Positions 1 through 32,000 of a stretch of DNA of 32,000 bases are shown in pieces. The position numbers were made by a program, and so were the translations under genes. The notes beneath the pieces were generated by a model. It worked only from the letters and a program-made list of their open reading frames with translations, was not told where the DNA came from and did no database searches. How positions within the stretch are numbered: position 1 is the first letter of the stretch; each line of letters starts with the position of its first letter. This DNA is from an uncultured Chloroflexia bacterium (GTDB lineage Bacteria; Chloroflexota; Anaerolineae; Anaerolineales; Anaerolineaceae): the NCBI GenBank assembly GCA_963704755.1, contig OY969938.1, forward strand, positions 1,620,001 through 1,652,000, written 5' to 3'.

Positions 1-446
1 CCAATCCGTTGGCGACGAACGATTTTGAATATCACCCAACCGAATACTACCAAGGGCTGCCGGTGATACCTGATCAGCCACTTCTGGTATCTCCTACGGA
101 TGTTCAACCGCCTTTATTTCCGCAGTCCGATTATGCTTTACATGCTCCCTCCGAGCAAGAACTCAACCGACAAATCTACATGCAGCTTGCCGATGATCGG
201 AACGATTATCGTTACTTCGAATTCACCTTATTCAAATTTTCGCCAATCGCTTCGACAGGAATTTCTGTTGCGTTTTCAAGATTCGAACAACCTGGACAAA
301 ATGCGCTGGAGCTACGTGCTGCAAGACCCTCTGGATCCGATCTCCAGCCCAGGATTGAGCACACAGGACGTTTTTGCTTCTTTGTTGGAAGAGGAACTGG
401 AAACCGGTCAAACCACTATCGATACACTCGCTGCCTGGCTTTATGA
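1..446 (+). CDS. partial ORF entering from the left edge; product unknown (acidic, Pro-rich); convincing as coding only to about nt 300
   Basis: The frame of track ORF 9..446 stays open back to nt 3, so the TTG at 9 need not be the start. Residues up to ...FSRFEQPGQN look protein-like. The tail (ELRAARPSGSDLQPRIEHTGRFCFFVGRGTGNRSNHYRY) looks off-frame and overlaps the convincing part of the next ORF. Confidence 0.35.
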   Translation, partial: NPLATNDFEYHPTEYYQGLPVIPDQPLLVSPTDVQPPLFPQSDYALHAPSEQELNRQIYMQLADDRNDYRYFEFTLFKFSPIASTGISVAFSRFEQPGQNALELRAARPSGSDLQPRIEHTGRFCFFVGRGTGNRSNHYRYTRCLAL

Positions 447-2403
447 TCGTGGATTCAAAGCGGTAGTATTTGCACCCGTTCAGAATCTGCTTGGGAAGGA
501 AAAAAACGGGTATGTCTTACAGGTTATGATTGATGCAAATTCGATAGATAATTTCTATCTGTCAAGATTTTATACAGCGGTTTATGCACTCTATCAGGAT
601 ACAGATAAAAAATTTCATTTGGCCAAAGTTTCCCCGTGGGCATTGCAATATCACAATTGGATAGATATTATCTCGGTTGATGACGTCAATTCCGATGATA
701 AAGCCGACATTGCCATCAAATCTGAGGGTTTCCCTGGCGGAGGTGACGCTGGCGCGTGTTTCTCGCACGTAGACATCTATAGCTGGAACGATCAGGCGGT
801 TGGCTTCGTGAACCTTGGGGATGATATTCCTATATTTTATGGCTATCAAGATAACTGTACCAACAACTGGCAATTCGGAAAAGTTGACGAAAATGGCAGC
901 CAACCGCTCATCGTCACTTCACAGTTTTATTTCGAAAAGAGTGGCTCGCAAGAAGTTGAATGCCCACCGTATCAATTGCAGACTACATATTTTTGGGCCG
1001 GTGAACGTTTTACGAAAGGCGAAGTTAATACATTAGCACTCAATGAGGATACCGACCCGTCCTGTAAAATCGCCTGGGCAGTTAACGGAAATTATCAAAA
1101 CGACCAGGCGCTAGATATTTTGAAATCCGCATTGGAAGATCCCCAAAATGAGCAAGATATTATTGATGCGCTCGGCCCCAACGGGATCGATTATATTCGC
1201 TTCTTATTAGCGATTTGGCTAGATCAGCGCAATGAAGATGCGCAAGCTGACATCTTCCTTCAGGAAATTCCTGAACCGGATCCTACTACAACCGCCATGG
1301 ACTTGCTTCAATTAGCCCAAATTTATCGAGAGGCAAGAAACCATAAAGGAAAGTTAACTGCCTGCCTAAACGTTGATCAAAAATTAGCCCAGGCAGCCTT
1401 GGATATAGAGGGAGATAAATACCTGGCATTATTGCATGCCTTACAGGGGATGCTGGCGCTAAAGGATATCCTGGGATTGGTTCCGGCAGTCTGGGCACAG
1501 AGCTGGTCTTTCAGTATTTGCGATCCGGTACCTACTCTAGAAGCCGAACTGGCAAAAGTAAATCCAATGACAACTGGCGAAATGTCCGCCTGGCTGGTTC
1601 GAAATGATATTCCACCTCAACGAATACAGCAAAGCGATTTGGACGGCGATGGCCGGCAGGATTGGTTGGTGGTCATTCCTGCCCTTCAAAACATCGATCC
1701 AGTATGGTCCATTTATGAAATTTGGGGCTTCCTTCAACAAGACTCAGGGTTGAAGCCTGTTTTCATTGGAAGGGATGATTTAACACCTTCCACATCGATG
1801 CAATGGGAATCGATCACAACGCCGGGGTTACTCCAACCCCAAAACATTCTCCTGGTGGACAACCGACTTTTTATACTCCAGATCAATAACCCTGTTAATC
1901 CGGCAACCGTCGAGAGTTTTCTTCCGAGATACCAGGGATTTCTGTATGATGTCAGTGCTTTTTCCATCTCATCAGATAATGTGAATCCGGAAATACAAGT
2001 AACTTATGATACCCAAAGTTGTGTTGGGGGTTGTCCAGATCGCGAAACCTATCGGTGGAATGCCATTTCACAACGATGGACTCTTTCCGACAGCGACCCC
2101 CACCCCCAGGTGGAACGGATACGCAAGATTGAAGACCAATTATTTACCCAGCAAAACTTTTTGTCAGCCATCGATCTGATCAATTCCTGGTTGGACGAAG
2201 GAGTATCAGATCCAAAGGATTTGGGAGATTCTTCCACTCCGCCAAACGAGTACACCCGATCCTACCTGAGGTACCTGCTCGGCCTGGCTTATGAACAATC
2301 TGGGCAACCGAAAAAGGCCGTTCAAGTTTATTACGAATTGTGGAAGGATAACCCGCCCAATGTTTTTGGATATATAGCGAGCACAAGACTGGAAAGAAAA
2401 TGA
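301..2403 (+). CDS. large hypothetical protein with FG-GAP/VCBS-like Asp-rich loops and a TPR-like C-terminus
   Basis: This is track ORF 100..2403. Its first 67 codons (MFNRLYFRSPIMLYMLPPSKNS...) look off-frame, and the text becomes protein-like at ATG 301 (MRWSYVLQDPLDP...). SVDDVNSDDKADIAIKSEG and QQSDLDGDGRQDWLVVIP resemble FG-GAP/VCBS loops. YLRYLLGLAYEQSGQPKKAVQVYYELWKDNP is TPR-like. The TGA stop is at 2401..2403. Confidence 0.7.
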   Translation: MRWSYVLQDPLDPISSPGLSTQDVFASLLEEELETGQTTIDTLAAWLYDRGFKAVVFAPVQNLLGKEKNGYVLQVMIDANSIDNFYLSRFYTAVYALYQDTDKKFHLAKVSPWALQYHNWIDIISVDDVNSDDKADIAIKSEGFPGGGDAGACFSHVDIYSWNDQAVGFVNLGDDIPIFYGYQDNCTNNWQFGKVDENGSQPLIVTSQFYFEKSGSQEVECPPYQLQTTYFWAGERFTKGEVNTLALNEDTDPSCKIAWAVNGNYQNDQALDILKSALEDPQNEQDIIDALGPNGIDYIRFLLAIWLDQRNEDAQADIFLQEIPEPDPTTTAMDLLQLAQIYREARNHKGKLTACLNVDQKLAQAALDIEGDKYLALLHALQGMLALKDILGLVPAVWAQSWSFSICDPVPTLEAELAKVNPMTTGEMSAWLVRNDIPPQRIQQSDLDGDGRQDWLVVIPALQNIDPVWSIYEIWGFLQQDSGLKPVFIGRDDLTPSTSMQWESITTPGLLQPQNILLVDNRLFILQINNPVNPATVESFLPRYQGFLYDVSAFSISSDNVNPEIQVTYDTQSCVGGCPDRETYRWNAISQRWTLSDSDPHPQVERIRKIEDQLFTQQNFLSAIDLINSWLDEGVSDPKDLGDSSTPPNEYTRSYLRYLLGLAYEQSGQPKKAVQVYYELWKDNPPNVFGYIASTRLERK

Positions 2404-2404
2404 T

Positions 2405-2431
2405 TTTTGCTTGAATAATATTCAAGCAAAA
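2405..2431. other. perfect AT-rich palindrome starting 2 nt after the stop codon (TTTTGCTTGAATA-a-TATTCAAGCAAAA)
   Basis: Read directly: the 13-nt arms are exact reverse complements. The T-run is 5' and the A-run 3' on both strands, so it is not a canonical intrinsic terminator. Confidence 0.6.
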
Positions 2432-2524
2432 TCTATAACACTTTGAAGAATTTATGGTCGAAACCTTGCCTCGCTATCACTAAACGGATCTCATAAAGCC
2501 TGATTAATTCGATTAAGGAAAAAT

Positions 2525-2680
2525 ATGATCTGGTCCAGGACTAAAAAATTAATCGAAGACCTCATGGCAGACACGCTCAAAAAACGTGTGAAATTTCGCA
2601 TTACCCGTTATGGTCGTGGAGAGAGTTATTTCCAGAACAGAGCATGGATTACCTTTGTCGGCGAAGAAATATTTACCTGA
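2525..2680 (+). CDS. 51-aa small ORF (MIWSRTKKLIEDLMADTLKKRVKFRITRYGRGESYFQNRAWITFVGEEIFT), below the track length cutoff; possibly a truncated gene
   Basis: ATG 2525 is preceded by AAGGAAAAAT (SD-like), and TGA is at 2678..2680. The text is protein-like. From memory it resembles N-termini of longer (about 150-200 aa) SF0329-like hypothetical proteins, which I cannot verify. Confidence 0.4.
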   Translation: MIWSRTKKLIEDLMADTLKKRVKFRITRYGRGESYFQNRAWITFVGEEIFT

Positions 2681-2924
2681 GTTATGGTTGAATTACAACT
2701 TAAACCTCTTTTTTCTTCCGTGGGGGGTCTCGGGGTAAGTTTTTCCTATATTTTCGGTCTCAACCTTGAAGTAAGCCTTTGTCTATCCCGCTGGAATATG
2801 TGCGTCGTCAGGCCAGAATGATTACTTCTCAGACAATAATTAAATTTCAACCCACCAGTTAAACGATACCGAAGACTTGCGTTGCCTGTGTAACCAGGAT
2901 AATGGTTCCCCCCAAGGCAGTAAC

Positions 2925-2962
2925 CCGGGTGTGGGCAGGGCAAAGGCGCCGCCCACACCCGG
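2925..2962 (-). terminator. GC-rich hairpin downstream of the locus-1 operon (CCGGGTGTGGGC / GCCCACACCCGG, 12-bp stem, 14-nt loop)
   Basis: An exact inverted repeat lies 30 nt past the stop of the last minus-strand gene (2992). No U-tract follows on the minus strand, so the terminator call is tentative. Confidence 0.4.
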
Positions 2963-2991
2963 TTCACCGGGCGCCATGCCAACAGGCAAAC

Positions 2992-3809
2992 TTATTGAAT
3001 CTGTTCCCGTAATCCTTTTACGGTATCCATAAATGCTTTAACGCGATCGATTTCAACCTCATTCCAGGTTTCACCTGCTTTTTTGAAAGCCGTCCCGGTA
3101 ATGGCCCCATCCGCGACCAGCAATTGATCGACCACATTATCGATACTAACCCCCGTGTTTGCGAATACAGGCGTTTCTGGCACGGTCTCTTTGACGATCT
3201 TCAGCGTTTGCGATGAGGTCGCTGCTCCGGCGATCAATCCAGAAATGCACAAGGCATCCGGCTGCGTGTTAAAAACGGTCGAGCGCGCAATTTGTTCAAT
3301 GCGCCGCTCACCCAGGTAAGCCGCGGCTTCAGGAACGATATTAAAGAACAAATGCACGCCTTGTGCTCCAATTGCATATTGATGACGAATAACTTCCCCC
3401 GCGTTGGTATTCCAAAGACCAAAATCGCTTGCGTAGACCCCGGTAAAAATCTCGCGGACGAATTGAGCGCCGGTGGCCATGGCCAGGTCGATCGAGGCCT
3501 GGGCGTCCCACAAGACATTGACACCGTAAGGGATCTTAATATCCTTTTTAATTCGGCGATAATATCCGCCATGCACGCAACCGTAATAGTTTCGACCTTG
3601 GTCAAATAGGGCAGACTAAACTCATTAGAAAACAAGATCGCGTCCACCCCACCCTCCTGCAAAGCCAACAGGTCACGGCGAGCACATGAATAAATCCAGT
3701 CCAACCCCTTTTGAGCGTCATAACCCGGGTCACCAGGAAAGGCGTGCATATGGCACATAGCGATAATTGGCTTCCTTACCTTAAAAAGATCATTCAACCA
3801 AGATTTCAT
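2992..3809 (-). pseudogene. BtpA/SgcQ-family TIM-barrel protein, reading frame broken once (track ORFs 3234..3836 and 2992..3576 are its two halves)
   Basis: The N-half is MKSWLNDLFKVRKPIIAMCHMHAFPGDPGY...EGGVDAILFSNEFSLPY...VACMADIIAELK. The C-half is (K)DIKIPYGVNVLWDAQASIDLAMATGAQFVREIFTGVY...PVFANTGVS...DGAITGTAFKK. Together they match the BtpA family layout (compare Synechocystis BtpA ...VPLGINVLRNDGRSAMAIASCVGAQFIRVNVLTGV...). AGGAG lies 7 nt before ATG 3809. The frames meet at the A5 run (plus-strand T5, 3545..3549). Confidence 0.85.
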
Positions 3810-3865
3810 TTCATTTCTCCTAGAAATTAAGATCAATTAAACGTTTAAAGTAGTCACCGGCATGT

Positions 3866-5410
3866 CTATCTACCGGTTTGTTTTAAATAATCCGCCAACA
3901 TTTGCATCGATGGTTTCGTGCTTTTGTACAATTCTTTGAAAATCTGGTAATTTACCTCGTAACGTTTGTGTTCCTCTTTATTAGGGTGAATTCTCTGTCC
4001 CACCTTGGTCCAACGCTTTACTTCAGAAAGGTCTTTATACAATCCAACGCCGACCGCGGCCAGGAATGCATCCCCATAACAGGCACCAATCTGCTGTTCG
4101 GGCACTTCCATCTCGATATCGCAAACATCGGCGATGATTTGGAGCCACAAAGGGTTTTTTGTGCCCCCGCCAATAGCTTTGATTTTCTTGGGAAAGATGC
4201 TTTCGGTATTCATGGCTTCGAGGTTGTTGCGGATGCCAAATGCCACGCCCTCCAGGATCGACCGGTAGAGATCGCTCTTGGTGTGCCGGAGGCCCAACCC
4301 AAACCAAAGCCCTTTCGCGTTCGGGTCGTTAAGAGGCGTGCGTTCCCCTTCGAAATAAGGCAGCAAAATCAGGCCATTCGAACCAGGGGGCGACTTTGCA
4401 GCGGCCTGGGCCAAAACTGCGTAAGCATCATTACCACCCTTTTCCTGGTTGACCAACTCATCTTGGGCAAATTGATTGCGGAACCAGGTGGTCAGGCTCC
4501 CTCCGGTGGACATGGCGCCCAGTACACCGTACGATCCCTTCTCAAGGAAATTTGAACTCCAGAAATGATCGGATTGAACCAGCTCGTCGTGGCGGAGGAT
4601 AAAAAAGATGCTGCTCCCCATCATAAGCATCATGTCGCCCTTGTCCGAAACCCCGGCGCTCAACGCTTCGGCGCTTGCATCGGTGGTGCCGGCGACCACC
4701 GGAGTCCCTGCGGCGAGGCCGGTTTCTTGAGCAGCCTCAGGAGATACCCGCCCAACGACTTCGTAGCTCCAAAAGACCTCGGGCAAGCGATCCAAAGGCG
4801 TGATGAGATCGGCTACTTCCTTGATCCATCCCAAACTATTTCGGTCAAACAACGGCGCATAACCGGAAGCGGTATAAACGTCGATCGTCGCCCGGCCGGT
4901 CAGCTTATAGACGATGTAAGCCTCGCTGGTGAGAAAATAGCGCGTCTTTTCGTATACATCCGGCTCGTGGTTCTTGACCCACAGTACTTTAGGTCCTGAA
5001 GCTTGCGAACTTAAAGGAGAGCCAAAATGATCAAGGAGGTAATCCTCGCCCAGCTTTTCTTCCAGATAGGCAATCTCTTCCGTGGCGCGCGTATCGATGC
5101 CGTAAAGAATGCCAGGCCTGAGCGGCTTACCGTCTTTGTCGATGGGCAATACACAGGAGCCAATCGCGCTGGTGCCAACACTGATAACTTCGTGAGCAGA
5201 AACACCGCTGGTTTGCAGCAAATGTTTGACGATCTCTACAAAATCATGCCACCAGACCTTATCCGCATCATGCTCAAAGCACCCCTCGCCGGGCATATCC
5301 ATGCTGTGCGGTACCGAACAGCTCGCTATCACAACGCCGTCCGTCTGTACCAACACGCCCTTAGAAGAATAGGTGCCGACATCTACACCGATCAGGTAAT
5401 TCGAAGACAT
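3866..5410 (-). CDS. FGGY-family carbohydrate kinase (xylulokinase/ribulokinase-like)
   Basis: The N-terminus MSSNYLIGVDVGTYSSKGVLV is the FGGY phosphate-1 motif. The C-terminal part has ...AIGGGTKNPLWLQIIADV.... Length is about 514 aa. ATG 5410 is preferred over GTG 5422 (the track start) because GGAGG lies upstream of it. Confidence 0.9.
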   Translation of the reverse strand: MSSNYLIGVDVGTYSSKGVLVQTDGVVIASCSVPHSMDMPGEGCFEHDADKVWWHDFVEIVKHLLQTSGVSAHEVISVGTSAIGSCVLPIDKDGKPLRPGILYGIDTRATEEIAYLEEKLGEDYLLDHFGSPLSSQASGPKVLWVKNHEPDVYEKTRYFLTSEAYIVYKLTGRATIDVYTASGYAPLFDRNSLGWIKEVADLITPLDRLPEVFWSYEVVGRVSPEAAQETGLAAGTPVVAGTTDASAEALSAGVSDKGDMMLMMGSSIFFILRHDELVQSDHFWSSNFLEKGSYGVLGAMSTGGSLTTWFRNQFAQDELVNQEKGGNDAYAVLAQAAAKSPPGSNGLILLPYFEGERTPLNDPNAKGLWFGLGLRHTKSDLYRSILEGVAFGIRNNLEAMNTESIFPKKIKAIGGGTKNPLWLQIIADVCDIEMEVPEQQIGACYGDAFLAAVGVGLYKDLSEVKRWTKVGQRIHPNKEEHKRYEVNYQIFKELYKSTKPSMQMLADYLKQTGR

Positions 5411-5433
5411 ATTTCGATCCACCCCTCCCCGTA

Positions 5434-6501
5434 TCAGATCAACATTTTTCCGTTGCGATAGATCGTCTTACCATCTAGAAGTATTTCGCCCTCTTCCTGC
5501 ATATTCTTGATTATGTCCCAGTGGATTGCAGATTAATTCGTACCTCCCACCTTTGGATAAGCCCGTCCCAGGGCGGCATGGATTGTACCGGCAATCTTTT
5601 CGTCGATCAAAATATCTTTGCAAAAATGGGTAACCTCCGGGTTCGTCCCAATCGCAAACTCGCCTATCAAACTTGCCCCGGGGTCGGTGTTCAAAACAGA
5701 GGCAAAGAAATCCTGGTTGGTCGAAGAAGAAAACTCCACCAGCTTTCCCTTTTCCCAACGCAAACGGATATCGTGAACCAGGCGCCCTCCCAATACACCG
5801 GGGTTATCAAAGTAAATACAACCATCCAGGGTGCTTTCAACCGGGGCGGTAGCGATTTCACCATCCGGCATATTGGAGTGCCCATCTGCCACGTCCCAGG
5901 TACGCCCTTCGATCGAAAAACTCAGGTCGGTTCCTTTACCCAGAACACGCACATGCTTACCCTGGTCGAGCACATCGGCCCAACGACGCCATTCTTTGCT
6001 CACTTTCGGCCAATCCAAGAAACATGCGTTAAACATCATCTCGGTGATCGTATCTTCGTCCACATTGGCCTGCTGGGCCAAGGCCGCATTCGGGACACGC
6101 ATCAAACACCAACGGGTCTTTTGCCAGCGCAAAGATGATACCTGGCCCATCGCTTTTCGCAGCAGAGATAGCTTTTCAGAGGGGATATCCCAAAAGACGT
6201 CCAGGTTATGCGCCCCTCGCAAGCCAAAGTAGACATCGGCCCAATCCATTCCAAAGGCCTCCACTTCCGGCACCCACCCGATCTGCTCGTTACTTCCATA
6301 TAAAAGGGTGAGGCGGTTCAATTCTTCGGAGAGGAATTGAACCTGGGGATAAGCTCCCGCTTCGATACTGGCCCGGTAAATCGCATTGACCAGTGGATAA
6401 GATTCGACCTCGCCATATGCGATCATCACTTTTTCACCGGGCTTGACCGCCATCGAATAGTCGACCAATAATTTTCCTAATCTATACCAGGATTTGTCCA
6501 T
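5434..6501 (-). pseudogene. M29 (AmpS/PepS/aminopeptidase T) family protein interrupted by an in-frame TAA at 5533..5535
   Basis: The track ORF 5533..6501 ends ...HAALGRAYPKVGGTN-TAA. The same frame continues SAIHWDIIKNMQEEGEILLDGKTIYRNGKMLI-TGA (5434..5436), which is the conserved M29 C-terminal block. Confidence 0.85.
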
Positions 6502-6514
6502 TTCTCCTCGTTTC

Positions 6515-7558
6515 TTATACTCGGTTTTGAACTTCTTTACGGTGCATAAAGAAATTTAGAATGAAAATGAAAATCATCAACACGCCCCAGAAGAAATCCT
6601 TGAAAAAGGATCCTCCTTGAACTCCAGCCAGTACCATATGAAACCCGGTGGAGAGAATTTGCAAAATGAGCACGGAGACAAAAATGTTGAACACACTACC
6701 GAAACCAGGGACAATATCGGCCAATACCGTGATCAAAATTGCCAGCAGGACATAAGTGGTCGTACCGTATTCATAGGCCGCAGACATCGTACGGCTCATT
6801 ACCAGAATACCTGCCACCGAGGAAAGTACCCCGCTCATCATATAAAGTACTAATAAAATCGAACTGTTCTTCAGCCCCGAAAACCTGGCAGCGGTCGGGT
6901 TCGACCCGAGCATACGGACTTTGAACCCAAAAGTCGTGCGATACAAAACGACGTACACCGCGATGGTCAGCACAATAAAAACGATGAACGGCACGGGAAC
7001 ACCAAAGACGGTGCCGGCGCCGATGTGCCCGATCTGCTCCGGGAACCCCGTAACTGTCTTTCCCCCGGTCACACCGGTAGCGATACCGGTAAAAAGCGTG
7101 TAAGTCGCCAGGGTAGCAAGGATGGGAGGAACATCAATAAAGCCCACCAACAGACCGTTCAACAAACCGCCTAATGCCCCCAAAATCAACGCCAGGCCTA
7201 AAGCCAGGGCAACAAAAAGTACCGGGTTGGATGCCAATAAGTCGGCCGGAAGAAGCTTTACAAGAAAGATACCGCTCAACACTGCGCCCAAATTAGAAAT
7301 GGAATTTACCGAAAGGTCGATCCCCCCTACAATGGTGGGCAGCAGCATAGCCAAAGAGAGGATGCCTATTTCTGCCAGTTGAAACCCCATCGATTTAAGG
7401 CTCGGCCCGGCCACAAAACGGGGCTCCTTCAATGCAAAAAAGGTAAAGAGCGCCACAAAAACAGCGATTAAGAGAATTGTCTGGCTGTCGAATTTGCGGC
7501 CTTTCAGCCTGCCAAACCAGGACGCCCTTTGTTTTGGTGAATCAGTGTTTGCAGCCAT
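6515..7558 (-). CDS. sugar ABC transporter permease (RbsC/AraH-type, BPD_transp_2)
   Basis: Polytopic hydrophobic protein with GGIDLSVNSI, typical of the ribose/monosaccharide permease family. It starts 4 nt after the upstream permease stop. Confidence 0.9.
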   Translation of the reverse strand: MAANTDSPKQRASWFGRLKGRKFDSQTILLIAVFVALFTFFALKEPRFVAGPSLKSMGFQLAEIGILSLAMLLPTIVGGIDLSVNSISNLGAVLSGIFLVKLLPADLLASNPVLFVALALGLALILGALGGLLNGLLVGFIDVPPILATLATYTLFTGIATGVTGGKTVTGFPEQIGHIGAGTVFGVPVPFIVFIVLTIAVYVVLYRTTFGFKVRMLGSNPTAARFSGLKNSSILLVLYMMSGVLSSVAGILVMSRTMSAAYEYGTTTYVLLAILITVLADIVPGFGSVFNIFVSVLILQILSTGFHMVLAGVQGGSFFKDFFWGVLMIFIFILNFFMHRKEVQNRV

Positions 7559-7562
7559 TTGC

Positions 7563-8576
7563 TTACTCCAGTTCCGTCATCGCGGTTGTATGCCCCACCT
7601 TGTTTGCACGGCGGGCACGCAAAGCAGGCAGAGAGATAAACACCACCAGAATCAGGCCGACAACGAGCTTTTGCCACTCTGCCGGTATACCGCACAGGAT
7701 CAGCCCCCGGTTAATGACCTGGATAAGCGTCACGCCCAATACTGTGCCAATCACCGAACCCTTGCCGCCATTGATAGCAGCGCCGCCCAGGATGACGGCC
7801 GCAATCACGTCTAGCGGACTGCCCATCAATACCGTTGGCCCGAAGAAGCGGTTCAACAGCCCATAAATAACCCCCGCCACAGCCGATAGAACGCCCATAA
7901 TCGTAAAGATGATGAGCAAGATAGATTTTACGTTGAAGCCGGACCGCACGGCTACTTCACGATTCCCGCCAATGGCGAACACCCCACGGCCGACAATTGT
8001 GTACTTGAGGAACCACCAGATGAATAAGCCGGCCAGGACAACAAATATGATCGAGCTGTGCAAACCTGTTTTGCCCACAACGGAATCCGTGGAAGTGAGC
8101 AAGTAATTTTCGTAATACCCCACTGCACCATTGGGCAGGTTGAAATTCATCGTAGAACCAATAAAAAACAGGGCAAAGCCATACCACATTGTAAATGTAG
8201 CCAGGGAAACGCTAAAAATCGGCAGCTTGAAGCCGGTTACCAATACCCCGTTCAGCAATCCCATTAAACCGCCCAGGACACAGGAGATGGCGAAATAAAT
8301 CCAGATACCGCCTTCATACCCAATCGCAACCAGAAACATATGAGTCGCATAGGTAGAGACCGCGGCCATGGCCACAAATGACATATCCACCCCACCTGCG
8401 ATAATAATGGGCAGAAGCGCGAACGCCAGAATGTAATAAACCGTCGCCCCGCGCAACGTATCGAAGACCGTAGCCAGGGTGAAAAACGCCGGATTGACCA
8501 GCCCAATAACAATCGACAACCCGACCAGAATCAAGAAAACGATGAACTCGTTGGTCTTCAGTAATTTCTGGATCAT
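7563..8576 (-). CDS. sugar ABC transporter permease (RbsC/AraH-type), second subunit
   Basis: Polytopic protein with GGVDMSFVAM and ...GGAAINGGKGSVIGT.... An ATGA start/stop overlap with the ATPase gene at 8573..8576 indicates translational coupling. Confidence 0.9.
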   Translation of the reverse strand: MIQKLLKTNEFIVFLILVGLSIVIGLVNPAFFTLATVFDTLRGATVYYILAFALLPIIIAGGVDMSFVAMAAVSTYATHMFLVAIGYEGGIWIYFAISCVLGGLMGLLNGVLVTGFKLPIFSVSLATFTMWYGFALFFIGSTMNFNLPNGAVGYYENYLLTSTDSVVGKTGLHSSIIFVVLAGLFIWWFLKYTIVGRGVFAIGGNREVAVRSGFNVKSILLIIFTIMGVLSAVAGVIYGLLNRFFGPTVLMGSPLDVIAAVILGGAAINGGKGSVIGTVLGVTLIQVINRGLILCGIPAEWQKLVVGLILVVFISLPALRARRANKVGHTTAMTELE

Positions 8577-10108
8577 TTTCCTTCCCTCTCAAGAGGCACA
8601 TCCTCGACGACGCTTGCCTTTACCAACTCAGTATTCAGTTGCTTTACCGAAACATTTTCCTGGGTAAACTCGTCGATAATCTTCCCATTTCGCATAAGAA
8701 GCACACGATGGCAGGTATGGATCAATTCCGGAATATCATCAGAGATCATCAATATGCCCAGCCCTTGCTTGGCCAGGTCTCGGATCAGCTCGTGGATCTC
8801 GGCTTTTGAGCCGACGTCAACCCCCACCGTGGGATTGTTGAGGATCAATATCTTCGGATTGCTGGCCAGCCATTTTGCCAGCACTACGCGTTGTTGGTTT
8901 CCGCCTGACAAGTTCTTGACCGGTAACTCACCCGAAGGTGTTTTGAGCTCAAGCGTCTTGATCCATTGCTCGCTGGTGTCGCTCACCTTTTTGTTATCGA
9001 CAAAGTGAAACTTATCCTTCATGCGATCGATGATTCCAATAACGATATTATTGGCTATGGAGTGATCGAGGAACAGCCCTTCGCGGACACGGTCTTCCGG
9101 CACAAAACCAATTCCCTCGCGCACAGCATCGGCAACATTTTTGATAAAAACTTCTTTGCCGTCAATAAAAATCTTCCCAGAATCGACCGGCAGTTCCCCA
9201 AACAGAGCCAGGGCAAGATCAGTTCTGCCTGAACCGAGCAAACCGGTGATTCCTAAAACCTCTCCCGGTTTAAGCTCGAAGTTGATCCCGAAAAAGCCAT
9301 GAGCCAGGTTCAGATCTTCCACCTTTAACAACGGTTTGGAATTTTTATCTACTTTGTTGAATTGGATGACATCTTCAGCGATTGCATGCCCCGTCATGTA
9401 AAATTCCATCTTTTTGACGTCCAATTCATTCGCGTTTTTATCCACCACTTTTTGTCCGTTGCGAAAAATGATCGTACGGTCCGAAATCGCAGAAACCTCG
9501 TCCAGTTTGTGGCTGACGAACAGCGTAGAAATACCTTGATCCTTTAAATCGCTAATCAATTTAATTAGAGAATTGACTTCTTTCTGCGTCAAAGCCGTGG
9601 TGGGCTCATCCATAACGATAATTTTTGCGTCTGCCAAAAGGGCTTTAACAATGGCGATCAACTGTCGCTCTGCTGTGGATAATGAAGAAACAATTGCGTC
9701 GAGCGGCAAAGACACATTGATCCGCGCCAATCCCTTGGCTGCCGTTTCGTTTATCTTTTTCCAATCGATGAACCGGGCCCCTTCCGCCAACTGCTCATTA
9801 ATCGCAACGTTTTCAGCAATTGTCAAATTCGGGAATAATGAGAAATCCTGGTAAATAACCTGAATGCCTTCGTGAATCAATTCGATGGGGGTCAGTTTTT
9901 TGTAGGGATTGCCGTTAATAAAAATGTTACCCTTGTCCGGTGCATAAACTCCAGAGATCACCTTTATCAGAGTCGATTTTCCCGATCCATTCTCTCCGAC
10001 AAGACAGCATATTTCTCCTTTATGGAGAGATAAACTGACGTTATCCAGCGCGACGACGCCCCCAAACCTTTTTTCGATATTTTCGACACGTAAGATTTCT
10101 TCATCCAT
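8573..10108 (-). CDS. sugar ABC transporter ATP-binding protein, duplicated ATPase domains (RbsA/MglA-type)
   Basis: Walker A GENGSGKST, Walker B IIVMDEPT, and a second domain with GLLGSGRTD, LSGGNQQRVVLAKWL and LILNNPTVGVDVG. Confidence 0.93.
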   Translation of the reverse strand: MDEEILRVENIEKRFGGVVALDNVSLSLHKGEICCLVGENGSGKSTLIKVISGVYAPDKGNIFINGNPYKKLTPIELIHEGIQVIYQDFSLFPNLTIAENVAINEQLAEGARFIDWKKINETAAKGLARINVSLPLDAIVSSLSTAERQLIAIVKALLADAKIIVMDEPTTALTQKEVNSLIKLISDLKDQGISTLFVSHKLDEVSAISDRTIIFRNGQKVVDKNANELDVKKMEFYMTGHAIAEDVIQFNKVDKNSKPLLKVEDLNLAHGFFGINFELKPGEVLGITGLLGSGRTDLALALFGELPVDSGKIFIDGKEVFIKNVADAVREGIGFVPEDRVREGLFLDHSIANNIVIGIIDRMKDKFHFVDNKKVSDTSEQWIKTLELKTPSGELPVKNLSGGNQQRVVLAKWLASNPKILILNNPTVGVDVGSKAEIHELIRDLAKQGLGILMISDDIPELIHTCHRVLLMRNGKIIDEFTQENVSVKQLNTELVKASVVEDVPLEREGK

Positions 10109-10136
10109 AAATTTATGCCCTCTGCCAGGAACTTTC

Positions 10137-10168
10137 CTTTGGGCGGCCGTGTCGACGGCCGCCCAAAG
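10137..10168 (-). promoter_or_regulatory. intercistronic hairpin between the solute-binding-protein and ATPase genes (13-bp GC-rich stem CTTTGGGCGGCCG / CGGCCGCCCAAAG, 6-nt loop)
   Basis: An exact inverted repeat read directly. It lies 19 nt after the solute-binding-protein stop and 29 nt before the ATPase start. Confidence 0.6.
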
Positions 10169-10186
10169 AGTTGACTTTAACCTTGC

Positions 10187-11281
10187 CTAGAAATCGTACT
10201 GGTCCATATTATCTTTATCGATCTCGATCCACGCTGAACCGATAATAACCGGCACGCCGTTCGGGCCAGTTGTCAGCTTGATTTGGTTATAACCATTTAC
10301 CCCCAGGTCCATACCATCTGTAATCGGTTCGCCTTGCAGCACTTTCAGCGCAACCACGTCCGCCGCATAGCCGGCATCCGCGGGGTCCCAGCCCATCGCC
10401 AGGTCAACAGCACCTGTCTGGAGCAGCTCACCGGCATAGGATACAATGCTGGTACCCACTACAGCGGTCGTGTCCTGAAGCCCGGCTTCCTGAATGGCCT
10501 GGCCGGCGCCCACAATATCGCCACCTGCCGAACCCATCACACCCTTAATATCAGGATAGGTCTTCAACACGTCTTTCATGATGTTTGTTGCGGTGGGGAT
10601 GTCTTCTTTGGATTCGTAACGATCAACGAATTCCATATCGGGATAATTCTCTTCCGCGTAAGTCTTGGCGCAGTCCATCCAGGTTACGTGAGAGGCATTG
10701 GTCAGCGAACCAACGAACTGGATATATTTGCCTTCGCCATCCATCCGCGTTGCGAGCTGCTTCATCATTTCCTCGCCGTAAGCGCAATCGTCAAAGGCTT
10801 CCAGGTCATAGTTCATTGTGCCGGCATGAGCGGTTGAGGCTTCCTGGCCGACGACAACAATACCGGCATCCATAGCCTTTTTCATAGCCGGTTCGTTTTC
10901 GGGTACACCGTAAGGATCAACGCCAATCGCATCCACACCCTGGGCGATTGCATCTTCGATCATCCCTACCTGTGCTGCCAAATCGGCAGTAGAGGGACCA
11001 TCGATGTACGCTTTCATACCGGTATCTTTAGAAAATTGGTCAATTCCCGTACCCATGCGCGTAAACCAATTGAAGGCAATCGATTTCACGATGGTAGGCA
11101 TTACATATTGTTTCGCGGGCGGTTCAGTCGCAGCCGGCTCAACAGCGGCAGATGTATTTTCAACGGCAGGGGCCGCCGTTGAAGCAGCGGTAGGCGCTTC
11201 GGCCGTAGCTTGTGGCGCACAAGCCGTAACCATTGCACCGATTAAAATAATCGTCACGACAAGAAGCAAAAACTTTTTCAT
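10187..11281 (-). CDS. sugar ABC transporter substrate-binding lipoprotein (type I periplasmic-binding fold, LsrB/RhaS-like)
   Basis: Signal peptide plus lipobox (LIGAMVTAC), a long Ala/Thr/Pro/Glu tether, then PBP-type-I text (..QGVDAIGVDP.., ..GWDPADAGYA..). GAGGAG precedes ATG 11281. Confidence 0.88.
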   Translation of the reverse strand: MKKFLLLVVTIILIGAMVTACAPQATAEAPTAASTAAPAVENTSAAVEPAATEPPAKQYVMPTIVKSIAFNWFTRMGTGIDQFSKDTGMKAYIDGPSTADLAAQVGMIEDAIAQGVDAIGVDPYGVPENEPAMKKAMDAGIVVVGQEASTAHAGTMNYDLEAFDDCAYGEEMMKQLATRMDGEGKYIQFVGSLTNASHVTWMDCAKTYAEENYPDMEFVDRYESKEDIPTATNIMKDVLKTYPDIKGVMGSAGGDIVGAGQAIQEAGLQDTTAVVGTSIVSYAGELLQTGAVDLAMGWDPADAGYAADVVALKVLQGEPITDGMDLGVNGYNQIKLTTGPNGVPVIIGSAWIEIDKDNMDQYDF

Positions 11282-11325
11282 TTAGTTTCTCCTCAAAGGA
11301 TATCGGGATCTCCACTTCCATCAAA

Positions 11326-11355
11326 AACATAGACTTTTATGCTGTGACCAGTCAA
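11326..11355 (-). promoter_or_regulatory. candidate sigma70-type promoter of the locus-1 transport operon (TTGACT-18-TATGTT)
   Basis: The minus strand reads ggaggTTGACTggtcacagcataaaagtcTATGTTtttga, about 45 nt upstream of ATG 11281. Confidence 0.5.
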
Positions 11356-11427
11356 CCTCCTTTCAAACTTCTAAATAAATATCTTCGGCTTTCCCATTTC
11401 GCAAAATACTTTCGGAGAATTGCCGGT

Positions 11428-11456
11428 AAAAGAAAAAAGAGGAACCACACCGTTCC
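11428..11456 (-). terminator. weak intrinsic-terminator candidate after the locus-1 deoR-type gene
   Basis: The minus strand reads GGAAC-ggtgtg-GTTCC followed by TCTTTTTTCTTTT. The stem is only 5 bp, so confidence is low. Confidence 0.3.
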
Positions 11457-11482
11457 GGTTTTTGGCCTTGATTTACAGGCAG

Positions 11483-12301
11483 CTACCGGTTGGTATTTTC
11501 TTCCCCTTTATCTGAAGAATCATTGTCGCCTTCATTTTTAATCATCAGAAGCACTCCGGCTTTTTCCAGGGCTTCATTTAAAAGGGCTGTCGGCTGTTGT
11601 GTGGTTATCAACATGTGAGCGGCGTTCAAAGGCGCCACACTGGCAAAGGCAACCTTTTCGAATTTGCTGGGGTCGGCAATCAGAACAACTTCTTTGGCGC
11701 TCTTCACCATCGCCTGTTTGACCAGGGCATCATCCCAGTTGTATTCCGTCAAGCCATTGCGCGAATGAATAGCCCCTACACCCAGAAAAAGGCGATCCAC
11801 AAATAGGCCTTCGAACGCCCGTTGGGCCAGGTCGCCTGTGAGCGAAAGTTCACCATGACGGACGATTCCTCCAGGTAGTATCAGGCGAATATCGGGCTGG
11901 TTGGCCAGCACATTGGCGATTTTTAAACTGGGTGTGATCACGGTCAGATTATGGCGGCCGATGAGATTGATGGCTACCTGCAGCGCCGTCGAACCGATAT
12001 CCAGGGCAATGCTATCTCCATCGCTCACAAGTTCGGCGGCCAGTTTACCGATCAATGCTTTTTCCTCACGATGTTGTGATTCACGTAAGAGCAGAGAGGG
12101 TTCGAAACTGCGACCGCGTGAACTAACGGCGCCGCCGTGGACGCGGCGGATCACGCCTTCTTTTTCGAGATCGGCCAGGTCACGCCGAATGGTCATTTCC
12201 GATACATTCAGCCGGTGAGTAAGGTCAATGACGCTCACCGATCCGCGATCTTCGACCTCTTTTAAGATAAATGCGATTCTGTCTTCAGATAGCATGGTCA
12301 C
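11483..12301 (-). CDS. DeoR/GlpR-family transcriptional regulator (locus 1)
   Basis: N-terminal HTH EDRIAFILKEVEDRGSVSVIDLTHRLNVSEMTIRRDLADLEKEGVIRRVHGGA plus a DeoR C-terminal sugar-phosphate-binding domain. The start is GTG 12301 or ATG 12295. Confidence 0.92.
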   Translation of the reverse strand: MTMLSEDRIAFILKEVEDRGSVSVIDLTHRLNVSEMTIRRDLADLEKEGVIRRVHGGAVSSRGRSFEPSLLLRESQHREEKALIGKLAAELVSDGDSIALDIGSTALQVAINLIGRHNLTVITPSLKIANVLANQPDIRLILPGGIVRHGELSLTGDLAQRAFEGLFVDRLFLGVGAIHSRNGLTEYNWDDALVKQAMVKSAKEVVLIADPSKFEKVAFASVAPLNAAHMLITTQQPTALLNEALEKAGVLLMIKNEGDNDSSDKGEENTNR

Positions 12302-12341
12302 TCTTATTCACTTGTCCATTTTTTTGGTGGGTTATGTTCGT

Positions 12342-12371
12342 ATTATACATATAACATGTTCGTTAAGTCAA
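12342..12371 (-). promoter_or_regulatory. near-consensus sigma70-type promoter of the locus-1 deoR gene (TTGACT-18-TATAAT) with ACGAACAT direct repeats
   Basis: The minus strand reads TTGACTtaACGAACATgttatatgTATAATACGAACATaac. One repeat copy lies in the spacer and one directly follows the -10. Confidence 0.55.
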
Positions 12372-12656
12372 TAAAATAGCGGAAATTCGCCCAGAATCAA
12401 CCAACAAAAAACAATTTCACACAATTCAATAGCCCACCTGCGCTTTATTCGAACCAACCAGGCGGCCCAAACACAATCCAAATATAAAGTTTCCCCCTGA
12501 AAATCAACCGATGCCTCGAAAAGGGCTGATTTGTGTAACCCTTAGATTGGAGTTTGGCCGATCGGTCAATCGTAGTTGCAGAATAATGGCCTTGATTTAT
12601 GGGCATGACGGACCGGTTTTAGATTCCGAATTATTATTTGAAAACCGGGTTCAATT

Positions 12657-12833
12657 ATGAAGTTCGTTGGTTGGAAATCGCTTCGAAAGGGAATGACCGG
12701 CAAACAAGTTGCAAACCGGCTTGTGATGAACACACGTGCTGTCAATGCCCACCTTACATCAATATTTGCAGAGATAGAAGTAAATTCAAGGGCAGCAGCG
12801 ATTGCTTTTGCCCATTTAAAAGGCCTTGTATAA
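12657..12833 (+). pseudogene. remnant of a LuxR/GerE-type HTH (58-aa ORF; upstream parts of the domain lie in other frames)
   Basis: ORF ...KGMTGKQVANRLVMNTRAVNAHLTSIFAEIEVNSRAAAIAFAHLKGLV matches the GerE helix-turn-helix pattern. The preceding helix (YEVRWLEIASKG) is in the frame of track ORF 12638..13087. There is no receiver or ligand domain upstream. Confidence 0.45.
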
Positions 12834-12866
12834 TTTTTGCAGCAGTTCATTTGAAACTGCTAAATA

Positions 12867-12900
12867 TTCACACGAGCCAGGCAAGCCTGGCTCGTGTGAA
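12867..12900. terminator. perfect hairpin between convergent genes (TTCACACGAGCCAGGC / GCCTGGCTCGTGTGAA)
   Basis: An exact 15-16-bp inverted repeat between the HTH remnant (+) and the OsmC gene (-). No clear U-tracts on either side. Confidence 0.55.
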
Positions 12901-12917
12901 TGTACGTCCCGTAAAAC

Positions 12918-13316
12918 CTACCCGGTTACCTGGGTATAAATCTCTATTTTCGGGGGATTTTCCAGGTGCTTTTTCACCGCACACAGTTGAGCAGAACGCA
13001 CCAGGGAGTCGTAATATTTCTCCGGGAAATCGGGTGGGACCTGGATTTCCAGGTCGATCTTTTCGGTCATATGAGTTTCTGCGTTGACACGGACATGTTC
13101 GATGATTTGAATGCCTTCCGCGGGAATATCCCGGCTGCGGCAAAATTTGATGACATAATAACCGGCACAGGTACCAATGGCTGAAAGAAAATAATCGAAC
13201 GGGGTCGGAGCGGTCCCCTCGCCACCCTTTGCCAGGGGCTGATCGGTGGATATATGCGTTGTTTCCAGGGCTGCATCTACCCGCACGCCCCCTGGGAAGG
13301 TGATTTTGATATCCAT
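12918..13316 (-). CDS. OsmC/Ohr-family protein
   Basis: 132 aa; ..GGEGTAPTPFDYFLSAIGTCAG.. and ..SAQLCAVKKHL.. carry the two conserved Cys regions of OsmC-like proteins. AAGGAA precedes ATG 13316. Confidence 0.85.
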   Translation of the reverse strand: MDIKITFPGGVRVDAALETTHISTDQPLAKGGEGTAPTPFDYFLSAIGTCAGYYVIKFCRSRDIPAEGIQIIEHVRVNAETHMTEKIDLEIQVPPDFPEKYYDSLVRSAQLCAVKKHLENPPKIEIYTQVTG

Positions 13317-13412
13317 TGATGCAATTTCCTTATCGCAAATTTGTTTCCATAAGGGGTTATGACGCAGATCCGCCGCTTACAAGTGCATCCGCGCCAATTC
13401 ATTTAGCCGCAC

Positions 13413-14285
13413 TCACGCCGGTAAATAATCCAATGTAGAAAGTATTTCCTGCATCGCATTCCAGGATTCGAGCACGCCGCCGGCCTTGGTCCCATCCTGT
13501 CCCAGGAAGTGAGGTTCCACGCTCACCGCGCCTTCGTATTTTCGCTGGATCAATTCTCGGAAAATGATGTTCCAGGGAATAATCCCCTGGCCCAGGGCCA
13601 GGTATTGGCGCGAGCCATCCGGCTTTAGCAGAATATCCTTGGCGTGTACATGCGCCAACAGCGGCAGCATGGCCGGCATAGACTGAATGCAGTCCGGCTC
13701 GCCGGCCCGCACGCTCCCGGCCGGGTCCCACAACAGGCGGAAGGCCGGCGAATCAACGGTTGCTACCAACCTGGCCGCGTGACCGCCCCACCCAAACGAA
13801 GTATGCGGACAGGTCTCCATCGCCAGCACCACCCCGGCTTCTTTGGCCATTTCGGCCGGCTTCAGAAATCTTTTCGCGGCCCGCTCAAACAATTCGTCGG
13901 TGGGGCTGCCTTCATTATGGAAGCCAAAAACGCGGATCAACGGAGCGCCTAAAATTTTAGCCGACCGAATTGCCTGTTGGAGCGTTTTGAGATGGTAAGC
14001 ATAGTCGCCGGCAACGGCGTCAAAACCCCTTACCTCGGGTGCAATATCGGAGCGATCTTCCAGGTAACAGCGCAAGAATAAGGTGGATGCAATACACGAT
14101 ACTTTAAGGCCCTGGCCTTTAATTAGTTGGTTCAACCGCATTAATTCACCGTCATCCAGGGTTTCAATATTCTTGCCCCAAACACCGTGGATTTCAACTT
14201 CATCGAACCCATTCGTTTTGGCAAATTCGAGAGCTTGTTCAATGTCGTTGGAGATTTCGATGTTGATTACACTCTTTTTGAACAT
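13413..14285 (-). CDS. sugar phosphate isomerase/epimerase (xylose-isomerase-like TIM barrel)
   Basis: 290 aa; ..GFDEVEIHG.., ..LKVSCIAS.., ..VLAMETCPH.., ..WDPAG.., ..HVHAKD.. match the AP-endonuclease-2/xylose-isomerase-like TIM pattern. AGGAG lies 5 nt before the ATG. Confidence 0.85.
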   Translation of the reverse strand: MFKKSVINIEISNDIEQALEFAKTNGFDEVEIHGVWGKNIETLDDGELMRLNQLIKGQGLKVSCIASTLFLRCYLEDRSDIAPEVRGFDAVAGDYAYHLKTLQQAIRSAKILGAPLIRVFGFHNEGSPTDELFERAAKRFLKPAEMAKEAGVVLAMETCPHTSFGWGGHAARLVATVDSPAFRLLWDPAGSVRAGEPDCIQSMPAMLPLLAHVHAKDILLKPDGSRQYLALGQGIIPWNIIFRELIQRKYEGAVSVEPHFLGQDGTKAGGVLESWNAMQEILSTLDYLPA

Positions 14286-14490
14286 AAATACTCCTTATCC
14301 ATAAATTCCAACTGAGGTGTTTCGATTTTTCTTTTCGACAGCCATCGCCATCTACGGTCCTTCTCCTGGCATTTCCCCGTTTTCAGTGTCCTGACAGGCC
14401 AAACCGTATTTCTGGTGGAAGTCGAAGAATTTTTGTAAACCATCGTCGTTCGCCCGCAGGCCGGTATCGATGCGAGCGTAAAGCGGAACA

Positions 14491-15447
14491 TCACGTCAGC
14501 CTGGTAAACTGGGCAGTTTTTAAACCCGTTTCATACTTACTCATATCCAGCCAGCCAGAAATCCGGTGGTGAGCATTGGCAGTACCGGCCGCCGCACCGG
14601 CGATCAAAATATTTTGCCAGGTTTCACCCTGGGCCCACTTAACGGCCATCGCGGCCAGAAATGAATCTCCACTTCCCACCGGCCAAAGGCCTTTGTCATC
14701 GATATTCACATAATAAAATTCGGAATCCCGCGCGCCAACAGCGCCCTGGTCTCCCATAGTGATCACACAGGCCTGGATCCCCTGGGTCAAGAGCTGTTTG
14801 CAAGCCTTGATCGCATCCTCGATCGTTTCAATACATTCACCCAGATAATTACTGGCCTCATTGTTATTGATTTTGACGACGGTAGGCCTGGCGGTTAATA
14901 AATACCCAAGCGAGTCGCCCGTAGAATCGACGAAGCTGGGAACGCCTGCATCCCGGAACATTTTTACCAGGACCACGATTTCTTCTTTTTCAATTCCGGG
15001 GGGCATTCCCCCGGCAATAATCGCAGCTCCAAACTTCGTGTCACTTCGAATTTGTTCCTGGATCAATTCCACATAAGCGGCCCACTCTTGGGGCGTTATT
15101 TTGCTCCATTGTTCGGATAAATGAGTCGAAACCTGGCTGGTTTCATCCCAGATTTCGGTATATTGGCGGGTCTCGCTTTCGGTGCGAATCGCCAACAAAT
15201 CGATACCCTCTTTTTGGGCATACTCAAGAATCGCATTCCCGCGTTGCCCGCCCAGGGCACAAATGACCAATGGGTTGCCGCCGACATGCTGAATTGCCCT
15301 GGCGCCATTGATGCTTTTGCCCCCTGCCCGGTCTGCGTACTGAACGCAACGATTAATTTTTTCCAATTCAAAATTCGTAACCGTTAAATAATGATCGAGC
15401 GCAGGTGTAAGGGATATACACAAAATGTTTGGTTTGGTTGAATTCAT
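14491..15447 (-). CDS. PfkB-family hexose-phosphate kinase (1-phosphofructokinase / tagatose-6-phosphate kinase subfamily)
   Basis: N-terminus ILCISLTPALDHYLTV, AGGKSINGARAI (the GGKG-type motif), and C-terminal PVGSGDSFLAAM (the DTxGAGD-type motif). Confidence 0.88.
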   Translation of the reverse strand: MNSTKPNILCISLTPALDHYLTVTNFELEKINRCVQYADRAGGKSINGARAIQHVGGNPLVICALGGQRGNAILEYAQKEGIDLLAIRTESETRQYTEIWDETSQVSTHLSEQWSKITPQEWAAYVELIQEQIRSDTKFGAAIIAGGMPPGIEKEEIVVLVKMFRDAGVPSFVDSTGDSLGYLLTARPTVVKINNNEASNYLGECIETIEDAIKACKQLLTQGIQACVITMGDQGAVGARDSEFYYVNIDDKGLWPVGSGDSFLAAMAVKWAQGETWQNILIAGAAAGTANAHHRISGWLDMSKYETGLKTAQFTRLT

Positions 15448-15544
15448 CTATAGAAAATCCTCATAGCATAGATTTCAATTTCTTGAAACTATTTCCTCCT
15501 CGTCCCCAGCCTTGCAATAAGAAGACGTAGATCAACGAATAAGC

Positions 15545-16555
15545 CTAGATATTCGTATTCTCTCTCTTGAAAATCACGTTCATCAAAACCGCGGTCAGGA
15601 TCAGGACACCCCGTACGATCCCTTGGGATTGCGAATTTACACCCATCAAGACCAATCCATTCCCAATGACGGATGTGAACAGCACACCAATCAACGACCC
15701 GAGCATCCCGCCCCGCCCACCGGTGAGCGAAGTGCCGCCAATGACCACCGCGGCGATTGCCGAAAATTCCAAACCATCGGCGACTGCCCCGGTAGAAACA
15801 CCAAGCCGTGAACAGTACAACAAACCGGTTAGCGCAGCCAAAAAGCCGTTGATCCCAAATATCGAGGCGCGCACGATTTTTAGATTGACGCCAGATGCGA
15901 ACGCGGCTTTGGCATTACCGCCAATGGTGTAGATGGACCGGCCGTAAATTGTGTTTTTGGCAATATAGGTAAAAACTAACAACAAGACAAAAGCAATGAT
16001 CACCAGGTACGGTATACCCGCCACGCTTCCGGAAGCAATATCCGTAAAACCCGCCGGCGCCTTGTCGAGCGGAATGGGAATATTGTTAGAAAGCACTTGT
16101 TTTAAGCCATCGTAAATGCTGAACAACGCCAATGTGGTTACAAATGAAGGTACGTTGAAGCGCGCCCGGAGATAACCGCCCCCAAAAGACACCAGGGTTG
16201 TGGTTAGCAGAACCAGTAATACCGAAACCATGAAGGGAAAATTATGCCGTGTGGTGAGCCAGCCCAGCAGAACCGCGCTAAACCCTGTGGCCATACCCAC
16301 ACTGACATCAATTTCGCCCGCGATGATCACCAGGGTCATGCCCCAGGTCACGATCCCCAGAAAAGCGGCCGACCGCAGAACATTGATAAGGTTTGGGGAA
16401 GTCAGAAACGCCTTGTTTTGTGAAGCAAAAAAGGCCCCGAGAGCAAAAAGTGCGATCAGCAGGCTGATAATGTTGAGATTTTGCTGGACAAACCCCTTAA
16501 ATCCCGAAAAATATTTACCGTTCGCAGAAGTACCTTGATTCACGCTATCGCTCAT
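15545..16555 (-). CDS. sugar ABC transporter permease (RbsC-type; the only permease gene in locus 2)
   Basis: Polytopic protein with GEIDVSVGMA and GGTSLTGGRGGMLGS. ATGA overlap with the ATPase stop at 16552..16555. Confidence 0.9.
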   Translation of the reverse strand: MSDSVNQGTSANGKYFSGFKGFVQQNLNIISLLIALFALGAFFASQNKAFLTSPNLINVLRSAAFLGIVTWGMTLVIIAGEIDVSVGMATGFSAVLLGWLTTRHNFPFMVSVLLVLLTTTLVSFGGGYLRARFNVPSFVTTLALFSIYDGLKQVLSNNIPIPLDKAPAGFTDIASGSVAGIPYLVIIAFVLLLVFTYIAKNTIYGRSIYTIGGNAKAAFASGVNLKIVRASIFGINGFLAALTGLLYCSRLGVSTGAVADGLEFSAIAAVVIGGTSLTGGRGGMLGSLIGVLFTSVIGNGLVLMGVNSQSQGIVRGVLILTAVLMNVIFKRENTNI

Positions 16556-18060
16556 AATTTTTGAGTTCCTCCGTTTGCCAGTAAATTAATTTTTTCCAAA
16601 TCAAGTTCGGATCTGAGATATTTCCGAGAGGCTTTTCCACCATACAAGAAAATGATCGATTGGCAGAAGTACAGCAGTTCTTCCAATTCTGTAGCGACAA
16701 CGATGACGCCCACCCCGCGCCTTGCGGCAGAACGAATGATTTCGTATATCTGGTTTTTCGCCTCGATATCCACCCCGCGGGTTGGTTCATCCAGTAATAA
16801 AACGTGATCGGCAATATCGAGCCAGCGTCCAATCACAACTTTCTGCTGGTTGCCACCCGACAAATTCATAATCGGCGTATCACAGGTCGGCGATTTGATG
16901 GACAGGCGGTTAATCAAATCGATCGTGACCTCTCGTACTCCCCGCCAGGAAATTTTCCCGGCCTTGCACAAAGACTTCCAGCGCCCGATGGTGATATTTT
17001 CGTCTACGCCCAGGTAGGGAAAAATGCCCTCGACTTTACGGTTTTCCGGGCTTAGCGCCACCCCGTTCTTGATCATGTGCTGAATATTGGGGCGATATCT
17101 TCTTCCATCTTGCGAGACCAGGCGGATATGCCCCAACCCGGCCTGGTCGAAACCCGCAATCGCCCGCAGAACTTCACTGCGCCCCGAACCAAGTAACCCA
17201 GCCAGGCCAAGCACCTCACCCTGGTGCAAATCGAATGAAACGTTTTCCACTCGCCTGGGGATGGTTAACCCCTCTACTTCTAACAATACAGGCGCTGATT
17301 GGAAATCAATGGCCTCGACCCCTTTGAGTTCCACCGTTTCCCCGACCATGTAATTAACAATATCTTTGTCAGATACTTCTGAGATCGGTGCGGTGATCAC
17401 GAGCTTGCCGTTGCGCAAAATCGTGACCAAATCGGCTACCTGGCCAATCTCTTCCAGCCGGTGCGACACATAAATTATTCCAACGCCTTGTTTTGATATT
17501 TGCTTGACTATCTTGAGCAGCGTGGCCACTTCCGGTGAGGCCAGGCTCGAGGTGGCTTCGTCGAGCAGCAGCACAGCCGGGTTGTGCGATAACGCTTTGG
17601 CAATCTCGATAAGCTGCTGTTGGGCCGGGCTTAGATTGCCAACCAATGTATCCGGGCTGAGCTTCACTTCGAGCAGTTCCAATGTTTCGGTCGCCAGCCG
17701 GCGCATTTCTGTCCGGTCTATTTGCCCATGTAGTTTTGGCCACTTCCCGAGAGCAATGTTTTCCGCCACATCGAGATACGGTAGAACATTGAGTTCCTGG
17801 CTGACTATTTCGATCCCCCTCTCCCGCGCCTCATGTGGATTTCGAAATACAACTTGTTGACCCTTGAGAGAAATTGTGCCTTCCTCGGGTTTTTCCAGGC
17901 CGCAAGCGATGCGAACCAATGTCGATTTCCCTGCGCCATTTTTACCCAACAAGGCCCGTACTTCACCCGGCTTGATGGAGAAATCGACCCGATCGAGTGC
18001 GATTACGCCAGGATATACTTTTCGAATTTTATCTAAGGAAAGTGCGGAGGTGACATCCAT
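16552..18060 (-). CDS. sugar ABC transporter ATP-binding protein, duplicated ATPase domains
   Basis: GKNGAGKSTL, LLLDEATSSL, GLLGSGRSEV, LSGGNQQKVVIGRWL, LLLDEPTRGVDIEAK. The start is placed at ATG 18060 (MDVTSALSLDKIRKVYPG) because the track extension to 18144 runs through the intercistronic hairpin. Confidence 0.92.
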   Translation of the reverse strand: MDVTSALSLDKIRKVYPGVIALDRVDFSIKPGEVRALLGKNGAGKSTLVRIACGLEKPEEGTISLKGQQVVFRNPHEARERGIEIVSQELNVLPYLDVAENIALGKWPKLHGQIDRTEMRRLATETLELLEVKLSPDTLVGNLSPAQQQLIEIAKALSHNPAVLLLDEATSSLASPEVATLLKIVKQISKQGVGIIYVSHRLEEIGQVADLVTILRNGKLVITAPISEVSDKDIVNYMVGETVELKGVEAIDFQSAPVLLEVEGLTIPRRVENVSFDLHQGEVLGLAGLLGSGRSEVLRAIAGFDQAGLGHIRLVSQDGRRYRPNIQHMIKNGVALSPENRKVEGIFPYLGVDENITIGRWKSLCKAGKISWRGVREVTIDLINRLSIKSPTCDTPIMNLSGGNQQKVVIGRWLDIADHVLLLDEPTRGVDIEAKNQIYEIIRSAARRGVGVIVVATELEELLYFCQSIIFLYGGKASRKYLRSELDLEKINLLANGGTQKL

Positions 18061-18131
18061 TGATAAGATACCTTTGTATCCACGGCTCCAATCGATATGT
18101 ATTTTTAGGGGCGAACTGGGGAAGAAATAAT

Positions 18132-18170
18132 TCCAGGTAGCCATCCCTACCTGCTGAATGGCTACCTGGA
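18132..18170 (-). promoter_or_regulatory. intercistronic hairpin between the solute-binding-protein and ATPase genes (13-bp stem TCCAGGTAGCCAT / ATGGCTACCTGGA, 13-nt loop)
   Basis: An exact inverted repeat 12 nt after the solute-binding-protein stop (18182). Confidence 0.6.
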
Positions 18171-18181
18171 TAAGCTAAATT

Positions 18182-19279
18182 CTATTGATGGCCGTCAAGC
18201 CAGGTTTGGGCTTTGGAAGGATCGCTGGAGAAGAACTCGACCGGATCCATGTTGTAGATCAGGGTTGAATTGGGTTCACCATTGATGGCATTCAGCGCCA
18301 TGTCAAGGCTGGTCTTGCCAAAATCTTCCGCAATCATGGCGTTGATGTACTTGACGATGCTGCCGTTGATGACGAGTTTGGCCGTGGCCGGGGAAATGTC
18401 ATGACCAAATACGACTACTTTACCATCCAGGCCGGCCTGCTGGATCGCAACTGCCGCACCCTGGATCATGTTGCCGGCTTCGCAATAGAAACCATTGATG
18501 TCCGGGTGAGCGGTCAGCATATTGGTGGCGGTTTCAGCGGCGGTATCCACTTCGATGGCCTGCTGATCGTCGACGATCACGGCACCCGGAACAATCGCCG
18601 TCAGCGCTTCGGTGAAGCCCTTGATCCGGTCCTGGCACACACCGTACTGCTCACAACCGACTACGCCAATTTTCGGATCGGTAATGCCGGCGGCCACAAA
18701 ATAATCACCCATTGCCTTGCCGGTGTCGTATCCTTGCTGATGCTGATCGCCAGTCACATAGGCATAGACGTATTTTTCGGCATCATCGGTATTGATGCAC
18801 GAGTTGTAGCAAATGACCGGAATACCCGCATCATGGGCCTGCTGGATGAGCGCTACCGAAGAAGTCGTGGATACTGCCGAGATGATGATCGCATCCGCTT
18901 TGACACCGATTAACGTCTGCATCTGATTGGCTTCCGTATCGGCATTGCCATTGCTGTTACTGTCCATCATATTGAGATCAAGGTTTTTATCGGCAGCCTC
19001 TGCCACGATACCTGCTTTTACGCCCGTATAAAATTCGCTTGCATCAAGCCAAAGCGCACCGATGGTCAGCTTTTCTGCAGTTGCAGCTTCAGTTGGCTGC
19101 ACCGCGACCTCAGTTGGTTGGACTTCGGCTGGGGCTGTATCGATGGGTTGTACTTCAGTCGGCGCAACTTCGGTCGACTGAACCTCAGCCGGCGCGGTTG
19201 TCGCCGCCGGCCCTGCACATCCGACAAGAAAACTTGCAAGTAATATTAGTGCGACAAACAGAAAAAGCGACCTTTTCAT
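18182..19279 (-). CDS. sugar ABC transporter substrate-binding lipoprotein (type I periplasmic-binding fold)
   Basis: Signal peptide plus lipobox (LASFLVGCAG) and a repetitive tether (AEVQSTEVAPTEVQPIDTAPAEVQPTEVAVQPTEAATAE), then a PBP-I domain (..DAIIISAV.., ..GIPVICYNS..). AAGGAG precedes ATG 19279. Confidence 0.88.
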   Translation of the reverse strand: MKRSLFLFVALILLASFLVGCAGPAATTAPAEVQSTEVAPTEVQPIDTAPAEVQPTEVAVQPTEAATAEKLTIGALWLDASEFYTGVKAGIVAEAADKNLDLNMMDSNSNGNADTEANQMQTLIGVKADAIIISAVSTTSSVALIQQAHDAGIPVICYNSCINTDDAEKYVYAYVTGDQHQQGYDTGKAMGDYFVAAGITDPKIGVVGCEQYGVCQDRIKGFTEALTAIVPGAVIVDDQQAIEVDTAAETATNMLTAHPDINGFYCEAGNMIQGAAVAIQQAGLDGKVVVFGHDISPATAKLVINGSIVKYINAMIAEDFGKTSLDMALNAINGEPNSTLIYNMDPVEFFSSDPSKAQTWLDGHQ

Positions 19280-19322
19280 TTTTTCTCCTTTTTTGTACGC
19301 TAATGTCGGTTTTGATGGTTGT

Positions 19323-19352
19323 ATTATAGATCTTAATGTAACTATTTGTCAA
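19323..19352 (-). promoter_or_regulatory. near-consensus sigma70-type promoter of the locus-2 transport operon (TTGACA-18-TATAAT)
   Basis: The minus strand reads TTGACAaatagttacattaagatcTATAATac, about 45 nt upstream of ATG 19279. Confidence 0.6.
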
Positions 19353-19358
19353 CATTAT

Positions 19359-19387
19359 TTGCATAAATTCGCTTTATGCTATATAAT
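19359..19387 (+). promoter_or_regulatory. near-consensus sigma70-type promoter of the deoR-aldolase-kinase operon (TTGCAT-17-TATAAT) overlapped by a 7-5-7 palindrome
   Basis: The plus strand reads TTGCATaaattcgctttatgctaTATAAT. GCATAAA-ttcgc-TTTATGC (19361..19379) sits over the -35 and spacer. GTG 19441 is preceded by AAAGGA. Confidence 0.6.
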
Positions 19388-19440
19388 ACGAATCATCAAC
19401 AAACTTTAATACATTAAACGACACGAAAGCAAAGGATATT

Positions 19441-20241
19441 GTGAACGAACCTAACTCAACAACTCCGCGATTCTTGCTCCCTGAAGAACGACGCAAAATC
19501 ATTCTAAAGTTGCTCCGAGAACAAGGTAGTGTTCGCACCACAACGCTTGCCGAACAAATGGATGTAAATCCTGCCACAGTCCGCCGCGATTTACGCGACA
19601 TGGCTGCCGAAAAGGAATTACGGCTGGTGCATGGGGGAGCGACGATTGCATCTTCAGTCCAACCCGTAACGGTTAATTACGATCTGGACGTCAAACGGTC
19701 TGCAAATATCGAAGCAAAAATGCAGATTGCCAAAAAAGCCCTGGACCTGATCCACGACGGGGATATTATCGCCCTGACATCCGGCTCTACTGTGGAGTTG
19801 ATTGTCCAGAACCTTCCCCGCGATTACAAATCGCTGACGGTGGTGACCCTCAGCCTGAACGTGGCCTGTCTGGCTGCCAAGTTTCCATATATTAAGTTGA
19901 TGATCCCCGGCGGTGAGCTATTCCGCCCGTCGCAGGCGATCGTCGGCCAGGATGCAGTCCATTTCATTTCAACCTTACGCATCGATAAGGGCTTCTTCGG
20001 GGCGCAAGCGGTGGACGTCAACGCCGGGTTTACCGAATCCAACCATTTGGAAGTGGCCACCAACCGGGAACTTTTCAATGTTTGCACCCACCAATACCTG
20101 GTCGCCGATTCTTCTAAATTTGGGCACGTGGCCCTGGGGCATATCTGTGATCTCGACGAGTTCGATGGCCTGATAGTGGACGATAACGTGCCCAACTCGA
20201 TCCGTTCCTGGGCCGTGGCGACCGGCGTAGAGCTAATCTAG
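19441..20241 (+). CDS. DeoR/GlpR-family transcriptional regulator (locus 2)
   Basis: HTH EERRKIILKLLREQGSVRTTTLAEQMDVNPATVRRDLRDMAAEKELRLVHGGA plus a DeoR C-terminal domain. GTG start. Confidence 0.92.
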   Translation: MNEPNSTTPRFLLPEERRKIILKLLREQGSVRTTTLAEQMDVNPATVRRDLRDMAAEKELRLVHGGATIASSVQPVTVNYDLDVKRSANIEAKMQIAKKALDLIHDGDIIALTSGSTVELIVQNLPRDYKSLTVVTLSLNVACLAAKFPYIKLMIPGGELFRPSQAIVGQDAVHFISTLRIDKGFFGAQAVDVNAGFTESNHLEVATNRELFNVCTHQYLVADSSKFGHVALGHICDLDEFDGLIVDDNVPNSIRSWAVATGVELI

Positions 20242-20312
20242 GGGTTGCTGCGGATCGATAATTCCGATCAACCCACATTATTGACGAACTACAATTTAGA
20301 AGAGGCGTTTAT

Positions 20313-21119
20313 ATGGATGCACGAGTTGGAAAACGGATCAGGCTTGGGCGAATATTCCGCCCGGCAGACAAACGCTGTGTAGCGATCGCGTATTCGCACG
20401 GCGTTCTGCTCGGCCCCGGAAAAGGGTTCCAAACCTTTGAGCAAATGGATCAGATGATGGAAATTTTTCAAGGCGCGGACGCCGTGATGCTCTCACCCGG
20501 GATGCTCGACCAATTGGACGGTCACTTCGTGGGACGCGATCACCCGGGCCTGATCGTCCAGGCTGACTGGCAAAATGTAGGCCGGGCCAGAGACGGGGCT
20601 TTTGCGGGCCAAGGCCTCTCAGTTCCTATGCTCACGGCCGAGCAGGCCGTGGCCGCCGGCGCCGATGCGATCATGACCTATCTATGGATGGGCGGGGATA
20701 ACCCCGGGCTGGAAGCCGGCGAAGTGGCCAGAAATTCCGCCTACGCCCGCGCCTGTGAAGCGGCTGGCCTGCCATTGTTGATCGAATTGCGCGGGTTGGG
20801 CCAGGAAAACGGCAAGGACGGTAAACCCGATCTCGAATTGCTCAAATTCCATACCCGCGTGGCGGCTGAATTAGGCGCCGACTTCATTAAAACTAAATAT
20901 TCCGGCTCGGTCGAAACTTTTCGCGAGGTCACTTCGCAGTGCCCGGTGCCCATCCTGGTCGCCGGCGGCTCGCGTCTCTCGACCGATGCGGATGCGCTCA
21001 AGCTGGTCGAAGATGTCATTGCCGGCGGCGGCGCGGGGGTTGTGTTTGGCCGCAACATCTTCCAATTTGACGATCCTTCCAGCATGTTGAAGCGGATCCT
21101 CGAAAGGGTACACTGCTGA
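20313..21119 (+). CDS. class I aldolase of the DhnA/FbaB/LsrF (DeoC/LacD superfamily) type
   Basis: 268 aa; ..AVAAGADAIMTYLWMG.., ..ELGADFIKTKYSG.. (candidate Schiff-base Lys), ..PVPILVAGGSR.., ..GVVFGRNIFQ... GAAGAGG precedes the ATG. Confidence 0.8.
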   Translation: MDARVGKRIRLGRIFRPADKRCVAIAYSHGVLLGPGKGFQTFEQMDQMMEIFQGADAVMLSPGMLDQLDGHFVGRDHPGLIVQADWQNVGRARDGAFAGQGLSVPMLTAEQAVAAGADAIMTYLWMGGDNPGLEAGEVARNSAYARACEAAGLPLLIELRGLGQENGKDGKPDLELLKFHTRVAAELGADFIKTKYSGSVETFREVTSQCPVPILVAGGSRLSTDADALKLVEDVIAGGGAGVVFGRNIFQFDDPSSMLKRILERVHC

Positions 21120-21156
21120 GAATTAGGTGCCTTTTTACGGATGTAAAAGAGGTTTA

Positions 21157-22734
21157 ATGGCTAACCAATATATCTTGAATGTGGACGTTGGTACATCCAG
21201 TACGAAAACAACCCTGTGGAGCGCGGAAGGCAAGACCGTCGCCGAAGCCTGCATCGCCAATGTGCTCCACCGCCCCGACCCGGTCATCGCCGAAATTGAC
21301 GGCAATGCCTGGTGGCAGGTAGTGTGCCAGACCATTCATAGCGTGATCGCCCAATCAGGCGTCCAGCCAAACGAAATCGCCGGGATCGGCGTGGATGGGA
21401 TCGGCCTGGCGCTCGTCCCAGTGGACCGAAATGTGAACCCCCTTGCACCGGTGATGATCTGGCTCGACCGCCGGGCCAGCCTTGAGGCTGCCTGGCTGAA
21501 AAGCCTGCCCGAGTCGCAACACCTGCTGGAATTGGTCGCCAATCCCCTGGATGAATCCTACGTCACCCCCAAGCTGGTTTGGTTGAAGAATAACCATCCC
21601 GATATATTCGAGGCCACCTATCAATTCCTTGGCTCAACCGGGTTTATCGTTGCCCGCCTTACCGGTGAATTTACCTGCGATTACACCCAGGCTTACGCCT
21701 TTCACTTCTTCGACATGAAAAATGAGTGCTGGGATCCTCAAGCCGCTGAGACGGTGGGGGTTCCGCTGGACAAGATGCCGCGTTTGTACTCTCCTCACGA
21801 GGTGGTCGGCCGGGTTACCAGCCGGGCCGCGGCAGAAACCGGGTTGCGTCCGGGCATTCCGGTCATCGCCGGCTGCCTGGATGCAATCGCAGGGGCCCTG
21901 GGCGCCGGGGTGACCCGCCCCGGCCAGACCAACGAACAAGGCGGGCAGGCCGGTGGTTTTGGCATCAGTGTGGAGCGCATGATCGTCGAGCCGCGCCTGG
22001 TTTTCTCGCACCACCTGGTTCCGGGCCAGTACCTGCTTTCCGCCAGCACGGTAGGCGGCGGTGTGTTGGGCTGGTTCCACGATCAGGTCGAAAACAAACA
22101 CCCGGATCCGGTCAAACCGGGATGCTTTGAGGAATACAGCGCATCGGCCAGAACTTCTCCCGCCGGCGCAAATGGTCTGATCTTCTTGCCATACATGGCC
22201 GGAGAGCGCACCCCCCTTTGGAGTAACATCGCCCGCGGTGTATTTTTTGGGCTTTCCTACAGCTCAAGCCAGGCCGATATTTTACGGGCGATGATGGAAG
22301 GCTGCGCATTCGCGGTGTCCGACAACCTCGCTATCGCCGCGGAACATGGCGTTACGGTAACCGAGTTTCTCGGTTCGGGCGGGGCATCCAAAAGCGCCGA
22401 ATGGTGCCAGATCAAAGCAGATGTCTATGGGCTGCCGTTTGTGGTGGCCCAAAGAGCCGGCGGCGGTGAAGGCGGCAACAGCCTGGGCCTGTTCGCCATC
22501 ACCGCCCATGCCGTCGGCATTTTCGCCGATATCCAGGAATGTGTGAATACATTATTGCCCAACCGGCGGCTTTACGAACCCTCCGAAAAGAACCACGCCT
22601 TGTATCGTGAACTCTTCCAGGTTTATCGCAGTATTTCTCACAAATTAATGGCCGACTTCAGCACGCTCGATCAAATCCGAACCAGTTTTCAAGGCAAGAC
22701 AAGGGAGTTTAGTACCGATCCGAAAATTGCATAG
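21157..22734 (+). CDS. FGGY-family carbohydrate kinase (about 525 aa, long form)
   Basis: MANQYILNVDVGTSSTKTTLW (FGGY N-terminal motif), ..LPYMAGERTPLW.., ..GSGGASKSAEWCQIKADV... ATG 21157 is preferred because AGAGG lies 5 nt upstream. Confidence 0.9.
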   Translation: MANQYILNVDVGTSSTKTTLWSAEGKTVAEACIANVLHRPDPVIAEIDGNAWWQVVCQTIHSVIAQSGVQPNEIAGIGVDGIGLALVPVDRNVNPLAPVMIWLDRRASLEAAWLKSLPESQHLLELVANPLDESYVTPKLVWLKNNHPDIFEATYQFLGSTGFIVARLTGEFTCDYTQAYAFHFFDMKNECWDPQAAETVGVPLDKMPRLYSPHEVVGRVTSRAAAETGLRPGIPVIAGCLDAIAGALGAGVTRPGQTNEQGGQAGGFGISVERMIVEPRLVFSHHLVPGQYLLSASTVGGGVLGWFHDQVENKHPDPVKPGCFEEYSASARTSPAGANGLIFLPYMAGERTPLWSNIARGVFFGLSYSSSQADILRAMMEGCAFAVSDNLAIAAEHGVTVTEFLGSGGASKSAEWCQIKADVYGLPFVVAQRAGGGEGGNSLGLFAITAHAVGIFADIQECVNTLLPNRRLYEPSEKNHALYRELFQVYRSISHKLMADFSTLDQIRTSFQGKTREFSTDPKIA

Positions 22735-22735
22735 C

Positions 22736-22774
22736 GTGTTTGTTTTTAGCGGCTTTGCCGCCAAAAACAAACAC
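22736..22774. repeat. palindromic hairpin, family copy a (GTGTTTGTTTTTAGCGGC-ttt-GCCGCCAAAAACAAACAC)
   Basis: 18-bp arms with one mismatch, starting 2 nt after the kinase stop codon (22732..22734). The T-run is 5' and the A-run 3' of the GC core. Confidence 0.75.
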
Positions 22775-22843
22775 TTTAAAATATTTTTCGGATCGAATTC
22801 CCGGTCGATCTTCGGAACGATAAATATCAGTGGAGGTTTTTTA

Positions 22844-23893
22844 ATGAAAGCAGCAATCTTGGAAGCCCAAAGGGTGATGAGTTATCAGGAGGTTCCTACC
22901 CCTACACCCCTGCCTGGGAATGTACGGTTACAAATTAAAGCGACATCGATCTGCGGGTCAGATATTAAGCGCTACAAATCGGGCCACCGGCTGTACCCCA
23001 TCATCCTGGGGCATGAATGTGGCGGCGTCGTCGATCAGGTTGGGGAAGGCGTCGACCAGAGCTTGCTTGGAAAACACGCCTCCGTGGCTCCCTTGATTCC
23101 CTGCTTCAACTGCGTCGAGTGCGACCGGGGATATTATTCCGCCTGCCCCAATTATTCCTTTATCGGCTCACGCCAATCCGGAAGTTTCGCCGATTACGTC
23201 GAACTGCCGGCCACGAACCTCTTCGTAGTTCCTGACCAGATTCCTTTCGAACACGTGGCCATGATCGAGCCCTCCACCGTGGCCAGGCACATGGTTGCCC
23301 GGGGTGACTTTGTCGCCGGTGAAACGGCCCTCGTTTTCGGAGTCGGTTCGATCGGATTATTGGTGGTGCAATGGCTGCGAATTTTAAAGGCCAAATTGAT
23401 CATTGGCGTCGATATATCGGATGAAAACTTGCAAACCGCCCGCAAGCTGGGCGCACACGCCACGATCAATCTCTTGCGCGAGGACGTGGTCAGCGAAGTA
23501 CGCAAACTGACCGGAGATGGCGTCGATGTATCTTTTGAAGCGGCCGGCGTGCCCCAAACCCTGGAAAAAACCATCCCGGTTACCCGGCCGCGTGGAAGAG
23601 TGGTTCTGGCCGGTAACCAGCCGGTCGATAAATCGATCCAGTTATCCTTTATCGAGAACCTGATCCGCCGCGAGTTGAGCGTCAGGGGCAGTCACATGTC
23701 CTTCTCCGCGCCTTTCCCGGGCCACGAATGGACCGATACCGTCACCGCCTTGATGGACAAAAGCCTGGATATGGACACCTTGATCACCCATCGTTTCTCC
23801 CTGGCCGAAGCGCCCGAGGTCTTCGCTAAAATCGGCGATGGCTCCTTGAAGTTCTGCAAAATCATGCTTCAACCCGAGCACGCCAATCAATAA
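22844..23893 (+). CDS. Zn-dependent MDR-family dehydrogenase, galactitol-1-phosphate 5-dehydrogenase (GatD)/sorbitol-dehydrogenase-like
   Basis: SICGSD and GHECGG (catalytic Zn), CFNCVECDRGYYSAC (structural Zn), GVGSIG (NAD). Blocks PLIPCFNCVEC..FIGSRQSGSFADY..IEPSTV and EAAGVPQT..FPGHEW recall E. coli GatD from memory. GGAGG lies 6 nt before ATG 22844, and the track start at 22727 runs through the hairpin. Confidence 0.85.
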   Translation: MKAAILEAQRVMSYQEVPTPTPLPGNVRLQIKATSICGSDIKRYKSGHRLYPIILGHECGGVVDQVGEGVDQSLLGKHASVAPLIPCFNCVECDRGYYSACPNYSFIGSRQSGSFADYVELPATNLFVVPDQIPFEHVAMIEPSTVARHMVARGDFVAGETALVFGVGSIGLLVVQWLRILKAKLIIGVDISDENLQTARKLGAHATINLLREDVVSEVRKLTGDGVDVSFEAAGVPQTLEKTIPVTRPRGRVVLAGNQPVDKSIQLSFIENLIRRELSVRGSHMSFSAPFPGHEWTDTVTALMDKSLDMDTLITHRFSLAEAPEVFAKIGDGSLKFCKIMLQPEHANQ

Positions 23894-24113
23894 TCTCTCT
23901 TTCAGTACGCTATAGCCCATTTTTGGAACACCTTTTTTTACCCAAAACGGACCGCGGTCCCTTTGGTTAGTTAGCTGCACCTTCTTTCAGGAAAAAACAC
24001 CCGAAAGAACGCCATCTGGCGGCAGATTACCGGTTTAGCCATTAGTTCACAATTCACCGGCAGGAAAATCGCCGGTTGCCCGGCTGGAAATCATTGACCA
24101 CACCTTGGAGATT

Positions 24114-24689
24114 ATGATGATCGATTTACCTTTTACCTACACGCTCTCGTTGCCAAAAGTTGTCCCCTCCCGGGTGGACAACTACATCACCAGAAAGTTA
24201 TCCAATCTGAAAGGCATGTTCAACGATGAGGCCGCCTATGACCAGATGCTGGCCGGCGGCGATCAACTGGTCTATGAAGTTTACGAGATCCAACGCCCGG
24301 AGGTCGAAGGCGAAATGCTGATGGGCATTTCAGTCGTTCACCCGGGCAGGGTTGGCGATGAATTTTTCATGACCAAAGGACATTTCCATTCCGTCCTTGA
24401 GACTTCGGAAGTGTACTATTGCCTCCGCGGCGAAGGCTACATGGTCATGGAAACGCCTGAAGGGGAAACCTCTGTGGAAACGCTGACCCCAGGCACAGTT
24501 CTGTACGTACCTCCCCGTTGGGCGCATCGCTCCGTGTGCACTTCCAGGCAGGATGACCTGGTCACACTTTTTGTCTATCCGGCCAACGCCGGCCACGATT
24601 ATGGCACGATCGAACGGACAGGTTTTCGCAAGCTGGTCGTCGATAGTGAAAACGGCCCAAAAATCATTGACAATCCCCGCGTCCGCTGA
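24114..24689 (+). CDS. cupin-type glucose-6-phosphate isomerase family protein (archaeal-type cPGI)
   Basis: TKGHFHSVLETSEVYYCLRGEGYMVMETPEG and VPPRWAHRSV match the cupin PGI signature known from Pyrococcus/Thermococcus (TxGHxH...ExY; PPxxxH). GGAG lies just upstream of ATG 24114/24117. Confidence 0.8.
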   Translation: MMIDLPFTYTLSLPKVVPSRVDNYITRKLSNLKGMFNDEAAYDQMLAGGDQLVYEVYEIQRPEVEGEMLMGISVVHPGRVGDEFFMTKGHFHSVLETSEVYYCLRGEGYMVMETPEGETSVETLTPGTVLYVPPRWAHRSVCTSRQDDLVTLFVYPANAGHDYGTIERTGFRKLVVDSENGPKIIDNPRVR

Positions 24690-24784
24690 CCGTCGGGATG
24701 GTCCGGCTCGAAAGAAATTGCGCGAATATCGAAATCGCAAGCGCATCCCGAACTGAAGCCCTGTAACCTGAGGAAGAAATCATC

Positions 24785-25741
24785 ATGAACACTGAACCCT
24801 ATCCAATTGTAAAGAAAACAGTGCCTACTTTCTATTTTATCGGCGTGACGACCGGGAAATCCTCCATCATGAAAGTCTTTCCGCAGTGGATGAAGGTTTT
24901 AGGGAAAGAAGATGTCGTCATCGAAGGCGTGGATTGCAAGATCCATGACGACCCCGAAAAATACCGGGCCGCCGTCGCCCAAATCAAGAACGACGCACTT
25001 TCCTTGGGGGCTCTCGTTACCACCCACAAAATTGACCTGCTCACTGCCGCCCGGGATATGTTCGACTATCTCGACCCATACGCGGCCATAACCGGTGAGG
25101 TTTCCAGCATCTCCCGGCTGGACGGGCGGCTGGAAGGGCACGCCAAGGATCCCATTTCCTCTGGAGCCAGCCTGGACGCCATCGTCGGCAAAGATTATTT
25201 TGCCCGCACCGGCGCTGAGGTGCTCTGCTTTGGCGCCGGCGGCTCGGCTATAGCGACTTTGCTGCACCTGATGAATAAAAAAGATAAAGCGGACCGCCCG
25301 CGCCGGTTTACTTTTGTGAATCGCTCCCAGTGCCGCCTGGATCACGCCCGGGAAATGGTGAACACCCTCGGCACGGATATCGAAATCGAATACGTCTGCA
25401 ACGCCGACCCGAAAGTCAACGATCAAATCCTGGAGAAATTCCCTCCCAAGAGCGTCATCATCAACGCGACCGGCATGGGTAAAGATACCCCCGGTTCTCC
25501 CATCACCTGGGAAGGGCGATTCCCGGTCGAGAGCATCGCCTGGGAGTTCAATTACCGCGGCGAGCTGGATTTCCTCCATCAAGCCCTGGCGCAGGCGGAG
25601 AGCCGCTGCCTGAAAGTCGAAGACGGCTGGCTTTATTTTGTGCATGGCTGGACCCAGGTGGTTTCCCAGGTTTTTCATTTCGACCTCACCCCCGAGTTAT
25701 TCGCAGCGCTCAACCGGGCGGCTTCCGCCGTCCGAGGATAA
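24785..25741 (+). CDS. shikimate/quinate dehydrogenase-family (AroE-like) oxidoreductase
   Basis: 318 aa; ..FYFIGVTTGKSSIMKVFP.., ..GALVTTHKID.., GAGGSAIAT (Rossmann), ..INATGMGK... GAGGAAG precedes the ATG. Confidence 0.75.
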   Translation: MNTEPYPIVKKTVPTFYFIGVTTGKSSIMKVFPQWMKVLGKEDVVIEGVDCKIHDDPEKYRAAVAQIKNDALSLGALVTTHKIDLLTAARDMFDYLDPYAAITGEVSSISRLDGRLEGHAKDPISSGASLDAIVGKDYFARTGAEVLCFGAGGSAIATLLHLMNKKDKADRPRRFTFVNRSQCRLDHAREMVNTLGTDIEIEYVCNADPKVNDQILEKFPPKSVIINATGMGKDTPGSPITWEGRFPVESIAWEFNYRGELDFLHQALAQAESRCLKVEDGWLYFVHGWTQVVSQVFHFDLTPELFAALNRAASAVRG

Positions 25742-25817
25742 TCAATAGATTTTCTGCATGGGACTGGCGGATAGGGATGAACTTCTCGCGAAAGCTCGAT
25801 GAAAACAAAAATATTCT

Positions 25818-25899
25818 GTTACTGCTCAGGCAAGGTCAGAAGGTAAGCGTGGTTTATTATTTTTTGCGTACTCCGCACGCAAAAAATAATAAAAACACC
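25818..25899 (+). repeat. family copy b: 14-nt box GTTACTGCTCAGGC + 17-nt spacer + hairpin (25849..25899)
   Basis: The perfect 17-bp core TTTATTATTTTTTGCGT / ACGCAAAAAATAATAAA has apex C-TCC-G and the right arm ends ATAAAAACACC. The box is identical to the reverse complement of 31561..31574. Confidence 0.75.
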
Positions 25900-25972
25900 T
25901 CGTTCTCCTGCTGTAGCTAAGTAGTTACAAAATCCCTGCATCTATATTAGGAACAATGAAAGGTTGGCTACG

Positions 25973-26668
25973 ATGTTATTAACAGCTTCTGATGTCGCCA
26001 GGATGATCGACCTCTCCTGTGTTCGCACCATATCCGATAAAGCGGATATCGAGGAAATGGTTTCGGCCGCTCGCAGCTATGGATTTGGGCAGGTTTCTGT
26101 GCTGCAATGTTTTATTCCCTACACCCGCCAGCTTTTGGCAGGTTCCGCGGATATCCACGTCGTTGGGAACGTGAGCTTTCCTTCGGGCTCAGATACTACC
26201 TCGATTAAGGTGTGCCAGGCCAAAGAGATGGTCTCCGCCGGCTGCGATGAGATCGACACCGTGATGAACATTGGTAAATTAAGGTCTGGCGACCTGGCCG
26301 AAGTTGAGCAAGATGTTCGTGCAGTGGTCGAAACCGTTCGCCCCATACCTGTCAAAGTCATCATCGAATATTCGGTACTCACCCCCAGCGAAGCGGAACA
26401 GGCCTGCAATATTTGCTTGAAGTGCGGGGCATCCTTCGTTAAAACCGGTTCCGGGTGGATTGGCCGCGGCACGACTGCCGAGGATGTCCATTTTATAAAA
26501 TCGATCGTCGGGGATCAAATCAAGATCAAAGCTTCGGGGGGTATTCGCGACCTGGCTACCCTGGTCGCGATGTATAAAGAAGGTGCCAGGCGGTTCGGCG
26601 TCAACCTGAGGAGTGGGATCAGCATCGTTGAAGAGTGCCGATCTTTGGGTACAGGCGTGACGATCTGA
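25973..26668 (+). CDS. deoC: DeoC-family aldolase (deoxyribose-phosphate aldolase-like)
   Basis: ..MIDLSCVRT.., ..NVSFPSGS.., ..GCDEIDTVMNIG.., ..ASFVKTGSGW.. (Schiff-base Lys context), ..IKASGGIR... The track start is TTG 25964; ATG 25973 lies 9 nt after AAAGG. Confidence 0.8.
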   Translation: MLLTASDVARMIDLSCVRTISDKADIEEMVSAARSYGFGQVSVLQCFIPYTRQLLAGSADIHVVGNVSFPSGSDTTSIKVCQAKEMVSAGCDEIDTVMNIGKLRSGDLAEVEQDVRAVVETVRPIPVKVIIEYSVLTPSEAEQACNICLKCGASFVKTGSGWIGRGTTAEDVHFIKSIVGDQIKIKASGGIRDLATLVAMYKEGARRFGVNLRSGISIVEECRSLGTGVTI

Positions 26669-26788
26669 ACCGTTTACTCCACCCGGCAGAGCCAAAATTG
26701 CTGAATAGAGAACATCGAATCAAAGACCTGTAAGTTTACTGTAATACCTTGCAATTAAAAGCTCTGCCGGTGGCACGAAGAAGAAAGG

Positions 26789-26857
26789 ATTAGAGGGGTG
26801 TTTTTATTGTTTTTGGCAGGCTTCGCCTGCCAAAAACAATAAAAACACCCCTCTAAT
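26789..26857. repeat. family copy c: 33-bp perfect palindromic stem with TTC apex
   Basis: ATTAGAGGGGTGTTTTTATTGTTTTTGGCAGGC-ttc-GCCTGCCAAAAACAATAAAAACACCCCTCTAAT, with no mismatch, followed by TTTTT. Confidence 0.85.
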
Positions 26858-26928
26858 TTTTATCGATAGAATTTCACCAGCCACTCCTTCAGGTGCCGGG
26901 AACATAATAATGCATCTGGAGTAATTCG

Positions 26929-27190
26929 ATGGCCAAAATTGTGTTTTTCAACGTTCCGGCCCATGGCCACATCAACCCCACCTTACCGTTGGTTGCTGAA
27001 CTCGTGCAGCGGGGCAATGAGGTGATCTATTACGCCATGCCGGAGTTCCAGGACAAAATCCAGAAAACCGGTGCCCGGTTCAGGGCCTACGATTTACATC
27101 GTTACGAGCAGTTTCACCCCAGTGCGAACTCGCTGCGGCGGGTACCAGCTCGCCGCCGATATGATCGAAGAATTTGTGCAGCACCACTAA
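26929..27190 (+). pseudogene. internally deleted MGT-family (macrolide/YjiC/OleD-like, GT1) glycosyltransferase remnant
   Basis: The N-terminal about 65 aa, MAKIVFFNVPAHGHINPTLPLVAELVQRGNEVIYYAMPEFQDKIQKTGARFRAY, match MGT N-termini. At 27137..27190, in another frame, GGYQLAADMIEEFVQHH-TAA matches the extreme MGT C-terminus (compare YjiC ..GGAERAAAEIEAF..). The roughly 300 central codons are missing. Confidence 0.7.
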
Positions 27191-27211
27191 CGAACCACTC
27201 CAGCACATATT

Positions 27212-27280
27212 AAAAAAATCCCTGAAAACAAGGTATTTGCCGGGACTTCGTCCCGGCAAATACCTTGTTTTCGGGATTTT
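27212..27280. terminator. bidirectional intrinsic terminator between convergent genes (about 30-bp stem with one bulge, TTC apex, A7 upstream and T4 downstream)
   Basis: AAAAAAATCCCtGAAAACAAGGTATTTGCCGGGAC-ttc-GTCCCGGCAAATACCTTGTTTTCGGGATTTT. It has canonical A-run/stem/T-run polarity on both strands. Confidence 0.75.
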
Positions 27281-27294
27281 ATGTACAGTAACCC

Positions 27295-27805
27295 TCAATT
27301 TTTGCAGAACGTTTCGTCCACCAGCGCCTGAACAGATGCGTTCAAAGGAACACCATTTTCCTGCATGGCCGTCAGGGTCTGGCAGGTTTCTTCCCGCAGG
27401 TAGGGAAAGTCGTTCACCTTGGGCGCTGTCGAGCGCAGCCAGTCCTCATCGCCCAGCACCGCGTAGGCTTGAATGAACGGCAGCCACTCCACCCGGTCGA
27501 TGGGATGATAGCCGTTAGCCTCAGCCTGTTGGTCCAAATCAGCCACTTGCTGGTAATCGCCGGTCTGTAAGGCCAGTTCGGCTTTTTCGTAATAGTAGCA
27601 CCAGGTATGGGCCGGCTCGGCGCCAAATAACGCCGCCGGCGGGGTCTGCGCGGGTCCGCTAGTTTCGATCGTGCCGATGTGGGAATAATCTGCCAGGGCC
27701 AGCACCTGGTCGCCCTCTCCCACGGATATGCGCGGCCAGGCCGAATCCAGGGCGTGTACGCAGGAGCCGTCCGTGGGTTGGCTGAGGATCAACAGGCGGT
27801 CGAAG
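27295..27805 (-). CDS. probable C-terminal continuation of the membrane protein (TPR-like soluble domain) in a +1-shifted frame
   Basis: This is track ORF 27295..27885. Its first about 25 codons look off-frame, and from ..DFDRLLILSQPTDGSCVHALD.. onward it is protein-like (..WCYYYEKAELALQTGDYQQVADLDQQAEANGYHP..). There is no ATG or SD for an independent start. Confidence 0.5.
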
Positions 27806-29338
27806 TCAGAACTCGCTGGTATGTGAGCGGTATTCCTGTGCGCGGTCCTTACCCAGCAAGATGGCTTCGCTGGTCTCGGCGTCATTAGACAATACCGATA
27901 TCTTATAGTCCACCGGGGTCTGGGCAGATTTTTGCGGGTAATAGATCAGGTTGGCCGGCCCATTGCCCACATCCACGCCATCTTTCTCCACCAGGCCCGG
28001 ATAATCCACCAGCATGGTGGTCTTCTCTTGCAGCTCTGGCGCACGCCAACTGACCTGCCACCAGAAGGTGGCAATCGTGTTCATTTCATCGACGGCCTGC
28101 ATGGCCAGGCTGTTGTGCGTCAATATTGCCAGGCAGACCAGCAGCGCGATCGCAGTGCTGCGGGTGAGGCCTTTTTGCAGCCGGAAGAGCAGCCCGCCGA
28201 TAAAGACCGCAGCGACCAGGGACGCCGGCAGCGCGTAATGCGAATAAGCGCTGAAAACCACCTCGCGGTTGGCCATCACCACCGGTAGGACCCCCATCAC
28301 GCCGCCAATCAAGCCAAGCCATAAGGCTTCACCAGACCAGGAATTTTCGGGTGTTCCCGCGCTTTCCCTTCGATCCTTGCGGAAATAACGAAAGGCCGCA
28401 AACAGGGCAACCAGGCCAAGAGCCCCAAGCCCAAAGGCGACCAGGAATTCTTTTAGCCGCAGCTTGAAGAATTCATCGTAAAACGGCGTGACCCAGGCCA
28501 TCAGCAGAGTATTCAGGGTACTTTGCCCCAGGCGCAGCAGCCACCACATCCCATTCTGGACCGGAGAGGAAAGCAAAGTGCCTAACTGAACGCCGATATC
28601 CGTCTCTTTGCGGGTGTTTTGAAAGATGAACACTCGCCAGACCAGAAAACCCAGCGGAATGGCCACCGCAATGACCCAGGCGCGCAGTGATCGCCAGACC
28701 CTGGACAGGAATGAATCCACTTGCCCGCGGTTGACCATCAGGTATACGCACAGGAAACGAAAAACCTCCATGCCAATGGCATAATCGACCAGGGCAATGT
28801 ACGCCCAGCCGGTCAAAATCGATGCGACCCACAGGGCGGACTTGCTCCATCCAGACCGGGCCTTGATCGCCCGCACCGTTAAAGCGATCGAAAGCACCTC
28901 CAGCGCCAGGCTCATAATCATAGGCTGGTATTCGTAGCCGGCTACCCACCACCAGTAGCCGGGATACAAGACAAACAAGAGCGCCATGACCCAGGACGCA
29001 AAACGCTGCTGCGGCCAGATCAGGCGAAACAGCCACAGCGCAGCCAGGGCCGCCAGCATCCGCCAGGCAAATTCACCCACGTGATAAGGGAGTGGGGCAT
29101 TGCCAAACAGGTTGAAATACGCCTCGAAGACATACCCGCGCGCGGGCCGGTCGATCTGGAACATCTGGTGATAAATCGAAGCGCCACCCAACTGACCGTC
29201 GGTCGCATAATACCAATCATCCTGATAGAGGGTTAAATGGGTCACTTGCGGCAGGTAAGTTACCCCAGCCAGAACCAGAATCAAAATACTTTCGATGATC
29301 CACGAACGAAAACGTATCGTTCTATCTAAAGCAGCCAT
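27806..29338 (-). CDS. large polytopic membrane protein, tentatively GT-C-fold (ArnT/PMT-like) glycosyltransferase; the frame appears broken at its 3' end
   Basis: About 12 or more hydrophobic segments, an Asp pair in the first loop (LYQDDWYY), and a C-terminal soluble part (..LVDYPGLVEKDGVDVGNGPANLIYYPQ..). The ORF ends at TGA 27806..27808, but the protein-like text continues in the next frame. Confidence 0.7.
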   Translation of the reverse strand: MAALDRTIRFRSWIIESILILVLAGVTYLPQVTHLTLYQDDWYYATDGQLGGASIYHQMFQIDRPARGYVFEAYFNLFGNAPLPYHVGEFAWRMLAALAALWLFRLIWPQQRFASWVMALLFVLYPGYWWWVAGYEYQPMIMSLALEVLSIALTVRAIKARSGWSKSALWVASILTGWAYIALVDYAIGMEVFRFLCVYLMVNRGQVDSFLSRVWRSLRAWVIAVAIPLGFLVWRVFIFQNTRKETDIGVQLGTLLSSPVQNGMWWLLRLGQSTLNTLLMAWVTPFYDEFFKLRLKEFLVAFGLGALGLVALFAAFRYFRKDRRESAGTPENSWSGEALWLGLIGGVMGVLPVVMANREVVFSAYSHYALPASLVAAVFIGGLLFRLQKGLTRSTAIALLVCLAILTHNSLAMQAVDEMNTIATFWWQVSWRAPELQEKTTMLVDYPGLVEKDGVDVGNGPANLIYYPQKSAQTPVDYKISVLSNDAETSEAILLGKDRAQEYRSHTSEF

Positions 29339-30105
29339 ATTAGATTTTTTCTCGAAACAAACAGGGTTTGGATGTTCGCGGCATTCAGGAACAATTCGGT
29401 CGGATACCCACTAAAGCCTGAATGCGAACGCCTCTCGATTATAACATTCCGACGATCTGCTCCGTTTGGTTAACGGATTAATGGCGCAAAAGGGTCGTTT
29501 ATCCACCCAATTCATAATCATTGATTATTTTTATTGATTTTCTAAGAATCTTATAAAGAAGTTATAAAGGGATTTTAAAAGTATTCCGCCGCCCAGTATG
29601 CTATAGTAATTTCACGTTAGATTGGTGACAACAAAGCACCTTCACAACCAGGGAATGAACATTCCCCATCACAAGTAATCACATTGAAAATCATCATCTC
29701 GGACCAATCTGGTTATCCGTAGAATTAGCACTTGAACCCCGAAAATTGTGGCTGATTCACCCCCATTGGTCAGTTTTGATCCAGTAGGCCACGCGAAAGA
29801 CAACTAAAACTGCAGAAAGAACGCCTCCCAACGAATTTGGAGGTGTGCTTAAACGCGTCTGTACTTCAGACCCCGGCAATAATGCTTCAGACGCCCTGTA
29901 CAGGTTTACACAAATTTTCCGCAGGTAATTCGCATCCGGATGTCGAAATGGCGGAGCATGCCAAGAACCCTCACATCACTAGCCGAACCAAGGCAAGAAA
30001 ACAAACCACAAATAATTCACAGTAACAGGAGAGCAACGTATTCAACATTATTGGCAATCGGTTTCAAATTCTCACATCCACCATTCTTCATAAGGAGCAA
30101 TCTGT

Positions 30106-31077
30106 ATGAAACAGAAATTTTCTTTTCGTATTTTGGCTTTAGCACTGATCCTAGTGCTGTTTGCCGGTGTGGCCTTCGTTGGTGATGTAGCCGCCGACCA
30201 GAATACACCCCAATCCGTTGGGACGGCGTTTTCCTACCAGGGGAAGCTTTACGAGAGCGCCACACCTGCTAACGGAACATACGACTTCCAATTCACGTTG
30301 TTCGGCCAACAGAATAGCGGCAGCGCAATCGCCGGCCCAATTTCGAAAAATGATGTCGAAGTAAATGATGGCCTCTTTACGGTCAGCCTGGATTTTGGCG
30401 CGAACAGTTTTAATGGCGGTGACCGCTGGCTGGAAATCGCTGTACGCCCTGGAAATGAAACCGGTTTTTACACCACCCTCGTTCCTCGCCAGCAAATTTC
30501 CCCCACCCCTTACGCCATTTATTCCGATACGGCCGGTAAAGTGGACTGGAGCGGCATCCAGAATGTGCCGGCCAGCCTGGCCGATGGCGACCAGGATACC
30601 ACTTATACCGCTGGGAATGGGCTCAACCTGACAGACACTCAATTCTCTCTGGCTTCGCACCTGAATGTGACCGGCATGGCTGCGCCTTCCGACACGGTTC
30701 AGCTGGGCGACGTTTACAAAAACAACCAGATCATCGCCTGGGCAAAAGTTCAGGCCAATGGTTCGCTGGCTTCCGACGGCTTCAATTTTGGGATCCAATC
30801 GGTAACTCACCAGGGTACCGGGGATTATCTGATCAAATTGGACGTATCCGTGCCCGATGGCGGGTTCATCGCCCCGGTTGTTTCTCCAGAAGTGGACTAT
30901 GCTGATCTCACTCAACCAACCCCTGCATTAACAGACATCCCCATCGCCGTGGTGGACCAGTTAGGCGATATCCACGTAACTTCGAACCAGTTTGGGGTGT
31001 ATATGTTCGACGCAACGGGAGAGTTTGTTGATAATGACTTCATCGTCATCGTAACGGGCGGCGGAGTTCTCCCCTAG
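30106..31077 (+). CDS. secreted protein of unknown function with a conserved FxYQGxL...PANGxYDFxFxL...NGLFTVxLDFG...RWLEIxVR N-terminal module
   Basis: Signal peptide MKQKFSFRILALALILVLFAGVAFVGDVAA. AAGGAG lies 8 nt before the ATG. The mid-section DWSGIQNVPASLADGDQDTTYTAGNGLNLT is typical of fibre/adhesin-like hypothetical proteins (memory-based). Confidence 0.8.
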   Translation: MKQKFSFRILALALILVLFAGVAFVGDVAADQNTPQSVGTAFSYQGKLYESATPANGTYDFQFTLFGQQNSGSAIAGPISKNDVEVNDGLFTVSLDFGANSFNGGDRWLEIAVRPGNETGFYTTLVPRQQISPTPYAIYSDTAGKVDWSGIQNVPASLADGDQDTTYTAGNGLNLTDTQFSLASHLNVTGMAAPSDTVQLGDVYKNNQIIAWAKVQANGSLASDGFNFGIQSVTHQGTGDYLIKLDVSVPDGGFIAPVVSPEVDYADLTQPTPALTDIPIAVVDQLGDIHVTSNQFGVYMFDATGEFVDNDFIVIVTGGGVLP

Positions 31078-31087
31078 GAGGGCAGCC

Positions 31088-31387
31088 ATGAAGACCTTCA
31101 ATTTCGGGCGGGTTAGTCTAATCTTCGTGGTCGTCGCTCTGGCCTTGCTGCTGGTCACTACCGCTGCTTTTGCTGCCGGGAGCATGGAAATTCCCTGGTG
31201 GTCGGCGACGGGCAGCGGCGGAACGGCAATGACAGGGGGCAATTACTCCGTTTCGGGTATTGCCGGGCAGCCATACGCCGGCGTCGCCATGTCCGGCGGG
31301 GCGTTTTCACTGGAAAGTGGTTTCTTACACGGAGCCACGGCCACCATCGCAAACTTTTTCATTTACTTACCCCAAGTGGTCCGTTAG
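31088..31387 (+). CDS. small secreted protein (99 aa) with a GGxYxxxGxxGQPxAGxxMSGGxFxLxSGF motif and a hydrophobic FIYLPQVVR tail
   Basis: GGAGGG lies 6 nt before the ATG, 10 nt after the upstream stop. Signal peptide VSLIFVVVALALLLVTTAAFAAG. Confidence 0.7.
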   Translation: MKTFNFGRVSLIFVVVALALLLVTTAAFAAGSMEIPWWSATGSGGTAMTGGNYSVSGIAGQPYAGVAMSGGAFSLESGFLHGATATIANFFIYLPQVVR

Positions 31388-31492
31388 TATCGCATCTTTC
31401 CGAAGTGGGGATGCATTTCGTCCGATCCGAGTGCGTCCCCACTCCTTTAATTCCTTGGCGGAGGTAACTACTCAGCTACCGCAAAAGAGAAC

Positions 31493-31574
31493 GTGTTTTT
31501 ATCGATTTTCACGTGCTCCGCACGCGAAAATCGATAAAAACACCTCTGATTTCCGAACCAGCCTGAGCAGTAAC
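31493..31574 (-). repeat. family copy d (inverted orientation): hairpin 31493..31543 + 17-nt spacer + 14-nt box
   Basis: GTGTTTTTATCGATTTTCaCGTGC-tcc-GCACGcGAAAATCGATAAAAACAC (24-bp arms, one mismatch). GCCTGAGCAGTAAC at 31561..31574 is the exact reverse complement of 25818..25831. Confidence 0.75.
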
Positions 31575-31590
31575 CACCGGATAAAAAAAC

Positions 31591-31639
31591 GAATTTGAGG
31601 TATGGATACGGTCGATGACCGTATCCATACCTCAAATTC
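31591..31639 (-). terminator. 23-bp perfect hairpin (GAATTTGAGGTATGGATACGGTC-gat-GACCGTATCCATACCTCAAATTC) with T7 only on the minus-strand side
   Basis: An exact inverted repeat. Plus-strand A7 (31583..31589) precedes it, so it has intrinsic-terminator polarity only for minus-strand transcription. Confidence 0.55.
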
Positions 31640-31667
31640 AGGGAACTCCTGATTAAGAAGAAGGTGC

Positions 31668-32000
31668 ATGATCCAAATCGCTAAAACCCCCTCCTCTCTC
31701 ATCGAAGCATCCGCCCCACCGCATATCCACATCGAACCCATGCGCGGGTGGGTGTCTCTGCAGCTCCATGAACTATGGGCATACCGCGAACTGCTTTATT
31801 TCCTCACCTGGCGGGATGTCAAGGTGCGCTATAAGCAGACTGCCCTGGGCGCTTTGTGGGCTATCCTGGTCCCCGTCCTCAACATGGTGGTTTTCACGAT
31901 CATTTTTGGCAACTTTGCCAAAATGCCCTCGGATGGCATCCCCTACCCGATCTTCAGCTACACGGCTTTATTGCCCTGGACTTATTTTTCCACCTCCCTA
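31668..32000 (+). CDS. ABC-2-type polysaccharide/teichoic-acid export permease (Wzm/TagG/KpsM-like), 5' part, running off the window
   Basis: Not in the track because it has no stop in the window. My translation: [111 protein letters not shown]. The block W.YReLl..L..[10 protein letters not shown].lG..Wa...P is the ABC-2 signature. GAAGAAGG precedes ATG 31668. Confidence 0.85.

Follow-up and report, generated by a model that had tools for sequence, protein, structure and literature searches.

What is the divergent gene cluster at locus 2 of this window (the whole 32,000-nucleotide stretch of DNA analysed) used for, and do all of its genes serve one pathway? The initial annotation had the open reading frames right: all are present to within a few codons and intact, and the family labels, assigned with Pfam and NCBIfam models, agree. 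Locus 2 is a real, intact gene cluster (Table 1).

Layout and control of the locus

The two divergent operons do have a common regulatory region, as had been supposed, with 161 bp lying between them. It holds two back-to-back sigma-70-like promoters, one on the minus strand (19352..19323, TTGACA-18-TATAAT, 12/12 consensus positions) and one on the plus strand (19358..19387, TTTGCA-18-TATAAT, 10/12), both being pattern matches only. An 8-mer, TACATTAA, occurs there in inverted orientation at 19333-19340 and 19410-19417; within the window it is confined to this region, and two or more matches arise in 13/100 shuffles. It could be an operator for the DeoR-family protein, which scores 133-156 bits against the AgaR, GlpR and SrlR models (all under cut-offs) and has orthologues of 66-71% identity in the same position in the related loci L002, L082 and L083.

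The minus-strand operon encodes an ABC importer. Its binding protein has a lipobox, LVGCAG, and a repetitive linker rich in Pro, Thr, Glu and Val, and has orthologues of 64-66% identity in the same three loci. Its closest named relatives, weakly matched, are D-allose binding proteins (66.5 bits; PDB 5dte, E=5e-22), and these weak relatives bind D-allose and ribose and not hexitols. Judging by its homologues of 500-502 aa, the ATPase probably has its true start near 18060, some 28 codons in from 18144.

Table 1. Features of locus 2, in window coordinates.
Feature	Position	Strand	Assignment
OsmC-like protein	12918..13316	-	PF02566
Xylose-isomerase-like TIM barrel (AP_endonuc_2)	13413..14285	-	Pfam/NCBIfam
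PfkB-family kinase, 1-PFK/LacC/Pfk-2 subfamily	14491..15447	-	TIGR03168, 198.7 bits (cut-off 216.4)
CUT2 ABC transporter permease, single gene	15545..16555	-	RbsC/GguB-like; Pfam/NCBIfam
ABC transporter ATPase, two ATP-binding domains	16552..18144	-	AraG, XylG, RbsA-type models, 397-448 bits, under cut-offs
CUT2-type periplasmic/lipoprotein solute-binding protein	18182..19279	-	Peripla_BP_4
Shared divergent regulatory region	19280..19440		two promoter-like patterns, inverted 8-mer
DeoR/GlpR-family repressor	19441..20241	+	first gene of plus-strand operon
DeoC/LacD-superfamily class I (Schiff-base) aldolase	20313..21119	+	PF01791; DhnA/MJ0400/LsrF type
FGGY-family kinase	21157..22734	+	FGGY_N + FGGY_C
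Zn-dependent MDR dehydrogenase	22844..23893	+	closest to galactitol-1-phosphate 5-dehydrogenase (GatD)
Cupin-type phosphoglucose isomerase (PGI)	24105/24117..24689	+	PF06560, 116.7 bits
Shikimate-dehydrogenase-superfamily oxidoreductase (SDH-like)	24785..25741	+	weak AroE matches only
Deoxyribose-phosphate aldolase (DeoC)	25964..26668	+	TIGR00126, 196.6 bits, over 117.3 cut-off

Enzymes of the core

That the Zn dehydrogenase is GatD-like seems well founded. The GatD model gives 251.9 bits (cut-off 550) and the second-best model 193.8, and against PDB chains GatD reaches 224.9 bits, with threonine dehydrogenases at 160.7 or less and free-polyol dehydrogenases at 134 or less; identity to E. coli GatD is 36.5%. 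An alditol-phosphate dehydrogenase is proposed; pentitol phosphates are also substrates of MDR polyol-phosphate dehydrogenases. For the FGGY kinase, whose start is the same in an independent gene call on an identical contig, the best family model is xylulokinase (298.8 bits against a cut-off of 380.25), at 26% identity to E. coli XylB. It may be a kinase of alditols (hexitols) or else of ketoses; the literature searched documents no FGGY-family hexitol kinase.

The PfkB protein is of the 1-phosphofructokinase/tagatose-6-phosphate kinase type first assigned to it, the closest solved structures being tagatose-6-phosphate kinase (LacC), fructose-1-phosphate kinase (FruK) and Pfk-2; orthologues in L002, L082 and L083 are 50-69% identical, and a ketohexose-phosphate kinase yielding a 1,6-bisphosphate is proposed. 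The TIM barrel adjoins it in L082 and L083 also (61% identity), is missing from L002 and from class II aldolase operons, and has as best, weak, matches L-ribulose-5-phosphate 3-epimerase (UlaE) and the psicose and fructoselysine 3-epimerases, which points to a ketose or ketose-phosphate 3-epimerase or isomerase apparently specific to this pathway variant.

For the aldolase the class I DeoC/LacD-superfamily label stands and likeness to LacD does not, the protein being of the DhnA/MJ0400/LsrF type with non-canonical catalytic residues. Scores are 132.6 bits for MJ0400, 87 for LsrF and 73 for T. tenax FBPA. The Schiff-base lysine K193 is kept, as are H29, G218-G219 and G246-R247, with Ser28 at the canonical Asp position, the catalytic Tyr absent and Glu158 invariant, and the protein belongs to an uncharacterised, non-canonical 'SHG' subfamily. 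Elsewhere the usual partner of this subfamily is a GlcD-like flavoenzyme (FAD oxidase), of which there is none in the window, and in L085, L093 and L094, which represent three further upstream contexts, 'SHG' aldolases are paired with a 1-PFK-type PfkB. A ketohexose-1,6-bisphosphate aldolase is proposed here, with bisphosphate aldolase activity not assured because the canonical Asp and Tyr are missing.

Conservation in relatives

In L082 and L083 the TIM barrel, PfkB, permease, ATPase and binding-protein genes likewise diverge from those for DeoR, aldolase, FGGY kinase and Zn dehydrogenase, and because this synteny is kept, at 61-81% protein identity, the cluster is not a chance juxtaposition. 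Across FGGY orthologues of 54-66% identity, counted over metagenome loci with sequence available, a GatD-like Zn dehydrogenase directly follows the kinase in 41/42; the two are a near-obligate pair. A class II ketose-bisphosphate aldolase comes next in 22/29 loci and a 1-PFK-type PfkB then follows in 15/25, and an aldo-keto reductase precedes the kinase in 35/40. The four core activities co-occur tightly, which upholds the view that they act as one functional module.

Most other Chloroflexota loci (L100, L101, L103-L160) have a LacI-(RbsD/FucU)-aldo-keto reductase-FGGY-Zn dehydrogenase-class II aldolase-1-PFK-type PfkB operon. Its kinase and its GatD-like dehydrogenase (54-69% identity) are orthologous to those of the window and the downstream logic of kinase and ketose-bisphosphate aldolase is alike, but it includes an aldo-keto reductase as well as a mutarotase, has LacI in place of DeoR and no TIM barrel, and the window replaces its class II aldolase and other PfkB lineage (28-31% identity) by a class I aldolase, a different PfkB and the epimerase-like TIM barrel. 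In L100 both downstream enzymes exceed model cut-offs, the aldolase that for ketose-bisphosphate aldolase (265.5 vs 215.6 bits; 39% identity to GatY) and the PfkB that for 1-PFK hexose kinase (272.5 vs 216.4 bits). Reductase and mutarotase suggest that the sugar imported there is perhaps an aldose, reduced first; this operon is likewise uncharacterised. L002 keeps orthologues of the transporter, regulator, aldolase and PfkB, and instead of the FGGY kinase and GatD-like enzyme has a tagatose-kinase-like PfkB (TagKinase model, 182.6 bits) and an idonate/sorbitol-type Zn dehydrogenase, seemingly another means of arriving at a ketohexose-phosphate when the ligand is of the same type. In Enterococcus termitis (L095) the aldolase, a GatD-like dehydrogenase (40% identity to GatD), the FGGY kinase and PfkB lie beside a galactitol-family PTS EIIC, and in L158 a window-type transporter is directly upstream of the kinase and dehydrogenase.

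The last three plus-strand genes have other company. The cupin PGI, its start most likely the ATG at 24117, matches PDB chains 1j3p and 1qxj (186 and 179 bits; PDB names phosphoglucose isomerase and glucose-6-phosphate isomerase), shows the cupin His/His/Glu/His pattern, and has orthologues of 74-81% identity inside GntR operons of L082, L083 and L096. The SDH-like protein has no Pfam match and at least 8000 homologues, the best 119 listed being 79-85% identical; its low-confidence model (pLDDT 62) gave Foldseek matches of which the best 50 listed all belong to the SDH family, 5-ketofructose reductase among them. DeoC, which may start at ATG 26003, has orthologues of 65-79% identity in L082, L083 and L096, and contains FVKTGSG, KIKASGG and EIDTV, which would correspond to the DERA catalytic Lys/Lys/Asp positions. 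In relatives the three orthologues (65-81% identity) belong to a separate, neighbouring and convergently transcribed GntR operon, and in the window these genes are a relocated fragment of that different operon. OsmC is not conserved beside the cluster in relatives: L082 has DegV at that position, and L083 a small ORF of another kind. It is probably a bystander outside the pathway. With these four genes set apart, the notion of one regulon with two of everything, or of a longer route built from all 13 genes, is not supported.

Candidate routes and known systems

The reading preferred here, on which we are evenly divided, is that the conserved core would be a DeoR-repressed cluster for PTS-independent alditol catabolism, a hexitol of the galactitol type being the most likely substrate, with the GntR-type fragment and OsmC outside it. 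The putative alditol would be imported by the CUT2 system and phosphorylated at a terminal hydroxyl by the FGGY kinase, probably before oxidation of the alditol-phosphate to a ketohexose-6-phosphate by the GatD-like enzyme; the TIM barrel may adjust stereochemistry by 3-epimerisation or isomerisation, the PfkB would form the ketohexose-1,6-bisphosphate, and the aldolase would cleave this to DHAP and glyceraldehyde-3-phosphate. Repression by DeoR at the common promoters would presumably be lifted by a phosphorylated intermediate. None of the enzymes of the scheme passes an equivalog cut-off, and counted against it is the GlcD-like FAD oxidase usual with 'SHG' aldolases, which has no role in it.

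Also counted against a kinase-first order is that the aldo-keto reductase, Zn dehydrogenase and FGGY kinase of the relatives fit the fungal scheme of reductase, polyol dehydrogenase and ketose kinase, and so the dehydrogenase would act first, giving a free ketohexose that the FGGY enzyme phosphorylates as a ketose kinase, PfkB adding the second phosphate before cleavage. This ordering, somewhat unlikely though a real contender, gains from xylulokinase, a ketose kinase, being the best FGGY model, from L002, which clearly looks dehydrogenase-first, and from the published ABC-dependent galactitol/tagatose routes, which are so too (PMC9720028). Against it, the dehydrogenase scores some 60-90 bits higher with GatD, a polyol-phosphate enzyme, than with sorbitol, xylitol and threonine dehydrogenases, its E. 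termitis homologue adjoins the PTS EIIC, and the common operon order is reductase-kinase-dehydrogenase, a weak point. A PTS of that kind, if working, would supply a phosphorylated polyol. The same ordering was the alternative offered in the initial annotation, and it parallels fungal polyol routes and the galactitol route of Agrobacterium/Sinorhizobium. That the cluster serves a pentitol or a pentose is improbable. Here FGGY kinase and dehydrogenase would take arabitol, xylitol or ribitol to a pentulose-5-phosphate, the TIM barrel would be a UlaE/SgbU-like pentulose-phosphate 3-epimerase, and PfkB and aldolase would be used otherwise; the weak best matches of the TIM barrel to L-ribulose-5-phosphate and L-xylulose-5-phosphate 3-epimerases, the closeness of the kinase to xylulokinase and the RbsD/FucU mutarotases of related operons fit it, and there are known MDR polyol-phosphate dehydrogenases and Gat-family PTS systems that serve pentitols. 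It leaves, however, the co-operonic ketose-bisphosphate aldolase and 1-PFK-type kinase of so many loci without a role, and by Pfam and NCBIfam the locus has no 4-epimerase or other pentose-phosphate-linking enzyme.

The grouping of an ABC importer, FGGY kinase, LsrF-family protein and repressor recalls the lsr operon; on that model the FGGY kinase, as an LsrK-like enzyme, would phosphorylate a diketone or AI-2-like signal after import, and the LsrF-like enzyme would cleave it thiolytically. Besides the score of the aldolase with LsrF, the kinase gives 138 bits with LsrK, but XylB scores higher and identity to LsrK is just 26%; Val244 occupies the position of LsrF Asp251, proposed as catalytic (PMC2728841), LsrG is absent, the binding protein does not resemble LsrB (24 bits), and AI-2 processing has no place for the dehydrogenase or PfkB, all of which makes this reading very hard to credit. 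Sulfoglycolysis of the sulfo-EMP type, with PfkB phosphorylating sulfofructose and the aldolase cleaving sulfofructose-1-phosphate, we regard as the remotest of the readings. It is brought to mind by the E. coli yih operon (PMC9594981), which like the window joins a PfkB kinase and a class I aldolase of PF01791 to a DeoR-family regulator, there CsqR, to which the window's regulator is 30% identical; but neither the aldolase nor the PfkB of the window is significantly similar to YihT or YihV, which disfavours it, and the locus lacks a sulfoquinovosidase, sulfoquinovose isomerase, sulfolactaldehyde reductase or dehydrogenase and sulfonate exporter.

The kinase-first hexitol reading resembles the E. 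coli gat/tagatose-6-phosphate pathway (GatABC PTS, GatD, a tagatose-6-phosphate kinase step and GatYZ) and Gram-positive LacC/LacD, which also run from hexitol-phosphate to ketohexose-6-phosphate by a GatD-type enzyme, to the 1,6-bisphosphate by a PfkB-family one and to triose phosphates, under a DeoR-family repressor. The window differs in having an ABC importer and FGGY kinase in place of a PTS, a dehydrogenase with just 36.5% identity to GatD, an aldolase that is neither GatY (class II) nor LacD, with Ser and Glu for the canonical Asp and Tyr, and the extra epimerase-like TIM barrel. In its proposed kinase-first logic it is like the erythritol pathway of Brucella and Rhizobium, where EryA, an FGGY kinase, EryB, a polyol-phosphate dehydrogenase, and EryC, a TIM-barrel enzyme, lead from polyol to polyol-phosphate to an isomerised keto-sugar phosphate, uptake being by an ABC importer and the regulator of DeoR/SorC type; there the substrate is C4, the dehydrogenase is a GlpD-like flavoprotein and not a Zn-MDR enzyme, and second kinase and aldolase are absent. 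ABC-dependent galactitol/tagatose catabolism is known as well, A. tumefaciens having such a route. S. meliloti uses a tagatose kinase and Tag-6-P epimerase, and E. coli Nissle 1917 a tag cluster (PMC9720028). Like the window these are PTS-independent, with an ABC importer and soluble kinases, and the Nissle cluster shares divergent operons, a CUT2 importer, a DeoR regulator and the path from Tag-6-P through Tag-1,6-BP to DHAP and G3P; they differ in using free tagatose, galactitol where it is the substrate being oxidised free first, with a PfkB tagatose kinase and neither FGGY kinase nor GatD-like enzyme. In the Nissle cluster the aldolase is of class II, and the proteins are just 26-36% identical to those of the window, and so are not orthologous.

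Such routes being published (PMC9720028 and references therein), PTS-independence is not new, and what appears undescribed is the particular enzyme set, no published PTS-independent galactitol/tagatose route with a hexitol kinase having been found. The hexitol route is most likely an uncharacterised variant of the known galactitol/tagatose logic, in which the substrate would be phosphorylated twice, oxidised once and split by an aldolase to give glycolytic intermediates.

Conserved core of the locus and a displaced GntR-type block

All of the ORFs listed in the initial annotation are present and intact in the window, and the family labels attached to them were every one borne out by Pfam and NCBIfam. 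The minus strand carries an OsmC protein, an AP_endonuc_2 TIM barrel, a PfkB kinase of the 1-PFK/LacC/Pfk-2 subfamily and a CUT2 ABC importer made up of permease, ATPase and lipoprotein binding protein. The plus strand carries a DeoR regulator, a class I aldolase of the DeoC/LacD superfamily, an FGGY kinase and a Zn-MDR dehydrogenase, and continues with a cupin-type phosphoglucose isomerase (PGI), a protein weakly similar to AroE (the shikimate-dehydrogenase-like protein) and DeoC. The locus holds no PTS component and has the CUT2 importer instead, in agreement with its earlier description as PTS-free. Of the locus proteins only DeoC scores above the cut-off of an NCBIfam equivalog or subfamily model (TIGR00126, 196.6 bits against 117.3); the others have diverged within their families. 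A megablast search with the locus found nothing similar in E. coli genomes and plasmids, and no Rfam RNA family was found in the window.

In the 161-bp divergent region a perfect −35/−10 consensus promoter faces the transporter operon, and one that agrees at 10/12 positions faces the DeoR operon. An inverted 8-mer flanks these promoters; in the operator search it was statistically unconvincing as an operator, no copy of it precedes the cupin block, and intergenic regions from relatives align poorly. Sugar phosphates are typical effectors of DeoR-family repressors, a habit that fits the phosphorylating pathway proposed here. The N-terminal 75 or so residues of the binding protein comprise a lipoprotein signal (LVGC) and then a linker of about 50 residues, built of repetitive (A)P-x-E-V-Q-P/S-T units, ahead of the folded domain. 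Its nearest relatives, binders of allose and ribose, are only weak matches and so give no usable ligand clue.

In two close syntenic relatives (L082 and L083) the order TIM barrel-PfkB-permease-ATPase-binding protein, divergent from DeoR-aldolase-FGGY-Zn dehydrogenase, is kept at 61-81% protein identity to the window (76-81% for the aldolases), and the plus-strand operon terminates with a GlcD-like FAD-linked oxidase gene that is missing from the window. OsmC is not conserved at its window position, and the TIM barrel is the sole extra enzyme that travels with the core. Orthologues of the window cupin PGI, shikimate-dehydrogenase-like protein and DeoC (74-79% identity) adjoin the same cluster on the opposite strand, within an operon ordered GntR-PTE-cupin-2-hydroxyacid dehydrogenase-Eda-shikimate-dehydrogenase-like-DeoC. 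In other genomes (loci L096-L098) this block is central in a still larger GntR operon encoding FGGY, GFO/IDH/MocA, Zn dehydrogenase, PTE lactonase-like protein, cupin PGI, PGDH-like 2-hydroxyacid dehydrogenase, Eda, the shikimate-dehydrogenase-like protein, DeoC, FGGY, TIM barrel, Zn dehydrogenase, glyoxalase, OYE and MFS proteins. The FGGY kinases, dehydrogenases and TIM barrel of that operon are its own, only 26-30% identical to those of the window, and the operon may specify a non-canonical oxidative pathway acting on a sugar phosphate. Since orthologues of the cupin PGI, the shikimate-dehydrogenase-like protein and DeoC belong to this separate GntR operon, these three of the five enzymes initially left unexplained, and assigned with the core to one regulon, come from a different system, of which they form a piece that has been moved and truncated; the single regulon is not supported. 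The window was searched for traces of genes for the FAD oxidase, PTE, 2-hydroxyacid dehydrogenase, Eda and GntR, and none was detected.

The cupin PGI scores 116.7 bits on PF06560 (gathering score 20.7), has full-length similarity to solved cupin-type phosphoglucose isomerases (186 and 179 bits to PDB chains 1j3p and 1qxj) and visibly carries the metal-ligand pattern His-x-His...Glu plus a distal His. The shikimate-dehydrogenase-like protein has no Pfam match and is far more tightly conserved than its neighbours, the best 119 of at least 8000 homologues being 79-85% identical; its AlphaFold model is poor (pLDDT 62), and so the fold search backs superfamily membership and no more.

The window also contains a second sugar locus, in which the BtpA/SgcQ-family gene is split into two overlapping ORFs, a sign of a frameshift that reflects either a pseudogene or a sequencing error.

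Features of the window with coordinates
Feature	Position	Strand	Remarks
Divergent regulatory region	19280-19440		shared by the two core operons
Solute-binding protein	18182-19279	-	core cluster
Class I aldolase	20313-21119	+	core cluster
Shikimate-dehydrogenase-like protein	24785-25741	+	cupin PGI block
Second sugar locus	2992-12301	-	
DeoR regulator	11483-12301	-	second sugar locus
RhaS/LsrB-like binding protein	10187-11281	-	second sugar locus
ATPase	8573-10108	-	second sugar locus
Two permeases	within 2992-12301	-	second sugar locus
M29-peptidase-like protein	5533-6501	-	second sugar locus
FGGY kinase, another	3866-5422	-	second sugar locus
BtpA/SgcQ-family gene, one ORF	3234-3836	-	profile positions 2-78
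BtpA/SgcQ-family gene, other ORF	2992-3576	-	profile positions 73-253
Large ORF	100-2403		no significant Pfam match; sub-threshold FG-GAP and TPR traces only
Large ORF	27295-27885		no significant Pfam match, no NCBIfam match; overlaps the next ORF by 80 bases
Large ORF	27806-29338		no significant Pfam match, no NCBIfam match
Large ORF	30106-31077		no significant Pfam match

The FGGY kinase and GatD-like dehydrogenase pair

Orthologues of the FGGY kinase are numerous in Anaerolineales; the kinase itself is remote from all characterised members of its family. Its best model is xylulokinase TIGR01312, at 298.8 bits, short of the equivalog cut-off of 380.25 for assignment as XylB, and it is 26% identical to both E. 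coli XylB and LsrK. The Zn dehydrogenase is closest to GatD, with 36.5% identity to the E. coli enzyme, 251.9 bits on the GatD model (cut-off 550; next family 193.8) and 224.9 bits to the GatD structure in the PDB, as against at most 160.7 for threonine dehydrogenases and at most 134 for xylitol/sorbitol dehydrogenases. The PfkB kinase scores 198.7 bits on TIGR03168 (cut-off 216.4), and its nearest solved structures are tagatose-6-phosphate kinase (LacC), fructose-1-phosphate kinase (FruK) and Pfk-2.

A metagenome scan gave 80 loci, and neighbours were counted among the 59 with a kinase at least 54% identical. A GatD-like dehydrogenase directly follows the kinase in 41/42 loci where sequence is available, a class II aldolase comes next in 22/29 and a PfkB kinase after that in 15/25, while an aldo-keto reductase (AKR) precedes the kinase in 35/40, often together with an RbsD/FucU mutarotase, a LacI regulator and a CUT2 importer. 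The operon LacI-(RbsD/FucU)-AKR-FGGY-GatD-like dehydrogenase-class II ketose-bisphosphate aldolase-PfkB is very common in metagenomes (L100, L101, L103-L160) and suggests a reductive route from aldose to alditol to alditol-phosphate. In L100 and L101, with the order AKR-FGGY-Zn dehydrogenase-class II aldolase-PfkB, the kinase-dehydrogenase pair is 63-69% identical to that of the window. The L100 aldolase, 39% identical to GatY, lies above the cut-off of the ketose-bisphosphate aldolase model, as does the L100 PfkB for the 1-PFK hexose-kinase model, and L100 also has GH31 and GH36 (melibiase) genes, one or other of which occurs in a few further loci.

In L158 the window-type transporter lies directly upstream of the FGGY-dehydrogenase pair, and in Enterococcus termitis (L095) an aldolase, a GatD-like dehydrogenase (40% identical to GatD), an FGGY kinase, a PfkB kinase and a FAD oxidase lie beside a galactitol-family PTS EIIC. 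A related locus (L002) retains the orthologous transporter, regulator, aldolase and PfkB, and has in place of the FGGY kinase and GatD-like dehydrogenase a tagatose-kinase-like PfkB (182.6 bits on the TagKinase model, cut-off 420; the window PfkB only 20.6) and an idonate/sorbitol-type Zn dehydrogenase. Taken with the co-occurrence counts, these loci show the four core activities (kinase, dehydrogenase, second kinase, aldolase) to work as a single unit, one that would end in cleavage of a ketose bisphosphate and in which non-orthologous equivalents can stand in for the aldolase and for the second kinase. The four-step core first read from the window is well supported by co-occurrence; neither the single regulon nor the longer route is supported.

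Two of these loci call for comment on their assemblies. In the Enterococcus genome (GCA_042681845.1) the regulator, EIIC, Zn dehydrogenase and PfkB are each broken into two or three ORFs, a pattern that suggests frequent indel errors in the assembly and not true pseudogenes. L002, the closest match among species-representative genomes, is a MAG labelled Trueperaceae (Deinococcota), whereas the named close homologues of the FGGY kinase and of the shikimate-dehydrogenase-like protein are from Chloroflexota of the Anaerolineae type, including Bellilinea and Anaerolineales; horizontal transfer or a binning error could be responsible.

The class I aldolase and its flavoenzyme neighbour

The window aldolase matches neither LacD nor GatY and is closest to the MJ0400 ADH synthase (132.6 bits), then to LsrF and the T. 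tenax FBP aldolase. In alignment it keeps the Schiff-base lysine K193 and the phosphate-binding H29, G218-G219 and G246-R247, equivalent to LsrF K203, H58, G226-227 and G253-R254. Its 'YSHG' motif has Ser28 where the canonical 'DHG' has its catalytic Asp. 'IELRG' lacks the Tyr that is catalytic in the archaeal enzymes, and an invariant Glu158 lies nearby; this Tyr (Y146 in T. tenax, Y153 in MJ0400) and the residue roles in LsrF have been described (PMC2728841). The lysine and phosphate-binding residues are thus common to the window enzyme and the DhnA-family class IA FBP aldolase/ADH synthase, but the Asp and Tyr are not.

The Ser is found in 96/120 of the closest homologues, across which the lysine and Glu158 are invariant, and a large subfamily auto-annotated as 'class I fructose-bisphosphate aldolase' has Ser for the canonical Asp and Glu for the catalytic Tyr. 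Archaeal members adjoining aromatic-biosynthesis genes retain 'DHG...MMYP'; Acidobacteriota relatives beside FGGY kinases keep the Asp ('DHA', 'DHP' or 'DHG') and also have the Glu. Aldolases of the 'SHG' type repeatedly adjoin a 1-PFK-type PfkB and the GlcD-like FAD oxidase (L002, L082, L083, L085, L093, L094 and, by gene-cluster analysis, L004, L007 and L027). In some Chloroflexota they lie downstream of SIS and ROK genes, a context that would also deliver a ketohexose-6-phosphate.

The FAD oxidase, GlcD/D-lactate-dehydrogenase-like (PF01565 and PF02913), is a recurrent neighbour of these aldolases on Chloroflexota-type contigs and in Enterococcus and Paracoccus (L002, L082, L083, L085, L093, L094, L095, L007). 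It has an Fe-S partner in L085, and a GlpD-like flavoprotein also adjoins in the Paracoccus (L007) and Salinicola (L017) loci. One idea is that it oxidises glycerol-3-phosphate or a polyol-phosphate; within the six-step scheme below it has no role.

A proposed kinase-first route and its alternatives

The route considered most likely begins with import of an alditol, which the FGGY kinase would phosphorylate and the GatD-like enzyme would then oxidise to a ketohexose-6-phosphate; the TIM barrel would epimerise or isomerise this product, PfkB would phosphorylate it to the 1,6-bisphosphate and the class I aldolase would cleave the bisphosphate. The putative TIM-barrel step is peculiar to this variant, which points to a different stereoisomer from that used by the class II aldolase operons. 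A hexitol substrate is proposed because two kinases and a bisphosphate aldolase are needed, and galactitol is a guess from the likeness to GatD and GatY, the Gat-type EIIC in Enterococcus and the alpha-galactosidase neighbours in a few loci. The main uncertainty is the order of the second and third steps, which the likeness to GatD, and that only, places kinase first; the reductase/dehydrogenase/FGGY trio of the relatives is just as reminiscent of the polyol scheme of fungi, where oxidation of the free polyol precedes its phosphorylation.

The kinase-first route shares the logic of the gat and tagatose-6-phosphate pathways. However those use a galactitol- or lactose-class PTS for uptake and the first phosphorylation where the window has a CUT2 ABC importer, and their aldolase is GatY/KbaY (class II) or LacD (class I) where that of the window is neither, although a GatY-like class II aldolase is present in the orthologous FGGY-dehydrogenase operons elsewhere. 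The Sinorhizobium-type ABC-dependent galactitol/tagatose route, also present in Agrobacterium, employs a PfkB tagatose kinase and a tagatose-6-phosphate 4-epimerase; the window PfkB is not of the former type, and none of the latter was found among the locus proteins. Published PTS-independent, ABC-dependent routes in S. meliloti and the E. coli Nissle tag cluster differ in that tagatose kinase acts on the free sugar (PMC9720028), and orthology to the Nissle D-tagatose cluster was rejected at only 26-36% identity. An Lsr reading, with the aldolase as the LsrF thiolase, was likewise set aside: Val244 stands at the position of LsrF Asp251, NF006081 gives 126 bits against a cut-off of 297, LsrG is lacking and similarity to LsrB is negligible. 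The sulfo-EMP pathway (YihS, YihT, YihV, YihU) was rejected as well: BLASTP and phmmer gave no significant similarity to YihT or YihV, and the locus has neither a sulfoquinovosidase nor any GH31 gene; SqiA is class II. In the literature, covered incompletely, we found no hexitol kinase, no FGGY enzyme acting on hexitols and no bacterial oxidoreductive galactose route.

A wider proposal, which we hold only tentatively and consider rather unlikely as a whole, is that the FGGY protein is an undescribed hexitol kinase that with a GatD-like hexitol-phosphate dehydrogenase makes a PTS-free and isomerase-free entry to a tagatose-6-phosphate-type glycolytic branch. Uncultured Chloroflexota would widely carry the pair, with the AKR first reducing an imported aldose such as galactose. 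In the window, the last enzyme of this branch would represent a catalytically new subfamily among class I aldolases (Ser and Glu for Asp and Tyr), and the usual GlcD-like partner of that subfamily would point to a further step, perhaps the handling of an L-configured triose product via glycerol-3-phosphate.

If confirmed, the scheme would extend the FGGY family by a soluble hexitol kinase and reveal a third way, besides the PTS and dehydrogenase-first routes, in which bacteria feed hexitols, and probably galactose via galactitol, into glycolysis. For enzyme discovery the aldolase subfamily offers a defined target, since its catalytic residues are altered and its flavoenzyme partner is conserved. 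As the kinase-dehydrogenase pair occurs abundantly in Anaerolineae-type Chloroflexota, the scheme would also bear on models of carbon flow and on the annotation of genomes in which these genes are currently labelled "xylulokinase", "threonine/sorbitol dehydrogenase" and "fructose-bisphosphate aldolase".

Follow-up and report, generated by a model that had tools for sequence, protein, structure and literature searches.

Among the described systems of short intergenic palindromes, the REP sequences are one of the closest. Those of the GTAG and CGTC super-families are palindromes of 20-40 nt that have stems of 5-13 bp and carry the tetranucleotide GTAG or CGTC unpaired at one end (PMC3733652). 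They are mobilised by RAYT transposases and are found mainly where neighbouring genes are unidirectional or convergent; their families contain complementary stem variants, the loops measure 2-4 nt, and REPINs are longer composite hairpins (PMC3733652). The ERIC/IRU elements of Enterobacteria and Vibrio are imperfect palindromes of ~127 bp, non-coding, intergenic, transcribed, present in either orientation and patchily distributed. The Correia/NEMIS elements of Neisseria are MITE-like, with terminal inverted repeats, and are inserted beside genes, with which they are co-transcribed into long RNA hairpins that are cleaved by RNase III. Bidirectional intrinsic terminators are intergenic GC-rich stem-loops whose helix is extended by complementary homopolymer runs, in the order A-run, GC stem, T-run. 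Sludge, sediments and peat are rich in Anaerolineae, a class that has been little studied genetically, and a literature search turned up no dispersed repeat family described for it.

The DNA analysed here, referred to as the window, is a 32-kb stretch of a 4.87-Mb Anaerolineae genome, and its last 9 kb contain four long, near-perfect palindromic hairpins (a to d). They are real, and inspection of the sequence located all of them where a first-pass annotation had placed them. An independent sequencing run also contains, at 99.93% identity, a region in which hairpin a lies. The hairpins, and the larger structures in which a, b and d are embedded, are the following.

22716 to 22795, no strand assigned: extended imperfect palindrome around a, CCGATCCGAAAA ... 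TTTTCGGATCG; fold -39.6 kcal/mol, z -8.0
22736 to 22774, no strand assigned: hairpin a, GTGTTTGTTTTTAGCGGC-TTT-GCCGCCAAAAACAAACAC; 18-bp stem with one A.C mismatch, loop TTT
25818 to 25928, plus strand: unit b, 111 nt (left box, 17 nt, hairpin, 14 nt, right box), between a shikimate-dehydrogenase-like gene and deoC
25818 to 25831, plus strand: outer box of unit b, GTTACTGCTCAGGC
25849 to 25899, no strand assigned: hairpin b, GTGGTTTATTATTTTTTGCGTAC-TCC-GCACGCAAAAAATAATAAAAACACC; 17 perfect pairs, 7-nt loop
25913 to 25928, plus strand: second outer box of unit b, GTAGCTAAGTAGTTAC, an imperfect inverted copy of the first box
26789 to 26857, no strand assigned: hairpin c, perfect stem (33/33 pairs), loop TTC
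31464 to 31574, minus strand: unit d, 111 nt, inverted homologue of unit b, between a 99-aa ORF (plus) and an ABC-2 permease-like ORF (plus)
31464 to 31479, minus strand: second outer box of unit d, GTAGCTGAGTAGTTAC on the minus strand
31493 to 31543, no strand assigned: hairpin d, GTGTTTTTATCGATTTTCACGTGC-TCC-GCACGCGAAAATCGATAAAAACAC; 24-bp arms, 96% complementary, loop TCC
31561 to 31574, minus strand: outer box of unit d, GTTACTGCTCAGGC

All four copies are built on the foot GTGTTTTTAT/ATAAAAACAC, with T-runs on the 5' side of the stem, A-runs on the 3' side and a GC apex capped by a triloop. The 10-mer GTGTTTTTAT has five exact occurrences, each one at a hairpin foot. The shared foot that had been proposed is hence confirmed, except that the 5' foot of b is degenerate and reads GTGGTTTAT instead of GTGTTTTTAT. 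If the apex of b is read as in the first-pass annotation, as a TCC triloop with a C-G closing pair, an A.C mismatch comes next to that pair. Hairpin a is a short form from which the TTATT/AATAA segment is missing, and each of its feet is shorter by 5 nt. Folding z-scores of the window copies range from -5.3 to -12.1, the latter belonging to c (-62 kcal/mol). Model R1 gave bit scores of 60-62 for b, ~81 for c and 74-76 for d, and it assigned 36.6 bits to a although this copy had been left out of the training set. We regard the family and its structure as established.

Hairpins b and d are the centres of larger units. The box GTTACTGCTCAGGC has exactly two exact copies in the window, one per unit and each 17 nt from the hairpin, as had been described; its chance expectation is ~0.09 even at 2 mismatches. 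The asymmetric unit of ~82 nt deduced from it was wrong, because a second, imperfectly inverted box lies on the other side, with the consensus GTAGCT(A/G)AGTAGTTAC at 25913-25928 and, as the reverse complement, at 31464-31479. The unit is therefore an imperfect palindrome of 111 nt, ending in the boxes GTTACTGCTCAGGC and GTAGCTRAGTAGTTAC. The occurrence of the unit in both orientations was borne out, b (plus) and d (minus) being homologous over the 111 nt with inverted flanks. This homology covers both flanks, ~30 nt of non-hairpin sequence per side, and on the side of the second box none of 300 shuffles scored as high. Copies c and a do not carry the outer boxes.

The 111-nt units belong to the ~110-125 nt class and resemble ERIC/IRU in being transcribed intergenic, non-coding and patchy palindromes found in either orientation. 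The comparison holds for architecture only, because the host belongs to the Anaerolineae and not to the enterobacteria or vibrios, another phylum. The hairpins differ from ERIC/IRU in the central near-perfect helix of 17-33 bp, the T-run/A-run arms, the GTGTTTTT foot and the boxless copies c and a, and we know of no sequence relation between the two. The short palindromic form, the intergenic location, the complementary stem variants and the small loops recall REP and REPIN. Membership of REP in the strict sense was ruled out, since stems of 17-33 bp in hairpins of 39-69 nt exceed the REP range and the window copies begin with (G)GTGTTTTT on both arms, making symmetric feet with no unpaired tag. 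TAG or GTAG does precede the foot in a and in the related contigs L101 and L103 described below, but it is either paired or the stop codon of the gene; GTAG itself was confined to two of the L103 copies and is paired there. Integron attC sites were rejected too: on inspection the feet GTGTTTTTAT/ATAAAAACAC differ from the core sites RYYYAAC ... GTTRRRY, the flanking genes are those of core metabolic operons, and no integrase is present. Correia elements share the terminal inverted repeats and would differ in their defined 26-bp repeat, TA target duplication, IHF site and promoter elements, the TA at c and at the copy L099a being ambiguous. Rfam 15 returned no match at gathering thresholds, and its E-value mode gave miRNA-precursor models only, generic and far under the thresholds.

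The first-pass annotation had made the family depend on further copies elsewhere and on the lack of a match to a described one; no Rfam family matched, and related hairpins were found in other Anaerolineae contigs (L099, L101 and L103/L104). A strict 28-nt pattern search retrieved two copies in Anaerolineae metagenome contigs, of which that in L099 has the foot GAGGGTG, as in c, and that in L101 has the inner core GTTTTTAGCGGC, identical to that of a. The MAG L103, retrieved via LeuC homology and independently of the pattern, contains three hairpins of the same polarity (30-33 bits with model R1), one of them between ilvB and ilvN. The same foot and core motifs thus recur in unrelated operons, in genomes of 51-63% GC, the contexts being a sugar operon, leu and ilv operons and a lipoprotein gene. 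The distribution is patchy, the family being absent from ~90 kb of other Anaerolineae loci examined.

Comparison of orthologous sites established the insertion status of the hairpins. The spacer that contains b is ~230 nt long here and at most ~26 nt in five relatives (L096, L097, L098, L107 and L108), with gene overlap in L096, and no hairpin was found in these spacers or at the a junction of L097 and L107. In the latter two a 4-nt overlap joins the kinase gene to the ADH gene; here ~110 nt separate the two, and the kinase C-terminus is ~13 codons longer. Hairpin a was first noted to start 2 nt after the kinase stop; the full palindrome (22716-22795) reaches into the FGGY kinase ORF and covers its final 19 nt, the stop TAG (22732-22734) among them. 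In the alignment of L101 with L103, the hairpin block of L101 takes the place of ~19 nt at the leuA stop, whose TAG is formed by the first three bases of TAGTGTTTTT; L103 has no element there. Since the relatives keep the same operons with hairpin-free spacers, the hairpins are lineage-specific insertions. With the relatives at 77-86% protein identity, such presence and absence, as read from the sequences, indicates gain or loss and not recent transposition. No clear target-site duplication was seen; the TA that flanks c and L099a is self-complementary and belongs to the palindrome. No transposase or Y1/RAYT gene appears in the domain lists of the operon genes of the window, nor was an autonomous element with matching ends present in the window or the retrieved loci.

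Like a MITE, the element is a short non-coding unit with terminal inverted repeats, the whole of it being an inverted repeat, its copies are dispersed in both orientations (four in 9 kb, with b and d opposed), and it is present or absent at orthologous sites. The hairpins probably form a hitherto undescribed family of short palindromic insertion elements that code for nothing, are of the MITE/REPIN/ERIC/Correia kind and are tolerated inside operons in some Anaerolineae. Of the earlier proposal of a REP/MITE-like mobile palindrome, mobility gains from the related copies elsewhere, the hairpin-free orthologous spacers and the inverted flanks of b and d, and the strict REP assignment does not stand.

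The arms diverge among copies and remain complementary. Across copies 90.8% of cells were paired, whereas sliding the register gave ~50%; both partners had changed in 11 of 27 pairs, and no shuffle attained the observed covariation score. Hairpins b and d, although marked by their flanks as one homologous unit, have four stem differences, all compensated. The covariation is established, and at the level of sequence comparison it indicates that pairing is actively maintained. A purely functional origin is a possibility, because near-perfect stems together with ~30% divergence between copies are more readily explained by selection on the hairpin than by a MITE decaying neutrally.

The strong compensatory variation also speaks for the first alternative, that the hairpins are non-mobile cis-acting RNA elements which arose in place and act as intercistronic stabilisers or RNase III sites setting cistron levels in long operons. 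It is joined by the location of all four window copies between same-strand genes, by the sense-strand triloops, which are pyrimidine-only in 4/4 copies in spite of the inverted flanks of b and d, and by stems of 17-33 bp, a length spanned by RNase III substrates. However, the hairpins are missing from the orthologous spacers in every relative examined, and the same motifs recur in unrelated operons of genomes differing in GC content. The flanks shared by b and d in inverted orientation, moreover, indicate duplication of a DNA unit and not convergent evolution, and a, b and d each have a single mismatch, A.C when read on the sense strand, that would be G.U on the antisense strand only. Hence we consider an origin in place unlikely, while a role of the hairpins in RNA processing or stability is plausible from their sequence.

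The foot-to-foot distance, invariant at 31 nt among b, c and d, the conserved foot and the T5 and A5 tracts, which read off the sequence lie ~9-10 nt apart, could instead mean that a dimeric protein, DNA-binding or nucleoid-associated, recognises the elements as double-stranded DNA or as cruciforms, with GTGTTTTTAT-N31-ATAAAAACAC and the roughly phased tracts serving recognition and bending. Binding at the feet only would not require compensatory changes throughout the inner stem, a centre so rich in GC makes it harder for duplex DNA to extrude a cruciform, and neither the shortened feet of a nor the unrelated contexts of the copies fit such sites, which makes this reading improbable.

The reversed polarity reported for the elements was correct: on both strands a T-run precedes and an A-run follows the GC stem, so that neither strand has a stem followed by a U-tract. 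In this the hairpins are opposite to bidirectional intrinsic terminators, which they resemble in the intergenic GC-rich stem extended by homopolymer runs, and they differ also in lying inside operons. The polarity is specific to the family, since the same genome also contains hairpins with the polarity of ordinary terminators, at 27211-27285 and, in the minus strand, at 31591-31639. Termination or attenuation, by hairpin-only ('I-shaped') or conventional terminators, finds some backing in c, which lies ~120 nt 3' of the deoC stop, at the end of that operon, with TTTTTAT directly after the stem on the plus strand, and in d, weakly flagged on the minus strand by a terminator scan. But after the stems of a, b and d the sequence is A-rich or mixed, with no sense-strand T-tract; ordinary terminator hairpins occur elsewhere in the genome; and copies lie between obligately co-expressed genes, where termination would be harmful (ilvB and ilvN; leuA and leuC, with one small ORF between). 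Such a function is quite improbable for the family. An independently transcribed small-RNA gene family, also suggested at first, is very improbable, given that the promoter-like hexamers inside a and c are weak (9/12 matches) and mirrored on both strands because the sequence is a palindrome, that no copy has its own promoter and a downstream terminator, and that the miRNA-precursor-like Rfam matches stay below threshold.

For the insertion elements favoured here the following scheme may be proposed. The element consists of a long near-perfect inverted repeat with the foot (G)GTGTTTTT(AT), T-runs and a GC-rich apex with a short loop, to which some copies (b and d) add terminal inverted boxes, giving the 111-nt unit. 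A trans-acting enzyme encoded elsewhere would carry out transposition, inserting the elements in either orientation into short intergenic spacers, often at stop codons, within operons. From the T-run/stem/A-run order we infer that they would not terminate transcription and so could persist there. They would be co-transcribed as RNA helices of 17-33 bp, which could serve as RNase III substrates or exonuclease barriers and tune the relative expression of the flanking cistrons. A bolder and unlikely extension is that the hairpins form a clade-specific 'operon punctuation' module, mobile and recognised at the foot G-GTGTTTTT, as single-stranded DNA or RNA, by a dedicated putative protein (a transposase or an RNA-binding factor), the reversed design having been selected to let RNA polymerase pass both ways while creating RNase III-type processing sites.

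Conceptually the advance is modest, since REP, ERIC, Correia and BOX elements have made the phenomenon as such familiar. The family would nevertheless be useful as a marker in strain typing and in the assessment of assembly quality, it would offer a handle for finding the mobilising enzyme, and it would provide a natural test of whether elements inserted in operons are filtered for non-termination. If RNase III processes the hairpins, they would constitute a lineage-specific layer of operon regulation, and, should the punctuation reading be true, the spread of the element would rewire cistron stoichiometry within Anaerolineae operons.

The four hairpins (a to d) proposed from the window sequence by the first-pass annotation are all borne out. 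Their folding energies are far under those of shuffled sequences (z -5.3 to -12.1), and a chance origin of the four is excluded. The genes on both sides of each copy are on the + strand.

Hairpins of the window and the units (hairpin, flanks and outer boxes) around b and d
22716-22795: wider imperfect palindrome around a, running 19 nt into the 3' end of the FGGY kinase gene, TAG stop included
22736-22774: hairpin a, 18-bp stem with one A.C mismatch, loop TTT; between the kinase and a Zn-ADH gene
25818-25928: unit b, 111 nt, quasi-palindromic
25849-25899: hairpin b, 17 perfect pairs, with a TCC triloop if one A.C mismatch is admitted; between a shikimate-dehydrogenase-like gene and deoC
25913-25928: second box of unit b, GTAGCT(A/G)AGTAGTTAC, with its reverse complement at 31464-31479 in unit d
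26789-26857: hairpin c, 33 of 33 pairs perfect, loop TTC; after deoC
31464-31574: unit d, 111 nt, quasi-palindromic, inverted relative to b
31493-31543: hairpin d, arms of 24 nt with 96% complementarity, loop TCC; between a 99-aa ORF and an ABC-2 permease-like ORF

The 10-mer GTGTTTTTAT has five exact occurrences in the window, each one a hairpin foot, and the foot-to-foot distance is constant (31 nt) in b, c and d; the 5' foot of b is degenerate (GTGGTTTAT). The outer box GTTACTGCTCAGGC occurs exactly twice in the window, in opposite orientations and, as had been claimed, 17 nt from the hairpin in both cases. The asymmetric unit of 82 nt that had also been claimed was not borne out. Alignment of b (+) with d (-) showed homology on either side of the hairpin, both flank alignments scoring above 300 of 300 shuffles, and the second box beyond the hairpin, which repeats the first imperfectly and in inverse orientation, makes each unit a quasi-palindrome of 111 nt, which folds in its entirety into a long interrupted helix. 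The flanks of a and c (AATATTTTTCGGATCGAATT versus AATTTTTATC-GATAGAATT) are marginally similar (p ~0.02 before multiple-test correction), and this similarity is not relied on. The triloops are pyrimidine-only on the + strand in all four copies despite the inverted flanks of b and d, which with n = 4 is only suggestive.

Related hairpins occur in other Anaerolineae (loci L099, L101, L103 and L104). A loose pattern, GTGTTTTTATN{15,45}ATAAAAACAC, matched at least 94 very diverse loci in genome contigs, mostly from AT-rich taxa; on inspection most proved to be chance matches that are not palindromic, and the matches listed contained no member of the family. A strict 28-nt pattern retrieved three loci from metagenome contigs, L099, L100 and L101, the first and last being Anaerolineae by UvrC and LeuC homology. 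Locus L103 (GCA_036382215.1), retrieved via LeuC homology and hence independently of the pattern scan, carries three hairpins of the same T-run/GC/A-run design with the foot (A)GTGTTTTT or GGGTTTTT; L104, from the same species, retains the ilvB/ilvN copy with two uncompensated differences.

Related hairpins at other loci
L099, 1208-1276: 33-bp arms, foot GAGGGTGTTTTTAT as in c; between convergent genes
L099, 27-71: second hairpin, similar to that at 19556-19602 of L103
L101: inner core GTTTTTAGCGGC as in a; between leuA and a small ORF ahead of leuC
L103, 6343-6384: between ilvB and ilvN
L103, 18777-18820: hairpin
L103, 19556-19602: hairpin

A covariance model of the family (R1) was built from b, c, d and the L099 and L101 hairpins, leaving a outside the training set. 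R1 recovered a at 36.6 bits, and also the second hairpin of L099 and all three of L103; no further copies turned up in the window beyond the known four, nor any match with E < 0.01 in L096-L098, L102, L106 and L107. Loci L002-L090 are a poor negative control for R1, because they were chosen by the same outer 20 nt, and the informative results are the matches to a and L103 and the lack of matches in L096-L098, L102, L106 and L107. Locus L100 (Ga0126336; R1 score 55 bits) was judged a chance match. Its positions 1-290 form a near-perfect foldback of ~290 nt that happens to contain GTGTTTTTATCGCTTTTC...GAAAAGCGATAAAAACAC, on an eukaryotic-looking contig of 39% GC with few ORFs, and it is probably a eukaryotic foldback or MITE unrelated to the hairpins. 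No copy was found in the viral contigs searched, nor any match to unit b in a plasmid collection. The family is real and patchy, across several Anaerolineae lineages of 51-63% GC.

When six independent copies were aligned, standard pairs occupied 90.8% of the cells, against ~50% with the partner column slid. Both sides had changed in 11 of the 27 pairs, the observed covariation score was unreached by any shuffle, and the stems of b and d differ at four positions, every one of them compensated. This conservation of pairing exceeds what neutral MITE decay would leave. Selection for a single-stranded fold (of RNA, or of ssDNA during mobilisation) is one possibility to which it points, very recent amplification of distinct sub-families the other. 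Analysis of G.U pairs for strand-specific selection gave no sense-strand signal; in the b and d folds the minus strand is the more stable, the mismatches being A.C on the sense strand.

The first-pass annotation had recognised no named element, and the comparison with Rfam agrees: there were zero matches at gathering thresholds, the sub-threshold ones being generic miRNA-precursor matches only. Literature searches turned up no account of repeats of this kind in Anaerolineae. By the definition in PMC3733652, a REP has a stem of 5-13 bp and a GTAG or CGTC tag that is left unpaired; the hairpins fail on both stem length and tag and hence are not strict REPs. With the MITE part of the REP/MITE-like mobile palindrome suggested earlier, they share inverted ends, dispersed copies in both orientations and presence/absence across relatives. 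The nearest in architecture to the 111-nt units are the ERIC and Correia elements. Other hairpins were also observed. Three intergenic GC-rich ones with 14-22-bp arms (2920-2967, 10137-10168 and 12864-12903 of the window) are dissimilar to a-d, and R1 is blind to them; L107 carries tandem copies of GTCGGATTGGTGGTCTTCCAATCCGAC (632-841), L102 hairpins of ACCACGAAGGGCACAAAG type (15821-15907 and 16854-16913), and L103 a 32-bp stem between leuC and leuD (11491-11557). Anaerolineae seem commonly to carry intergenic palindromic repeats, and of more than one family.

The window belongs to a contig of 4,871,623 bp, and the named DeoC and LeuC homologues are annotated as Chloroflexi, Anaerolineaceae, Anaerolineales or Anaerolinea. 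A Logan contig of run ERR11571143 is 99.93% identical across 5.5 kb, a included. The next-nearest DeoC proteins are 77-86% identical, and their contigs (L096, L097, L098, L107 and L108) share the same genes, with no long hairpin at the orthologous sites in any of the five. The spacer at the b site measures ~230 nt in the window versus at most ~26 nt in these relatives (the genes overlap in L096), and that at the a site ~110 nt versus a 4-nt ATGA overlap in L097 and L107; the window kinase extends ~13 extra codons into element a. Similarly, in the alignment of L101 with L103 at the leuA end the hairpin block stands in place of ~19 nt, and the leuA stop TAG coincides with the opening three bases of TAGTGTTTTT. 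At this spot L102, a relative of 5.37 Mb, carries an insert that is different and unrelated. We consider it rather probable that a-d are palindromic insertion elements, non-terminating and co-transcribed with operons, of a family not described before. That they are non-mobile cis-regulatory hairpins, the main rival explanation, is improbable, since b and d share inverted flanks and the hairpins are missing from the orthologous sites. The first-pass observation is confirmed; added to it are the 111-nt units, a family that spans genomes, the status of the hairpins as insertions, and covariation.

No transposase domain was found among the window operon genes (ten window ORFs scanned), which carry metabolic and regulator domains only. 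The 318-aa 'AroE-like' protein (24785-25741) has no Pfam match at E <= 0.001, its orthologues in L097, L098 and L107 likewise have no domain on record, and this sugar-operon member is conserved and uncharacterised. This operon (19441-26668) is rearranged relative to L097 and L107: the window has a single-strand set (DeoR, aldolase, FGGY kinase, Zn-ADH, cupin GPI, the SDH-like gene and DeoC), while the others have the same genes as two convergent blocks with a FAD-oxidase gene between, and their GntR, PTE, 2-hydroxyacid dehydrogenase and KDPG-aldolase genes are missing from the window stretch. Further on, ~770 nt of lower GC (~47%) without an ORF of at least 80 aa (29339-30105) are flanked by genes for a 510-aa membrane protein (-) and a 323-aa secreted protein (+), neither with a Pfam match.

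The order T-run, GC stem, A-run, claimed for either strand, holds; the two runs pair with each other, so the stem has no U-tract after it. A terminator scan left a, b and c unflagged, and flagged d weakly on the minus strand only. Only c has TTTTTAT directly 3' on the + strand, and it may double as operon terminator. Ordinary terminator-polarity hairpins also occur in this genome. One (27211-27285; 36-nt arms, 86% complementary, loop TTC, A-run ahead of the stem and T-run behind) sits where the ORFs 26929-27213 (+) and 27295-27885 (-) converge, and shows that conventional bidirectional-terminator polarity is in use here too. The other (31591-31639, minus strand), 47 nt right of d, is a perfect 23-bp palindrome (GAATTTGAGGTATGGATACGGTC-GAT-...) with A7 ahead of it and a sequence unrelated to a-d; it has a strong terminator score on the minus strand only, yet both neighbouring genes are +, and it is possibly a member of a second family of palindromic repeats. 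Reading the hairpins as promoters (UP-like T-tract, -35 in the apex, -10 in the A-arm) was rejected as weak, with 9/12 matches only, in a and c, mirrored because the sequence is palindromic. As for the elements themselves, those entering operons in either orientation would persist only if neither strand terminates, and such survival would account for the reversed polarity with no need of an exotic mechanism.
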